This document shows, one piece after another, positions 1 through 64,000 of a stretch of DNA of 64,000 nt. Under the pieces are notes generated by a model. The model was not told the origin of the DNA. It did no database searches and saw only the letters and a list, made by a program, of their open reading frames with translations. Position numbers and translations under genes: made by a program. Source of the DNA: Bacteroidales bacterium (lineage in GTDB: Bacteria; Bacteroidota; Bacteroidia; Bacteroidales; UBA1715). Location: contig JAQICB010000151.1 in the NCBI GenBank assembly GCA_027858745.1, positions 10,925 to 74,924 on the forward strand, written 5' to 3'. The number at the start of each line of letters is the position of its first letter. Positions within the stretch are counted from its first letter, which is position 1.

Positions 1-219
1 AATATTCTCAATCTCTGTTGATGCTTTTGCTTCTTGTAGAGCCAATGTATTTATGAACATTAATGGATTAGGCAGTCTGTTTAAATTACCATTTACAGTT
101 GCTAAAGCTCTCGATGCCAGCACCAATCGCCTTAGAATAACTGGATTGTTTCCAATATCCTCATTAGGTGGTAATAATGGTAAATCATTGTAAGGTTTCT
201 GTCTATCAAAATTTTTCAT
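1..219 (-). CDS. Fic/DOC family protein, N-terminal fragment (continues past window start)
   Basis: Not in the ORF track because it runs off the window. A minus-strand ATG at 219-217 opens 73 codons to position 1: MKNFDRQKPYNDLPLLPPNEDIGNNPVILRRLVLASRALATVNGNLNRLPNPLMFINTLALQEAKASTEIENI. The pattern LPLLPP...L..A..AL..L.G....lPNP..li..L.LqEA..S.EIEnI is typical of the N-terminal domain of Fic-family proteins. Confidence 0.6.
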   Translation of the reverse strand, partial: MKNFDRQKPYNDLPLLPPNEDIGNNPVILRRLVLASRALATVNGNLNRLPNPLMFINTLALQEAKASTEIENI

Positions 220-638
220 TTCAGTGTCTGTTCATTATTTCACGTTTTGTGAACGTATCGCAAATGTATGTCCATTTTTTGATGCTACCACAATATTTGT
301 CCAATTATTATTAAATTCTGTACATTTCAAGCTTTAAGAAGAATAGAATGAACACCGACTAAACATATGTCCATTTATATGGCAATTATGAACACTCTTG
401 CAATCTGCCACAATAAAGCCTTGTAGAGACACTACTTTCCATTTCAGATAGAAGTTTTGTGTTTCTGACACACAAGATTCTCAGATTACTTATTGCCCTC
501 ACTGTTCAAACCATTTTCAAATCCTATGCAATTTTATACAATTACACCAGCCTCAACAAAAACGGCGTAAATAGTTGTTTTTATTGTAAAATAATAGAGT
601 TTTAAGGGCGTGTGGATTGTCTAAAAATGTGTGAATTG

Positions 639-710
639 TAGTCCCGCCTGGAATCGAACCAGGATCTATTGTTTAGGAAACAACTATTCTATCCGTTGAA
701 CTACGGGACC
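639..710 (-). tRNA. tRNA-Arg (anticodon CCT)
   Basis: Minus-strand cloverleaf. Acceptor GGTCCCG/CGGGACT (G1-U72). D arm GTTC-AACGGATA-GAAT. Anticodon stem GTTGT/ACAAT with loop TTCCTAA. T arm CCTGG-TTCGATT-CCAGG. No encoded CCA. Confidence 0.85.
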
Positions 711-751
711 AAATAATGAAAGAACAATTTTATGCTTTCATTATATATACA

Positions 752-1636
752 TTATACGGTTGCACTTTCAACCTTTACGCTTCTGTCTACTTTTTTAATC
801 AAACCTTGCAATACTTTTCCCGGACCAACTTCTGTAAATGAATCAAATCCGTCTTTAAGCATGTTTTGAGCAGTTTGTGTCCATTTTACCGGAGAAGTCA
901 ACTGATAAATAAGGTTTTGTTTTATCGTTTTTGTATCGGTATATGGTTTTGCATCAACATTTTGATATATCGGACACTGAGGTTCCGAAATAGCAGTTTC
1001 TGTGATAGCAGCTTCCAATTCTACCCGAGCAGGCTCCATGTAAGGAGAGTGAAATGCACCACCTACCGGCAATACAATAGCACGTTTTGCCCCCGCTTCT
1101 GTTAGTCGTGCACAGGCATTTTCTATGCCGGCTTTTGAACCTGAAATTACGAGCTGTCCCGGGCAGTTGTAATTTGCCGGTACCACAACACTTGCAATTT
1201 CACTACAAATATCTTCCACAACTTTATCTTCTAAACCTATAATTGCGGCCATTGTTGATGGCTCTAATTCACATGCTTTTTGCATTGCCAGAGCACGTTT
1301 TGACACTAATGTGAGACCATCTTCAAAAGATAAAGCTCCGGCAGCAACCAATGCGGAAAATTCGCCAAGTGAATGTCCGGCAACAGCTTCGGGTTTGAAT
1401 GAGTCTCCGAGAACACGAGCCAAAATTACTGAATGTAAGAAGATGGCCGGTTGTGTTACTTTTGTTTGTTTTAAATCTTCGTCAGTACCTTCAAACATAA
1501 GGTCGGTAATGCGAAATTGCAACACGTCATTTGCTTTTTCAAACAGTTCTTTTGCTAAGGGAGATGAATCATACAAGTCTTTCCCCATTCCAACAAATTG
1601 GGCTCCTTGTCCGGGAAATACATACGCTTTTTTCAT
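752..1636 (-). CDS. fabD: Malonyl CoA-acyl carrier protein transacylase
   Basis: 294 aa. FPGQGAQ N-terminus, active-site GHSLGE, AFHS motif, typical FabD length. Confidence 0.95.
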   Translation of the reverse strand: MKKAYVFPGQGAQFVGMGKDLYDSSPLAKELFEKANDVLQFRITDLMFEGTDEDLKQTKVTQPAIFLHSVILARVLGDSFKPEAVAGHSLGEFSALVAAGALSFEDGLTLVSKRALAMQKACELEPSTMAAIIGLEDKVVEDICSEIASVVVPANYNCPGQLVISGSKAGIENACARLTEAGAKRAIVLPVGGAFHSPYMEPARVELEAAITETAISEPQCPIYQNVDAKPYTDTKTIKQNLIYQLTSPVKWTQTAQNMLKDGFDSFTEVGPGKVLQGLIKKVDRSVKVESATV

Positions 1637-1672
1637 ATTTGTTAATTTATAATTATATACACTGTTTATTTA

Positions 1673-2323
1673 TTAATGAAAATTTGAACTTACCAAATGA
1701 ACAAATTCCTCGCGGGTTTCTTTTTTGGTAAACGCACCGGTAAATGCCGATGTTGTTGTGGTAGAATTTTGTTTTTGAACGCCCCGCATTTGCATACATA
1801 AATGCTGTGCTTCAATAATTACCGCAACCCCAAGCGGATTCAAGGTCTTTTGAATACAGTCTCGAATGTCGACGGTGAGCCGTTCTTGAACTTGTAGACG
1901 ACGGGCAAAAGCTTCTACCACACGTGCAATTTTACTGAGACCTGTAATATAGCCGTTTGGAATATACGCAACATGAGCTTTCCCAATAAAGGGCAACATA
2001 TGATGTTCGCAGAGAGAATATATTTCAATATCTTTCACAATCACCATTTGTTTATACTCTTCCTTAAACATTGCCGAATGGAGTATTTCTTCCGGTTTTA
2101 CTGCATATCCCTGCGTTAAAAACAGCATCGCTTTCGCAATACGTTCGGGTGTTTTAAGTAATCCTTCCCGATCAGGATCTTCTCCCAATTCAGAAAGTGC
2201 AGATTTATATAATGCAGATAATTTTTCTACGGCATCATCTTTATACCGGTCTACTCGAAGATAGTTGTAATCGTCATCTTCACTAAGTCCTTGAGCTAAT
2301 ATTTCCATACTTTTATAATACAA
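1673..2323 (-). CDS. folE: GTP cyclohydrolase I
   Basis: 216 aa. CEHHMLPF zinc-site motif and QVQERLT motif characteristic of FolE type I. Confidence 0.95.
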
Positions 2324-2377
2324 GTTTGCACAAAAATAATTAAGATATTTAATAATGCCGAATTTTTTTACATTATA

Positions 2378-2557
2378 AACATGAGTTCGACGTAATTTTT
2401 CGAGTTCAGATTAGCTCCGCTGAGCTCGTCCTTTGTCCTCGGTTGATATAAAAAAGCTGTTTATCAAGGCAAATTATTGAATAATAGCGAGCTATTGTGA
2501 AATAATTTAACGCAGTAAAACTGTTTTTTTATGCAAAGCATACTTTTTCCGCTTATA
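2378..2557 (+). repeat. Modular intergenic repeat, copy 1 (modules A-B-C-D)
   Basis: The stretch gagttcgacgtaatttttcgagttcagattagctccgctgagctcgtcctttgtcctcggttgatataaaaaagctgttt is identical to 19431-19510. It also recurs inverted at 13596-13732 with 2 substitutions. Lies in the folE/ompA-like divergent intergenic region. Confidence 0.85.
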
Positions 2558-2649
2558 TATGTGAAATGTTAGTATCTTTTTGAAAATTGCTTTTTTTCTA
2601 TATAAAAAAAACTGCGATTCACAGTACATTTGTAAAAAACTAAAGCAAT

Positions 2650-3645
2650 ATGAAACGGATTATTTTTATTTTTATAGCAGCTCTTGTATTAAGTTCTTGT
2701 GTTTCACAAAAGAAATTTCAAACTCTTCAAGACAGTAGTCAATTAACGCAAGACTCCTTGCGAACAGCACTCGGGCATATTCAAAAAGAAATTTTTGATT
2801 TGCAACAACGTAACGACCGTCTCAATAAAGATTTGTTGACATTACGTGCTGATACCACTTCTAAAAATAGACAGATTCAAAACCTTCTTTTGCAGGTACA
2901 AGATTTAGAGGAGCTTAACAATAATTTGGTAACTAAGCAATCTCGTTTGATGCAACAAAATGCTCAAGAAAGTAGAAAAATTCTCGAAGAAATTCAATTT
3001 GCACGGCGTAATTTGCAAAAGCAACAAGATGCTTTAGATTCTGTTCGTATTCAATTGGATGAAGAACGAAAAAATCTTGATTTAATTCGCAATGAATTGG
3101 GAATTAAAAATGATGAGATTTTAACTAAAAATAAAAAAATTGCGGAAATGGAGGAAATGATTCGTCGTAAAGATTCTATTTCTAATGCTTTGCGTATGAA
3201 GGTGAAACAAGCTCTTGTCGGTTTCGAAGGGCAAGGTCTTTCCATAGAAGAACGAAATGGTAAAATATATGTCTTACTTGACGAAGCTCTCTTGTTTAAT
3301 GTAGGAAAAAGTGATGTGGCTTCTAAAGGACAAGAAGCTTTACGAAAATTAGCCGAAGTGTTGGCCCAAAATCCGGATATTGACATTATGGTTGAAGGAC
3401 ATACCGATAATACCGGCGGTTCGAAACGTAACTGGGAATTGAGTGCCGAACGCGCACTTGCTATTTCGCAAATATTATTGCAAAATACCTCTATTGAAGG
3501 TTCCCGAATTACTGTGGCCGGACGAGGACAATATATGCCCGTTGATACAGCCAATACCTCTGAGGCTCGTTCAAAAAACAGAAGAAGCGAAATAATTCTC
3601 ACTCCCGATTTGGAAGAATTGTACAATTTGATTCACGAAAATTAA
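2650..3645 (+). CDS. OmpA-family lipoprotein with long coiled-coil
   Basis: 331 aa. Lipobox LVLSSC. Q/L/E/K-rich coiled-coil from about aa 30-190. C-terminal OmpA/MotB peptidoglycan-binding domain (GHTDNTG, NWELSAERA, NRRSEI). Confidence 0.85.
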   Translation: MKRIIFIFIAALVLSSCVSQKKFQTLQDSSQLTQDSLRTALGHIQKEIFDLQQRNDRLNKDLLTLRADTTSKNRQIQNLLLQVQDLEELNNNLVTKQSRLMQQNAQESRKILEEIQFARRNLQKQQDALDSVRIQLDEERKNLDLIRNELGIKNDEILTKNKKIAEMEEMIRRKDSISNALRMKVKQALVGFEGQGLSIEERNGKIYVLLDEALLFNVGKSDVASKGQEALRKLAEVLAQNPDIDIMVEGHTDNTGGSKRNWELSAERALAISQILLQNTSIEGSRITVAGRGQYMPVDTANTSEARSKNRRSEIILTPDLEELYNLIHEN

Positions 3646-3740
3646 TCTGTTTTCGGGTATTGCATTCTTTTCGAATACTACCCTAAATGATTTATATTTC
3701 TGTGTCGTAGAGTTGTGACATGGTGTGTCTGCATATTTCA

Positions 3741-3774
3741 ATCTGAACTCGAAAAATTACGTCGAACTCAGGTT
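3741..3774 (-). repeat. Modular intergenic repeat, copy 2 (module A only, inverted)
   Basis: atctgaactcgaaaaattacgtcgaactcaggtt is the exact reverse complement of module A as seen at 13699-13732 and 19426-19459 (1-2 mismatches). It abuts the polA stop codon. Confidence 0.75.
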
Positions 3775-6560
3775 TAATGTGCTTCCAACCAATTTGCCCC
3801 AACTCCCATTTCAATTGATAACGGAACTGATAATTTTATCACGTTTTGCATACCATCTTTAATGATTTTTTTCATGCTTTCGAGTTCGTCGTGTGTAACA
3901 TCAAAATTTAACTCATCATGAACTTGCATTATAAGTTTGCTCTGCATATTTTGTTCACGCATTGTACGATAAATATCAATCATGGCTTTTTTCATAATAT
4001 CGGCAGCAGTTCCTTGTATTGGAGCATTTATGGCATTTCGTTCGGCAAAACCACGAACAGTTGCATTCTGTGAATGAATATCAGGCAAATATCGACGACG
4101 TCCAAACATTGTTTCAACATATCCGCGTTCTTGTGCTTTTCGGATTTGCGTATCCATAAATTCTTTCACCTTCGGATAACTTTCAAAATAACTGTCAATT
4201 AACGCTTGGGCTTCTTTTCGAGGAATCGACAAGGTTTGCGATAAACCAAATGCAGTTGTTCCATATGCTATCGCAAAATTAGCCGATTTAGCCTGACGGC
4301 GTTGTTCTGAACTTACCTCTTCGGGTGAAACTTTGAAAATTTTTGCTGCGGTGGCTGTATGAATATCTTCTTCATTGGTAAACGCTTCAATAAAATGAGG
4401 GTCGCCACTCATGTGAGCTATAACGCGCAATTCAATTTGAGAATAATCAGCAGACACAAATACATGCTCAGAATCTGAGGGTACAAAAGCTTTTCGAATT
4501 TCACGACCTTTTTCTGTTTTAATCGGAATGTTTTGCAAATTCGGATTTGTTGAACTGAGTCGTCCGGTTGCTACAATTGCTTGATTAAAAGATGTATGTA
4601 TTTTATGTGTTTTCGGGTGAACTAATTTTGGGAGTGCATCGACATAGGTAGTTACCAATTTTTTAAGTTCACGATAATCTAAAATTAATTCTACTATCGG
4701 ATGGGTGTCAATCAGTTTTTGTAAGACGTCCTCCCCGGTGGCATATTGTTTTGTTTTGGTTTTTTTTGCTTTCTCAACAATTACCATTTTATCAAACAAA
4801 ATAGTTCCTAATTGTTTGGGTGAATCGATATTGAATTCTTCTCCTGCGTGGTCAAAAATCTGTTGTTGAATTTCTAAAATTGCTTCTTTGAGAGATGAAG
4901 AGAGTGTGTGTAATGCCTCGCTGTCAATCGACACGCCGATTCGTTCCATGTCAGACAAGACCGGAACAAGGGGTACTTCAATATTTTTGAACAAATCTAA
5001 CTGATTTTTTTCTTTCAATTCCTTATGCAAAATAGAATAAAGTTGGAAAGTGATATCAGCATCTTCGCAGGCGTATTCTTTTGCTAATTCAATGGGAACC
5101 GTGCGAAATGAAGCTTGTGCCACGCCCTTCTTTCCAATTAGTTCCTCAATATGCACCATTTCATATTCTAAATATTGTTGCGCAAGAGAATCTAACTTAT
5201 GTCGTCCGTCGGGTTGTATAATATAATGAGCCAGCAAGGTGTCGAACAATGTGCCCGAAACCTGAATTCCGTAATTCGCTAACACCGATATGTCATATTT
5301 TACATTTTGCCCTATTTTACAAGCTTTGGACGAAAATACCGGCTGAAGAGAGTCTGCAACTTTTTGTGCCTCGTCTTGATTTTCGGGAAACGGCACATAA
5401 TATGCTTTGTGAGCTTCCCAACTAAACGAAATGCCACACAATTCCGCATCAATTATTGATAAAGAGGTGGTTTCTGTATCAAAACAAAAAGCATCGAGTT
5501 GCGACAATTTTTGGACTAAATCTTTTAATAAAGAGGGTGTGTCAACCAAATAGTAACTGTGAGGTGTGTCTTTAATTCTTTTGTATAAAGATTGAAATTC
5601 TCCCTGAATACTATCGTTGTTACCAAATAAATCTAACTGTTGAGTGTGTGCCGCTTGCTGCTTTTTTTGTGGGGTCGGTTCAACCGGAGCAAATAGTCGC
5701 TGGGCAATATTATTAAACTCAAGTTCTTTAAATTTTTCTAAAAGAATTCCTTGATTATATTCTTCTCGGCTAAAATTATAACTCGAAAATGTAATAGGAA
5801 CATTTACATCAATGGTAACAAGTTTTTTAGATAAAAGGACTTGTTCTTTATGTTCTATCAATTTTTCTTTTTGCTTACCAGTAAGATCATCGATATGTTC
5901 GTACAGACCTTCGATGGAACCGTATTCTGAAATTAATTTTTTTGAGGTTTTTTCGCCAATACCGGGAGCTCCGGGAACGTTATCTGAGCTATCGCCCCAC
6001 AATCCTAAAATGTCAATAACCTGTTCTGTGTTTTCAACACCGAATTTTTCTAAAACTTCGGGAATACCCAAAATTTCGATGCCTTTTCCAAAACTTCGGG
6101 GACGATACATGTAAATATGTTCATCAACAAGCTGGCAATAGTCTTTGTCGGGAGTAGCCATATACACGGTGAAGCCCTCTTGAGCTGCTTGTTTTGCCAA
6201 TGTTCCAATTACATCATCAGCTTCGAACCCCTCTACTTGAATAACCGGAATATTAAAACCTTGAATAATCTCAATTAAATGAGGAATTGAAGCTTTTAAG
6301 TCTTCGGGCGTTTCTTGCCGATTTGCCTTATATTCAGCATACATATCGTTTCTGAATGTAGGTCCCTGTGGGTCAAATACAACACCAATGTGACTTGGAT
6401 TCTGAATGCGCAACAATTCCAACAGTGTATTTGTGAATCCAAAAATTCCCGAAGTGTTCACTCCGGTAGCACTAATTCGTGGGTTTTTTATAAAAGCAAA
6501 ATATGAACGGTACAGCATTGCATGACCGTCTATTAAAAATATTTTTTTTTCTTCAGACAT
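3774..6560 (-). CDS. polA: DNA polymerase I
   Basis: 5'-3' exonuclease N-terminus (LIDGHAMLYRSYFA), 3'-5' exonuclease domain and family A polymerase motifs (DYSQIELR, QVHDEL). ATG at 6560 (MSEEKKIFLIDG) is preferred over the ORF-track start at 6587. Confidence 0.95.
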   Translation of the reverse strand: MSEEKKIFLIDGHAMLYRSYFAFIKNPRISATGVNTSGIFGFTNTLLELLRIQNPSHIGVVFDPQGPTFRNDMYAEYKANRQETPEDLKASIPHLIEIIQGFNIPVIQVEGFEADDVIGTLAKQAAQEGFTVYMATPDKDYCQLVDEHIYMYRPRSFGKGIEILGIPEVLEKFGVENTEQVIDILGLWGDSSDNVPGAPGIGEKTSKKLISEYGSIEGLYEHIDDLTGKQKEKLIEHKEQVLLSKKLVTIDVNVPITFSSYNFSREEYNQGILLEKFKELEFNNIAQRLFAPVEPTPQKKQQAAHTQQLDLFGNNDSIQGEFQSLYKRIKDTPHSYYLVDTPSLLKDLVQKLSQLDAFCFDTETTSLSIIDAELCGISFSWEAHKAYYVPFPENQDEAQKVADSLQPVFSSKACKIGQNVKYDISVLANYGIQVSGTLFDTLLAHYIIQPDGRHKLDSLAQQYLEYEMVHIEELIGKKGVAQASFRTVPIELAKEYACEDADITFQLYSILHKELKEKNQLDLFKNIEVPLVPVLSDMERIGVSIDSEALHTLSSSLKEAILEIQQQIFDHAGEEFNIDSPKQLGTILFDKMVIVEKAKKTKTKQYATGEDVLQKLIDTHPIVELILDYRELKKLVTTYVDALPKLVHPKTHKIHTSFNQAIVATGRLSSTNPNLQNIPIKTEKGREIRKAFVPSDSEHVFVSADYSQIELRVIAHMSGDPHFIEAFTNEEDIHTATAAKIFKVSPEEVSSEQRRQAKSANFAIAYGTTAFGLSQTLSIPRKEAQALIDSYFESYPKVKEFMDTQIRKAQERGYVETMFGRRRYLPDIHSQNATVRGFAERNAINAPIQGTAADIMKKAMIDIYRTMREQNMQSKLIMQVHDELNFDVTHDELESMKKIIKDGMQNVIKLSVPLSIEMGVGANWLEAH

Positions 6561-6673
6561 AGAGTTTCGTTTTTTACAAAGATACATTTTTCTTCACTAA
6601 ATAATGAGACTCCATTCAAGCTAATTTCCTTCCTCTTTGAGATTACCAGTAAATATTAAGTGTATTGAAATAT

Positions 6674-6737
6674 TTTTTCGAGTTCAGATTAGCTCCGCTG
6701 AGCTCGTCCTTTGTCCTCGGTTGATATAAAAAGCTGT
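6674..6737 (+). repeat. Modular intergenic repeat, copy 3 (3' half of A plus B)
   Basis: tttttcgagttcagattagctccgctgagctcgtcctttgtcctcggttgatataaaaagctgt is near-identical to the copy 1 and copy 6 core. Lies in the polA/sugar-transferase divergent intergenic region. Confidence 0.8.
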
Positions 6738-6859
6738 ATTCACAGGACGTGAGTTGTAAAAATTGTTCATTTTTATATGAAAAATTATTCAGTATAGTTA
6801 TTTTTCGATTTTAAACTGATTTTTTTTTTAACTTTGTGTTTTCTGTATACAAACAAAAA

Positions 6860-8257
6860 ATGAAAAATCGGAGATATTCAAATTACATAAAACCTTTATT
6901 TGTAATAAGTGACATAATATGTATTTTCATTGCATATGTGTCTTCCTATTTCTTTCGATTTAACTCAATTCTCGATTTATATACTAGTGTGCAAGAACAG
7001 GTATTGTTTGTGTTTTCAATAATTTTTTGGGTGTTTTTGGCTAAAAAATATAATGCATATCAACTGATTCGTATTTCAGTTAAATTAAATATTATCACTC
7101 GAACCATAAAGTTGATATTATTCCATGCATTGTTACTATTTGCCTTGCTGATTATATTAAAATACGATCAATTTTCTCGATTACAATTAGCGTATTTTTA
7201 TCTTAATCTTTTTGTGTTATTACTTTCTTCTCGCATTCTCAGTGTTTTATTGTTAGAACATATGCGAGCCAGCGGTGTTAATTATCGTACGGTGGCGATT
7301 GTTGGGATGAATACTGCCGGACGTGCAATATATTCGTATCTGCAAAAAGATTTATCGCTCGGGTATAAAATTATCGGTTATTTTGATGACAATTCTCATG
7401 ATGATATTCAAATTCCTGTATTAGGGAAATTGGAAGATGTTGCTTCGTATATTCGTGAACATAATATAGACGAATTATACATTTCGTCGCTTGAATATGA
7501 TTCGCAGAGTATTAAACAAATAATTGAAGAATGTGAAACTCGTTTAACTCGCATAAAAATCATTCCGGCTTTTCAGAAATACACCTTAAATCGTCGGGTT
7601 AATGTTGATTTTTATGGAAATATTCCGGTTATTTTTTTGCGAAAAGAACCTTTGGAAAATAGCATTAATCGATTTATTAAACGAGTGTTTGATGTGCTTT
7701 TTTCGCTTCTGTTTTTCGTATGCATTGCTCCGTGGCTATTTCCTATTCTTATTGTCTTCGTCAAAATAAGTTCACGAGGATCGGTGTTTTTTGTGCAACA
7801 ACGCTCGGGAGAAAACAATAAGCCATTTAAGTGTTATAAGTTTCGAACTATGCAAGTTAATGAAACTGCAGATGTTGAGCAAGCCACAAAAAATGATGTG
7901 CGTATTACCAAAATAGGGAAATGTTTGCGAAAACTTAATTTAGATGAATTGCCGCAATTTTATAATGTCTTGCGTGGAGATATGTCGGTTGTGGGGCCGC
8001 GTCCGCATATGTTGAAGCATACAGAGCAATATTCTGCACGGATAAAGAATTATTTGGTTCGTCATTTTATTAAACCCGGACTCACGGGTTGGGCTCAGGT
8101 TAACGGCTATCGTGGCGAAATCAAAACCGATGAGGCTATGCAAAATAGAGTAGAACATGATATTTGGTATATCGAAAATTGGTCTTTTGGCTTAGATGCA
8201 CGCATTGTTATTAAAACAATAGTTAATGTGTTTAAGGGAGATGAGAACGCTGCCTAA
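6860..8257 (+). CDS. Polyprenyl-phosphate sugar-1-phosphate transferase (WbaP/EpsB-type initiating transferase)
   Basis: N-terminal TM helices, a central Rossmann-like linker and a C-terminal bacterial sugar transferase domain (KRVFD, DELPQFYNVLRGDMSVVGPRP, GLTGWAQVNG). ATG at 6860 is preferred over GTG at 6836. Confidence 0.85.
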   Translation: MKNRRYSNYIKPLFVISDIICIFIAYVSSYFFRFNSILDLYTSVQEQVLFVFSIIFWVFLAKKYNAYQLIRISVKLNIITRTIKLILFHALLLFALLIILKYDQFSRLQLAYFYLNLFVLLLSSRILSVLLLEHMRASGVNYRTVAIVGMNTAGRAIYSYLQKDLSLGYKIIGYFDDNSHDDIQIPVLGKLEDVASYIREHNIDELYISSLEYDSQSIKQIIEECETRLTRIKIIPAFQKYTLNRRVNVDFYGNIPVIFLRKEPLENSINRFIKRVFDVLFSLLFFVCIAPWLFPILIVFVKISSRGSVFFVQQRSGENNKPFKCYKFRTMQVNETADVEQATKNDVRITKIGKCLRKLNLDELPQFYNVLRGDMSVVGPRPHMLKHTEQYSARIKNYLVRHFIKPGLTGWAQVNGYRGEIKTDEAMQNRVEHDIWYIENWSFGLDARIVIKTIVNVFKGDENAA

Positions 8258-8264
8258 ACTTTCG

Positions 8265-8322
8265 ATTGAACCTCACTATTTATAAGCGTTCTGAACCTAA
8301 AAAATTATATCGAACTGAGGTT
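8265..8322 (-). repeat. Diverged repeat, copy 4 (module E plus diverged module A')
   Basis: 58 bp with 54/58 identity to 19601-19658. Its 3' part, ctgaacctaaaaaattatatcgaactgaggtt, is a diverged inverted module A. Confidence 0.65.
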
Positions 8323-8429
8323 ATTATTTAACCTCTAACCGAGTTTTGAAAAATATCGACATCTCTTTTTTCTAAAAGTCAATTTAAAATCAATCTTAAT
8401 GCATTAACGCAGTAAGCCTTATTTTTTAA

Positions 8430-9017
8430 TTATTCACTAAGCTGAATAATTTCTTGTTTTTCGGTATCTAAGACATATGTGTGATTGCTTTCGGGACATG
8501 TGGCTTTGTTGTGTTCGTCGAAATGAAGTGTGTGTCCGTATTCACTTACCCAACCGATTTGTTTGCCGGGATTTCCAACAATTAATGCATATGGTTTAAT
8601 GTTTTTGGTGACAACAGATCCGGCTCCTATAAGTGCATATGAGCCAATTGTAATGCCGCACACAATAGTTGCATTTGCACCAATACTTGCACCTTTTTTA
8701 ACAATTGTTTCTACATATTCTGATTTCCGTACAATGGCACTGCGTGGGTTCAAAATATTGGTGAATACCATCGATGGTCCTAAAAACACATCGTTTTCGC
8801 ACACCACTCCGGTGTAGATTGAAACATTGTTTTGTACTTTCACATTGTTTCCTAATGTTACCTGCGGCGAAACAACCACATTTTGTCCAATATTACAGTT
8901 CTCACCAATAGTGCAGTGAGACATTATATGAGAAAAATGCCAAATTTTTGTATTGATGCCAATACCACAATCCTTATCAATAATGGCTGTTTCGTGTGCA
9001 AAAAAATTAGTATTCAT
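8430..9017 (-). CDS. Left-handed beta-helix N-acetyltransferase (WbpD/WlbB-like amino-sugar acetyltransferase)
   Basis: 195 aa of hexapeptide repeats. The FAHETAIID start, WHFSHI and GPSMVFTN..NPRS pattern, and the QIGWVSEYG tail match my recollection of WbpD/WlbB. It sits next to a DegT-family aminotransferase. Confidence 0.75.
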   Translation of the reverse strand: MNTNFFAHETAIIDKDCGIGINTKIWHFSHIMSHCTIGENCNIGQNVVVSPQVTLGNNVKVQNNVSIYTGVVCENDVFLGPSMVFTNILNPRSAIVRKSEYVETIVKKGASIGANATIVCGITIGSYALIGAGSVVTKNIKPYALIVGNPGKQIGWVSEYGHTLHFDEHNKATCPESNHTYVLDTEKQEIIQLSE

Positions 9018-9019
9018 AA

Positions 9020-10138
9020 TTATGCTTTATATGATGAGATAACCTGACAAATATATTCAATTTGTTCGTGGCTTAGTTCAGTATGCATTGGTAAACTGAT
9101 AACTGAACGAGATAATTGCTTAGAAACCGGACATGCTTTTGGTTTGAATTCGAGTAAAGCTTTTTGTTCATGCATCGGTACCGGATAGTAAATCATGCTT
9201 GGAATACCTTGTTCTCGTAAATATGTTTGAAAAGCAGCATTGTTCCCATCAATTTTAATGGTGTATTGATGAAAAACATGTGTTGAGTGTTCCTGAAAAA
9301 CCGGGGTTTGAATCCATGAAATTGATGACAATAATTCTGTGTATTGTGCAGCTGCCTTTTTTCGAGCTTCGTTGTATGCATCAATATGTTGGAGTTTTGT
9401 ACGCAGAATAGCAGCTTGTATCGTATCGAGACGAGAATTAATGCCAATTTGAGAATGATAATATTTTTTAAGAGAGCCATGATTTGCGAGGGCTCGAATG
9501 GTATCTGCTTTTTCGGTGTCATGGGTGAAAATAGCACCACCATCACCAAAGCACCCTAAATTTTTTGAGGGAAAAAACGAGGTGCATCCAATGTCACCGA
9601 TTGTGCCTAATTTTCTTGCTTTCCCTTTGTATACATATTCTGCACCAAAACATTGGGCGGCATCTTCAATAACATACAAATTATGCTTGTGTGCAATGCG
9701 CATAATCGTGTTCATATCTGCTGCTTGACCAAATAAATGAACCGGCATAATTGCTTTTGTTCGCGGGCTAATTGCTTCGATAATTTTTTCGCAGTCAATC
9801 GTATACGTATCCGGATTTACATCAACCAGAACCGGCACTAAACCCACACGAGCAATAGCTTCTGCTGTTGCAATAAATGTAAAATCAGAGGTTATTACTT
9901 CACTTCCGGGTTCAAGTTCGAGCGATAGCAATGCTAGCGTTAATGCATCAGTTCCATTTGCACAGGTAATAGCGTACGAACAACCTAAATACTGTTGCAG
10001 TTCCTTCTGAAACTCTTTTACATCAGAACCGTTAATAAATGCAGATTGTGAAATAACTCTCGATATAGCTGCATCAACTTCCGCTTGAATGTGTTTGTAT
10101 TGACCTTGTAGGTCAACCATTTGAATAGCAGGTTTCAT
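9020..10138 (-). CDS. DegT/DnrJ/EryC1/StrS family sugar aminotransferase
   Basis: 372 aa. Typical N-terminus (VDLQGQY...I..A...V..S..FI.G..V..FE.E), the PLP-lysine region SFFPSKNLG, and LPMH near the C-terminus. Confidence 0.9.
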   Translation of the reverse strand: MKPAIQMVDLQGQYKHIQAEVDAAISRVISQSAFINGSDVKEFQKELQQYLGCSYAITCANGTDALTLALLSLELEPGSEVITSDFTFIATAEAIARVGLVPVLVDVNPDTYTIDCEKIIEAISPRTKAIMPVHLFGQAADMNTIMRIAHKHNLYVIEDAAQCFGAEYVYKGKARKLGTIGDIGCTSFFPSKNLGCFGDGGAIFTHDTEKADTIRALANHGSLKKYYHSQIGINSRLDTIQAAILRTKLQHIDAYNEARKKAAAQYTELLSSISWIQTPVFQEHSTHVFHQYTIKIDGNNAAFQTYLREQGIPSMIYYPVPMHEQKALLEFKPKACPVSKQLSRSVISLPMHTELSHEQIEYICQVISSYKA

Positions 10139-10147
10139 GTATTCAAC

Positions 10148-10465
10148 TTATAATAATCCTAATTTTAATTTCCCCTCTTCACTTATCATTTCTTTGTCCC
10201 ATGGTGGGTCAAAGGTAAGGTCAACAAATACATTTTCAACACCTTCAATCAACATTAATCTATTTTGAATTTGATAAATAATCACATCTGTCATCGGGCA
10301 ATTTGGTGACGTTAAGGTCATTAAAATAGAAACTTCGGGTAATTTGTCGAGATTTATTTCATATATTAATCCTAAATCATAAATATTTACCGGTATTTCC
10401 GGGTCGTATATTGATGATAAGGTGGTAATTATTTCTTCTTCGAGTTGTTTTACTTCAGCAGTCAT
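10148..10465 (-). CDS. DUF59/SufT-like Fe-S cluster assembly protein
   Basis: About 105 aa. Pattern IYDPEIPVNIYDLGLIY...TLTSPNCPM is typical of the MIP18/SufT family. ATG at 10465 sits 1 nt after the upstream sufE-like stop. Confidence 0.75.
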   Translation of the reverse strand: MTAEVKQLEEEIITTLSSIYDPEIPVNIYDLGLIYEINLDKLPEVSILMTLTSPNCPMTDVIIYQIQNRLMLIEGVENVFVDLTFDPPWDKEMISEEGKLKLGLL

Positions 10466-10466
10466 A

Positions 10467-10889
10467 TCATTTGTTTTTATGATTATATGCAATTGCATAT
10501 AGTTTCATTTGTTTTATCATTGCCACCAAGCCGTTTGACCGGGTTGGCGAAAGATTTTCTTTTAAGCCGATTTCTTCTATAAAATACAAATCAGCATTCA
10601 TAACATCCTCGGGCTTTTGCTCTGAAAGTACCCGTATGAGTAGGGCAACAATTCCTTTCGTAATTACCGCATCACTATCGGCAGTGTAAATAATTACACC
10701 ATTTTTATAGTCGGCAGCTAACCATACTTGCGATTGACAGCCTTTTATGAGATATTTTTCCGTTTTGTACGCATCATCTATAATCGGCAAGTTGTTGCTT
10801 AAGTCAATAAGATACTGGTATTTGTCGAGCCAGTCGTCAAAAATTGTAAACTCTTCAATTATAGTATCTTGAATTTCGTTTATTGTCAT
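10467..10889 (-). CDS. sufE: SufE-family sulfur acceptor protein
   Basis: 140 aa. Conserved GCQSQVWL cysteine loop and typical SufE length. Confidence 0.85.
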   Translation of the reverse strand: MTINEIQDTIIEEFTIFDDWLDKYQYLIDLSNNLPIIDDAYKTEKYLIKGCQSQVWLAADYKNGVIIYTADSDAVITKGIVALLIRVLSEQKPEDVMNADLYFIEEIGLKENLSPTRSNGLVAMIKQMKLYAIAYNHKNK

Positions 10890-10996
10890 ATGTTAATTAT
10901 TTTTTGAACAAAGGTAAAAATTTATATAGGTAACATACTCTATCATTCGTACTATTTTGTCAAAAATATGTACGAAACATTACAAAAAAATCGTAC

Positions 10997-11359
10997 TTAT
11001 GATGCTTTCTGCGTTAACTGTACACTTACCGATTTCATTTTTCCACCAATTGGCGGTGCAAGTTTTGCAACTTTTATTGTTGCAGATATAAGCTGTGTAG
11101 AAAAGTGTGCAAATAACTCATCTAATATTCGTTTGCATACATGTTCTAAAAGTGCCGAAGGAATCGCCATTTCGTGTTTTATAATTTCGTATGCTGTTTG
11201 GTAATTAAGTGCGTCAGCAATAGTATCTGATTCTGCCGCATGTGAACAATCAGCTTCTAATCGTGCATTAACGGTGAAATAATTCCCTACAAGTTGCTCT
11301 GATTTAAAACAACCGTGATAGGAAAAAAACTCCATATCTTCAATTTTAATTATTCCCAT
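10997..11359 (-). CDS. folB: Dihydroneopterin aldolase
   Basis: 120 aa. The start I.I..mEFfsyHG....E...Gn.F.V and the DtI.dalNY pattern match FolB. Confidence 0.85.
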   Translation of the reverse strand: MGIIKIEDMEFFSYHGCFKSEQLVGNYFTVNARLEADCSHAAESDTIADALNYQTAYEIIKHEMAIPSALLEHVCKRILDELFAHFSTQLISATIKVAKLAPPIGGKMKSVSVQLTQKAS

Positions 11360-11472
11360 AGATTTTTTTTTGCGAAAAATAATTTTTTTTTGTCAAAAAA
11401 CAGGTAAATAGATTAATGAACTGTAAAATAAATACAAGATAATGTTATTTTTGCATAAAATATTGAAAAGTT

Positions 11473-13164
11473 ATGGCTGAAAATTCAACAGAACACAAAA
11501 AATCTCTTCACTTTATAGAACAACTTATTGAGGAAGATCTAAAAATATATCCGCATATTGTAACACGTTTTCCACCCGAACCAAATGGGTATTTGCATAT
11601 TGGACATGCAAAATCAATTTGTTTGAATTTTGGTATGGCTGAACAATATGGTGGCTATTGTAATTTGCGGTTTGATGATACCAATCCTATTCGTGAAACA
11701 ATTGAATATGTGGAAGCAATCAAGAAAGATGTTGAGTGGCTTGGTTTTGAATGGGAAAATGAATTGTATGCCTCTGAATATTTTGAACAATTGTATGAAT
11801 GGGCAGTTTTGCTTATTACAAAAGGCAAAGCATATGTATGTAATATGTCGGTTGATGAAATTGCAGAAAGTAGAGGTACGCCAACTATTCCCGGAAAAGA
11901 AAGCCCGTATAGAAATCGTTCTGTTGAAGAAAACATAGATTTATTTGCTCGTATGCGTCAAGGTGAATTTGCCGATGGCGAATGTATGTTGCGTGCTAAA
12001 ATTGATATGACTTCTCCCAATATGCATATGCGTGATCCTATTATGTATAGAATTCGCCATGCTCATCATCACCGTACCGGCGATAAGTGGTGCATCTATC
12101 CAATGTATGATTTTGCTCACGGTGAATCGGATTTTATTGAAGGTATAAGTCATTCGTTTTGTACCCTCGAATTTGAAGTTCACCGCCCTCTCTATGAGTG
12201 GTTTTTGGAGCAAATAGCAGAGCCGGGACAACGAGTTCCCAAACAGCGAGAATTTGCTCGTCTTAATTTAAATTATACCGTGATGAGCAAACGAAAACTT
12301 TTACAATTAGTAGAAGAAAAGCATGTTCAATCTTGGGATGATCCTCGTATGCCAACTATTTCAGGTTTACGTCGTCGTGGATATACTCCTGAATCTATTC
12401 GTAATTTTTCTGCAAAAGTTGGGGTTTCGAAACGCGAAAATGTGATTGACGTTGCTCTGCTTGAACATTGTGTGCGAGAAGATCTTAATGCTGCCAGTCC
12501 GCGAATTATGGCTGTACTTAATCCTTTAAAAGTGGTGTTGACAAATTATCCTGAAAATGAATCAGAATTAGTGTACGGCATTTCAAATCCGGAAGATGAA
12601 CAGTCTGAAAAACGCGCAATTCCATTTTCTCGTGAATTATATATTGAGCATACAGACTTTATGGAAGATGCTCCGAAAAAGTTTTTCCGTCTCGCTCCCG
12701 GTCGTGAAGTGCGACTCAAATATGGATATATTATAAAGTGTGAAGATGTTATAAAAGACGATGCGGGAAATATTATTGAACTCCATTGCACCTACGACCC
12801 AAAATCGAAAAGTGGAAGCGGCACCGAAGAGTCAAAACGAAAAGTAAAAGGAACGATTCATTGGGTTTCAATAGCTGATGCAATTGAAACCGAAGTGCGA
12901 TTATACGACCGATTGTTTTCTGTGGAAAATCCTTTGAATGCTGAAGATGGGAAAGATTTTCTTGAGTATATAAATCCGGATTCTTTGCAAATTACTCGTG
13001 CTTTGGTAGAACCATCAATTAAAGGGGTAGAAGTTGGATACAAATGCCAGTTTGAACGCACAGGTTATTTTTGTGTAGACCCAGATTCTACCCAAGAAAA
13101 TTTGGTGTTTAATCGAACAGTAAGCCTACGAGACGCATGGGCTAAGCAGTCGCAGAAAAAATAG
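11473..13164 (+). CDS. glnS: Glutamine--tRNA ligase
   Basis: 563 aa. Class I HIGH ([12 protein letters not shown]) and KMSKS (VMSKRKL) motifs, with GlnRS-type C-terminal beta-barrel domains. Confidence 0.95.
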
Positions 13165-13178
13165 GAGCAAAGGTTTTT

Positions 13179-13514
13179 TTATTCGTATGGTATAAAGCTG
13201 TCGGTTTTTTCGTTACGTTCATATTCTGAACCGATTTTGTGTTTAAGGTATGGAATGATTGCCGGATCTATATTTGCAATATAGTTTACTTCGAACATCA
13301 TAATATTCATATTGTTTTCCAGATACTCATCAGTTTCGTCGCCGGCTAAAAACCTCCATCCACTATCTTCGGGAGTTTCTCGTTGCTCCCGATACATAAA
13401 TTCAACTTTGCATCCGTCAACCGTTATTCTGTCCGATGCAATGCAATATCCCATAGGCGAAACTAATTCTTGAATTTTATCCGTTGGTAGTATATATCGT
13501 CCGTTATCTTTCAT
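13179..13514 (-). CDS. DUF2185-like small protein (immunity-protein-like fold family)
   Basis: About 111 aa from ATG at 13514 (the ORF-track start at 13577 is less likely). The motif YREQ...EDSGWRFLAGDETDEYL...N......N.IANIDPAIIPYL matches my recollection of the DUF2185 family. Confidence 0.55.
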   Translation of the reverse strand: MKDNGRYILPTDKIQELVSPMGYCIASDRITVDGCKVEFMYREQRETPEDSGWRFLAGDETDEYLENNMNIMMFEVNYIANIDPAIIPYLKHKIGSEYERNEKTDSFIPYE

Positions 13515-13595
13515 ATGTTTTTTTTTCAAAAATACAGTTTTTGTGTTAACAAACATACAATTGAATCCTGAATTCAATATAATTTTTCTGATTTT

Positions 13596-13732
13596 CTGCG
13601 TTAAATTATTTCACAATAGCTCGCTATTATTCAATAATTTGCCGTGATAAACAGTTTTTTATATCAACCGAGGACAAAGGACGAGCTCAGCGGAGCTAAT
13701 CTGAACTCGAAAAATTATGTCGAACTCAGGTT
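13596..13732 (-). repeat. Modular intergenic repeat, copy 5 (C-B-A, inverted)
   Basis: Reverse complement reads aacctgagttcgacataatttttcgagttcagattagctccgctgagctcgtcctttgtcctcggttgatataaaaaactgtttatcacggcaaattattgaataatagcgagctattgtgaaataatttaacgcag. This is near-identical to copy 1. Confidence 0.85.
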
Positions 13733-13893
13733 ATCATTCAAAAACAAATATTGATAATCAGTGTTTTATGTTGATTTATCTCAGTTAAAAAAGATTCCGA
13801 ACAGTAAAATTTACGGTGAACACAGCTTTGAAAAAAAAACTAAACATCTCTTCTTGTAAATACCAATAATTAGATTATTTTTGCATCATAAAC

Positions 13894-13967
13894 GGCTCCG
13901 TAGTTCAACTGAATAGAATATCAGATTTCGGCTCTGAGGGTTGCAGGTTTGAATCCTGCCGGAGTCA
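13894..13967 (+). tRNA. tRNA-Arg (anticodon TCG) with atypical elbow nucleotides
   Basis: Acceptor GGCTCCG/CGGAGTC. D arm GTTC-AACTGAATA-GAAT. Anticodon stem TCAGA/TCTGA with loop TTTCGGC. Variable region GGGTT. T arm GCAGG-TTTGAAT-CCTGC. Discriminator A. The D-loop has GA instead of GG, and the T-loop has TTT instead of TTC. Confidence 0.8.
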
Positions 13968-13971
13968 CAGA

Positions 13972-14022
13972 AACAGAGTAAGAGTAAAAGATGTATATCT
14001 AATCTCTTCTCTGTTTTTTTTT
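13972..14022 (+). terminator. Rho-independent terminator after tRNA-Arg(TCG)
   Basis: Stem aacagagtaagag / ctcttctctgtt (12 bp with one bulge), 19-nt loop, followed by a T9 run. Confidence 0.6.
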
Positions 14023-14127
14023 GTTTTTTACAGGTGTAAAAAAAGCATAAATTGTGTCGTAATCGTTCGGGATTTGTTAACTTGCTTTTGATTCGAGATT
14101 TATTAATTTTGATAAAAAAATACGATT

Positions 14128-15258
14128 GTGGATATAGCGATAAATACAAGATTTCTTATAAAAGATAAGCTCGAAGGTATAGGGAGATTTACCTTCGAAA
14201 CAATTAAACGCATGTGCGAAAATCACCCGGAACATACATTTTATTTGTTGTTCGACCGCATGTATGATACTGAGTATGTGTTTGCCCAAAATGTGAAACC
14301 GGTGATTGTGCCGTTTCAAGCTCGTCATCCCTTATTGTGGAAATTTTGGTTTCATGTGCAATTACCGCGAGTGATAAAGAAAATTAACCCAGATATTTTT
14401 ATTTCAACAGACGGTTATGTGCCAAGTGGTATTTCTATGCCGATTGTGAATGTTATTCATGACTTGAATTTTGAACATAACCCGCATCATATTCCAAGTG
14501 GAGTTTTGCGGTATTATAAAAAATATTTTCCCTTATATGCAGCTGCGTCTACGAGAATTGCAACTGTGTCTGAATTTTCGAAGCAAGATATTGCATCAAA
14601 ATATAATTTACCGACAGAAATTATTGATGTAGTTTATAATGGTATAAGCGATGGGTTTTCGCCACTTAACGAGGAACAAAAAAAATCAATAAAGCAGAAT
14701 TATGCTGATGGTAATGAATACTTTATGTATATTGGTTCCTTGCATCCGCGAAAAAATATTGCTCGCTTATTGGAGGCTTTTGAACAGTTTAAACAGGATA
14801 CCGATTCGCCTATTAAATTACTTATTGTCGGCGAAGAAATGTTTTATTCCAAAGCCATACAAAGAGCATATACGAATAATGCCTATAACCACGATGTGAT
14901 TTTTACGGGACGTGTTTCGGATACTGAATTAGCATTATTGTTAGGGGCTGCATGTGCACTCACATATGTTCCCTTGTTTGAGGGGTTTGGTATTCCTATT
15001 TTAGAGGCATTTGCTTGCGATGTGCCGGTTATTACGTCCAACTGCACATCTATGCCCGAAGTTGCCGGAGAAGCCGCATTGTTGTGCGACCCCCGAGATG
15101 TTGCCGATATTTCTCGTGCAATGAAGCGTATTACCGAAGATGATGCTCTACGAACCGAATTGGTTAATCGAGCGCGCATTCAACGAGATAAATTTTCGTG
15201 GGATAAAACAGCAGATTTGTTGTGGCAGTCGGTTATAAAAAGTTATGAGAAAAATTAG
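14128..15258 (+). CDS. Glycosyltransferase family 4 (GT-B, Glycos_transf_1)
   Basis: 376 aa. C-terminal EGFGIPILEAFACDVPVITSN motif (the E-x7-E region) typical of GT4 retaining transferases. GTG start. Confidence 0.85.
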   Translation: MDIAINTRFLIKDKLEGIGRFTFETIKRMCENHPEHTFYLLFDRMYDTEYVFAQNVKPVIVPFQARHPLLWKFWFHVQLPRVIKKINPDIFISTDGYVPSGISMPIVNVIHDLNFEHNPHHIPSGVLRYYKKYFPLYAAASTRIATVSEFSKQDIASKYNLPTEIIDVVYNGISDGFSPLNEEQKKSIKQNYADGNEYFMYIGSLHPRKNIARLLEAFEQFKQDTDSPIKLLIVGEEMFYSKAIQRAYTNNAYNHDVIFTGRVSDTELALLLGAACALTYVPLFEGFGIPILEAFACDVPVITSNCTSMPEVAGEAALLCDPRDVADISRAMKRITEDDALRTELVNRARIQRDKFSWDKTADLLWQSVIKSYEKN

Positions 15259-16417
15259 AGCTCATTATATTTTTGATGGTTTTCGGTTTCGAAAAAATGC
15301 ACAACTTGTTGTTTCTGATGATGGCGTAGTTCAAGATATATATTCTGTGCCCGAACCAATTGAGGAGGAAGCCGGTGTTGAATTTTATGCAGGGATAATC
15401 AGTCCCGGCTTTGTCAATGCACATTGTCATTTAGAACTATCGAATTTGCAGACACACATTCCGCAAAAAACCGGATTGCCCGATTTTGTTTCCTCCGTTG
15501 CTCGTTTAAAAAAAGAAATTCCTTTTTCCGAAGATGCCTGTAAAGAGACAGATGAATTAATGTGGAATAATGGTATAGTTGCCGTTGGTGATATCTCAAA
15601 TTTTTCTGATACGTTTGCACTCAAAGAGACCAGCCCTATTCAGTATCATACATTTATAGAATTATTTGATTTGCATGAAGATTCTCGTGCTGAATATGAG
15701 CGAGGAAAAAAACTCTTTAAATCATACTTACAACGAAAACACGTATCTCTTTCTCCACACGCTCCCTATTCGTGTTCACGTAAATTATGTGCAAAAATAG
15801 AAGCACATGCAGTTGATTATGAATATCCGGTAACAATACATAATCAAGAGCATGAATCGGAAAATGAAATGTTTTCGAAACATTCGGGACAATTATTTCA
15901 AGTGTTTCAGAAAGAGTTGACTCATCCAATTTTACACACGACGTATCCCTCTTCACTTCGCTTTTCTGCCGGAGCTTTTGAGCAGGTTCGCCATATGTTG
16001 TTTGTACACAATGTGTATATGTCCGAATACGATATCCGTTTTTTGCTTGAGGAACGAGGTGCTCAACATTTTACCTGTGTTGTATGTCTGTGTAGCAATA
16101 TGTATATACATGATGAATTGCCACCGCTCCCTTTGTTTTTGAAATATTCGGTGCAGTGGGCAATTGGCACCGATAGTTTAGCTTCGAATACTGATGTGTC
16201 AATGATACGCGAGATGTTGTCTCTTCAACAGGCATTTCCTGAAGTTTCGCTCAATCAATTACTTCATGCAGCTACGTATAGAGGTGCATATGCGTTAAAT
16301 CTACAGAGTCGTTTTGGTCAATTTTCGAAAGGGAAAAAACCGGGTGTTATTTTGATAGAACAGCTTGATTTACAAAATATGCGATTAACCCCGGAAACGA
16401 AGGTTCGTATGATATAA
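15245..16417 (+). CDS. Amidohydrolase-family metal-dependent hydrolase
   Basis: 390 aa. The HxH metal motif (GFVNAHCHLELS) near aa 58 and a late GTDS motif fit the amidohydrolase/chlorohydrolase-deaminase superfamily. Substrate is not assignable from sequence. Confidence 0.65.
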   Translation: MRKIRAHYIFDGFRFRKNAQLVVSDDGVVQDIYSVPEPIEEEAGVEFYAGIISPGFVNAHCHLELSNLQTHIPQKTGLPDFVSSVARLKKEIPFSEDACKETDELMWNNGIVAVGDISNFSDTFALKETSPIQYHTFIELFDLHEDSRAEYERGKKLFKSYLQRKHVSLSPHAPYSCSRKLCAKIEAHAVDYEYPVTIHNQEHESENEMFSKHSGQLFQVFQKELTHPILHTTYPSSLRFSAGAFEQVRHMLFVHNVYMSEYDIRFLLEERGAQHFTCVVCLCSNMYIHDELPPLPLFLKYSVQWAIGTDSLASNTDVSMIREMLSLQQAFPEVSLNQLLHAATYRGAYALNLQSRFGQFSKGKKPGVILIEQLDLQNMRLTPETKVRMI

Positions 16418-16866
16418 TAACAGACAGAAAGATATCCTGTTATTAACTAACAGAGTTAATTTGCTGTGCTTTCGAATCATTTCGTATCGCTTTGTGAATA
16501 ACACCGAAGATTAAAAAATAAAGTGCATTTATAATGCAACAAAAAAGTCTAATACCATGCAACTCTTTAAATATATAGAAGAATCGATTTTTTTTCGCAT
16601 GTGCGAGTAAAAAACATCTTTGTACTAGTTTTAGTATAAGAGCCTAAATATATGAGGAAAATCTGTTGAAAATAATGAACTATCAATGTTTGTTAAATTT
16701 CGTAAGCATTTTTATTCGTGTTATTGATTAATAATCAAGAGTCTCGTAATTTTTAGGAATCTCTCTTGAAAAAATCGGTTTTTACGATAATTATTGATAA
16801 TTTTGTATAGTAAAAAAACAAGATATTTTACAATAATACGAATTAACAAAATAAAAAATAATACAT

Positions 16867-17478
16867 ATGTTTTCAGGAATTATAGAAGAATTTGCAGTAG
16901 TGCAAAACATTGAACATGATAAAGAAAATGTGCATATCACATTGTCATGCAGTTTTGTAGATGAATTAGATATCGATCAAAGTATTTCTCACAATGGAGT
17001 ATGTTTAACGGTAGTAAAAAAAGATGCAACAACATATACGGTAACAGCTATTAAAGAAACCTTGCTTAAATCTAATTTAGGCGATTTGCATATTGGCGGA
17101 AAAGTTAATCTTGAACGCAGTATGCCTATGAATGGTCGCTTGGATGGGCATATTGTACAGGGGCATGTCGATCAAACGGCTGTCTGTGCCGATGTTACCG
17201 AAGCTGATGGGAGTTGGTATTATACATTCGAATATGAGCCGAGCCAAGCAGATTATATTACCGTTGAAAAAGGATCGGTTAGCGTTAACGGCGTAAGTCT
17301 TACAGTTGTGAATTCTAAACATAAGTCTTTTCAGGTTGCCATTATTCCGTACACATATGATTATACAAATTTTCATGAAATTTTACCCGGAACCAAAGTG
17401 AATTTGGAATTCGATATTATCGGAAAATATATTGCTAAATATCTTCAACTACAAGGTAACAGTGGCAATAACGAATAA
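16867..17478 (+). CDS. ribE: Riboflavin synthase
   Basis: 203 aa. MFSGIIEE start and duplicated lumazine-binding halves (GVCLTV / GVSLTV). Confidence 0.9.
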   Translation: MFSGIIEEFAVVQNIEHDKENVHITLSCSFVDELDIDQSISHNGVCLTVVKKDATTYTVTAIKETLLKSNLGDLHIGGKVNLERSMPMNGRLDGHIVQGHVDQTAVCADVTEADGSWYYTFEYEPSQADYITVEKGSVSVNGVSLTVVNSKHKSFQVAIIPYTYDYTNFHEILPGTKVNLEFDIIGKYIAKYLQLQGNSGNNE

Positions 17479-17487
17479 TTTTGTGTG

Positions 17488-18183
17488 ATGATTCGTTCAT
17501 TGTTTTCGCATATATTTCACTTGTTTTATCCTGACAATTGTGTTGTATGTGGAGGACAGTTGCGAATGAGCGAACGGGTTATGTGTTCGGCTTGTTTAAT
17601 AGATATTCCACGCATTTATTTTCATAATACGGAACGCAATCCATTGGAGGAATTGTTGTGGGGGCAAATTCCGTATGTACGAGCAAGTTCTCTATTTTAT
17701 TATTTTAAGGACAATACCTATTCTTCGCTCATATATGACTTGAAATATAAGAACAGACCCGATATTGGAGTTTTTTTAGGTGAATTATGTGCCGATGAAT
17801 TGTCTGCATCCGGTTTTTTTGAAGACATAGATTATATTGTCCCTATACCACTCCATAGAAAACGGCTTCGTAGTCGAGGATACAATCAAAGTGAAAAAAT
17901 TGCAGAAGGCTTATCTGTATATTCAGGTATACCTGTCTTACCGAAATTGATAAAACGTACTGTACATACCCAAACCCAAACGCAAAAAAACAAAGAAGAA
18001 CGGATGCGGAATGTGAGCAATATTTTTAAAGTTACCCGACCGCAGCAGGTTCATAATAAGCATATATTAGTAATAGATGACATTATTACCACTGGAGCAA
18101 CAACTATATCGTGTACGCAATCATTGATAGAAGCAGACTCCTCAATTAAGGTAAGTATCGTGTCATTGGGCTTGGCGAGGTAA
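17488..18183 (+). CDS. ComF family protein (phosphoribosyltransferase fold)
   Basis: N-terminal CxxC...CxxC zinc-finger (CVVCGG...CSAC) and a C-terminal PRTase motif ILVIDDIITTGATT. The ORF-track start is the adjacent GTG at 17485. Confidence 0.8.
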   Translation: MIRSLFSHIFHLFYPDNCVVCGGQLRMSERVMCSACLIDIPRIYFHNTERNPLEELLWGQIPYVRASSLFYYFKDNTYSSLIYDLKYKNRPDIGVFLGELCADELSASGFFEDIDYIVPIPLHRKRLRSRGYNQSEKIAEGLSVYSGIPVLPKLIKRTVHTQTQTQKNKEERMRNVSNIFKVTRPQQVHNKHILVIDDIITTGATTISCTQSLIEADSSIKVSIVSLGLAR

Positions 18184-18184
18184 A

Positions 18185-18220
18185 TAAAAAAAGCCCACTT
18201 AAAAATAAGCAGGCTTTTTA
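18185..18220. terminator. Putative bidirectional terminator between comF-like and gap
   Basis: A-run, then an imperfect stem agcccactt / aagcaggct (7 of 9 pairs) with a 6-nt loop, then a T-run. Lies between convergent genes. Confidence 0.45.
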
Positions 18221-18243
18221 TAAAATGATATAAATAAATTCAA

Positions 18244-19275
<1,032 letters not shown>

Positions 19276-19295
19276 TTAAACTTTTTAAACGTCGA

Positions 19296-19326
19296 CAAAT
19301 TTATATAATTCTCATTAATAGCCAAA
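19296..19326 (-). promoter_or_regulatory. Candidate Bacteroidota-type promoter for gap
   Basis: The minus strand reads TTTG, then 19 nt, then TAAATTTG, which fits the TTTG / TAnnTTTG consensus and its 19-21 nt spacing. The -7 box ends 47 nt upstream of the gap ATG. Confidence 0.4.
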
Positions 19327-19425
19327 TATTTAAGTATGTAAATGTTGTACCGTCAACTAAAATTCATCAGGTATTTTTCTGATGAAATAGTGTTTTTTTT
19401 GGATAAAGGACATTAAAATAGTTAT

Positions 19426-19540
19426 AATCTGAGTTCGACGTAATTTTTCGAGTTCAGATTAGCTCCGCTGAGCTCGTCCTTTGTCCTCGGTTGATATAAA
19501 AAAGCTGTTTTTTATGCAAAGCATACTTTTTTCGCTTATA
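19426..19540 (+). repeat. Modular intergenic repeat, copy 6 (A-B-D, lacks module C)
   Basis: Identical to copy 1 across A-B, then continues directly into module D (tttatgcaaagcatacttttttcgcttata). The 64-bp module C of copy 1 is absent. Confidence 0.85.
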
Positions 19541-19600
19541 AACAGTCATCTTTAGCTCAAAAATAATTTAAAATAACCCGTTATTATTTCATTATTTTTG

Positions 19601-19658
19601 ATTGAACCGCACTATTTATAAGCGTTCTGAATCTAAAAAATTATATCGAATTCAGGTT
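19601..19658 (-). repeat. Diverged repeat, copy 7 (module E plus A')
   Basis: 54/58 identity to 8265-8322. Contains CTGAAT...ATTCAG inverted termini. Confidence 0.65.
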
Positions 19659-19690
19659 TATAATTCTAAGTTTTTTAAATTGTCTGTATA

Positions 19691-19734
19691 CAAAAATACC
19701 CGATACTCAAATGTATGTGTATCGGGTATTTTTG
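19691..19734 (-). terminator. Rho-independent terminator downstream of fumarate hydratase
   Basis: Perfect 11-bp stem atacccgatac / gtatcgggtat with a 12-nt loop, flanked by an A5 run on one side and a T5 run on the other (bidirectional shape). Confidence 0.7.
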
Positions 19735-19752
19735 TGTGTTGGGAACTAGGCT

Positions 19753-21354
19753 TTAAAATTCCAAAAAGAAGTCATTCCCTTTATCATCACAAATAATGAA
19801 TGCAGGGAAATTTTCTACTCGAATTTTTCGTACTGATTCCATTCCGAGATCCTCAAAATCAATCACTTCTGATGATTTTATGTTTTGTTTTGCAAGTATT
19901 GCTGCCGGACCACCGATGGAGCCAAGATAAAATCCGCCATGTTTTTTGCATGCTTCGCGAACTTGTGGCGAACGGTTTCCTTTGGCAAGCATAATCATTG
20001 AGCCTCCTAAACTTTGGAATAAATCAACATATGGGTCCATACGGCTTGCCGTTGTTGGCCCAAAACTTCCGGAGGCCATTCCTTTCGGTGTTTTTGCCGG
20101 ACCGGCGTAATAAACCGGGTGGTTTTTCATATATTCAGGCATAGCTTTACCGTCGTCAAGCATTTTTTTGATTTGTGCGTGTGCAATGTCGCGAGCAACT
20201 ATCAATGTGCCCGATAAGTTTAAGCGTGTTTTTATTGGATATTTGGTGAGGATTTTAAGAACTTCTTCCATTGGTTGGTCTAAGTCGATATCAACTGCAG
20301 GCTCCAATGTAAGTTTGGCTTCCGGAAGATAATTTTCCGGGTGTTTTTCTAATTGTTCTAAGAATATACCCTCTTCGGTAATTTTTGCTTTTATATTTCG
20401 GTCGGCACTACAGCTCACTCCTAAGCCCACTGCACACGAAGCAGCGTGGCGAGGTAAACGAATTACACGAATATCGTGTGCAAATGCTTTTCCGCCAAAT
20501 TGTGCTCCAACACCAAATTCTTCGGCTAATTTTTGAATTTTAGCTTCCCATTCAACGTCACGGTAGGCTTGTCCGTACTCATTTCCTTCGGTAGGGAGCG
20601 AGTCGTAATATTTTGCCGAGGCAAGTTTTACGGTTTTCAGGTTAGTATCAACTTGTCCGCCAATTACAAATGCTATGTGGTAGGGAGGACAGGCAGATGT
20701 GCCTAAATCTTTTAATTTTTCTTTTACAAATGCCGTAAATGATTCTTCGTTCAGAAGTGATTTGGTCATTTGATACAAGAATGTTTTGTTTGCGGAACCA
20801 CCGCCTTTGGTGAGGAAGACAAGTTCGTAATTATTTCCTTGCGATGCCATTATATCTATTTGTGCCGGCATGTTTGAACCTGAATTTTTTTCTTCGAACA
20901 TGCTTGTTGGTACAACTTGCGAATAACGTAAGTTTTTTTCTTGATATGATGAGTATATTCCTTTTGATAGATATTCTGCATCATCAACACCAGTCCATAC
21001 TTGTTCGCCTTTTTTTGCTATTACTATAGCCGTTCCGGTATCTTGACAAGTAGGTAATTCTCCTTCGGCTGCAATTACTTGATTGCGAAGCATGGTGTCT
21101 GCTACAAATTTATCATTGTCTGATGTTTCGGGGTCTTGCAGAATTTTTTTTAGCCCTTCGAGGTGTGATGCTCGTAAATAAAATGATACATCGTTTATTG
21201 CTTCTTCTGCCAGTATTTCAAGACCTTTGGGATCTACTTGTAAAATTTTTTTCCCTTGCACTTCTATGGTCGAAACATAATCTTTGGAGATTAAACGATA
21301 TTGAGTTGAATCGTTGCGTGTTTCAAACATTTTTTTATACTTAAAATCTGCCAT
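19753..21354 (-). CDS. Class I (Fe-S dependent) fumarate hydratase
   Basis: 533 aa, fused alpha plus beta domains. CQDTGTA cluster-ligand motif. The length and pattern match FumA/FumB-type enzymes. Confidence 0.9.
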
Positions 21355-21411
21355 ATATCCGTTTTTTTATTGTTAAAAATATTGGTTACAAAGGTAAAAA
21401 AAATACTTGAT

Positions 21412-22227
21412 TTATGTATTGTTTTTTATATGAACAACCCTTTGAGGGAAAGGAATACCAATATTGTTTTTTTTGAGTGCTTTGAATATTTCAACTCGTA
21501 ATTCACTTTTAATATTTTCTATGCGAAAAATTTCATTTGAATAAAAATATACGGAAAAATGTAAGGCGGAATTTCCATAGTCTTCGAATCGAACAAATGG
21601 CTTGGGGGCTTGCAATACTTTTGCATGATTTTGTGTAACTATCTGTACAGTTGTCATCATAAGCTCTACATCGGTTGAGTATTCTACTCCGATATTTATT
21701 TTGAAACGCGAAGATATTTTGTCGTAAGTCCAGTTTTCAACTTTATTTGCGGTAAGTTCAGAGTTTGGCATAATGACATAATTTTCGTCCCTGCCAATTA
21801 ATCTCGTTGTTCTGAAGTTTATTTCCTGAACTTGGTAAATTTCACCATTTACTTCAATGTAGTCATTTACCGAAAGTGTGCCGTCAAGAAGAAGAATAAT
21901 GCCGGAGATGAAGTCACTAAATAAGTTTTGTAGTCCAAATCCAATTCCTACTAATAATGCAGCAGAACCTGCAAGTAGAACAGATATATTGAACCCTAAA
22001 AGGTGTAAACATATTACAACAGATATTGTTGTTAATACATAGTGAATAAGTTTGTTTATTGTGAATTTTTTTGGTATGTCTAAATGTTTTGATTTGTATA
22101 TAAGTTTTTTTAAAATAAAAGCTATAATAATAATTATTGCAATATAAAAAAGGACACTAAAAACATTTGAAATACGCAATGTGTAATTACCTGTTTCTAG
22201 TAGTTCATAGGAGAGGATTTCATTCAT
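21412..22227 (-). CDS. Mechanosensitive ion channel family protein (MscS-like)
   Basis: 271 aa. Three N-terminal TM helices, the pore-helix region GFGLQNLFSDFISGIILLLDG, and an MscS beta-domain. Confidence 0.85.
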   Translation of the reverse strand: MNEILSYELLETGNYTLRISNVFSVLFYIAIIIIIAFILKKLIYKSKHLDIPKKFTINKLIHYVLTTISVVICLHLLGFNISVLLAGSAALLVGIGFGLQNLFSDFISGIILLLDGTLSVNDYIEVNGEIYQVQEINFRTTRLIGRDENYVIMPNSELTANKVENWTYDKISSRFKINIGVEYSTDVELMMTTVQIVTQNHAKVLQAPKPFVRFEDYGNSALHFSVYFYSNEIFRIENIKSELRVEIFKALKKNNIGIPFPQRVVHIKNNT

Positions 22228-22237
22228 ATAAAGGTTG

Positions 22238-23695
22238 TTATTTTTTTATGAAATTTGTGTAATGTTTATAGCGTTGAAAAATTTGCTTCACATAGGTAAA
22301 TGGTTCAATACCACGTACGTATCCATATTTTACAACTCTGTGCTTGTAGTTTTCCGGATAGCTAAGGTCTAAAATCATTTCTTCAACATGTCCATCCCAT
22401 TTATGTTTGTCGTAGCCTTTAATTTCAGCAAGTTTTTGAGCGTCAATAACATGGTAGTATCCGCAATTGTATGATGCCATAGCAAATTTAGTTCGCTGAA
22501 TGGTATCGGTAATTTCGTCAAAGTTATTATATAATTGTTGCAGATAATTTGTGCCGGCTCTAATATTTTCTGCTTCATTAAAAATAGAAGTAACCCCTAA
22601 TTCTTTGGCTGTTTCGGGCATAAGTTGCATAAGACCTCTTGCTCCTGCCCATGATGCTGCTTCTGGGTCGAAGCGTGATTCTTGATATATAAGTGACGTT
22701 AAGAGTCGCCAGTCCCATCCAATTCGTTGTGCATGTTTTTTTATAATATCGTCGTATTTACTAATTTGATTTTTATTTAAACTATAGAAGTCACTTTTAA
22801 TACGTTGTTTAAAGGTGCGTTTATTTTCAAAATATTTGTTATAAATTACGTGGTAATCTACTTCTTTGCGCTCTTTTTGTATCCATGTGTCTACTGCTTT
22901 TAATAGTTTTGGGGAGGTGGGACGCATTGCCCATGCTATGCGTTGCGAAAAACTGACCGGTACTGAAACGTCTAATATTGGGTAATATGAAGCATTTATT
23001 TTTGCAATATATTCGTCGGCAATGGTGTATTTAATGGTACCTTTCACAACTTGGTCTATAATTTTGTCGGTTGAAACATTTCCTCGAATGGTGTCAATAT
23101 AAATTGGTCCGCCAATTTCTTTTGAAAGATTTCCTATCCGTTCGAAATATGAGGTGTTCTCACGAACAGAAATAGTGTCATTTATTAATTCTAACGGATC
23201 TCTTACAAGTGATTTTTGAAGTGCCGACCAGGTTAAATGGTGCCAGTTATCCGGTTTTTTTTGCACAAGTACTTGCCGGGTCAAATAGAGATATTCAGTA
23301 AATTGTATTCTTTTTTTTCGTTCTCTGGTAATTGTCAATCCATGTGCGACAATATCTGCTGTTCCTTTTTCGAGCTCTATAAATAAACTGTCAATGTTTT
23401 GTGCAACATGTAGTTCAAGTTCTAAATCGAGTGATTTTGCAAGACGTTTGAGTTGTTCATATTCATAGCCCATTGCTCTGCCTCGGTATAAAAAATAGCT
23501 TGTACTACTGTAAATGATAAGTGCTCGCAATTTGCCGTCTTCACGAATTTCGTCTAAATCACGTTGAAAAATTTCTTTTTGTTCCGAGTCTTCACTCGAT
23601 GTGTTGTTTGATTGTTTTTGATTACACGAAAGAGTTAAGTATAAGCAAAAGATACAAATGATTTTAATGAATATTGAATATTGAAAATGTATCAT
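22238..23695 (-). CDS. Lytic transglycosylase with N-terminal solute-binding-like domain (MltF-like)
   Basis: 485 aa. Signal/lipoprotein-like N-terminus (LTLSC), an SBP_bac_3-like domain, and a C-terminal SLT domain with catalytic-Glu motif LIYQESRFDPEAASWAGARGLMQLMP. Confidence 0.85.
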   Translation of the reverse strand: MIHFQYSIFIKIICIFCLYLTLSCNQKQSNNTSSEDSEQKEIFQRDLDEIREDGKLRALIIYSSTSYFLYRGRAMGYEYEQLKRLAKSLDLELELHVAQNIDSLFIELEKGTADIVAHGLTITRERKKRIQFTEYLYLTRQVLVQKKPDNWHHLTWSALQKSLVRDPLELINDTISVRENTSYFERIGNLSKEIGGPIYIDTIRGNVSTDKIIDQVVKGTIKYTIADEYIAKINASYYPILDVSVPVSFSQRIAWAMRPTSPKLLKAVDTWIQKERKEVDYHVIYNKYFENKRTFKQRIKSDFYSLNKNQISKYDDIIKKHAQRIGWDWRLLTSLIYQESRFDPEAASWAGARGLMQLMPETAKELGVTSIFNEAENIRAGTNYLQQLYNNFDEITDTIQRTKFAMASYNCGYYHVIDAQKLAEIKGYDKHKWDGHVEEMILDLSYPENYKHRVVKYGYVRGIEPFTYVKQIFQRYKHYTNFIKK

Positions 23696-23866
23696 ATATT
23701 ATTATTATCTATCCAGTTTATAGTAACAAATATACAAAAAAAATATGGAAATAAGTTTTTTGCTGTTTTTGTTGTGTATGTGTTAAGCTTCTATTTATCC
23801 ACAAGAGTTACCAGAGTGTCTGTGGAAATTGACTGCGTTAAAACTGAAACACGTCTTAATTAATGT

Positions 23867-26800
23867 TTATTTTTTTATAACAATTTTTTGGAGAATTTTT
23901 TTGGATTCTTGTGTGCATATAAGAGTGTATATTCCCGGAGGTAATTGAGATACATCAAGTGAAGTTTGTGTATTTGTTAATTCTGTCGAGAATAATTTGG
24001 TGCCGTTTTGGGTATATAAACTACAATGTGAGTCAATATATGTTTCGGGAATTATAAGAGTGACTATTTTCGAAAATGGATTCGGGAATACGTTAATGTC
24101 TTGTGAGGTGTAAATTGAATCAATACTTGTAGCGTAAGTGAAAATAGGTTCTGAAAAAGCTGTACATCCTTCTAAGTTTGTTGCCTCTACAGTATATAAT
24201 CCTGCTTCTTGGGGAACATACAATCGTGCGATTGCCCCATCTATTAAGCTGTCGTTTATGTGCCATTGATATGAAAGCCCAAGTGATGATTCTAACACAT
24301 TATTGGCTTGAATGCTTATTGTTGGAACAGGATAACAGATATTGAGTGCATTGCTGCGGGAAGTACATCCGTTTGTGAGTGTTACATCAACTGAATATAT
24401 GCCGGTTAGCTGTGCATTATAGATGGAGTCTTGGGCATCAAAAATGGTGTCGTTTTCATAAAACCATTGAAAGGAAACGCCTTGAGTGGAAATTAATGTA
24501 TTTTGTTCTTGAAAAATGTATGGAAATGGTACGCAAACTTCAATCGATTTCGATTGTGCTTGGCACATGTTGTCGTGGGTTACCTCAACCGAATAGTTAC
24601 CACTTTCTGTTGTCAGGTGTATTTGTTCGGTTTCGTTAGGTAAGGCTGTGTCGTTTTTGTACCATTGAATCGCGTTGTATGATTGTGTTGATAAATATTC
24701 TCGGTCTTGTTGAAGAGGAGGAATAGGGTTATATAAAAATTCTAATTCTATTGTATTTGTTATTGCCGAACAATTGTTACTGTCAGTAATGTGAGCAAAA
24801 TAGTCTCCGTTTTGCGTAATGTGTAAGGTGTTGTTGTTTTGAGAAATGTCTGTATTGTTTTGGTGCCAAATATATGTTTTTCCATCTGCATCTGCGGTTA
24901 ATGTAACAGTATCGCGTTGGCACAAGGGACTTGGTTTTGCAATCGCAAGTGTAGATTGTGGAACCTCATATTTTTCTATATGAATTGTGTTTGATTCTGC
25001 GGAGCAATTAAATGTGGTGTCGGTTGCCAAAACCGAGAATTCGCCGCCGATTGTTGTAAAGAGAGAATTCGTGTCGATATCTGATAGGGAATTGTTGAAA
25101 ATCCAATTATATAAATATTCTTGTGGATGTCTTATGGAAAGTTGCAATGAATCGCCATTACAAAAACCGATTTTTCCCGAAGGAGAATATATTTCGGAAG
25201 TAGGTGATGTTTTTACTTCGATTGAAACTTTTCGTGAGGTATCGGTACAATTAAATTCATTGGTGATAATACCAAAATATGTGCCGTTAGTGGTGATTTC
25301 AATAGAATCATCCTCTTCAGAGACAAGAATTGCATTATTTCGGTACCATGAATAGGTAACGCTATTGTCTGTGTGCATTTCAAACAATGTAGATTCGTTA
25401 TCGCAAATTACAGAATCGGTATATATGAATAAATCTCCTTGTGGTACGGGGTTGACGGTAAGGTGAAAGCTGTCTGTTGTATCTCTACATACGCCGGAGG
25501 TAATGATGTGAGCTGCGTAATCTCCTTCTTCAGAAACCGACAATATGTTCGATGTTCCCTGTTGTATAGTATCTTCGTTGAAAAACCAGATATATTCTGT
25601 ATTACTGTGATTGCTAATCTGGATCGTTGTTTCTTGATTTTCGCAAATGCCTGTTTCTGCGGCATCAAACCAGGTTTGAATAAGGGGTGGTTCTATTTCA
25701 GTTAGGTTTATGTTTTCAATTGTTGTGGAACAACCCAAATCATTGCGAATGATAACAGAATAATTTCCTTCTTCGTAAAACGTAGCTCGTGTGTCTGTTG
25801 TGGTAAACAGGGAATCATTGTTTCGGTACCAGCTGTGAACGTTTGCAATGCTGTCTATACATTCAAGCATAATCGAATCTCCTATGCAGAAGAGATTTGT
25901 GTTTCCAATAATCACAAGTGAATCTTGTGGTAGTGGAATTTGTGTTGTTTGCATTGTGTCGGAACGAGAAATACAACCTTCAGAACTTGCAATATGGGCA
26001 AAATAGCTATTTGATTCGTGGACAATAATTTGATTGTTCGAAAATACATTTCCTGCGGTGTCGTACCATGTGCATGAGTCGGAACTTGTTGTTTCTATAA
26101 AAAGAATAGTGCTGTCGCCAAGGCAAAATAATGCGGAATCTATTATTTGTATAGAATCATTAGGATAGGGGTGAAATGTGTAGGAAAATTCCGGAGATTG
26201 TTTCATGTACGGATTTCCATTTCTTGTAATTTCGGAACTGTAAGCTTGCATATGATAGGTTCCCGAATTGGTAACCCAGAGTGAATCTGCCGACGAGCCT
26301 ATAAATTCCCCGTTTTGTAGCCATTCAAATATACAATTGTGGTTTGATTCGGCAAGGAGTAATACAGAATCGCCTTCGCACAGAGGAGTAGAGTTGTTGT
26401 GTGAAGAATAGACAAATAAATCAAAAGCCGGCATCGGATCTATTTCTGCAACAAATAAATCTTTTTGCCCGGAGGTTTCGATATACAAATGGTTATACTC
26501 AATTTGTTTTGAATAAAAGCCCGCTGCATATATCGAAAATTCGTCAATAACAGCTAAATCCTCAATTTTGTCAGATGCTGAATCTCCTAAAAATTGTACC
26601 CATTCTATATCGTGTGTAACTTCCGCAATTTTTATGAGCAGTGCATCTTCGGTATGCGAGGGAGCATATGCTGTTCCGTTAATAAATATGCTGTCTGTAC
26701 CGCTTTGTGTGTGAATGTAGCTGCTTATGTAAATGTTGTGTGACTGGTCAATTTCAATTCCGGTGCTTCGTACGGTGTCGGTATTGCATAATGCCGTTTT

Positions 26801-28216
26801 AAACCATTCGGGTTCGCCTGCTAAAGATGTTTGTATAACAGAGCTTGCCGGAAATATCTGTGCCGGAACCGTAAGGGAGTTTAATGTAACATCGTGTGCA
26901 TGGTTAAAGAGAAAAAGCAATTTTTCATCTTGAGCATCAATTGTCATATCATATGGCATTTCGGAGAGATTCGAAATGCAGTTCATGCCGTCATTTTCAA
27001 ACGAAACAATATAATTTTTTCGAGTCGATTGGCTTGTGTTAAAAGAAAATAATGAATCAACTATAACTGTTTTGTCCAGAATGTGCTCTCGTTTTGCATA
27101 ATAAAAATATGCAGTGTCTTCATAATAAATGTCAACATAATAATATGGATCTTCAATTAAAAAGGTGTCTATTACAAATCGTGAGTTATCAATAAAAAAC
27201 GTATCAACAACATACTGTGCATTGTTTATCGTAATTGTATCAATAACAGAGGAGGTATCAGAAATGTTGTGCATTTCTGAAATATGAATTGTATGGGTAA
27301 TAAAAAATGTATCAGCAATTTCTGAAACAGCATATTTGTTAATCGTATCTATAGCATATAGTGTGTCGAGTGCAATGAATTCTGTAATTGTATCAAGTTC
27401 TTGACTTGCTTGTTTGTACACAATAAACAGGCTGTCTTGAGCTGAGAAGCTCCCAAAAATTTCGGTGTTTGTGTTATGTTCAATGGTACGAAGTTCCGAA
27501 TGTGCATTTTCATGTGAGCTACTACCGGCGGTAAGAGAGTTGACTGTGCCGCTTTCTGAAACAGTGATGAGAAAGAACTGTTCTGACGTGCTGGTGAGGG
27601 TTGTTTCGAGACATGAGAAAGAATTTTTGTATGTTCCCGAAATGGAAATTCCCTGCGGAGAATAAATCATGTCGTTCGGAATGATTTCTGAACTTGGAGA
27701 GTCGCCAAAATTACTTATATTCCATACAACAGAACCATCAGGAGCAATTTTATAAAGAGCCATATCCCATTTTGCAGTACTTGTTGAGCTACTTGTCTCT
27801 ATATTAAATGTGGACGTATATACTACAAGTACATACAGATTATTTGTATTGTCGGTTACTGTTTCAATAATACTGAATTGGGCAAGTGTGTCGCAATAGT
27901 TTCCCAGCCGTATCCATTCCGGTATGCCGTCTTTGCTTAATTTTGCAATAAAGGGTTTATTCATTTTATGATTGATATTGCAGCTATCTGCAAATGCAAC
28001 AGAGTCTTGAATTTTGAAGGAACGTGATTTGGTGCTGAATCCGTATTCGTTGATTATTTCGTAGGTTAAAAATTCCCCGCTTATGTAGAGCGAACTATCT
28101 TGGCTTGCTGAAATATGCTGTGCAGTGGAAAATAAATTACTTCCACTTGTGAGAAATTGTGCCTGAAGTGAGCATGTCAATAATAACAAACTAATGAAAA
28201 GGTGTATTTTGCTCAT
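23867..28216 (-). CDS. Large secreted protein with tandem Cys-containing Ig-like domains and T9SS type A C-terminal sorting domain
   Basis: About 1449 aa from ATG at 28216 (signal peptide MSKIHLFISLLLLTCSLQAQ). About 10 repeats of an ~80-aa module (C.GDS..L...W..N......tY....n..GC.s.S..i.l). C-terminus INVFPNPFSKIVTLI...LPPGIYTL...QKIVIKK is typical of type A CTDs. Confidence 0.8.
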   Translation of the reverse strand: MSKIHLFISLLLLTCSLQAQFLTSGSNLFSTAQHISASQDSSLYISGEFLTYEIINEYGFSTKSRSFKIQDSVAFADSCNINHKMNKPFIAKLSKDGIPEWIRLGNYCDTLAQFSIIETVTDNTNNLYVLVVYTSTFNIETSSSTSTAKWDMALYKIAPDGSVVWNISNFGDSPSSEIIPNDMIYSPQGISISGTYKNSFSCLETTLTSTSEQFFLITVSESGTVNSLTAGSSSHENAHSELRTIEHNTNTEIFGSFSAQDSLFIVYKQASQELDTITEFIALDTLYAIDTINKYAVSEIADTFFITHTIHISEMHNISDTSSVIDTITINNAQYVVDTFFIDNSRFVIDTFLIEDPYYYVDIYYEDTAYFYYAKREHILDKTVIVDSLFSFNTSQSTRKNYIVSFENDGMNCISNLSEMPYDMTIDAQDEKLLFLFNHAHDVTLNSLTVPAQIFPASSVIQTSLAGEPEWFKTALCNTDTVRSTGIEIDQSHNIYISSYIHTQSGTDSIFINGTAYAPSHTEDALLIKIAEVTHDIEWVQFLGDSASDKIEDLAVIDEFSIYAAGFYSKQIEYNHLYIETSGQKDLFVAEIDPMPAFDLFVYSSHNNSTPLCEGDSVLLLAESNHNCIFEWLQNGEFIGSSADSLWVTNSGTYHMQAYSSEITRNGNPYMKQSPEFSYTFHPYPNDSIQIIDSALFCLGDSTILFIETTSSDSCTWYDTAGNVFSNNQIIVHESNSYFAHIASSEGCISRSDTMQTTQIPLPQDSLVIIGNTNLFCIGDSIMLECIDSIANVHSWYRNNDSLFTTTDTRATFYEEGNYSVIIRNDLGCSTTIENINLTEIEPPLIQTWFDAAETGICENQETTIQISNHSNTEYIWFFNEDTIQQGTSNILSVSEEGDYAAHIITSGVCRDTTDSFHLTVNPVPQGDLFIYTDSVICDNESTLFEMHTDNSVTYSWYRNNAILVSEEDDSIEITTNGTYFGIITNEFNCTDTSRKVSIEVKTSPTSEIYSPSGKIGFCNGDSLQLSIRHPQEYLYNWIFNNSLSDIDTNSLFTTIGGEFSVLATDTTFNCSAESNTIHIEKYEVPQSTLAIAKPSPLCQRDTVTLTADADGKTYIWHQNNTDISQNNNTLHITQNGDYFAHITDSNNCSAITNTIELEFLYNPIPPLQQDREYLSTQSYNAIQWYKNDTALPNETEQIHLTTESGNYSVEVTHDNMCQAQSKSIEVCVPFPYIFQEQNTLISTQGVSFQWFYENDTIFDAQDSIYNAQLTGIYSVDVTLTNGCTSRSNALNICYPVPTISIQANNVLESSLGLSYQWHINDSLIDGAIARLYVPQEAGLYTVEATNLEGCTAFSEPIFTYATSIDSIYTSQDINVFPNPFSKIVTLIIPETYIDSHCSLYTQNGTKLFSTELTNTQTSLDVSQLPPGIYTLICTQESKKILQKIVIKK

Positions 28217-28352
28217 AAACGACAAGTTATATGTTTGCAGTAAAAATACTGGTTTTTGTTTCAAATGTACTTTTTTTTATCTTTTTTCTGAAAAAAGAAT
28301 AGAAAAATCTCTCTAATTAGCTAAAAATCTTTATTTTTGAAAAAAAACACGA

Positions 28353-28847
28353 ATGCATATCACAAGGAGAATAATTTCAATAATTATAACTGTTTTTTTG
28401 TGCAATTTTTTGAGTGTATCTCAAGAAAATAAAGACACTTCTGTGGTTTCGCACAAGCTTTTTGACGAAAGCTATACTATTTTGTTGCCGTCGGAGTATC
28501 AAAAATCAGAAACAATCAAAAATCAATTTGTATGGCAAAAGCAGGGAACTGTTTTTCAGTATGTGTTTATCCCGCAGGTTTCTCCACAAGCTTTTCAGGA
28601 TAGTTTGACGCCGGCATATTTTTCTGCTCAGAATCTCGAAAATATTGTAAAAACGCAGGATTCTGTAACGAAATATAGATACAGAGGTGAATTTTCTGTT
28701 GGCGAACTGTTGTATTATCGGGCATTTGTGGTGCGTCCATATAAAAAAGGAACGGTGCTGTTGCTTGCCAATTATCCTCAAAACATGCATAATGTCATAT
28801 TCCCCCAGTATATCCAGTCTTTTGTAAGCACGTGCAAACATGAATAA
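28353..28847 (+). CDS. Hypothetical small secreted protein (first gene of SprB-repeat operon)
   Basis: 164 aa with an N-terminal hydrophobic signal-like segment and no motif I recognise. Its 3' end overlaps the next gene's start by 8 nt. A TATTTTTG -7-like box lies at 28332-28339. Confidence 0.5.
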   Translation: MHITRRIISIIITVFLCNFLSVSQENKDTSVVSHKLFDESYTILLPSEYQKSETIKNQFVWQKQGTVFQYVFIPQVSPQAFQDSLTPAYFSAQNLENIVKTQDSVTKYRYRGEFSVGELLYYRAFVVRPYKKGTVLLLANYPQNMHNVIFPQYIQSFVSTCKHE

Positions 28848-31800
28848 ATATGTTCGATGTATATGGTTTTTCTGTTGTTTGCTGTGTGCAAGTGGCTCAT
28901 ATGCACAAGTAGAATATGATACAACAACCTATTCCGTCCGTTTTTTTACGCACGACGAAAGTATGTGGAATGCAGGAGTAAATTATTCATTACCTCCCAT
29001 CGAAAAATATTATTCTTTTAGTTGGAATCAGTCCAAAACTCTTGGTGGAATGGAGTCGGTAGTGGGAATGGATTTTGGCATGCAATTTTATGCTAAAACC
29101 AAAGGACTTGTTGGTATTGGTTTTTATATGTCAGGCATCAATGGTGGAAATATCGATTCGATAGTGTATCCAATAGAAGTGAAATTTATTATTCCCAAAG
29201 GCGAGTATATCAATGCGGGGCAAACAATTAAAATAATTTCGGAAACAAAAGTCGATGAATCGCAACGACCAACTGTTGAAACTACCTTTCCATTGGAGGG
29301 AAAAATTGGTATAAACCTCGATGTGGATTTGGAAACGGATTTTAACCTGAGAACCTGTGCTTTTGATGTTTGTATAAAATTAGATCCAAAGGATATTCAT
29401 GGATGTGTGGGGACGATTATGGATTTTGAAATGCCAGAGGGACCATTTTTGGAATTAAGTACTTTTAATAATAATCCCCAAGCAACTGTTCCGGCTATTG
29501 GGCCTATTCCCTGTAATTTGCCGAATTTGACACTTAATATACCTTGTTTTGGGCAACAACAATTAATTCAGTATGATGATTTTTGGCCAACGACACAGGT
29601 AATTGAATTTTTCCCAATTGAGTTTGGTTCGTCACGAACAATTCATAGTAAACACCCCCTTTCGTATGTACAAAAAGCGGCAAAAGCCTACGAAGAGTGT
29701 ATACAAGATACCGTGAATACACATAAATCAGAAGCTGAGTGTCTGGCAACAAGTGATAATATAAGAAGTGTGCGTGACATTGTACGGGGCGACCAACAAT
29801 TGGAGCAGTTTGTTGAAGGGGCATTTTCTTTACCTTTTATTGACACTTTATATACCACGGTTTCGGATAATAACCTTCGCTCACGCGGTTCTGCTACTGC
29901 TGTTGATATGACATTTAAACCACTTAATCTTATGGCAGGTGGTAAGTTTCATGATGGAAGAATTGATTTGCCGGTTCCATGTACTAATGCGAGTATGTAT
30001 GCCAAGTACATGCTGATTCGACCGGAGTTTAATATGAATGTAGATTTAAAACAGGATTTTAATTTCGATGCGAAAGTGGTGGTTACCTTGCTGCTGCCTG
30101 CAAAATTGGATTATCGAGTAAAGAATAAACAAGGGACAATCCTTACAAGCGGACACGATAGTGTTATTACGTACCAAATAGGATATGATTTGTTTATTGA
30201 TTTCCCCTGTAATTATGAATATATGGATTTTAACCCCGTGTTTCGGGTAGAAAATGAATTGACGAATCGTACCTATGTCAGCATACAAAACGATGGAACA
30301 TTACAGGCTTTGGAAATAGGAATTGGAATGGATGATATTGTTGTGGTGCCTGAAATTACCATTCATATTCCGGTACCCTTTACTGATGGATATGATATTA
30401 CAATTCCTGAAGTTTCTTTTGGTTTTGAGGCATCTGTCGGACCTTTAATCGATGAAAGTATTTCTAAATATATGAGTAATCCGCAAGATTTGAATATTGA
30501 TATTAATATATTTCATAAAACATGGGAAATTACTTCTTTTGATGAAATACCGATGCCTTCGTTTCGCGTGGCTCCATCAAAATTATTAACTCAGGTTGAT
30601 GATTATACAATAGCTTGTTATGGTGATGTTGCAGGTGAGCTGGAAGTAGAGACGCAGGCAGGGACGCCACCGTTTGCCTATATATGGTCGAATCAGAAAT
30701 CAAGTAAAAAAATTACGAATCTCGCTCCCGGTGATTATTATGTAAAAGTCCGCGATAAAAATGGCTGCGAAGTTGTAAATGGTGCGGTGGTACATGAGCG
30801 ACCGCAGTTGGAAATAAACACCCGTGATATTATGCATCCTCGCTGTTTCAATTACCGAACCGGTGCAATTGTCACTGAGGTAAGTGGCGGAACACCTCCG
30901 TATTCGTATTCATGGTCAAATAATGTAAATCAAAGTTCTATTGAAAACCTGAGAGCGGGAACGTATATTTTTGAGTTGACTGATAATAATAATTGTAAAA
31001 TTCAGCAGGAATATACGCTTACAGAACCACCTCCTTTGAAAACGTATGTAAATTATAAAACAGATGTGTTGTGTTATGGCGAAAAAACCGGTAGTGTATA
31101 TGTGAATGTTACCGGCGGTGTACCGGGGTATGATTTTCAGTGGTCAACCGGTAATGTATCGCAAAATATTGATAGCATTGTTGCGGGTATACATACGCTG
31201 ACGGTTTTCGATAGAAATAATTGTCAAACAATTCGTACCGTTGAGATTATGCAACCACCTCAGTTACAATTGGAAATTACGGAAGAACATCCGATAAGTT
31301 GCTACAAAGGTGACGACGGAACCTTATTGGCTCGTATTATTGGTGGCACACAGCCTTATAATATTTCGTGGTATAGTCCGCAGTATACCTTGCGGCATTC
31401 TGAACCATTGTTGGATAGTCTTTCGGAAGGTTTATATCAGGTTGAGGTTTTTGATGATCATAATTGTTATCACAAAGACACGTTTTATCTCACTGCTCCC
31501 CAAGAACCTTTTCGAAGCACATTGAAACCGAAACATGTTTCCTGTTATGGATTGCATGACGGAGAATTTGATATTTCGGTTTTTGGCGGTCAGGCTCCAT
31601 ATTCATATTCCTGGTCTGACGGTTCAGTTTATGCTGATAGATATGCTTTGCCTGCCGGAACGTATGAGGTGAAAATTGCCGATTCACGTTTGTGTGAAAC
31701 GATTAATAATATGGTGCTGCTTCAACCACCTCCTTTGGACGGAACATTTACTCCAACATTGGTTTCCTGCGATGGTGAATATGACGGGAAACTTGAATTT

Positions 31801-32232
31801 TCGCCTCACGGAGGTACGCCACCATATCAATTTTCCTGGAGTGCCGGTGATACTGAAGCTTTGGCAGTAGATTTACCGCAAGGTTATCATACACTTATGC
31901 TTACTGATAGTAAAGGCTGTGTTGATGATTTTGAGTATGAATTGGGTGTTGACGGAAGTGCGTGTTTTGATATTCCGACGGCATTTTCCCCAAATAATGA
32001 TAATTATAATGACACCTGGGTTATTAAAAATATTTCGGCAATGTATCCTCACAATTCGGTAGAAATTTTTACGAAAGACGGATATGTTTTATATTTTTCG
32101 GGAGAAGACGGATATGAGCCTTGGAATGGTACACATAAAGGAAAAGATGTTCCTGCGGGGAGCTATTATTATATTATTGATTTGGGTAATGGAACACAAG
32201 TAATTCAAGGAACAATAACAATTCTTAGATAG
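28840..32232 (+). CDS. SprB-repeat protein with T9SS type B (CHU_C / gliding-motility-associated) C-terminal sorting domain
   Basis: 1130 aa. Signal peptide, then an unassigned ~590-aa N-terminal region. Six ~70-aa SprB repeats follow (C.G...G......GGt.PY.y.WS.......i..L.aG.Y.v.v.D...C). C-terminal motif IPTAFSPNNDNYNDTW...GTITILR. Confidence 0.85.
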   Translation: MNKYVRCIWFFCCLLCASGSYAQVEYDTTTYSVRFFTHDESMWNAGVNYSLPPIEKYYSFSWNQSKTLGGMESVVGMDFGMQFYAKTKGLVGIGFYMSGINGGNIDSIVYPIEVKFIIPKGEYINAGQTIKIISETKVDESQRPTVETTFPLEGKIGINLDVDLETDFNLRTCAFDVCIKLDPKDIHGCVGTIMDFEMPEGPFLELSTFNNNPQATVPAIGPIPCNLPNLTLNIPCFGQQQLIQYDDFWPTTQVIEFFPIEFGSSRTIHSKHPLSYVQKAAKAYEECIQDTVNTHKSEAECLATSDNIRSVRDIVRGDQQLEQFVEGAFSLPFIDTLYTTVSDNNLRSRGSATAVDMTFKPLNLMAGGKFHDGRIDLPVPCTNASMYAKYMLIRPEFNMNVDLKQDFNFDAKVVVTLLLPAKLDYRVKNKQGTILTSGHDSVITYQIGYDLFIDFPCNYEYMDFNPVFRVENELTNRTYVSIQNDGTLQALEIGIGMDDIVVVPEITIHIPVPFTDGYDITIPEVSFGFEASVGPLIDESISKYMSNPQDLNIDINIFHKTWEITSFDEIPMPSFRVAPSKLLTQVDDYTIACYGDVAGELEVETQAGTPPFAYIWSNQKSSKKITNLAPGDYYVKVRDKNGCEVVNGAVVHERPQLEINTRDIMHPRCFNYRTGAIVTEVSGGTPPYSYSWSNNVNQSSIENLRAGTYIFELTDNNNCKIQQEYTLTEPPPLKTYVNYKTDVLCYGEKTGSVYVNVTGGVPGYDFQWSTGNVSQNIDSIVAGIHTLTVFDRNNCQTIRTVEIMQPPQLQLEITEEHPISCYKGDDGTLLARIIGGTQPYNISWYSPQYTLRHSEPLLDSLSEGLYQVEVFDDHNCYHKDTFYLTAPQEPFRSTLKPKHVSCYGLHDGEFDISVFGGQAPYSYSWSDGSVYADRYALPAGTYEVKIADSRLCETINNMVLLQPPPLDGTFTPTLVSCDGEYDGKLEFSPHGGTPPYQFSWSAGDTEALAVDLPQGYHTLMLTDSKGCVDDFEYELGVDGSACFDIPTAFSPNNDNYNDTWVIKNISAMYPHNSVEIFTKDGYVLYFSGEDGYEPWNGTHKGKDVPAGSYYYIIDLGNGTQVIQGTITILR

Positions 32233-32238
32233 AATAGT

Positions 32239-33966
32239 ATGAAATATGTATTTATCATTTGTATCAGTATGTGTCTGAATTTCTGTATGGTGTCTTCGCT
32301 CTATTCGCAGGGCTGCACATATAGTGTGAATATTCAGGTGACTCATGTTGCCTGTTATGGAGAAAGTACCGGTCGTGCTACTGCTCAGCCCCAACCATCG
32401 GGTTCGTACACCTATTTGTGGTCTACCGGTGAAACATCGAATACTATAGAAAATGTACAAGCTCAAACATATTTTGTGAAAGTGACGGATTCGAAAGGCT
32501 GTGAAATCATTGAATTTATTACGATTACGCAACCGCCGAAACTTGAAATGTCGGCTGAAGTTATTGAACCAACTTGTTATAATGAAAATTCAGGTTCGGT
32601 CTCGCTTTCTGTATCCGGTGGGGTAGAACCGTATTCGTTTAATTGGAGTAATAATGTTACAACTGCCGATAATATTGATATTTATAGCGGCACATATACG
32701 GTTACCGTGACTGATGATAATTTTTGTGAGATAACGGAGTCGTATACCTTAGACCAACCTGATAGAATCGTAACTTCTGCGGTAGTTGAAAATGTTCGCG
32801 GATATGGTTTGTCTGATGGTTCTATAGATATTACTACTGAAGGAGGCGAGCATCCGTACACGTATGAATGGACGAATTCTGTCGATTTCTCTGCTTCTAC
32901 CGAAGATGTGTATCTTATATCATCGGATACATATTCTTTAAAGATTACCGATACCAATGAGTGTGAGTATGACACCTCTATTTTTGTATCGCAACCGCCA
33001 CCCTTAGAAATGACGGGAACAGTAACCGATGTGTATTGTTATGATAATAGTGATGGTACTGTTGAGGTTTCGGTATCAGGGGGCGTGCCTCCGTATACCT
33101 ATGTTTGGGGAGATTCGGCGAAGAAATTGAATAATACAACCGCTACTTTGAGTTCTATTCCAACCGGCTATTATTATGTTACTGCTACAGATAATAATCA
33201 AATTTCGGTTTCTGATTCGTTTTTTGTAGATCAGCCTCATAAAATTGTTGCACATATTGAAACAGTGAATGCCTATTGTTTTGATTCGCTCAACGGGCAT
33301 GCCTATTTAACCGTGTCGGGTGGTATGCCGCCATATACGTATTTATGGTCGAATGAGACGAATACCCAACATAATGAATATATACATGCCGGAGACTATT
33401 CGGTGGAAATTGTTGATATGAATGGTTGTTTTCGACGAATGGAAGCGACTGTGGGGCAACCCGATAGTATTGAGATTCACACACAGGTTCGGCATATTAC
33501 CTGTAAAGATCATCATAATGGTATTATTACCACGAACGTCTCCGGAGGAATTTCACCATATTCGTATAGCTGGTCAAACGGCAAAACGGCGGATTATATC
33601 GATATGCTTGATGTTGGTGAATATACGGTAGTTGTTACCGATAATCACAATTGTCCCATGTCGGTTACCGAAGAGGTGTTGATACCGATAAACGGATGTA
33701 TTTCAATACCAAATGCATTTACACCCAATAATGATAAGTATAATGATGCTTGGGAAATAGAGAATTATTACCTCTATCCGGATATTGAGGTGCTGGTGTA
33801 TAATAAGGACGGACATTTAGTTTTTGAGAGTATTGGGTATCACGAAAGTTGGAATGGGACATATAAAAATGCCGGAAATGATAGTCCCTCCGGAACATAT
33901 TATTATGTGGTAAATTTGCATAATGGCGACCCCATATATAAAGGAATTGTAACACTTATGAGATAA
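32239..33966 (+). CDS. SprB-repeat protein with T9SS type B C-terminal sorting domain
   Basis: 575 aa. Signal peptide, six SprB repeats, and C-terminal IPNAFTPNNDKYNDAWEI...GIVTLMR. Starts 6 nt after the previous stop. Confidence 0.85.
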   Translation: MKYVFIICISMCLNFCMVSSLYSQGCTYSVNIQVTHVACYGESTGRATAQPQPSGSYTYLWSTGETSNTIENVQAQTYFVKVTDSKGCEIIEFITITQPPKLEMSAEVIEPTCYNENSGSVSLSVSGGVEPYSFNWSNNVTTADNIDIYSGTYTVTVTDDNFCEITESYTLDQPDRIVTSAVVENVRGYGLSDGSIDITTEGGEHPYTYEWTNSVDFSASTEDVYLISSDTYSLKITDTNECEYDTSIFVSQPPPLEMTGTVTDVYCYDNSDGTVEVSVSGGVPPYTYVWGDSAKKLNNTTATLSSIPTGYYYVTATDNNQISVSDSFFVDQPHKIVAHIETVNAYCFDSLNGHAYLTVSGGMPPYTYLWSNETNTQHNEYIHAGDYSVEIVDMNGCFRRMEATVGQPDSIEIHTQVRHITCKDHHNGIITTNVSGGISPYSYSWSNGKTADYIDMLDVGEYTVVVTDNHNCPMSVTEEVLIPINGCISIPNAFTPNNDKYNDAWEIENYYLYPDIEVLVYNKDGHLVFESIGYHESWNGTYKNAGNDSPSGTYYYVVNLHNGDPIYKGIVTLMR

Positions 33967-33972
33967 GGTAAT

Positions 33973-34905
33973 ATGAAAAAAGTATTTGTAATTATTATCA
34001 GTGTGTGGACTATTCACACAGCGTTTGCTCAGCAATTTTCTGCAAACACATTATACGATTGGAATAAAATTGTACGAAATCCTGCCTTTGCAGGCACATC
34101 GAACACAACAGATATTTCCTTTCAAATGCGTCAGCAATGGCTCGGTTTCGAAGATTCTCCTCGAAATCAATACATAACGACACAGAGTTTGTTGAAAAAC
34201 GGTATTGGTATTGGCGGTGTATTGTTTAATAATTCTACCGGACCTACGAAACAAACAGGACTGAAGGCGGCTTTTGCAAAACACCTGAAATTAACGTCGG
34301 ATACTTGGTTGTCCTTATCTTTAAGTTTTGATATTTATCAAAATTATTACGACAAATCGCGTTTGCATACCGGTTTGCCTAATGACCCTGCAATAGAAGA
34401 ATCATTGTTCGGACAAAAATTAGCACCCGATGCATCATTCGGTGCGGTGTATTTTTCTGATTATTATTATGCCGGATTTTCTATTTCAAATATTACTGAA
34501 TCGAAATATGATTTATTTACCACTAATTCTGATTTTAGTAATCCCATTTCGCGTACCTATTTTCTAATGGCGGGATATTCATTAGAAATTGATGAAGAAT
34601 TTTTTTATAATCCATCATGTGTACTTACCAAAACCGGCGGATTGCCTATGGAGTTTGACATGGCTCATAAAGTCTATTATAAATCATTAATAGGAGGGAT
34701 ATCATATCGTTCGAACAATGATGTGAGCCTTATTTTAGGAGCACATTTTGCAGAGTTTTACGAAATAGTATATGCCTATGATTATGCAATAAATACTTTG
34801 GGTGAATATTCAACCGGAAATCATGAGGTAGTGCTGAAATTTGCCATACCTAATACAAATAAAAATAAAGGTAAAGAAGGTAGACGCATGGATGTGTTGT
34901 GGTAA
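33973..34905 (+). CDS. PorP/SprF family type IX secretion system membrane protein
   Basis: 310 aa. Signal peptide ending AFAQQ, then FS.N.LY....RNPAFAG, the hallmark start of the PorP/SprF family. Beta-barrel-like alternating pattern throughout. Sits immediately downstream of type B CTD cargo genes. Confidence 0.85.
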   Translation: MKKVFVIIISVWTIHTAFAQQFSANTLYDWNKIVRNPAFAGTSNTTDISFQMRQQWLGFEDSPRNQYITTQSLLKNGIGIGGVLFNNSTGPTKQTGLKAAFAKHLKLTSDTWLSLSLSFDIYQNYYDKSRLHTGLPNDPAIEESLFGQKLAPDASFGAVYFSDYYYAGFSISNITESKYDLFTTNSDFSNPISRTYFLMAGYSLEIDEEFFYNPSCVLTKTGGLPMEFDMAHKVYYKSLIGGISYRSNNDVSLILGAHFAEFYEIVYAYDYAINTLGEYSTGNHEVVLKFAIPNTNKNKGKEGRRMDVLW

Positions 34906-34930
34906 AAATGATAGAAAATATGTATATGTT

Positions 34931-34970
34931 AAAAAAAACTCTGTGAATCAATAGAATTCACAGAGTTTAG
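34931..34970. terminator. Bidirectional rho-independent terminator
   Basis: Perfect 12-bp stem aactctgtgaat / attcacagagtt with a 7-nt loop, preceded by an A8 run. Lies between convergent genes. Confidence 0.7.
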
Positions 34971-35007
34971 AGACAATTTTTTAGTTTTATGTTATAGTTT
35001 TTGCAAT

Positions 35008-35538
35008 TTATAATGTATAAAATACACCTAAACCTATTACATTTTCAAAATCTTCTTTTGTGTTTAATAAATATGAAACTCTAAAACCAACGGGGTTTTC
35101 TTGTAATATTGCTCGCATTCCCGCATTAACAACTAGACCCGCAGCGTTATTATAATCAGAGCCAAAACTGTCGCTAGAGCCTATTTTACTTATTCCAAAT
35201 CCCAATCCTGCAAAACCACCAAATGATGATTTGGTATCAGGGTTTGCACCATGTCCAAAATTTATTTCTGCAACAATTGGTAAATCTAATGCAAATGAAT
35301 TTAACCCGTCTTGTGAATTATACAAAAAACCTATTCCTAAATGTGTCCCTGCAGAGATGGTTAATTCTTTATTTAATTCAACAAAATTAACTCTTGGAGA
35401 ATATGTGATTGCTGGAGCTGACGCTAATGAGCTGACATATAGCCCTCCACCTACTGAATGAGAAAATGATACTTGCCCAAAAGAAAATTGAGATAATAAT
35501 AGTAATGAACCAAATAATACAATTTTTTAAATTTTCAT
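35008..35538 (-). pseudogene. Small outer-membrane beta-barrel protein gene with in-frame TAA at codon 4
   Basis: The 177-codon frame from ATG 35538 reads MKI*KIVLFGSLLLLSQFSFGQVSFSHSVGGGLYV...VIGLGVFYTL. This is a signal peptide plus a Gly/aromatic-rich beta-strand pattern. The TAA is at 35529-35527. The ORF track recovers only the 3' 105 codons, from a TTG. Confidence 0.55.
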
Positions 35539-35878
35539 ATGTTTTATATTAAAAATGAGTCCGTTTTTTTTAGTGGGGTCTGGTCTCCACTATTTATAAT
35601 TGTATGACTATTAAAATTCGTATGTTGAATATATGTGTTTCTACTCACAAACATATGAGTAAAATTTTTCGAAGATATAAATTTTTTATAAAAAATCGGC
35701 AATCATAAAAAAGAATTTAAATCAACTCATCTTATCAGGGAAGATTCTGAATAGCAAAAATCACTTCGAACAAAAGGTGTTTATATCAGTTCTTTTAATT
35801 TGTAACATATTCAACCATAAAAAAAAGCTAAAAACACTGTAATTTTTATACCTTTGCCGCAAATTAAAATCATTCAGT

Positions 35879-36811
35879 ATGAGTGTTTCTCAAATAGTAC
35901 AAAAATCATCAAAAACCTTGTTTTCTTTTGAGGTGTTACCGCCTCTCAGGGGAAAAGGTATTGATTCAGTTTACAATACGGTTGAACCATTAATTCAATA
36001 CAATCCGAGTTTTATAACTATTACCTCGCATCGTGAACAATATGATGTGCAAAATAACAAAATCCGTCGTCGACCGGGAACAGTTGCTATTGCTGCTGCG
36101 TTGAAATATCAGTACGATATTCCGGTAGTACCGCATATTTTGTGTGGTGGATTTACGCGAAGCGAAACCGAATATGTTTTAATTGATTTGAATTTTCTGG
36201 GTATTCATGATGTGTTGGCTCTTCGTGGTGATGGATTGAAAAGTCAGAAAGAATATGTGCCTGAACCTCATGGTAATGCATATGCGGTGGATTTGTTACA
36301 GCAAATTATTGATATGAATCATGGGAAATATTTGGGTGATACAGAGAAACTGCAATCTCATCCTACAAATTTTATAACCGGAGTTGCAGGGTATCCTGAA
36401 AAACATTATTCTGCACCTAACCTTGATGCAGACATTCAATTTTTAAAACAAAAACAGGATGCCGGTGCAGAATATGTTATAACACAAATGTTTTTTGACA
36501 ATGAGGTGTATTATTCTTTCGTCGAAAAATGTCGGGCTGCGGGTGTTACTATTCCTATAATTCCGGGAATTAAACCTATTGGTTTTTTGTCTCAAATACA
36601 GGTTTTACCCGAAATATTTCATACCAAATTTCCCGAAGAATTAGTTCGTGAACTTCACACGTGTAAAACAAATGAAGATGCCAAAAAAGTTGGTACCGAA
36701 TGGGCTATTTATCAAGCTAAAGATTTGGTGAAACATAATGTGCCGAGTCTTCATCTATTTACCTATAGTAGTCCGCAACAGTCTATAGAAATTGTAGAAG
36801 CTGCATTATAA
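35879..36811 (+). CDS. metF: Methylenetetrahydrofolate reductase
   Basis: 310 aa. FSFEVLPP start and the MetF-type TIM-barrel pattern (ITQMFFD). Confidence 0.9.
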   Translation: MSVSQIVQKSSKTLFSFEVLPPLRGKGIDSVYNTVEPLIQYNPSFITITSHREQYDVQNNKIRRRPGTVAIAAALKYQYDIPVVPHILCGGFTRSETEYVLIDLNFLGIHDVLALRGDGLKSQKEYVPEPHGNAYAVDLLQQIIDMNHGKYLGDTEKLQSHPTNFITGVAGYPEKHYSAPNLDADIQFLKQKQDAGAEYVITQMFFDNEVYYSFVEKCRAAGVTIPIIPGIKPIGFLSQIQVLPEIFHTKFPEELVRELHTCKTNEDAKKVGTEWAIYQAKDLVKHNVPSLHLFTYSSPQQSIEIVEAAL

Positions 36812-38742
36812 TGATATCACTTCAGGATATATCGGTGCGGTTTGGTGGAGACACCTTATTTGATAAGGTTTCGGTAATGATTTCTCCGCAAGATAAAATT
36901 GGTTTGGTTGGACGAAATGGTGCCGGAAAATCGACTTTGCTTAAATTGATTATTGGCGAAGAATCTCCTTCGGAAGGTACTATTGCAATTTCGCAAGATT
37001 TAACTCTTGGCTATTTGCCACAGCAAATGAAAATTGCTGATGGTAAATCGGTAATGGATGAGGTACTATCTGCCTTCGACGAATTAAATAGAATTAATGC
37101 ACGAATTGATTTCTTGCAAGATCAGTTGGAGTCTCGTACCGATTATGAATCTGACGAGTATGGTGAGCTTATTCAGGAAATTTCCGAAAAAACAGAATAT
37201 GTTTCAATGCACGGTTTCGATTCTCTCGAAGGTGAGGCGGAACGAATGTTGACAGGTTTAGGATTTGAACGAACAGATTTTATTCGTCCAACTTCTGAAT
37301 TTAGCGGTGGCTGGCGAATGCGGATTGAATTGGCAAAATTGCTACTGAAAAATCCTGATATCTTGTTGCTCGATGAGCCGACAAATCACCTCGATATTGT
37401 GTCTATTGATTGGCTTGAGGGTTTTCTGAAACAATATAAAGGTATTATCATTTTAATATCGCATGACCGTGCTTTTCTCGATGCTATTACAGATAAAACA
37501 TTTGAAATTAGTTTGCAAAAACTGACAGTGTATGTTGCACCATATTCAAAATATTTGATACTTAAAGAAGAACGGTACGAACAGGAATTGGCAGCGTACG
37601 AAAATCAACAAAAAATGATTGCTGAAACCGAAAAATTTATTGAGCGATTTCGGTACAAAGCAACAAAATCTGTTCAGGTACAGTCACGTATTAAACAACT
37701 TAACAAAATCGACCGTTTAGAAATTGAAAAACCGGAAACCGGTGCTATCCGAATTTCTTTTCCCCCGGCTCCTCGTGCCGGTTCGGTTGTGCTTAACATG
37801 AAAAATGTAACCAAAGAATATGGTGATCATGTGGTTCTGAAAGATGTGAATTTGGCAATAGAACGCGGACATAAAATTGCTTTGTTGGGTAAAAATGGTG
37901 AGGGAAAATCTACCTGTATTAAAACTATTCTTCAAGAAATAGAGTATCAGGGCGATATTGTGCTCGGGCGTAATGTTGAAATCGGGTATTTTGCACAAAA
38001 TCAAGATCAGATTTTAAATAATTCGAAAACAGTATTTGAAACGCTGGATTCTATTGCAGTAGGCGATGTGCGGACAAAAGTTCGTGATATATTGGGTGCG
38101 TTTTATTTTAGTGGCGATGATGTTGAGAAGAAAGTAGCGGTGTTGTCGGGTGGTGAACGAAATCGTTTGGCAATGGCAAAACTAATGTTGCAACCATATA
38201 ATTTGCTCATTCTCGATGAGCCGACAAACCACTTGGATATTCAGTCGAAAGCGGTATTAAAAGCAGCACTCAAAAAATATGATGGAACAGTAATTTTAGT
38301 TTCGCACGACAGGGATTTTTTACATGGTCTTACTACACATTTGTATGAGGTTAAAAATACTCAAATTAAAGAAATTATTGGAGATTTGAAGTCCTATTTG
38401 AAACGGTTACATACCGAAGAATTGTCCTCGAATTCTCAAAATTCAAAAAAAAACGAAAATAAGACTGTTGCAAATTCTCAAAAAAAGCAATTGTTCGATA
38501 AAAAAGAATGGGATCGACGGGTACGAAAAGTCAAAACGGAAATTTCTCGCTTAGAAACACAAATAGAAAAATTGGAAAGAGAAAAGGCTGATATAAATGC
38601 AACAATGATTGGGCAAGCTGGAAACGTATCGCCGGATCTTTACACCAAACATGCGGATATGCAAAAAGAAATTGAACGTAGTGAAAATGATTGGGAAGTA
38701 TTACTCCATAAACTTTCCGGTTTAGAAGCCGAAAATCAGTAA
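36811..38742 (+). CDS. ABC-F family ATPase (two ABC domains, no TM domain)
   Basis: 643 aa. Two Walker A motifs (GRNGAGKST, GKNGEGKST), two signature motifs (FSGGWRMR, LSGGERNR), an inter-domain linker and a C-terminal coiled-coil. Confidence 0.9.
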   Translation: MISLQDISVRFGGDTLFDKVSVMISPQDKIGLVGRNGAGKSTLLKLIIGEESPSEGTIAISQDLTLGYLPQQMKIADGKSVMDEVLSAFDELNRINARIDFLQDQLESRTDYESDEYGELIQEISEKTEYVSMHGFDSLEGEAERMLTGLGFERTDFIRPTSEFSGGWRMRIELAKLLLKNPDILLLDEPTNHLDIVSIDWLEGFLKQYKGIIILISHDRAFLDAITDKTFEISLQKLTVYVAPYSKYLILKEERYEQELAAYENQQKMIAETEKFIERFRYKATKSVQVQSRIKQLNKIDRLEIEKPETGAIRISFPPAPRAGSVVLNMKNVTKEYGDHVVLKDVNLAIERGHKIALLGKNGEGKSTCIKTILQEIEYQGDIVLGRNVEIGYFAQNQDQILNNSKTVFETLDSIAVGDVRTKVRDILGAFYFSGDDVEKKVAVLSGGERNRLAMAKLMLQPYNLLILDEPTNHLDIQSKAVLKAALKKYDGTVILVSHDRDFLHGLTTHLYEVKNTQIKEIIGDLKSYLKRLHTEELSSNSQNSKKNENKTVANSQKKQLFDKKEWDRRVRKVKTEISRLETQIEKLEREKADINATMIGQAGNVSPDLYTKHADMQKEIERSENDWEVLLHKLSGLEAENQ

Positions 38743-38812
38743 CATATTTTCAAATTTCTCCGTATGTGACTATATATAATATGCTATTAATATTTTAATA
38801 ACTTGTAGTTTT

Positions 38813-40459
38813 ATGTCCAATCAGCTCGATTCGTTAGAAATATCTTTGTTGCGAAAAACATTGTTTGTAATGATGATACTCGGGTTTGTAATGAGCTTGG
38901 TTAATACATTTACTGATATTAAACACATATATGTGACTATCTCTACCTGGATTCTCGGGGTATTATGTACTGTGTTGTATCTGTTGGTTCGAAAGAATAT
39001 ATATATTGTACCAGCTAAATATATTTTAACAATTTTCACGTTTGTCACAATTGTTTTTTGTTGGGTATATAATAATCAGTCATATTCTCCAATACTCGCT
39101 TTTTATATAATGTGGGTTGTTTTTGTTGTGTTTTTATGGGATACATATAAAGTTGTATTTTTTCTTACGGTTGGTATGCTCACTTTTTTTACTCTTGGTT
39201 TTATTGATTATTCAATGCCCGATTTTTTGGAGCCATACAAAACGCACCACGACAGGGTAATTGATATGTACTTGGGGACTACGTTTGTTATTTCTTTTAT
39301 TATTATTTATAGCTGGCACATCAAAAAAGCTTATGTGAAAAAAATTAAAGAATTAAAGCAGGCAGAGTCTTTAAAAACCGCATTTTTGCAAAATATTTCT
39401 CATGAAATTCGTACCCCGATGAATGCGATAATCGGGTTTTCAGAATTATTGCAAACCCAGTCTTTAACACAACAAAATAAACTAAAATATATTGATACAA
39501 TTAATGCAAGTGGTAGGCATTTGATGTCAATTATTGATGATATTATGAACATCTCGTTGCTCGATGCAGGTCAGGTTACCCTTTCGCCCAAATCGGTTTT
39601 ATTGTCAAAATTACTCCACTCGGTATATGATCAGATAAAAATGCATTCATTATTAAGTCCGAAAGTAATACTGAGAGCTCCGGTGATTGAACTCGAAAAA
39701 GACTATTATTTGAAGATTGACGAGGTGAAGTTAAAGCAAGTATTACAAAATTTACTGGTAAATGCTATAAAATACACAAATGTCGGATATATTGAGTTTG
39801 GGTGCCGAATGCAGGAAGCAAATCTGGAATTTTATGTAAAAGATACCGGCATAGGTATAGACTCCGAACAACAAAAGGTCATTTTTGAACGGTTTACCCA
39901 GATAGAAAAAACACACCATTCCCGTTTCAAAGGTGCCGGATTGGGCTTGTCGATTTGTAAGTCGTATCTTGAACTAATGGGTGGAACAATTGATGTGCGT
40001 TCACAAAAAGGAAATGGTTCAATCTTTTCGTTTATTATTCCTTTTGAACCGGTACAAGAAATCGATTCGTTCGATTTTTCAACAGATGAAAATGTACCAA
40101 ATAAAACACTGCTTATTGCAGAAGATGAAGATGTGAATTATGAATTTCTGAAAATTGTGTTGGAAAAACACTATACGCTTATGCGTGCTCGAAACGGATG
40201 TGAGGTGGTGGAATTAATGGACCAAAATGAAATAGATGTTGATTGTATTTTAATGGATATTAAAATGCCCGGCATGAATGGGGTGGAGGCTGCAAAATTA
40301 ATTAAGAAGAATCATCCGGATGTATACATTGTAGCACAAACAGCGTTGAATGAAATAGAGGATGATTTTAATATAAAACATACTTGTTTTGATGATTATA
40401 TTCTGAAACCAATTAATCCTAAAAGTTTACTTTCGCTTTTGTATATTATTCTTGAATAG
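38813..40459 (+). CDS. Hybrid sensor histidine kinase/response regulator
   Basis: 548 aa. About 6 N-terminal TM helices, a HisKA H-box (SHEIRTPMN), HATPase_c (DTGIGI, GAGLGLSI), and a C-terminal receiver domain (LIAEDEDVN...DIKMPGMNG). Confidence 0.9.
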   Translation: MSNQLDSLEISLLRKTLFVMMILGFVMSLVNTFTDIKHIYVTISTWILGVLCTVLYLLVRKNIYIVPAKYILTIFTFVTIVFCWVYNNQSYSPILAFYIMWVVFVVFLWDTYKVVFFLTVGMLTFFTLGFIDYSMPDFLEPYKTHHDRVIDMYLGTTFVISFIIIYSWHIKKAYVKKIKELKQAESLKTAFLQNISHEIRTPMNAIIGFSELLQTQSLTQQNKLKYIDTINASGRHLMSIIDDIMNISLLDAGQVTLSPKSVLLSKLLHSVYDQIKMHSLLSPKVILRAPVIELEKDYYLKIDEVKLKQVLQNLLVNAIKYTNVGYIEFGCRMQEANLEFYVKDTGIGIDSEQQKVIFERFTQIEKTHHSRFKGAGLGLSICKSYLELMGGTIDVRSQKGNGSIFSFIIPFEPVQEIDSFDFSTDENVPNKTLLIAEDEDVNYEFLKIVLEKHYTLMRARNGCEVVELMDQNEIDVDCILMDIKMPGMNGVEAAKLIKKNHPDVYIVAQTALNEIEDDFNIKHTCFDDYILKPINPKSLLSLLYIILE

Positions 40460-40463
40460 GTAA

Positions 40464-41387
40464 TTATCGATGTTTTGATTTTTCTTCATCATACAATTGG
40501 CAGTAATTAATATATCTGCTTTTTGCTATGCGATTTTCTGCTACAGCGGGCAAAACTGCACAGCCGGGTTCGTGAGAATGGCTGCAATTGTGAAATTTAC
40601 AATTGTGCGAAGCCACAAAAATTTCAGGGAAATAATGATGTAATTCGTGTTTTTCTAACTCTAACAAACCGAATGATTTTATGCCGGGAGTATCTATAAT
40701 GTATGTGTTTTCGGGCAAGAGAAACATTTCTGAAAAGGTGGTTGTGTGTTGACCGGTTTTGTGCGATTGCGAAATTTTTTGTGTTTTGAGTGACAGTTCA
40801 GGGAACAGGGTGTTGAGAATAGTTGTTTTTCCTACACCCGAATTCCCGACAACAACACTAATTTTATTTTGCATGTGCGAGAGTAATTTGTCACAGTTGA
40901 GTCTTGTTTTACACGAAAGACGTAGTGTCGAATATCCCGCTTTTGCATAAATGTCTTCCCATTCTGAAAGTTGCTTGAGGTCTTTTTCAGAATACACATC
41001 ATATTTATTGAAGACAAGTGTAACCGGAATAGCATATGCTTCAGTCGATACTAAAAATCTATCTACAAATGAAAGTAATGTTTTGGGTTGCGAAATAGTT
41101 ACTACTAAATATGCTCTATCAATATTTGCTGCAATAATATGTGATTCTTTTGATAGATTGACGGATTTGCGAATAATATAATTTTTTCGCTCGTGAATGT
41201 TGGTAATAATCCCAAGAGAGTCTTGTTCAATTTCAAAATCTACGGTATCTCCTATGGTAACCGGACTGGTTGAACGTGAGTTGCGTAAGCGTAATTTACC
41301 CTTTATGCGACAATCGTAGATAGTGCCATTATTAGAGTCAATTACTCGATACCAGCTACCGGTAGATTTTATTACGAGACCTGTCAT
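40464..41387 (-). CDS. rsgA: Ribosome small subunit-dependent GTPase A
   Basis: 307 aa. OB-fold N-terminus, a circularly permuted GTPase (NKYD...GNSGVGKTT), and C-terminal zinc-finger CKFHNCSHSHEPGC. Confidence 0.9.
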   Translation of the reverse strand: MTGLVIKSTGSWYRVIDSNNGTIYDCRIKGKLRLRNSRSTSPVTIGDTVDFEIEQDSLGIITNIHERKNYIIRKSVNLSKESHIIAANIDRAYLVVTISQPKTLLSFVDRFLVSTEAYAIPVTLVFNKYDVYSEKDLKQLSEWEDIYAKAGYSTLRLSCKTRLNCDKLLSHMQNKISVVVGNSGVGKTTILNTLFPELSLKTQKISQSHKTGQHTTTFSEMFLLPENTYIIDTPGIKSFGLLELEKHELHHYFPEIFVASHNCKFHNCSHSHEPGCAVLPAVAENRIAKSRYINYCQLYDEEKSKHR

Positions 41388-41392
41388 TGAAT

Positions 41393-41818
41393 TTATTTTA
41401 TAATACTAAGTCTGTCAAGACCGAATTGTTCAAATTCTTCCTCATATTCTGTAATGTACTTTTCTTGTAAGCTAGTGAATTCTTTTTGGGATAGGTTTTT
41501 TGCTCCTTTTTTCTCTAATTTTTTATCGGCGAGCCGAACAATCAGCTCTTCCCAAAATGTTTGCTCATCATATGCGTTTATGTCAGTGTCACATTCTTCT
41601 TCAAACTCTTCTGTTGGCACATAGCCACCCATTTTTTTGTCATAGTCGGCACATTCGTCGAGGCCCATATTGTAGGCAACAGAATATAATTGTTGTTCTA
41701 ATTCTTCAACTTCAACATTATACGAATCTTTGTTGTGTGCCTGCAACATCCATTCACCCATATACATAAGTTTAAGTAAATGGGAAAATTGATTTTCTGA
41801 TAAATTAAGCTGTATCAT
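41393..41818 (-). CDS. Hypothetical acidic protein
   Basis: About 141 aa from ATG at 41818. Very Glu/Asp-rich with no motif I recognise. Its stop is 5 nt upstream of the rsgA start, on the same strand. Confidence 0.5.
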   Translation of the reverse strand: MIQLNLSENQFSHLLKLMYMGEWMLQAHNKDSYNVEVEELEQQLYSVAYNMGLDECADYDKKMGGYVPTEEFEEECDTDINAYDEQTFWEELIVRLADKKLEKKGAKNLSQKEFTSLQEKYITEYEEEFEQFGLDRLSIIK

Positions 41819-41880
41819 AGTTTTTTTGTACAAAAATATGTATTTTACATGGCTTAACAACACTCTTAGAGTGAAATATA

Positions 41881-42648
41881 ATGAAAAAAATAATTAGCTA
41901 TAATGTTAACGGAATTCGTGCAGCAATACGAAAAGGTTTTGTTGATTGGTTACGGGACGAAAAACCGGATATAATTCAACTTCAGGAAGTGAAGGCTTTT
42001 CAGGAGCAGGTTGATGTACACGAAATAGAAGAATTAGGTTACACAATATATTGGTTTGCTGCTGAAAAGCGTGGGTATAGTGGTGTGGCAACATTTACTA
42101 AAGAGAAACCGGTGTCTGTACAATATGGCATTGGTAATGATTTTTTTGATGCTGAAGGTCGCTTTTTGCGTCTCGATTTTGAAGACTTTACGGTGATTAA
42201 TTCTTATTTTCCTTCGGGAACTACCGGTACAATTCGTCAGGAGAAAAAGGAGGAATATCTTGATATAGTTGCTGATTATTGTAGTGAATTGCAAAAAACG
42301 AAAACAAACATACTTCTTTCCGGCGATTTTAATATTTGTCATACCGAGAAAGATATTCATCATCCTGAGCGACATAAGGGAGTGTCTGGTTTTTTACCGC
42401 ACGAACGAGTATGGATAGATTCATTTTTGTCGCAAGGTTTTGTTGACTCATTTCGACAATTTCATACTGAAGATGATGCGTATTCCTGGTGGAGTTACCG
42501 TGCCGGTTCACGAAAGAAAAATTTGGGATGGCGAATAGATTACCATATGGTAAGTTCTGCACTTTCTCACTATATGCACGATGCATATATTTTACCTCAG
42601 GTTGTACATTCCGATCATTGTCCAGTTGTGGTTGAGTTGGAAGGGTAA
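41881..42648 (+). CDS. xth: Exodeoxyribonuclease III
   Basis: 255 aa. SYNVNGIRA start, QEVK, and C-terminal SDHCPV, all typical of the ExoIII/APE1 family. Confidence 0.9.
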   Translation: MKKIISYNVNGIRAAIRKGFVDWLRDEKPDIIQLQEVKAFQEQVDVHEIEELGYTIYWFAAEKRGYSGVATFTKEKPVSVQYGIGNDFFDAEGRFLRLDFEDFTVINSYFPSGTTGTIRQEKKEEYLDIVADYCSELQKTKTNILLSGDFNICHTEKDIHHPERHKGVSGFLPHERVWIDSFLSQGFVDSFRQFHTEDDAYSWWSYRAGSRKKNLGWRIDYHMVSSALSHYMHDAYILPQVVHSDHCPVVVELEG

Positions 42649-42730
42649 ATGGTATGATTTATCGTCAATATTTTGGTAGACATATCGTTAAGGCAGGTTT
42701 TCTATACAATAATTGTAATAAACAGAGAGA

Positions 42731-42765
42731 TAAAAAAAATCCTCCAAAGTACTTCTTTGGAGGAT
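42731..42765 (-). terminator. Rho-independent terminator downstream of pckA
   Basis: Perfect 11-bp stem atcctccaaag / ctttggaggat with a 5-nt loop. On the minus strand it is followed by a T8 run. Confidence 0.75.
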
Positions 42766-42788
42766 TTATATGAAAAAAAATGATAAAA

Positions 42789-44393
42789 TTATAATTGTGG
42801 ACCTGCAGCAACCAATGCTTTTCCTTCTTCATTATCAGTGTGCTTATCGAAGTTTTTGATAAACTTAGAAGCAAGGTCTTTTGCTTTGTCGTCCCATTCT
42901 TTAGGATCTGTGTATGTATCACGTGGGTCGAGAATCTTTGTTTCAACACCAGTTAGTTCTGTTGGAACTTCAAGGTTGAAAACAGGAAGGTTCTTAGTAG
43001 GAGCTTTCTCAATTGAACCATCAAGAATAGCAGTAATAATACCACGGGTATCTTTAATAGAGATACGTTTTCCGGTTCCGTTCCATCCGGTGTTTACCAG
43101 ATAAGCTTCAGCTCCGTGCTCTTCCATCTTCTTAACTAATTCCTTACCATATTTGGTTGGGTGTAAAGAAAGGAATGCAGCTCCAAAACAAGCAGAGAAA
43201 GTAGGTTGTGGAGTTGTTACACCACGTTCAGTTCCTGCTAATTTTGCTGTAAATCCTGAAAGGAAGTGATATTTTGTTTGCTCAGGAGTAAGTTTTGCAA
43301 CCGGAGGTAATACACCAAAGGCGTCAGCTGTAAGGAAAATTACTTTGTTAGCGTGTCCGGCTTTTGATACTGGTTTCACAATGTTTTCGATGTGATAAAT
43401 TGGGTATGACACACGAGTGTTTTGTGTAACAGAACCATCTGTGAAGTCAATTTTACCATTTTCATCAACAGTCACATTTTCAAGAAGAGCATCACGTTTG
43501 ATTGCATTGAAAATTTCTGGTTCGGCTTCTTTATCTAAATCGATTGTTTTAGCGTAGCAACCGCCTTCGAAGTTGAATACACCGTCTTTATCCCATCCAT
43601 GCTCATCGTCACCAATAAGTTTACGTTTTGGGTCTGTTGAAAGGGTAGTTTTACCTGTACCCGAAAGTCCGAAGAAAATAGCTACATCGCCATCTTTACC
43701 AACGTTAGCAGAACAGTGCATCGAAGCCATGCCGTTAAGTGGCAGGTAATAGTTCATCATTGCGAACATACCTTTTTTCATTTCGCCGCCATACCATGAA
43801 CCACCAACTACGTGCATTTTTTCGGAAAGGTTAAATACAGTATAAACTTCTGAGTTTAATCCGTGTTCTTTCCATTTTTTGTTCGTTGTTTTCGAAGCAT
43901 TCAGTGATACGAAATCTGGCTCGCCATAGTTTGCTATTTCTTCTTCTGTTGGACGGATAAACATGTTCTTCACAAAGTGTGCCTGCCATGCTACTTCCAT
44001 AATAAAACGAACTTTCAAACGTGAGTCTTCATTGGCTCCACAGAAAGTATCAACAACAAATAATCTTTTACCTGAAAGTTGTTCGGTTGTGATTCCTTTC
44101 AAATCTTTCCAAACTTCAGGAGTTGTAGGTTTGTTATCGTTTGGAGATTCCGGAGAAGTCCACCAAATAGTATCTTTTGTAGTGTCGTCCTGAACTATGT
44201 ATTTGTCCTTAGGTGAACGACCGGTAAATTCTCCGGTCATTACGTTAACTGCTTTTAGCTCAGTAAGTTGACCTTTTTCATAACCTTCTAACGCAGGATT
44301 AGTTTCTTCTTTGAAAAGTAGTTCGTACGATGGATTATGCACTACCTCTTTTACGTCGGTAATTCCATATTTGCTTAAATCTAAATTAGCCAT
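42789..44393 (-). CDS. pckA: Phosphoenolpyruvate carboxykinase (ATP)
   Basis: 534 aa. Kinase-1a motif [11 protein letters not shown], and IGDDEHGW, typical of ATP-dependent PEPCK. Confidence 0.95.
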
Positions 44394-44570
44394 ATTATAT
44401 TATTTATAGTTATTAAATTACGTTACTTTATTTTAATAATGGGCTAAAGTAAAGATTTTTATTTATATATCATATTTTATTCTAAAAAGTATTATTTTTT
44501 TTCAGAAATTTAAAATAGAGATAAGTTAATCTTTCAGAATCATCAGCTTTAGATAAAGGTTTTTTTATAC

Positions 44571-44616
44571 AAAAAAAAGGGTCAACACATGCCTAAATAT
44601 GTGTTGACCCTTTTTG
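44571..44616 (-). terminator. Rho-independent terminator downstream of the M43 protease gene
   Basis: Perfect 12-bp stem gggtcaacacat / atgtgttgaccc with an 8-nt loop. An A8 run precedes it on the plus strand, which reads as a T8 run after the hairpin on the minus strand. Confidence 0.8.
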
Positions 44617-44637
44617 AATGCATTAATTAGTACAAAA

Positions 44638-47600
44638 TTATTCTTTAATAATTGTTTCTTGTTCTATAAATTCATCGGCAACAACCTTAAGTATATATGT
44701 GCCTGTGTTTGACGGCGGATAAATTCTGAACATCTCATTTGTTGGTACCGAATTATTGTAATAGTATGTACCACCATTTATACCGTTTATTTGCACAAGA
44801 GCCGTAGTGCTTGTTGAGGTATGAATAATAATATCAACATATGTTGTATACGGATTTGGGAATATTTCCAGAGGACTTGGACAGTCTTCAACAAATACCG
44901 TAACAATGTCAGAGGATGTGTTGCCATCGGCATCTGTAACTTCTACGGTGTACGTCGTTGTTGTTGTAGGAGCAGCAACAATTTTCTTGCCTGATGTTGA
45001 TTCCAATCCGGTTTTCGGAGTCCATGTATATGATAATTGAGAAGCGTTTCCATTTGCTTCACAAGAACAATCTGAACTATAATTAATATTATTTGTTTCA
45101 ATACCATTTGCATCACATAATGAAACATTACCCTCAAAATTAGTATTACTGTTTAAAGTAGTTATACCCGATACATCAATTAATGCACAGTCATCGCCAA
45201 TTCCAGAAACAGGAGCGTTAACATATATGTTTGTTGTAGACAATAAGCTTCCTTCCAACATGTTAGTTGTGCCTGAGCCGTTGATAAATGTTGTTTCATC
45301 AACTGAAATAATTCCTTGATTGTGTAATGTCCCATTATTATGGAATTCACGAGAAACATTTATTTTGCAGACAGAAGTGAGTTGTCCTTCTGAATTGTTT
45401 CTGAATGAATTGTTTACTGTAATTGAACCGGAATTGTCAATAATACCATTGTTGTTTAAACTTTGTTTGCAGAGTATTTCACCTGTATTAATAAGCTGTG
45501 CTTGTGTATTATTCCAATTGCAGTCATTATTAAACGACATATCACCATGGTTGATTATTGTACCGTTCCAGGTTGCATTTCCAAAACTAACAGTACCATA
45601 ATTTTCAAATATTGATTGAGCATTATTCATATTCATATTAGAAATGTCAGCTGAACCTAATACAATGATAGAACCGGAATTGAAATTAATGTTTTGTGGA
45701 TTGAATTCACCACAAATGATGAGCGTACCGCCATTCATATTAATACCGCCGGTAAATTCTTCTCCGGAAGGAACAGCTACAATATCGTTAATGTTTTCCC
45801 AACTGTTTCCGCTAATAGTTCGTGATGCATTGTCACAACTTACGGTTGGTGATACAGGTTCAGAACATAATGAAGTTCCTTCATTACAATCAGTAGATGA
45901 TGCAGTAAGCCTTGTTGAAGAAGCGTTACATATTGTTACATCTTCTCCTGCATCTACAGTACAAGCTGAACCACATTCTTCAACAAAAACGGTAAACGAA
46001 TCTTCTACTATGCAACCATTTTCACCGGTAAAATGCATAGTATATGTTGTGGTTTCATTCGGATTAAAAATAAAACCATCACCTGTCCGTGTGATGCCGA
46101 TATTTGGTGTAATGCTCGTGTCTTCATGATTAGTCAGAGTTATTTCATATACATCACTTGAGTCGTTACAAATGGTGACATCAGAATACATGTCAACAAT
46201 TGTATCATAAATTGAAACAAGAATGTCATCATGATATACCATACCACAAGCATCAGTTGCTTCAATAAATACACGTTCTTCTCCAAATACCTGATAGGTA
46301 GGAGCGGTGCTGTATGAATTGAGCCAAATGTGTGATTCAAAGCCTTCCGGAGCTTTAATAATCAGTGTTGAATTGTGACATATTGTTGTATCATTACCTA
46401 AATTAAGAGTCAGAGATGGGTATGATACCGTAATTGAATCCGTATTGTTTGTGTAGTCACATTCTACTATATCAGTTACCGGATAACCAAGAGAAATAAA
46501 GTTTCCATCATCATTTAAATGAATAAAAAATGTGCTGTTTTCTGAGCGTGGAACTCTTGCTGAAACGGTAATTGTTTCGTTGGTTTCTATTGTTTGATCT
46601 ATAGTGCCTGTGTATACAATGTTTGAATAATCAGACGTATAAACAGTAAAAGGTACAGAAGATATCATAGGTGAAATGCCGATGTTTGTGACATTTATTA
46701 ATAGTTCAACCTCTGTACTGTCGCAGTTTTGTTGTACGGTGTCTATTGCTAAATCTATTGATGTACACAGTGAATCGCAATCGTTTTCAACAACAAAAAC
46801 AAATTCGTCATCGTTGTTAGGATAACGAACTTCTCCATTAATAATAGCATCGGTAAATACCGAATTTGTTACATTTTCACGGATAGAGTATGATGTGTTA
46901 TAATCTGCACAGAAATTAATTTCTGCAATACAACTGTCAACATTGAATGTACCAACAGTAATCTTTGATTCTGTTTCAAAAACGTCTACCGTGAAAGAAT
47001 TTTCAGCACAATCGCCATCACACCCTATTGCATTGATAGCAACATGCGTATTTACAGCATCATCTTTCAGATAATTATATCCTGCTATTTGTGTCGGAAG
47101 TTGTGTTATACCAATACCTGAAGGTATATCAATATTTGGATTTTCTGAAGTGCTGAAGTCTATAGAACCGGGAATTATATTTTGTTCTATATATGAATTA
47201 GCAACATCTTCCGGAATGATGTATAGTTTTTTATCTTCAGATTCGTTGAATGTTTGTTTAGTGAAATAGAGATTTCCATTGTATGCTGAAGAAATATCAG
47301 CTAAGCTTGATTTTCCCGTTTGTATTTGTATTCTTAAATAACATAAATCTTGAGAATCGTATACATTATCCGGAATCTCTAATTGTGTCAAATAATTTAC
47401 ATACGAACTTCTTCGAGCTTGGTTCCCACCACTAATAAAGAATATAAATTTGCCGTTTGGACTAAAATCAAAGTACGAAACACTTTTACCAATATCATTA
47501 ATTACACTGCTTGCTGTAACCCATTCATTGTTATTGTTTTGTATAAGTTGGTTACCAAGGGCAAATAATCTGTAATTTGCAGGATTGTTACTAAATTCTT

Positions 47601-49911
47601 CGCAATTCATAAACAGAATATCATTTTGAGATGTTGAATAATTTCTGCTTGTGAATACAATCATATTTTCTTCAGGATTTAATTTTGCATCAACCATTGC
47701 ACATGAAACATCAGCCCATCCATAATTTATATCTCCGGTTGATTTTTCGAATGTAATATCATTATTGTCAATAATATATCTGTGTAATTGAATTGTTGGA
47801 TTATCCCACGAACGTTGCATTAAATATAAATAATGAGCATTTGGTGTTCCGGGAACAGTTCTCGAAACTGCAGCAGCAGTTGTATATGTTGTTTGAGAAT
47901 TATCTGCTAATTCAAGAGGTTTATCTTTTTCGTGAAATTCGATAGTATTCCCGCCATTATATAACACACGACTATACACCCAATTTGTTGGTGTAAAAGG
48001 TTCCATATTATATGCTTTTATAGTATCAGTCCATTCTTTGTAAATAATATACCACTCATAATTTGTTTCAGGAACTTTTACTATGTGTATATCACATGAA
48101 CGTATACCGTTTAATCCTTCGTTAGTAAGTTTTGTGCCTTCAGCTGTATATAATTGAATACTCTTTGGATTGCTGGTGCCATCATGAATCGCATAGAACA
48201 TTAAATTTCCGCAATTATCGTATGAAGCAGCTGCAGATCCATTTTTATCGTCAGATTCATCTGCTGAAAAAGTTTCAACTTCTGCCGGAACATTTCTAAA
48301 ATCAACGGTAACAGCACTGTTTGATGTTTTTGGCATAAGTGGCCATACTGGTATACCCGCTTGCGGAAGTAATGCACTTTGCACGGTAACTAATACTTTT
48401 TGAGCAGCAATTTCGCATAATCCGTTTGATGCCACTAGATTAATCGAAAATGCACCGGTTTCGGTTGGAGTAAATGTAAAATCTTCATCGGTTGATACTT
48501 CCGTGTCGTTAACTAACCATGAATATGAATGAGCCTGAGAACTGGTGTTTGTAAATGTAAGAGGATTATGAGGAGTTGTTTTTAAACTTGTGTAAGAGAA
48601 TGATGCTTCTACCGGACAGGTCACAGCAAAAGTAAATGATTCTTCTTTGGTACATCCTTCTTCACCGTTTGATGCAACAAGTGTTACGGTAAATGTGCCG
48701 GTTTCACTTGCAGTATAGTCAAAATTTTCTTGTGAGTGAACAAATACGTCATTAATATACCATTCGTATGATGATGCTTCTGTTGTATTGTTTGCAATAG
48801 TGAAAGAATCTCCTATAGTTATTTCTTCTGCAGGCCATTCAAGGGATACAGAAATTGGTGTAGTACAATCTAAAATTCCCGGTGAAGAAAGCAGTTCGTA
48901 CCGAATGTTAGAAATAGTATTGTTCACTCTCTGACCCTGACCATTTGTGAATGAAGTATAACAAGATGTATTACTGTAATCCATGAAATTGTGTTTCATG
49001 TCGGGAACATCACCAAGACCACCAAGAGCAACCGGGCGAAACGGGTTTTCTGTGGACTGATCATCAGCATCTGTTGTACAGGTATTGTTTCCTGATGTAC
49101 ATGAGTAATATCCCGCAGTACCATTATTATGTTGTGGCGGAGTGTCACACACCATGTCGCCGTCAACATTGCAATTATCATTTTCACAACCGCCTTCGAA
49201 TGTATGTAAAAGACCGAGATAATGACCGATTTCGTGAATAACAACGCTCGTATTTTGTGCCGTAGCACCAAAATATTGAGATTCTACAACTATACCGTCT
49301 CGTAGTGGAATGTTATTGAGAGCTGTCGGCATATAAGCATATCCGGCAACACCACAATTATATCCCGAGCAAATACTGTTAACTAACCATATGTTAATGT
49401 AATCATGTGGATTCCATCGTGATAAATTCTTAAGCGGTAAATCATCTTTAGGATAATACCCTACAGTTGTCATATCCATATTAGTTAATGATGACTCTGT
49501 GCGTGTAATTCCGTTTGTGGGGTTTCCGTTAGGATCTATTTCAGCCAGTTGAAACTGAATGTTTGTTTCAACACTTTCATTATAATAGTCATATCCTCCG
49601 AATGCTTGGTTAATATAGTCTATTCCTTGCATAATTTGTTCGTCTGTTATTTCTCCTGCGATTCCGTCATGTATAACGTGAACTACTACCGGAAGAGTAC
49701 GGGTTTCTTCACTTTTAAGTAGATGTTGCTGCGGAAACGATTTGTACAAATTACGTAAAGAATCCATGTTTTGACCTTGTGGAAGACCGTTAAAATTTGG
49801 ATCTTCAAAAATAATTGTTCCTGATGAAACAGTGTCTGTTTGAGCATTGCTTAGTGTAGAAATACAGCATAAGCATACAATCATAAAATAGGTAAATAGA
49901 TTTTTTCTCAT
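44638..49911 (-). CDS. Giant secreted M43-family (pappalysin/cytophagalysin-like) zinc metalloprotease with PKD-like domains, beta-helix-like region and T9SS type A CTD
   Basis: 1757 aa. Signal peptide. Metzincin motif HEIGHYLGLLHTF followed by CDTPP (aa 226-260). Two PKD-like domains (aa ~350-515). An N/G/I-rich repetitive region near aa 1380-1610. C-terminus IFPNPYTT...YILKVV...IIKE. Confidence 0.85.
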   Translation of the reverse strand: MRKNLFTYFMIVCLCCISTLSNAQTDTVSSGTIIFEDPNFNGLPQGQNMDSLRNLYKSFPQQHLLKSEETRTLPVVVHVIHDGIAGEITDEQIMQGIDYINQAFGGYDYYNESVETNIQFQLAEIDPNGNPTNGITRTESSLTNMDMTTVGYYPKDDLPLKNLSRWNPHDYINIWLVNSICSGYNCGVAGYAYMPTALNNIPLRDGIVVESQYFGATAQNTSVVIHEIGHYLGLLHTFEGGCENDNCNVDGDMVCDTPPQHNNGTAGYYSCTSGNNTCTTDADDQSTENPFRPVALGGLGDVPDMKHNFMDYSNTSCYTSFTNGQGQRVNNTISNIRYELLSSPGILDCTTPISVSLEWPAEEITIGDSFTIANNTTEASSYEWYINDVFVHSQENFDYTASETGTFTVTLVASNGEEGCTKEESFTFAVTCPVEASFSYTSLKTTPHNPLTFTNTSSQAHSYSWLVNDTEVSTDEDFTFTPTETGAFSINLVASNGLCEIAAQKVLVTVQSALLPQAGIPVWPLMPKTSNSAVTVDFRNVPAEVETFSADESDDKNGSAAASYDNCGNLMFYAIHDGTSNPKSIQLYTAEGTKLTNEGLNGIRSCDIHIVKVPETNYEWYIIYKEWTDTIKAYNMEPFTPTNWVYSRVLYNGGNTIEFHEKDKPLELADNSQTTYTTAAAVSRTVPGTPNAHYLYLMQRSWDNPTIQLHRYIIDNNDITFEKSTGDINYGWADVSCAMVDAKLNPEENMIVFTSRNYSTSQNDILFMNCEEFSNNPANYRLFALGNQLIQNNNNEWVTASSVINDIGKSVSYFDFSPNGKFIFFISGGNQARRSSYVNYLTQLEIPDNVYDSQDLCYLRIQIQTGKSSLADISSAYNGNLYFTKQTFNESEDKKLYIIPEDVANSYIEQNIIPGSIDFSTSENPNIDIPSGIGITQLPTQIAGYNYLKDDAVNTHVAINAIGCDGDCAENSFTVDVFETESKITVGTFNVDSCIAEINFCADYNTSYSIRENVTNSVFTDAIINGEVRYPNNDDEFVFVVENDCDSLCTSIDLAIDTVQQNCDSTEVELLINVTNIGISPMISSVPFTVYTSDYSNIVYTGTIDQTIETNETITVSARVPRSENSTFFIHLNDDGNFISLGYPVTDIVECDYTNNTDSITVSYPSLTLNLGNDTTICHNSTLIIKAPEGFESHIWLNSYSTAPTYQVFGEERVFIEATDACGMVYHDDILVSIYDTIVDMYSDVTICNDSSDVYEITLTNHEDTSITPNIGITRTGDGFIFNPNETTTYTMHFTGENGCIVEDSFTVFVEECGSACTVDAGEDVTICNASSTRLTASSTDCNEGTSLCSEPVSPTVSCDNASRTISGNSWENINDIVAVPSGEEFTGGINMNGGTLIICGEFNPQNINFNSGSIIVLGSADISNMNMNNAQSIFENYGTVSFGNATWNGTIINHGDMSFNNDCNWNNTQAQLINTGEILCKQSLNNNGIIDNSGSITVNNSFRNNSEGQLTSVCKINVSREFHNNGTLHNQGIISVDETTFINGSGTTNMLEGSLLSTTNIYVNAPVSGIGDDCALIDVSGITTLNSNTNFEGNVSLCDANGIETNNINYSSDCSCEANGNASQLSYTWTPKTGLESTSGKKIVAAPTTTTTYTVEVTDADGNTSSDIVTVFVEDCPSPLEIFPNPYTTYVDIIIHTSTSTTALVQINGINGGTYYYNNSVPTNEMFRIYPPSNTGTYILKVVADEFIEQETIIKE

Positions 49912-50051
49912 AGCAAAAATGGTGTTTAATGATTAATAAATTGGTAATTATGTGTTATTGCGTTGCAAAACTAAAAAAAAAAAGATATTAACCAAAAGAA
50001 AAAAATAATAATTGTAATTTTGAAAAATATTAAGAAAAATATGAAATCGCT

Positions 50052-51407
50052 GTGAAACAAAAAGAAACTATTATTGTTGGTGGTGGAATAACGGGGCTTG
50101 CCACAGCCTATATTGCTGCAAAAAATGACAAACATGTTGTAGTTGTAGAAGCTGGTAAAAATATCGGCGGTTTGTTGAGTACTTATGATGTGGGCGGTAA
50201 TCAATTGGAATTGTTTTATCATCATTTTTTTACACATGATGCCGAATTGCATTGGCTTATCAAAGAATTAGGAATTGAAGATAAATTATTTTATAAAAAA
50301 ACATCAATGGGCGTTTTTAAAAATGGAAAGATTTTTAATTTTAATACGCCATTCGATTTATTGAAATTCAAACCAATACATTTTTTTGATAAAATTAGGT
50401 TCGGAATAACAACACTTTTTTTAGGGAAAATTGCATCGTGGAGAAAATATGAGCATGTGTCTTCCTTCGCTTGGCTCAATAAATGGGCTGGAAAAAGCAC
50501 GGCAAAATCTTTATGGAATCCTTTGTTGAATATAAAATTTGGTCCATTTTCGTCGCACGTACCACTTACATGGATGATAGGACGAATGCGTCAGCGTATG
50601 AATTCGCGGAAAAGTGGTGACGAACGATTAGGGTATGTGCAAGGGAGTTTGCAAGTTGTATTGCAGGCTTTATTGCAGAAATTAGATGAATATAATGTTG
50701 AAATTTACACAGAGCATCCGGTGAAATCTATTTCAGTATTACATAATAACATTAGCTGTATACATACATCTCAGAGAGATTTTTCGGGAGACTCGTATGT
50801 GTTTACTATTCCGAGTCCGTTTTTAGCACAATTATTTCGTCCGATACTTCCGGATTATGCCGATTTTTTAGCTCAAGTTTCTTATTTTGGAGCTATATGT
50901 GTTGTGCTTGAATTGGATCAGCCTTTGAGTGATGTGTATTGGTTGAATATTGCCGATGACGGCTATCCTTTTGGTGGTGTAATCGAACACACCAATTTTA
51001 TTCCTGCTGCTGAGTACGATAATAGACATATTGTGTATTTATCTCGGTATTTCGCATTGTCTGAGCAAATTGCAACAATGGAAACAGATGAAATTGCTGA
51101 GATGATGATAGATTTTTTACCACGCATTAATCCGACATTTTCAGAAGATTGGATTTTGAAAAAATCGGTATTCCGGACAAAAACAGCTGCTACAGTTTGT
51201 GATTTGGGCTTTTCTCAGAAAGTTCCCGATTGTAAAATGCCACTCGATAATTCATTTATTATAAATATGAGTCATATATATCCTGATGAACGGAGTACTA
51301 ATAATTCTATTAGAATAGCTGCAGAAGGATGTAAAGTTATGGGAATGAATGCTGATTTTGTTCCAAAAAATAATTCTTTGTCTGGTCAAATAGGTTTTTC
51401 GTTATGA
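50052..51407 (+). CDS. FAD/NAD(P)-binding oxidoreductase (phytoene desaturase / amine oxidase superfamily)
   Basis: 451 aa. N-terminal dinucleotide-binding motif IVGGGITGLATAY...VVVVEAGKNIGG. GTG start. Substrate unknown. Confidence 0.8.
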   Translation: MKQKETIIVGGGITGLATAYIAAKNDKHVVVVEAGKNIGGLLSTYDVGGNQLELFYHHFFTHDAELHWLIKELGIEDKLFYKKTSMGVFKNGKIFNFNTPFDLLKFKPIHFFDKIRFGITTLFLGKIASWRKYEHVSSFAWLNKWAGKSTAKSLWNPLLNIKFGPFSSHVPLTWMIGRMRQRMNSRKSGDERLGYVQGSLQVVLQALLQKLDEYNVEIYTEHPVKSISVLHNNISCIHTSQRDFSGDSYVFTIPSPFLAQLFRPILPDYADFLAQVSYFGAICVVLELDQPLSDVYWLNIADDGYPFGGVIEHTNFIPAAEYDNRHIVYLSRYFALSEQIATMETDEIAEMMIDFLPRINPTFSEDWILKKSVFRTKTAATVCDLGFSQKVPDCKMPLDNSFIINMSHIYPDERSTNNSIRIAAEGCKVMGMNADFVPKNNSLSGQIGFSL

Positions 51408-52369
51408 TATCAATTGTTATTCCTTTATTGAATGAAGAAGAAAATGTTGAGCAGTTATATGCTCGTTTAACAGAAAGTAGTCCATTATGGAAAGAGGATT
51501 ATGAAATACTTTTTGTTGATGACGGTTCAACGGATAATACCTTGTGTTTGTTGCAAAATATTTGTCAACAAGATTCGCGTATATCTATAGTTAAATTAAC
51601 GCGAAATTTTGGTCATCAGGCTGCTATTTCTGCCGGCATGGCTGCATCAAAAGGCGATGCGGTAATTATTATGGATGGCGATTTGCAAGATCCACCGGAG
51701 GAATTACCTCGTTTTTTGAAAAAATGGCGTGAAGGATATCAAGTAGTGTATGCTATAAGAACAAAACGTAAAGAAAATATTATTAAACGAATCGCATATA
51801 GTTTGTTTTATCGTATTCTGCATAAAATAAGTGATATTGAAATACCTCTAGATTCAGGTGATTTTTGCGTAATGGACAGAAAGGTTGTTGATACCTTAAC
51901 AAAAGAAATGTTAGAACAAAGTCGGTTTGTGCGGGGGTTACGTGCGTATGCCGGGTATAAGCAAATTGGGGTTGAATATGTACGTGCTGAAAGAGCTGCC
52001 GGTGAAGTTAAATATACATTTAAAAAATTATTAAAGTTAGCTATGGACGGTCTGTTTGATTTTTCTACTGTACCTTTGAAATTAGCTACCTATCTCGGTT
52101 TTATTATTTCTATTCCTTCCTTTATTATCGGCATTTTTTTTATTTTTCATCGTTTGTTGGATTTTAAAGTATTGGGGCATTCACCTTCTGATACTCCGGG
52201 TTTGGCAACATTAACCGTTGGTATGTTTTTTTTAGGTGGAATTATGATGATTATGCTTGGTGTTATTGGTGAATATATTGCTCGTATATATTTTGAAGTT
52301 AAAAAACGTCCATTTTATATTATTGAAGAAATTATATCTCAGAATAATCCTCCAAAATCTGATAAATAG
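51404..52369 (+). CDS. Family 2 glycosyltransferase, polyprenyl-phosphate sugar synthase type (GtrB/CsbB/ArnC/DPM1-like)
   Basis: 321 aa. ISIVIPLLNEEEN start, the DDGSTD and DGDLQD (DxD) motifs, and two C-terminal TM helices. This is the architecture of GtrB/ArnC-type enzymes. ATGA overlap with the upstream gene. Confidence 0.9.
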   Translation: MISIVIPLLNEEENVEQLYARLTESSPLWKEDYEILFVDDGSTDNTLCLLQNICQQDSRISIVKLTRNFGHQAAISAGMAASKGDAVIIMDGDLQDPPEELPRFLKKWREGYQVVYAIRTKRKENIIKRIAYSLFYRILHKISDIEIPLDSGDFCVMDRKVVDTLTKEMLEQSRFVRGLRAYAGYKQIGVEYVRAERAAGEVKYTFKKLLKLAMDGLFDFSTVPLKLATYLGFIISIPSFIIGIFFIFHRLLDFKVLGHSPSDTPGLATLTVGMFFLGGIMMIMLGVIGEYIARIYFEVKKRPFYIIEEIISQNNPPKSDK

Positions 52370-52375
52370 GTTGCT

Positions 52376-53326
52376 ATGAATAAAAAAACGGTGTTGGGAA
52401 TTGTTGGTATCATTATCACGGTATTTTTATTATGGTACTTTTTTTCTCAATATGATATTTCAAAAACTTGGACTATAATTTCGCAGACATCTTTAGGCAT
52501 TATTATATTGATGTCTTGTGTGTATTTATCTGCTTTTATCTTTCGAACTTTTCGCTGGCAGCTTATGTTTCCTGCACAAAAAAAAGATTTTTTCCATTTT
52601 TTTAAAAGTATAGTTCTCGGCTATGCAGGAAATAATGTATTGCCTGCTCGTGGAGGCGAATTGGTGAGGATGGAATATTTTAGTAAAAAAACTGCTATTC
52701 CTCGTATTACTTCACTTAGCTCTATTGGAGTTGAGAAAATAATTGATGCAACTATTTTGTTGTTTTTTTTTGCAGCTTCATTGGCGCTAGTAAATTTAAA
52801 GGCAGATGATGTATATATATACAGAAGTTTTATTGTTGTTCTTTCTGTTTTGTTGCCGGTGTTGATGTTCTTGGTTTTATTATATTTTCATGGTATGCGA
52901 ATAATTAATTATTTGAATCAGAAACATAATTTTTTATATAAATTTGCTCCAATAGTTCAAAAAATTTATGATTCAATAGTTTTTTTAGAAACGCGTAATA
53001 ATACGCTTAAAATTATATTTCTATCAATTCTTATCTGGTTGATAGAAGCGCTTGTGTTTATTATTGCTATATATTCAATTATAGGAGTTGGTTTTATGAG
53101 TGCTTCTATTATTGGGTTGTTAGCATTGTCACTTGTTAATTTCGCAATTATTATTCCTTCGTCTCCCGGATACATTGGAGTGTTCCAAATGGCTATTGTC
53201 ATTGCTTTATCTGCCTTTGATATTTCGGAACAATATAGTTTTGCAACATCTGTTGTAATTCATGCATGTCAATTTTTTCCGACATTGTTAATAGGCGGAA
53301 TTCTTGTGTTGTATAAAAAGAAATAA
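52376..53326 (+). CDS. Flippase-like / lysylphosphatidylglycerol-synthase transmembrane-domain (UPF0104) family protein
   Basis: 316 aa with about 8 TM helices. The conserved N..LPaRgGE..R motif (GNNVLPARGGELVRM) is typical of the UPF0104/MprF N-terminal flippase-domain family. Confidence 0.7.
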   Translation: MNKKTVLGIVGIIITVFLLWYFFSQYDISKTWTIISQTSLGIIILMSCVYLSAFIFRTFRWQLMFPAQKKDFFHFFKSIVLGYAGNNVLPARGGELVRMEYFSKKTAIPRITSLSSIGVEKIIDATILLFFFAASLALVNLKADDVYIYRSFIVVLSVLLPVLMFLVLLYFHGMRIINYLNQKHNFLYKFAPIVQKIYDSIVFLETRNNTLKIIFLSILIWLIEALVFIIAIYSIIGVGFMSASIIGLLALSLVNFAIIIPSSPGYIGVFQMAIVIALSAFDISEQYSFATSVVIHACQFFPTLLIGGILVLYKKK

Positions 53327-53329
53327 GTT

Positions 53330-55060
53330 ATGTCTCGTTCTACTATCTATTGGATTTTTACCGTATGTATTTTTATTATTTATTTTTTTCCCTATTTCGT
53401 ATTAGGAGAGGATGCTTATTTTTTTATTCATGATAATTTAGATTCGGATGTTGTTTGGTATAAAATAGTTGCTGAAAATGAACATGTTTTTTGTATTTCT
53501 AATGAGAATACGATAAAGCAAATTATGAATGGTATTCCGCGTAATTCTTTACCAAGCGGTTATTCATTGCTTACACTTTTGTTTATAGTTTGTTCCCCTT
53601 TTTGTGCTTTTCTTATTAATTATATGCTTACCCATATTATTAGTTTTATTGGTATGTTTTTATTATTGAAAAAACATGTCTTTTCCAATATTTTCTATCA
53701 TAAACATACACGGTTTTTTGTATATATTCTTTCTTTTAGTTTTGCATTATTACCTTTTTACGGTACTCATCCCGGTATAGCAATTAGTGGCATACCTCTT
53801 ATAGTATGGGCATTTGTGTATTTGTATAATGATAGAGCTTCCAGGTATCATTATCTAATAATTATATTTTATGCTTTTTATTCTTCTTTAATATATGTTG
53901 GGGTTTTTATTTTGTTTTTTTTGGGTATTATTTGGTTACGAAAAATATATAAAACACGAAGATTTTCGAAACAACTTTTTCTCGGTATTCTCTTTTTGTT
54001 TATTGGACAATTAGTTTCTGAAATTCATTTAGTAGCTCAGTTTTTTGATGCTTCTTTTGTTTCTCATCGTGTTGAATTTTTTCCTAAAAATTTGTCTTTT
54101 ATTGAGTCGTTGCAGTCAGCTGGAAAATTGCTTTTATTTGGCTATTATCATGCACCTTCGTATCATGGTATAATTCTTTTGTTTGTTGTATTTACCGTAC
54201 TGTTTTTTCGAAAGAAATGTGTGCATTTTTCTATGTGTAGATTGTTACAAAGAATTTGTATTGTGATTGTATCTATAGTTTTATTATATGGTATATGGGA
54301 TTATGGACATTTTCAGGTAATTAAAGATAATGTGGCATTATTAAAAATTATTCAATGGCAACGTTTTTATTGGTTATTGCCTTTTTTATGGATAATGGCA
54401 TTTTCGATTAGTATTTATGTATTTCTTTCCAAAAATAAAAAAATAGTTCCTTTGTATGTAGTTGTGATACTTCAATTTTTTGTTGTATTAGCAAGTAATA
54501 CAAAAGTGTTGGCAAGTTATTATGAAATGGTTTATCCATATGTGAAAAATGCACTTACATCATCCCCGCATCCTCCCAAACTTTCATATTCTCGGTTTTA
54601 TGATACAAAATTGTTTGCGGAAATTCGTGATTCTATTGCAGAACCTCCGGATTCGTACCGGATTGTTTCTATTGGTTTAGTTCCGGAAATAGCTGTGTAT
54701 AACGGGTTTTATACACTTGATAGTTATCAGAGAAATTATAGTCTCGCTTATAAAGATGAGTTTAAAAAAATAATATCGCAGGAGTTAGATAAAGATTCTG
54801 TTATTAATGATTATTTTAATTCATGGGGCTCGCGATGTTATATTTTTTCACATGAATTAGGAATTCAATACCGCTTTTCAAAAACTGATACGACAGTAAT
54901 TTCTGATTTGTCATTGGATTATACGCAATTGAAAAATATGGGAGCCCAGTATATTTTTTCGGCCGTTCCTGTATATAATGAGCAGCAAAATCTGGAATTA
55001 TTTGGAATGTTTCAACACAATGATTCTTATTGGAAAATATATGTGTATGAAATTATTTGA
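53330..55060 (+). CDS. Large polytopic membrane protein, possible GT-C-type glycosyltransferase (family uncertain)
   Basis: 576 aa. About 11-13 TM helices followed by a ~170-aa soluble C-terminal domain. An acidic motif (HDNLDSD) sits in the first extracytoplasmic loop. Starts 3 nt after the previous gene. Confidence 0.5.
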   Translation: MSRSTIYWIFTVCIFIIYFFPYFVLGEDAYFFIHDNLDSDVVWYKIVAENEHVFCISNENTIKQIMNGIPRNSLPSGYSLLTLLFIVCSPFCAFLINYMLTHIISFIGMFLLLKKHVFSNIFYHKHTRFFVYILSFSFALLPFYGTHPGIAISGIPLIVWAFVYLYNDRASRYHYLIIIFYAFYSSLIYVGVFILFFLGIIWLRKIYKTRRFSKQLFLGILFLFIGQLVSEIHLVAQFFDASFVSHRVEFFPKNLSFIESLQSAGKLLLFGYYHAPSYHGIILLFVVFTVLFFRKKCVHFSMCRLLQRICIVIVSIVLLYGIWDYGHFQVIKDNVALLKIIQWQRFYWLLPFLWIMAFSISIYVFLSKNKKIVPLYVVVILQFFVVLASNTKVLASYYEMVYPYVKNALTSSPHPPKLSYSRFYDTKLFAEIRDSIAEPPDSYRIVSIGLVPEIAVYNGFYTLDSYQRNYSLAYKDEFKKIISQELDKDSVINDYFNSWGSRCYIFSHELGIQYRFSKTDTTVISDLSLDYTQLKNMGAQYIFSAVPVYNEQQNLELFGMFQHNDSYWKIYVYEII

Positions 55061-56540
55061 TTTTTTGCAGCAGAGATTTGTATACGTTTGTAACATCTTC
55101 AGAAACTGAACATGCAATAGTTAATCCGCCAAAAATAATTATTGTCGTTAAACTGCGTACAATAATAGATATTATGAGTGACGAGATAGGTGGAATAAGA
55201 AAACAACAGGCAATGCTTATTGCTCCGATAAGTAAAACAATAATATGCTTTTTTGAATATGGTTGGAGTTTGTATTTTTTATTTACAAAAAGAAATGTAA
55301 AACATTGGTATATAAATTTTGCAATAAATGATGCAAAGGCTGCACCGGAAATGCCGTAACGAGGAATAAAAATTATATTCAGTATAATGATAAGTCCAAT
55401 AAAAATAAAAATACTTACTGATAAAATTTTATAATGAGGTGAATTAGCAATAATTGCATTGTTCGTGCCGGAAAACATTTCGGTTAAATAATATAAACCA
55501 ATAAATATTATAACCCAGAAACCTTGCGAATATTCTTGCGGAAGAATTCGGAAAATAGAATCGAGATTTACAATAATTCCAACAAATACAAGTGTTCCGA
55601 TTATAGCTTGATTAATAGTTGTTTTGCTGTATAACTCTTGAATTTTTCCGAGGTTTTTGACTTTCCATGCGTCTGCAATTATTGGGGTCGATATTTTTAT
55701 AAGAGGGCGAGCCGGAAGTATTATCATGGTTGCGAAATATGTGCAGGTAGTATAAATGCCAACTTGTGCCAGTGGATTGTCGATAATAATTTTTTCAATC
55801 ATTATGCGGTCAATATTAAGAATAAGAAAACTTGCTGCACTAATAAAAAACCCATACATACTTACGTTTGTGAGTTCTTTTCGCATTTTTTGTGTAAGTA
55901 TTTCTTTGTTTGGTTTGCAAAGGTGAAATCGTTTGTCCGATATGAGTCGGATAGTCATATAAATCATTATGTAGCCGTAGGCGGCAATATATAAATGAAT
56001 AAACTGATGAAAGGAAATATATTGTGCCCAATATAAACCGAATATTCCCAGTATAATAATACGTAAAATGAGTTCTCTTTGAAGTATGCCTCGTGCCGCA
56101 TTATACATAGCTCGGGTGTATGCGTCGAATGCATTAAAAAAAACGATGCTGATAAATAACGGAACTATGAGATATGCGTATTGAGTAAATAATGTGTTTT
56201 CCTGAGCAGAGTTTGAAACAATTAAGGGTTCTGCAATAAGAAATGTAGCGGTAATTAAAATTGCGCCAATTGTGGTAACAATAATAATAATATATAAGAA
56301 GCCATTGTGTTTTTCTTCATAGTTTCTAAAGTATGGAAACATTCTGCTTATTGTATGAAGAAATCCTCCTGAAGCTAATTGTGCAAAAAGAACACTATAG
56401 GTAACTAAAAGACTCAGAAGTCCGATTTGTTCGGGGCGTAAAAAATGCGGGAATAGTAGTCCGCTGGTAATAAAGCCCAATACAGCTCCGGCGTAAACAA
56501 CGACGGAGCCTGTAATGGACTGTTTTTGTACTATTCCCAT
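55053..56540 (-). CDS. Oligosaccharide flippase (Wzx/MOP superfamily polysaccharide biosynthesis protein)
   Basis: 495 aa with about 12-14 TM helices and the typical Wzx N-terminus (K..I.GS.V.Y.G...GF). Located in a glycan locus. Confidence 0.8.
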   Translation of the reverse strand: MGIVQKQSITGSVVVYAGAVLGFITSGLLFPHFLRPEQIGLLSLLVTYSVLFAQLASGGFLHTISRMFPYFRNYEEKHNGFLYIIIIVTTIGAILITATFLIAEPLIVSNSAQENTLFTQYAYLIVPLFISIVFFNAFDAYTRAMYNAARGILQRELILRIIILGIFGLYWAQYISFHQFIHLYIAAYGYIMIYMTIRLISDKRFHLCKPNKEILTQKMRKELTNVSMYGFFISAASFLILNIDRIMIEKIIIDNPLAQVGIYTTCTYFATMIILPARPLIKISTPIIADAWKVKNLGKIQELYSKTTINQAIIGTLVFVGIIVNLDSIFRILPQEYSQGFWVIIFIGLYYLTEMFSGTNNAIIANSPHYKILSVSIFIFIGLIIILNIIFIPRYGISGAAFASFIAKFIYQCFTFLFVNKKYKLQPYSKKHIIVLLIGAISIACCFLIPPISSLIISIIVRSLTTIIIFGGLTIACSVSEDVTNVYKSLLQKIK

Positions 56541-56546
56541 ATGAAA

Positions 56547-59003
56547 TTACTTACTAATTTTTTTCCGTTCCTGAATGCATATTCGTATTTCTTGTGCAAA
56601 TATTAAAATAAGAACGAGAATCAGTACTATTGAGCTATATAACGAAATGTTATTTGTTACATAAAAAGCTTTGGGTTCAAATTTAAATTCTATATGATGA
56701 TTTCCCGCAGGAATTTCAAGTGTGCGAAGTATATAATTAGCCCGAATATGTGGTGTTAATTCGCCATCAATATATGTGTTCCAACCTTTGTCGTAGAAAA
56801 CTTCAGAAAAAACAGCAAGTCCCTTATGTTTATTTGACGACGAGTATGTAAGTCTGTCGGGAGCATATGAAGTGAGTTCTATGTTTGCTGAAGCTTCTAA
56901 TATAAATGAGCTGTCAGTGATATCATCTTTAAATCGTGTGTCAACAACAGCTGTTTCAGACGGATTAAAAGAATTGAGTGCTTCAATTTCCGCATCAGGG
57001 TTTGGTACAAACCGTACGTGCTGAACAAACCATGCATTACCTAATGCTTTGGTGTTTGGCTGGACTTGTCGTTCTCCTGTTTCTCTATTGGGAACAATGA
57101 AGTATTTTGCATTAAGCATATTAAATACATCCATATTCATCTTACTTAAATGAAAATCAATTAAATCCTGATATCGTTGTAATTTTGCACCATGATAACC
57201 ACCAATAGATTTATGATGATATGAGGTGACTGCATCATTAAACGGATTGTCGAGATTCATAACTCTGTAATGCATTGCTGTGTCTTGTAGTATAAGTTTA
57301 TCTACAGCACGCGGTGCGAAATAATCTTGTTGAACTTTACGTGTTTTTTCAAAATCATCATCATTCAAATATCGTTTATCTACTTGCCATAAATCGAGTA
57401 GGGTAAGAACAACAAGAATGGCAATACTTGTATGTACTGTAATTTTTTTGAAATGATATGCGGTGAGAACGGTAAATGTCGCAACAACAAAACCAAGAGA
57501 ACGCCATGCATCGGCAATAAGCAGACTTTTTCGATCTTTTCGTAAGGCATCTATAAGCCAGTCCGGCCATGCAGATTGTAATTGATTGTCGACACTTCCT
57601 CTGAATGAGTGCATGTCGGCAGTAAATATTAATAGAAGAATAAGTCCGCCTATAATATATAAACTGTAGAGTAATTTTTTGAAAAGTGCTTTTGTATCTT
57701 CTTCTTTTTGTTGTGAGAAGAATTTGCGTAAGCCGAATATTGCGAGAAGCGGAATACAAAACTGTGCAATAACCAATATCATTGATATAGTCCGGAATTT
57801 ATTAAATCCCGGAAAATAATCAAGTATTGGTTCTACGAGTATCATAAAATTATTTCCCCATGCTATCATAATTGAAAAAATGGTTGCAGAAAGTAACCAC
57901 CATTTTATGGGACCGGTAACAATAAACAGGGCAAAGACAAATAAAAATATAACAATAGCACCTATATAAACGGGTCCGGATGTTGATGCTTGTTCTCCCC
58001 AGTATAGCGGTGCATTTTCTGTCATACTGCGTATTTGATTTCGAGGAACTTGATTTTTTTCAAGCGCTTTAAACATATGAGAGTCTTTGCTTAATTCTCC
58101 GGAAGAAGCACCTCCTTTAAAGTTTGGTATGAGCAAATTAAATGTTTCTCCAATTCCATAACTGTAAGAAAGAGCATAACTTTTATTAAGCCCTGTTGTT
58201 TGATCTTCTTTGTCGTGTGTGAGCTCCGATTTGCCTCTCATGGTATCTTTACCGTAATCATAGGTCATATATAAATTACTCAGGTTCGGTAAAATAGCTA
58301 ATAATGCACCGACCAGTAAAAAAGCGGATGGTTTTATAAAATTATCTCGTACAGTTTTAGTTTTTATGGATGTATAAACTTGAAAAATGCCGAAGATTAA
58401 AATGATTAATAAGGTATAATATGTTATTTGTAAGTGACTAATCATTATTTGTAATGAAAGAAACAGAGCAAATAAAGCGGTTCCTAACCATTTTTTGCCT
58501 TGGTATGTTGCGACGACACCGGCAATAATAACCGGCATATAACTCAGGGCTATGGCCTTGGTGATATGACCGGCTTCAATAATCACGAAAAAATAGGATG
58601 AAAAACCATAAAATAATGCCCCAAGCATACTTAAACCAATGCGCACGTTGAGTAATAGTAATGCGATAAAAAAGCATAAGAAATACATAAAAGCCAGCAT
58701 ATGCGGATGTGACTTATTATTTTTTAATGGAGCAAATGTATATTTGATTAAGTTGTCATATCGTACCGAAATAAGATATGCCGGCATACCACTAAACATC
58801 GAGTTTGTCCATAGTGTTTGTTTTCCGGTTTCTTCCCTATAGTCTCTGATTTCTTTAGACATTCCTTCATATTGTATAACATCATGTTGACGTAATTGTT
58901 CGCCTTCAAGTACCGGTGAAAAATAAACAAGCATACTGATGAAAAATGCAAGTATAACAGCAAGGCTGTATAAAAATGGTTTGAGTGTTTTAATTGAAAT
59001 CAT
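56547..59003 (-). CDS. YfhO family membrane glycosyltransferase-like protein
   Basis: About 818 aa from ATG at 59003. The N-terminal pattern (SPVLEGEQLRQHDVIQYEGMSKEI..YREETGKQTLWTNSMFSGMP) matches my recollection of YfhO. More than 12 TM helices, plus a C-terminal periplasmic domain and a final TM anchor. Confidence 0.8.
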   Translation of the reverse strand: MISIKTLKPFLYSLAVILAFFISMLVYFSPVLEGEQLRQHDVIQYEGMSKEIRDYREETGKQTLWTNSMFSGMPAYLISVRYDNLIKYTFAPLKNNKSHPHMLAFMYFLCFFIALLLLNVRIGLSMLGALFYGFSSYFFVIIEAGHITKAIALSYMPVIIAGVVATYQGKKWLGTALFALFLSLQIMISHLQITYYTLLIILIFGIFQVYTSIKTKTVRDNFIKPSAFLLVGALLAILPNLSNLYMTYDYGKDTMRGKSELTHDKEDQTTGLNKSYALSYSYGIGETFNLLIPNFKGGASSGELSKDSHMFKALEKNQVPRNQIRSMTENAPLYWGEQASTSGPVYIGAIVIFLFVFALFIVTGPIKWWLLSATIFSIMIAWGNNFMILVEPILDYFPGFNKFRTISMILVIAQFCIPLLAIFGLRKFFSQQKEEDTKALFKKLLYSLYIIGGLILLLIFTADMHSFRGSVDNQLQSAWPDWLIDALRKDRKSLLIADAWRSLGFVVATFTVLTAYHFKKITVHTSIAILVVLTLLDLWQVDKRYLNDDDFEKTRKVQQDYFAPRAVDKLILQDTAMHYRVMNLDNPFNDAVTSYHHKSIGGYHGAKLQRYQDLIDFHLSKMNMDVFNMLNAKYFIVPNRETGERQVQPNTKALGNAWFVQHVRFVPNPDAEIEALNSFNPSETAVVDTRFKDDITDSSFILEASANIELTSYAPDRLTYSSSNKHKGLAVFSEVFYDKGWNTYIDGELTPHIRANYILRTLEIPAGNHHIEFKFEPKAFYVTNNISLYSSIVLILVLILIFAQEIRICIQERKKISK

Positions 59004-59016
59004 ATGCAATTTGTAT

Positions 59017-60384
59017 TTAGTTTTTTTGATTGTATAAGTGTGCAATAATATCTAAATTAAATGATGTATTTGCATGCATTGCTTCTTTTTGTGTTACTTC
59101 AATATGTCCGACTTTTCCCGAAATAATTTTTTTGGTTGATTTAAAATGAGCAACATTACAACTTGTAATGCCACCTACATTTCTGAACAATGCTTCTCGT
59201 TCTAATTTTGTAAATTTGTCTTGATGAAGTATTGGTTTCATACCACTTCCGTCATGTCGGTAAAATAATCCCTTTTCTCCGCGAACACTTATTAAAGAGT
59301 CGCTTTTGAAAATAAGCATGGTATGTATAGCATCTTCATACGATGTGTGTTTAACCAATGGAAATTCCGGTGAAATAATAAGAGCAAATTCCGGATTAAG
59401 ATGCGAAAATCGGGCATCATTAAGAATTGAAAGTACTGTTGAATCAAGTGTTTGATCTAAACGTGAGAGTGATTTTTCACGTTCATGAAAGATAATTCTT
59501 TCGGTTTTCGTATAGCTGTGTTCTATATGTCTTTTTATCGCCGAATCCGGTGAGCTAATAATAATTGTACCGGTTTTTTCTGATTTAAGGGCATTTTGAA
59601 TAGCAATGTCTAATAAATAGGTGCCTTCAATTTTTTCAAATGCTATGGTGTTTGTATCCCGAACAGGTATTATTGTTATGGTGTTCGGAAAGGTCTGGAT
59701 ATGTTTTTGTATATAATTGTCTTTTATTAATTGTCTGGTTCGCAGTATCTTATCTTCGTTTGATGTGAGGTTTTTTCCGTGTTGACGATAATAAAATAAA
59801 GGTTTATTTACGTTTGCAACTTTATATTTGGTCACAAACTTTATCCATAATTCGTATCCGTCCTGACAGGTATATTGCTCATCGTATCCGCCAAGGTTTT
59901 TTAAAAAATCTGTGCGAATCATTGTGCATGCCCCGTGAGCCGGTTGGTCAAACAGACTGACTTCATCGTTGAAAGAATGTCTTTGTTCAATATTTAATAT
60001 ATTACCCTCTTTGTCAACCATATAGTAATCCGGAAAAACAAGCCCGAGGTTTTCGTCAGATTCTAATTTTGTGCTCATTACTTCTAATGCATCAGGAGTC
60101 AGAAAGTCATCGGCATCAAGACGCATGATGTATTTGCCTTTGGATGCTTTAATTGCAACATTATTGGTAACGTTAAGTCCTTTGTTTTGTTGGTATATTA
60201 TCTGAATCTTTTCATGAGATGCATATTCTTCAATTATTTCTTTTGAATTATCCGTCGAACCATCATCAATAATAATAACTTCGAAATTTTGAAATGTTTG
60301 ATTCAGTAAACCGGTAATAGCTTCACGAATATACTGACCGTAATTATAATTTGTAATATAAACTGTTATGAGAGGTCTTGTCAT
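59017..60384 (-). CDS. Family 2 glycosyltransferase fused to a cytidylyltransferase-like (CMP-NeuAc synthetase-like) C-terminal domain
   Basis: 455 aa. The N-terminal half is GT2 (ITVYITNYNYGQYI, IIIDDGSTDNS, RLDADD). The C-terminal half starts TITIIPVRD and shows an alternating beta-alpha pattern, ending in ...NVGGITSCNV..., that resembles the CTP_transf_3 fold. Confidence 0.7.
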   Translation of the reverse strand: MTRPLITVYITNYNYGQYIREAITGLLNQTFQNFEVIIIDDGSTDNSKEIIEEYASHEKIQIIYQQNKGLNVTNNVAIKASKGKYIMRLDADDFLTPDALEVMSTKLESDENLGLVFPDYYMVDKEGNILNIEQRHSFNDEVSLFDQPAHGACTMIRTDFLKNLGGYDEQYTCQDGYELWIKFVTKYKVANVNKPLFYYRQHGKNLTSNEDKILRTRQLIKDNYIQKHIQTFPNTITIIPVRDTNTIAFEKIEGTYLLDIAIQNALKSEKTGTIIISSPDSAIKRHIEHSYTKTERIIFHEREKSLSRLDQTLDSTVLSILNDARFSHLNPEFALIISPEFPLVKHTSYEDAIHTMLIFKSDSLISVRGEKGLFYRHDGSGMKPILHQDKFTKLEREALFRNVGGITSCNVAHFKSTKKIISGKVGHIEVTQKEAMHANTSFNLDIIAHLYNQKN

Positions 60385-60385
60385 G

Positions 60386-61012
60386 TTAATTCCTTGTTTT
60401 AATCGGTTTTGCAGGTATTCCTGTTACAACGGTCTTTGTTTCAACATTTTTTGTTACAACAGCATTGCTGCCGACAATAGCTTTCGGATGAATTGTGCAA
60501 CCCGGTAAAACAGTTGCGTGAGTTCCAAGCCATACGTCGTCACCAAGTGTAATTTCTGCATGATCAAATCCTTGATCTTGTATATTTTTTTCTCCTTCGT
60601 GTTTGTGCATACTTGTTTGTAAATATACAAATCCTGAAATGAGACATTTTTTTCCTACGTTTATTGAATCTCCGCCGTTTAGTACAGAATTGCATCCTAT
60701 TCGTGCACCTTCTTGTATATGTATCTGTGCAGAATTACTTGCCAAAATTCGTACAAATTTATCTATTCGAACGTTATTTTCAATAGAAATTTTCGCTTCC
60801 TTATGAGCTCGAATATCAACGTTTCGACGGAATATAACATCATCTCCGATAGAAATTTTTGCATTACCGGTAAGCCATATATCCGGGAATGTGTCGCATT
60901 TGAAATGCTTCCCAATATGAATTTGTTTGCCGGAATAAAAGAATTTAAATAAAAAACCTTTTATTTTCGGACGTATTTTCCAGTTATAGTATATCAGTAT
61001 TTTTCCAATCAT
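60386..61012 (-). CDS. Hexapeptide-repeat (LbH) acetyltransferase
   Basis: 208 aa. Repeated [LIV]-G-x4 hexapeptides and C-terminal GIPAKPIK. Confidence 0.8.
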   Translation of the reverse strand: MIGKILIYYNWKIRPKIKGFLFKFFYSGKQIHIGKHFKCDTFPDIWLTGNAKISIGDDVIFRRNVDIRAHKEAKISIENNVRIDKFVRILASNSAQIHIQEGARIGCNSVLNGGDSINVGKKCLISGFVYLQTSMHKHEGEKNIQDQGFDHAEITLGDDVWLGTHATVLPGCTIHPKAIVGSNAVVTKNVETKTVVTGIPAKPIKTRN

Positions 61013-61017
61013 TATTT

Positions 61018-62034
61018 TTATTCAAAAAAAGAATAATCTAATTTAGTAAAAGCTGGTATATTTACCAAAGTTTTTCGACCTATTATAGAGTCAGCTTCTC
61101 GTGCATCTATGCCGTGGAGAGGTCGGAGACAAATAATGTCATCTTCGGTAATTATTGATTTTGCCGGCAGGTCTTTGTTTAAATATACGGCTCTGCGAAA
61201 CGAAATGTCATGTTCGTTTTCTGTTTCTATAGGTAATGGCTTTTTGTAGCCATCTCCTTGCAGTTCCTGAATAATTGTAATTTTTTTTATTAATTCTTTT
61301 ACCTCATTACAGGTAAGTGATACTTTATGATCGCGGAATAATTTTCCGTCTCGCGTATCGGTAAAATGAAATTCTAATATTTCTGCACCCATTGCTGTGG
61401 CATATTCTAAAGCATCAGTACCAACAGTATGGTCTGAGTACCCAATAGAAAGACCGGTTAATGAACGAAGCGAATGCATGACGTTTAAATGTGCATCTGT
61501 GTTGTTTATCGGATACATTGAGGTGCATTGTAATATGCCGAGCATGTTTTTGTGTGTATATATTTTGTTTAAGGATTGAATATACGAAATGGCATCAATA
61601 ACTTCGTGCTCGTATGCTAAACCGGTCGAAAGAATTATCGGTTTTCCGGTTGAAACAATTTGTTTAATCACCGGATATGCCGTTAAATCACCGGACCCGA
61701 TTTTGTATATTGGTATGTATGAATCAATCCATGAAAACATGCTTGTGTCCCATACAGAGGCGGTATATTGAAGACCTGCCTGTGTAACCATTTCGGCTAA
61801 TTTTATATGTTGTTCGCGGCTTAATTCAAATTTTTTAAAATGCTCATTGCGGGTGGGACTTTCTACGGGACTTACAATTCCATCGCCTGTGTAGAGCTGA
61901 AATTTTACCAAATCCACATCTGCTTCAATAGCAAGTTGTGTGAGTTTTTTTGCATATGCAAAGTTTCCTTCGTGATTTCCGCCAATTTCAGCTATAAGTA
62001 ATGGTCCGTGTTTTCCTTTAAAATGTTCTTTCAT
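61018..62034 (-). CDS. NeuB-family nonulosonic acid synthase (N-acetylneuraminate / legionaminate / pseudaminate synthase type)
   Basis: 338 aa. LIAEIGGNHEGN start, KFQ, and YSDHT motifs of the NeuB TIM barrel, with a C-terminal SAF domain. Confidence 0.9.
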   Translation of the reverse strand: MKEHFKGKHGPLLIAEIGGNHEGNFAYAKKLTQLAIEADVDLVKFQLYTGDGIVSPVESPTRNEHFKKFELSREQHIKLAEMVTQAGLQYTASVWDTSMFSWIDSYIPIYKIGSGDLTAYPVIKQIVSTGKPIILSTGLAYEHEVIDAISYIQSLNKIYTHKNMLGILQCTSMYPINNTDAHLNVMHSLRSLTGLSIGYSDHTVGTDALEYATAMGAEILEFHFTDTRDGKLFRDHKVSLTCNEVKELIKKITIIQELQGDGYKKPLPIETENEHDISFRRAVYLNKDLPAKSIITEDDIICLRPLHGIDAREADSIIGRKTLVNIPAFTKLDYSFFE

Positions 62035-62717
62035 ATCAATTTGCTGTATTCTCTGTAAATGTCTTTTAAATTGTACAGGGTATGATGTTTATCCCATGAA
62101 TTGATTATTTTTTTTGCTCGTTTAAAGTCTTCTACCGTATCTATAGCCATTTGTTTTCCTGCACATTCAGGACATGTGGTGTTGTAGTAGAAATAAAAGG
62201 TATCGTTTTCATGAGGATATATATCAATTGTAACGTGTTCAAATGCTTCGGGACGTGAAAATTTTGCATATATCTTTTTGTAAAAGTCGCGTTTTATTAT
62301 TTCTATACTCATACCTTTTGGAAAAGAACGTCCCTTGAGGTTTGATATTACATTATAATTGTTCAGTTTCGTAATATCTATCATGTTTTTGAGGCTTTCT
62401 GTATCTACAAAAATATTGTCGCCGTTAATACGAATACCATATTCAATTTCGAAGTGTTTCATGCAATGTAAAAACCGTTCGGCTACATTTGTCAAACTTC
62501 CACGAAAAACTTGTATCGAATGATTCGAGCAATATTCAACAATCGGATTATCTGTACTTTCTGTTGAGGTTGCAACGATTATGTGAGAACGAGAAACAAC
62601 AGTCTCTATTCGTTCAATAATATAATCTAATATTGTTTTCCCGTTAATTGTTTTTAGAATTTTTCCGGGTAGTCTGCTCGAATTATATCTGCATAATATG
62701 ATAATACCTATATTCAT
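62031..62717 (-). CDS. SpsF/PseF-like cytidylyltransferase-family protein
   Basis: 228 aa. N-terminal IIILCRYNSSRLPGKIL nucleotide-binding loop of the CTP_transf_3/SpsF family. 4-nt overlap with the downstream NeuB-family gene. Confidence 0.8.
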   Translation of the reverse strand: MNIGIIILCRYNSSRLPGKILKTINGKTILDYIIERIETVVSRSHIIVATSTESTDNPIVEYCSNHSIQVFRGSLTNVAERFLHCMKHFEIEYGIRINGDNIFVDTESLKNMIDITKLNNYNVISNLKGRSFPKGMSIEIIKRDFYKKIYAKFSRPEAFEHVTIDIYPHENDTFYFYYNTTCPECAGKQMAIDTVEDFKRAKKIINSWDKHHTLYNLKDIYREYSKLI

Positions 62718-63265
62718 TATGTTCGTTCTCCTATTTTTTTTGCAGGAATGCCACCGTATATTGTAAATGCCGGCACATGATCTTTAACTACCGATCCGGC
62801 TGCAATTATGGCTCCGTCTTCTATTGTTACCCCTTTTAGAATTGTCACGTTTGAGGCTATCCATACATCGTTGCCAATAGTAATAGGAGCCGTTGAGTTT
62901 TCTTGTTGATTTATTAATTTGTTTTTTTGTATTTGATGATCGCTGTCAACAATATATACAAAAGGTGCAATTAAACAATTTGCTCCGATAAGTATTTTTT
63001 CTGATGCAAATATAAAATTGTGATATCCTATGGTTGTGTTTTCTCCAATAGAAATTGTTGCTTGTGTGTTGCAACTGCATATTCTAACACCTTCTTTTAT
63101 TGCGACATTATCATGTATTGATATATTTTGTGGAAAACGCATAAACTCCACATTTTTGTCGACGTGAACTGCCTTTCCGCACAGGCCGAGCGTTTTTTGT
63201 GCTTTGCGAAGGCGTAGCCGATGTTTTCGGGTAAACACAAGATGTTTTCTAAATTGATTATTCAT
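62717..63265 (-). CDS. Hexapeptide-repeat (LbH) acetyltransferase
   Basis: 182 aa. Hexapeptide repeats and C-terminal GGIPAKKIG. 1-nt overlap with the downstream gene. Confidence 0.8.
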
Positions 63266-63274
63266 ATAAAATAA

Positions 63275-64000
63275 TTAAAAAATAGTAACTCGTTCAAATG
63301 CATCAATATAGGAGTTTGGAGTTGCATTGTAAATTGTTGTATGTTTTGATTCTGCATATTTTTTTAATGCAAAATAGCTGTTAAACGTATACATAAATTT
63401 CATAAGCATTTCTCCTAATGTTTTTTCCTGGTTTTTTGTGCCAATATACATTACTTCCGGTTTCGCCTCTTTTTCATTATAAAAATGTTTTTGTGTAAGA
63501 TATACTTTATTTTTATCAGACACGTAAATGTCTTTAAGCCATGAATGTTCGGCTCCTAATATGTAGATTGAACTATAGCCTGAATTTATTGCAAAAGTAA
63601 TACTCGGTATGAGTACATTATGCGGACGAGGCACACCCCAATTATGAGATAAAAGGTAATGATTAATTGAAGTGAGTCCTTCAATCGGTGTAAGGTTGTA
63701 ATATTGAATACTGATATGTGTATTATTTTCGATTTGTTTTTTCCATATGCTATGTTTTCGAGCCTGAACAGGTACAAATAGAATCATATCCCAGGTAACC
63801 GTTTCTGCAAGTACGGAAAATGTTCTTTTACGATCGGCTTCATTGCTGTCAATTTTTCCTTTTGCCCAGTAAGATAATGAGGAAATTACGTATATGCGCG
63901 GTTTTATTTGCGAAAATTGATTCGATTTCCAGAAAAAATTTACAGCTAATACATCTTTATCGGTAAAAAAGGTGGTGTTTTCTTCGAGGGTCCTTTGTAT
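63275..64000 (-). CDS. Partial CDS (5' end outside window); possible CstII/GT42-like nonulosonic-acid transferase
   Basis: The frame is open from 64000 to the stop at 63275 (242 codons). The ORF track lists only the last 170 aa. The motif order DVLAVNFF ... AINSGYSSIYILGAEHSW ... NATPNSYI resembles, from memory, the CstII pattern DVFRCNQF ... AIALGYKEIYLSGIDFY ... CPNS. Confidence 0.4.
   Translation of the reverse strand: MQRTLEENTTFFTDKDVLAVNFFWKSNQFSQIKPRIYVISSLSYWAKGKIDSNEADRKRTFSVLAETVTWDMILFVPVQARKHSIWKKQIENNTHISIQYYNLTPIEGLTSINHYLLSHNWGVPRPHNVLIPSITFAINSGYSSIYILGAEHSWLKDIYVSDKNKVYLTQKHFYNEKEAKPEVMYIGTKNQEKTLGEMLMKFMYTFNSYFALKKYAESKHTTIYNATPNSYIDAFERVTIF

Follow-up and report, generated by a model that had tools for sequence, protein, structure and literature searches.

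A probable MITE family with IS982-type ends in intergenic DNA of an uncultured Bacteroidales bacterium

Repeat copies and their genomic context

Related repeats occupy spacers in the first 20 kb of the window (the whole 64,000-nt stretch of DNA analysed here), where they lie beside folE, an ompA-like gene, polA, a sugar transferase gene, an Imm33 gene, tRNA-Arg and the fumarase and gapA genes. The window holds two complete elements (19427–19657 and 13566–13731), four fragments and at most two eroded remnants, all of them intergenic and in both orientations, as an earlier note on this DNA had reported. That note described seven copies assembled from reusable modules A to E; module A corresponds to the 35-nt inverted repeat at the ends of the element, and B alone among the "modules" is a genuine insertion, 32 bp long and lineage-specific. 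The features are as follows.

2379–2557, plus strand: fragment with left terminal repeat, B, full left arm and start of the right arm (HMM positions 2–162, E = 4e-36)
3741–3773, minus strand: solitary left-type terminal repeat, its outer end abutting the polA stop codon
6668–6740, plus strand: fragment with 20 nt from the inner side of the left terminal repeat, followed by B and the beginning of the left arm (HMM E = 2e-7)
8257–8321, plus strand: fragment with the distal right arm and right-type terminal repeat (HMM positions 215–279, E = 1.4e-16)
13566–13731, minus strand: complete, internally deleted element of 166 bp (full-element HMM E = 7.8e-31)
13751–13828, minus strand: possible eroded second copy adjoining 13566–13731 (HMM E = 0.061, weak)
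19422–19426: left copy of the target-site duplication TTATA, equal to the five bases right of element 19427–19657
19427–19657, plus strand: complete element of 231 bp (full-element HMM E = 1.5e-49)
19658–19662: right copy of the target-site duplication TTATA, equal to the five bases left of the same element
35716–35778, minus strand: very weak possible relic upstream of metF (full-element HMM E = 0.34), which could be chance

The 231-bp element has the fumarase terminator hairpin on one side and the gapA promoter region on the other. It begins with the left terminal repeat and B, continues with a left arm that has been shortened and with the right arm, and closes with the right terminal repeat. 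The terminal-repeat HMM matches both of its ends, and it aligns over its full length with the master copy L003:6964–7258 (295 bp). The sixth and seventh copies of the earlier note are the two ends of this single element, and the stretch between them is family sequence as well. The 166-bp element, between the Imm33 gene and tRNA-Arg, reads on the minus strand as left terminal repeat, B, left arm and a degenerate right terminal repeat (13566–13593); the fifth copy of the earlier note extends leftwards to this second repeat, which had been overlooked there. Its flanks no longer form a duplication (two of five positions match). Module A is matched at 71% over 13794–13828 in the adjoining eroded candidate and at 69% in the metF relic candidate.

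Among the fragments, 2379–2557 sits in the divergent folE/ompA-like spacer and has no right end, and two metagenome assemblies break within it. The ATTAA that flanks the solitary repeat at 3741–3773 includes the TAA stop of polA. Fragment 6668–6740 precedes both polA and the sugar transferase gene and lacks its outer end, and the inner break of 8257–8321 falls 0–3 nt past the sugar-transferase stop codon.

These matches lie far beyond chance: a 32-nt word across the A–B junction occurs four times against none in 100 shuffles, and a 27-nt degenerate module-A pattern six times with none expected. The 81-nt A–B core is 100% identical between 2382–2462 and 19430–19510 and the copy of it at 13655–13734 is 98% identical, in agreement with the identities first noted for copies 1, 6 and 5. 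A repeat family thus stands at or near the positions first proposed, but not as seven modular units. The remnant suggested at 8404–8417 is a 25-nt match of 84% that the element HMM misses. The earlier note had also found no copy in intergenic DNA beyond 20 kb; no clear copy lies there, but the HMM gives the weak match at 35716–35771 (E = 0.34).

Architecture of the element

A full element measures about 260–300 bp and has the termini ACCTGAGTTCGA / ACGTGAGTTCGA; full-element termini read 5'-AC(C/G)TGAGTTCGA... Each terminal repeat of about 35 nt carries two direct GAGTTC-like motifs 19 bp apart, and the interior is formed by two long palindromic arms. Across copies, the terminal repeats enclose elements of 140–295 bp with no coding genes or ORFs of note inside. 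Every copy aligns to the single master as a deletion derivative, and all window copies are internal-deletion or truncation derivatives of a master of about 260–300 bp. The "reusable modules" are the remnants of differing deletions and truncations, B excepted. Solitary 35-nt terminal repeats recur (3741–3773 in the window; L028) and are not explained by simple transposition; like the apparent modules, they arise as copies decay by internal deletion and truncation after insertion.

Two further structures were considered and set aside. At 6747, ACGTGAGTTGTA looks like one more end, but it is no more than chance would give, and it aligns to the degenerate left arm. Composite gene-carrying units bounded by 2379 and 3773 (around the ompA-like gene) and by 6668 and 8321 (around the sugar transferase gene) are not flanked by duplications; moreover, the 6668 fragment has no outer end, and the sister ompA gene adjoins polA without a repeat.

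Target-site duplications and insertion sites

Perfect 5-bp target duplications flank 7 of the 11 complete copies and are absent from the other four; in a control with mispaired flanks, 11 of 110 pairings match. The duplicated sequences are AT-rich (TAATA three times, and TATTA, TAAAA, TTAAA and TTATA once each), with the consensus TWWWA, and the first duplicated position is T in 33 of 36 ends. A TA duplication and then a 3-bp duplication were tried and rejected, as the flank logo has a near-invariant T four bases out, which shifts the boundary of the element inwards by one base, giving a 5-bp duplication. The TA-only model fails for L003, L015 and the window element 19427–19657, whereas the 5-bp model fits all three; it fits the seven clean cases together with the published "AC" ends of IS982. 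Among 17 element ends that face the 3' end of a gene, seven overlap the stop codon, and many copies must therefore be co-transcribed.

Presence and absence in related genomes

Sister-species MAGs (protein identity to the window 94% for polA and 98% for gapA) have copies elsewhere but none at the orthologues of three window sites. At the polA stop the sister species reads CATTAA followed by unrelated sequence, and the solitary repeat 3741–3773 is missing; the fragment 6668–6740 is missing upstream of the orthologous polA in a sister MAG. The spacer upstream of gapA measures 239 bp in sister MAGs against 504 bp in the window and is devoid of the complete element, while the adjacent ~170 nt, which form the upstream region of gapA, are nearly identical between the two. 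The reciprocal case is a sister copy at L023:1662–1696 where the window is empty.

The 27-nt end pattern was found in at least 15 stretches from at least seven MAGs, at least eight of these lying on different contigs of a single MAG, and in eight metagenome stretches; a viral scan matched one eroded solitary end. The MAGs with identical ends, at least seven in number, are assigned to Bacteroidales, Marinilabiliaceae, Prolixibacteraceae and Salinivirgaceae. Metagenome assemblies break at copies of the element.

The clustering within the window, with six sites in the first 20 kb and none clear in the other 44 kb despite similar amounts of intergenic DNA, could suggest local segmental duplications or operators shared by neighbouring housekeeping genes and confined to this 20-kb region. 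The same sequence, however, turns up on numerous unrelated contigs from at least seven MAGs, with flanks that bear no relation to one another, the genes beside it share no function, and orthologous sites are empty in sister species; we give this explanation almost no credence, and local duplication is refuted by the spread over MAGs and metagenome stretches. Mobility, which the earlier note had made dependent on further copies in the genome, stands because such copies exist elsewhere. A role as regulatory sites, also proposed there, is unsupported because the copies point either way, are often truncated and are missing from close relatives.

Termini of the IS982 type

The ends of the element were compared with published IS982 cluster II termini, namely ISAlw19/20 (ACCTGAGTTCGAT...), ISCca4 (ACGTGAGTTCGAT...) and IS195 (ACGTCAGTTCGAT...) (PMC7335449 supplementary Fig. 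S1). The first 12–13 nt are identical to those of ISAlw19/20 and ISCca4, and 11 of 12 match IS195/ISPg3. A 5'-AC end is common to the element and to cluster II (ISAlw19/20, ISCca4, IS1592, IS195); all ends examined here begin with AC except two, the left end of 19427 (AT, in ATCTG) and the degenerate 13566 end (TC). The published terminal-repeat consensus of the family, AC(N)6T(N)5TT, is matched in part: T9 is present, and positions 15–16 are TA instead of TT, as in IS1592, IS1599 and ISNeu1. Several cluster II members share with the element both T9 and TAA at positions 15–17. At about 35 nt, the terminal repeat described here is longer than in cluster II and differs further in containing a direct repeat. 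IS982-family direct repeats vary in length (listed values include 0, 2, 7, 8 and 9 bp), and the 5-bp duplication found here is short and inside that variable range.

IS982-family ISs encode a DDE transposase of about 290–330 aa, whereas the present elements are non-autonomous derivatives without a transposase gene. Pfam domains reveal no transposase anywhere in the window; the earlier note had seen none nearby. No pair of ends 0.6–3 kb apart around a transposase-like ORF was found in ~300 kb of loci, and neither repeated ORFs across loci, plasmid BLAST nor viral scans yielded a parent transposase.

A close counterpart is Porphyromonas gingivalis MITE239, a 239-bp element with the terminal repeat of ISPg3 (= IS195), whose left end is ACGTGAGTTCGATATAAAGGAA (PMC4596501 Table 2). 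Its left terminal repeat ACGTGAGTTCGATATAA equals the right end of the ACGTG lineage described here in 17 of 17 nt and diverges past nt 17 (AGGAA vs TTTTT). MITE239 and MITE700 are mobilised by ISPg3 in a host of the same phylum, although P. gingivalis differs from the uncultured Marinilabiliales-like Bacteroidales studied here. The sizes are comparable (239 bp vs 231–295 bp) and neither carries a transposase gene. Partial copies are common among P. gingivalis MITEs, and MITE700 likewise varies by internal deletions and insertions. The duplications differ, being regular 5-bp TWWWA here and 4, 7 or 8 bp as reported for ISPg3. The earlier note had allowed for a match to a known annotated element; there is one at family level, through the IS982-type termini and MITE239. 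In the 2020 review of the IS982 family, the term MITE occurs zero times.

Taken together, terminal inverted repeats, 5-bp duplications, empty orthologous sites, wide dispersal and IS982-type termini bear out the MITE interpretation among those first offered. The repeats are very probably a MITE family with IS982-type ends that relies on an inferred IS195-like DDE transposase acting in trans. The family is probably new; its kind is already known, ordinary selfish DNA though unusually well folded.

The earlier note had also offered a REP-like nature, i.e., palindromic units of the REP/BIME or REPIN kind spread via single-stranded DNA by a RAYT (an IS200/IS605-type tyrosine transposase). REPINs and BIMEs pair a palindromic unit with an inverted copy of it across a variable linker, and their hairpin is reported to be conserved by compensatory change. 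The present repeats resemble them in being intergenic, palindromic and mosaic-looking, in occurring as single units and inverted pairs, and in a hairpin conserved through compensation. This origin fails, and we regard it as extremely improbable, because target duplications are present (perfect 5-bp ones, where REP/REPIN insertions make none) and the termini match DDE-type IS982 ends; in addition, REPINs depend on a RAYT and the window has no RAYT-like gene, and the units are AT-rich and not GC-rich stem-loops. ERIC and Correia elements, the enterobacterial and Neisseria MITEs, offer a further comparison: like the elements here, they are short, imperfectly palindromic and intergenic, are frequently found at the 3' ends of genes and transcribed with them, and fold into long RNA hairpins; they too have size variants from internal insertions or deletions and no transposase identified in the same genome. 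They duplicate TA and not 5 bp, form one long hairpin and not a three-armed fold, and are unrelated in termini and host phylum.

Fold and possible RNA-level role

The consensus fold of the master element has three arms, and 96% of its cells are paired. Pairs compensated on both sides number 28, compared with 11.5 ± 2.3 in shuffles (0 of 500 reach this value) and 2–3 in slid controls, and the RNA fold of element 19427–19657 has an energy of -64.9 kcal/mol (z = -8.0). The covariation of the internal arms, far above the expectation for junk DNA, hints at constraint beyond transposase binding. Only the ACGTG lineage shows a difference in fold energy between strands; in the window's own lineage this asymmetry is lacking or runs the other way. 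The right arm contains a TAnnTTTG-like box, which the lineages do not have in common; Bacteroidota promoters differ from the sigma-70 type.

This fold, with its 28 doubly compensated pairs and low energy, together with the co-transcription implied by the overlapped stop codons, is what one would expect if the elements were primarily structured non-coding RNAs or 3'-UTR elements (stabilisers, terminators, processing sites) with spread as a secondary matter, or exapted MITEs kept for their fold. We consider this improbable. With Rfam covariance models, two tRNAs alone reach the gathering score and no match at E ≤ 5 touches the repeats; copies face neighbouring genes in either orientation, derivatives without one or both arms persist, conserved loci in sister species have no copies, and the strand asymmetry is confined to one lineage. 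Compensated palindromes can, moreover, arise by templated repair in hairpins without RNA selection. Because the fold covaries strongly, the elements may still have an RNA-level role, as with the small structured RNAs suggested in the earlier note; such a role, if it exists, is secondary to mobility.

For the MITE family itself, transposition may proceed through a DDE transposase of ~300 aa, encoded elsewhere in the genome, that would bind both terminal repeats, make cuts staggered by 5 bp at AT-rich TWWWA target sites and join the element ends, with gap repair giving the 5-bp target duplication. To our knowledge, the mechanism of IS982-family enzymes is uncharacterised. The fold presumably matters either for transposition or for harmless co-transcription. 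More speculatively, and in our view rather unlikely, the arms may be selected as hairpins that, with stop-codon-biased insertion, would act as transcribed 3'-end structures (e.g., mRNA stabilisers, terminators or RNase targets), or a three-armed single-strand fold may be needed for IS982-family transposition.

Implications

Current concepts are unchanged by this MITE family, which adds a well-defined member to the little-studied IS982 family and offers a clean 5-bp TWWWA target rule. Its covarying three-armed fold can be used to study end recognition by IS982-type transposases, and the copies inserted naturally at stop codons could show how such insertions affect the 3' ends of mRNAs. In these Bacteroidales MAGs, the MITE insertions explain assembly breaks, and the family is a marker for strain and species typing.

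Copies in the window and anatomy of the element

A repeat search of the window recovered every repeat described in the earlier note, which had proposed seven intergenic copies built from reusable modules A to E. For the 81-nt A-B core, claimed to be near-identical between copies, 2382-2462 and 19430-19510 agree at every base and 13655-13734 shows 98% identity to them. Counts are four for the 32-nt junction word and six for the degenerate 27-nt module-A pattern, each with zero expectation from shuffles. The window contains two complete elements, four fragments and up to two eroded relics.

Copies of the element in the window
19427-19657: complete element, 231 bp, inverted terminal repeats at both ends
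13566-13731: complete element, bounded by inverted module-A copies
2379-2557: fragment
3741-3773: fragment, solitary left-type terminal repeat at the polA stop
6668-6740: fragment in the polA upstream region
8257-8321: fragment
13751-13828: possible eroded relic
35716-35778: possible eroded relic, very weak

Module A is the terminal inverted repeat. Copies 6 and 7 of the original count are the two ends of the single 231-bp element; copy 5 is present as described, but a degenerate second module A at 13566-13593 had been missed, which gives this element inverted A copies at its two ends. Comparison loci from other MAGs and metagenomes contributed nine more complete elements, 140-295 bp long, among the matches listed. 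All 11 complete copies align to one master, the 295-bp copy L003 (alignment A3), and the shorter copies derive from it by nested internal deletions; the "modules" are therefore deletion leftovers, not reusable bricks. The sole true insertion module is B, whose 32 bp directly follow the left terminal repeat in copies of the window's lineage; at this position another lineage carries a different insertion. Left-type terminal repeats of ~35 nt also stand alone in different genomes, with unrelated DNA beyond them (window 3741-3773; comparison locus L028:645-679), with no duplication flanking either.

As the earlier note held, every window copy is intergenic. The surrounding genes are of common housekeeping type (fabD, folE, an OmpA-family lipoprotein gene, polA, a sugar transferase gene, suf genes, folB, glnS, an Imm33 gene, tRNA-Arg, ribE, gapA, fumarase). 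No transposase gene is encoded in the entire 64 kb. The claimed absence of copies past 20 kb also stands, a full-element HMM giving no clear copy there and a sole weak match at 35716-35771 (E = 0.34). The first 20 kb has six copy sites and the other 44 kb no clear one, for similar amounts of intergenic DNA; this clustering is suggestive (P about 0.02, uniform model, picked post hoc), and operon structure or local hopping could be its cause.

Target sites and insertion pattern

The element boundaries were set as 5'-AC(C/G)TGAGTTCGA...TCGAACTCA(G/C)GT-3'. Flanking duplications, a check proposed earlier, were found as a perfect 5-bp direct repeat at 7 of 11 complete copies (TAATA three times, TATTA, TAAAA, TTAAA and, at the window element, TTATA; consensus TWWWA), and when left and right flanks were paired across different copies as a control, only 11 of 110 pairings were identical. 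A TA or 3-bp duplication was rejected, since the position four bases out from the boundary as initially set is T at 33 of 36 ends in the flank logo.

Seventeen element ends point toward a gene's 3' end, and in seven of them the duplicated target overlaps the stop codon (window 3773-3777 at the polA stop, and comparison loci L001, L005, L011, L012, L015 and L030). Owing to the duplication, the reading frame stays intact in stop-codon insertions; polA in the window, with its solitary repeat, keeps its natural ...NWLEAH* end. The 16 ends oriented toward a gene start all keep a distance of at least 5 nt (median ~150 nt). TWWWA sites are common in intergenic DNA (31 TAWTA sites in 3.4 kb), and the insertion pattern therefore exceeds target availability. 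The simplest reason would be purifying selection against terminator and promoter hits.

Dispersal and presence/absence among relatives

A scan of public genomes with the 27-nt module-A pattern, extending the search to related genomes as the earlier note had suggested, yielded at least 15 stretches from at least seven MAGs, labelled among the matches listed as Bacteroidales, Marinilabiliaceae, Prolixibacteraceae and Salinivirgaceae; one MAG has at least eight, each on a separate contig. Eight further stretches came from metagenomes.

The sister species is represented by two MAGs, GCA_048616815.1 and GCA_964558075.1 (protein identity to the window 94% for polA and 98% for gapA). At the polA stop they read CATTAA and then unrelated DNA, where the window has the solitary terminal repeat; upstream of polA they lack the 6668-6740 fragment, and the promoter-proximal 70 nt are conserved. 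The fumarase-gapA spacer measures 239 bp in the sister MAGs versus 504 bp in the window, with ~170 nt adjoining gapA almost identical and the 231-bp element absent. Reciprocally, the sister MAGs carry a right-end fragment whose orthologous site, window 23695-23867, is empty. These empty sites, the terminal inverted repeats and the 5-bp duplications bear out the mobile-DNA (MITE) option of the earlier note.

Independent metagenome assemblies of the window's species end inside repeats, as expected of multi-copy DNA: L016 242 bp upstream of ompA, L022 235 bp upstream of gapA, and L017, a 1238-bp contig. The repeats are a practical cause of MAG fragmentation.

Other features of the locus

Directly 3' of fumarase, a 20-bp inverted repeat without mismatches and a T run after it (19690-19735) look like a putative intrinsic terminator of that gene, and the complete element 19427-19657 is inserted just past it. 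A lone Imm33-family immunity protein gene (13179-13577), with no toxin gene beside it, adjoins an element and tRNA-Arg. The interval from ribE to the amidohydrolase gene is merely a 449-bp spacer in the window (16418-16866); in the sister species it holds genes for an Eco47II-type restriction enzyme, a DNA methylase and a Kinase-PolyVal protein (L023:9095-11888; L024:8915-11885).

At 23867-34905 lies a group of genes for type IX secretion cargo and accessory functions, including a 1465-aa protein whose sister-MAG orthologue (L023/L024) has a Por_Secre_tail domain, two proteins (1130 and 575 aa) with SprB repeats and CHU_C domains, and a PorP/SprF gene. The unusually long 974-bp porP/sprF-metF gap (34906-35878) contains nothing but a 105-aa minus-strand ORF and the very weak element-like relic. 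Within 44638-63787, a 1757-aa ORF (44638-49911) is followed from ~50 kb by a polysaccharide and sialic-acid-like biosynthesis cluster (NeuB, CMP-sugar cytidylyltransferase, GT2 glycosyltransferases, flippase, DUF6044); the GC content drops to 30% over 52-56 kb.

Predicted fold

For five long copies representing three lineages, RNAalifold predicted a three-armed structure: the terminal repeats form a 31-pair outer stem, and inside it stand two hairpins of ~33 pairs each. Of the cells on the consensus structure, 96% are paired. Pairs altered on both sides number 28; shuffling gave 11.5 +/- 2.3, with none of 500 shuffles attaining 28, and a slid-partner control gave 2-3. In the outer stem the sequence itself is conserved, 23 of 31 pairs being invariant, as would be expected of a protein-binding site, and the arms vary with compensation. 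The window element folds as RNA at -64.9 kcal/mol (z = -8.0) and the master as DNA at -43.1 kcal/mol (z = -5.5). An RNA-fold advantage of the right-to-left strand over the left-to-right strand, 2-18 kcal/mol with more G-U pairs, is seen only in the ACGTG lineage, found elsewhere (L008, L011, L027, L031, L029), and not in the window's lineage. Selection on RNA, single-stranded DNA or cruciform DNA, or hairpin-templated repair, may keep the arms symmetric. The Rfam search proposed earlier matched no family.

Family assignment

Table 2 of PMC4596501, a study of Porphyromonas gingivalis MITEs, gives ISPg3 (IS195; PMC9328147) the ends ACGTCAGTTCGA / TCGAACTGACGT, and MITE239, 239 bp with the ISPg3 terminal repeat (PMC2575886), the left end ACGTGAGTTCGATATAAAGGAA. 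That left end is identical over 17 nt to the right end of the ACGTG lineage (ACGTGAGTTCGATATAATTTTT). In an ISfinder-based review, IS195 is assigned to the IS982 family, characterized by 5'-AC ends, variable-length direct repeats and a ~300-aa transposase (PMC7335449). Its supplementary figure gives the cluster II left ends as ACCTGAGTTCGATGAAAT... (ISAlw19/20), ACGTGAGTTCGATTAG... (ISCca4), ACCTGAGTTCGGGATAAG... (IS1592/IS1599/ISNeu1) and ACGTCAGTTCGATCTAAG... (IS195). The first 12-13 nt, identical to those of ISAlw19/20 and ISCca4, mark the element as a probable IS982-family MITE, and MITE239 is, judged by its terminus, the closest described relative.

For the parent transposase, the fetched loci yielded no repeated ORF and no end pair 0.6-3 kb apart flanking a candidate gene; plasmids gave no match to the element, and viral contigs one eroded end and nothing else. 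The repeats constitute a genuine and well-defined family of MITEs, new but of a known kind: probably derived from the IS982 family and similar to MITE239. Its general importance is low; the three-armed fold with its covariation and the bias toward stop codons add modest interest.
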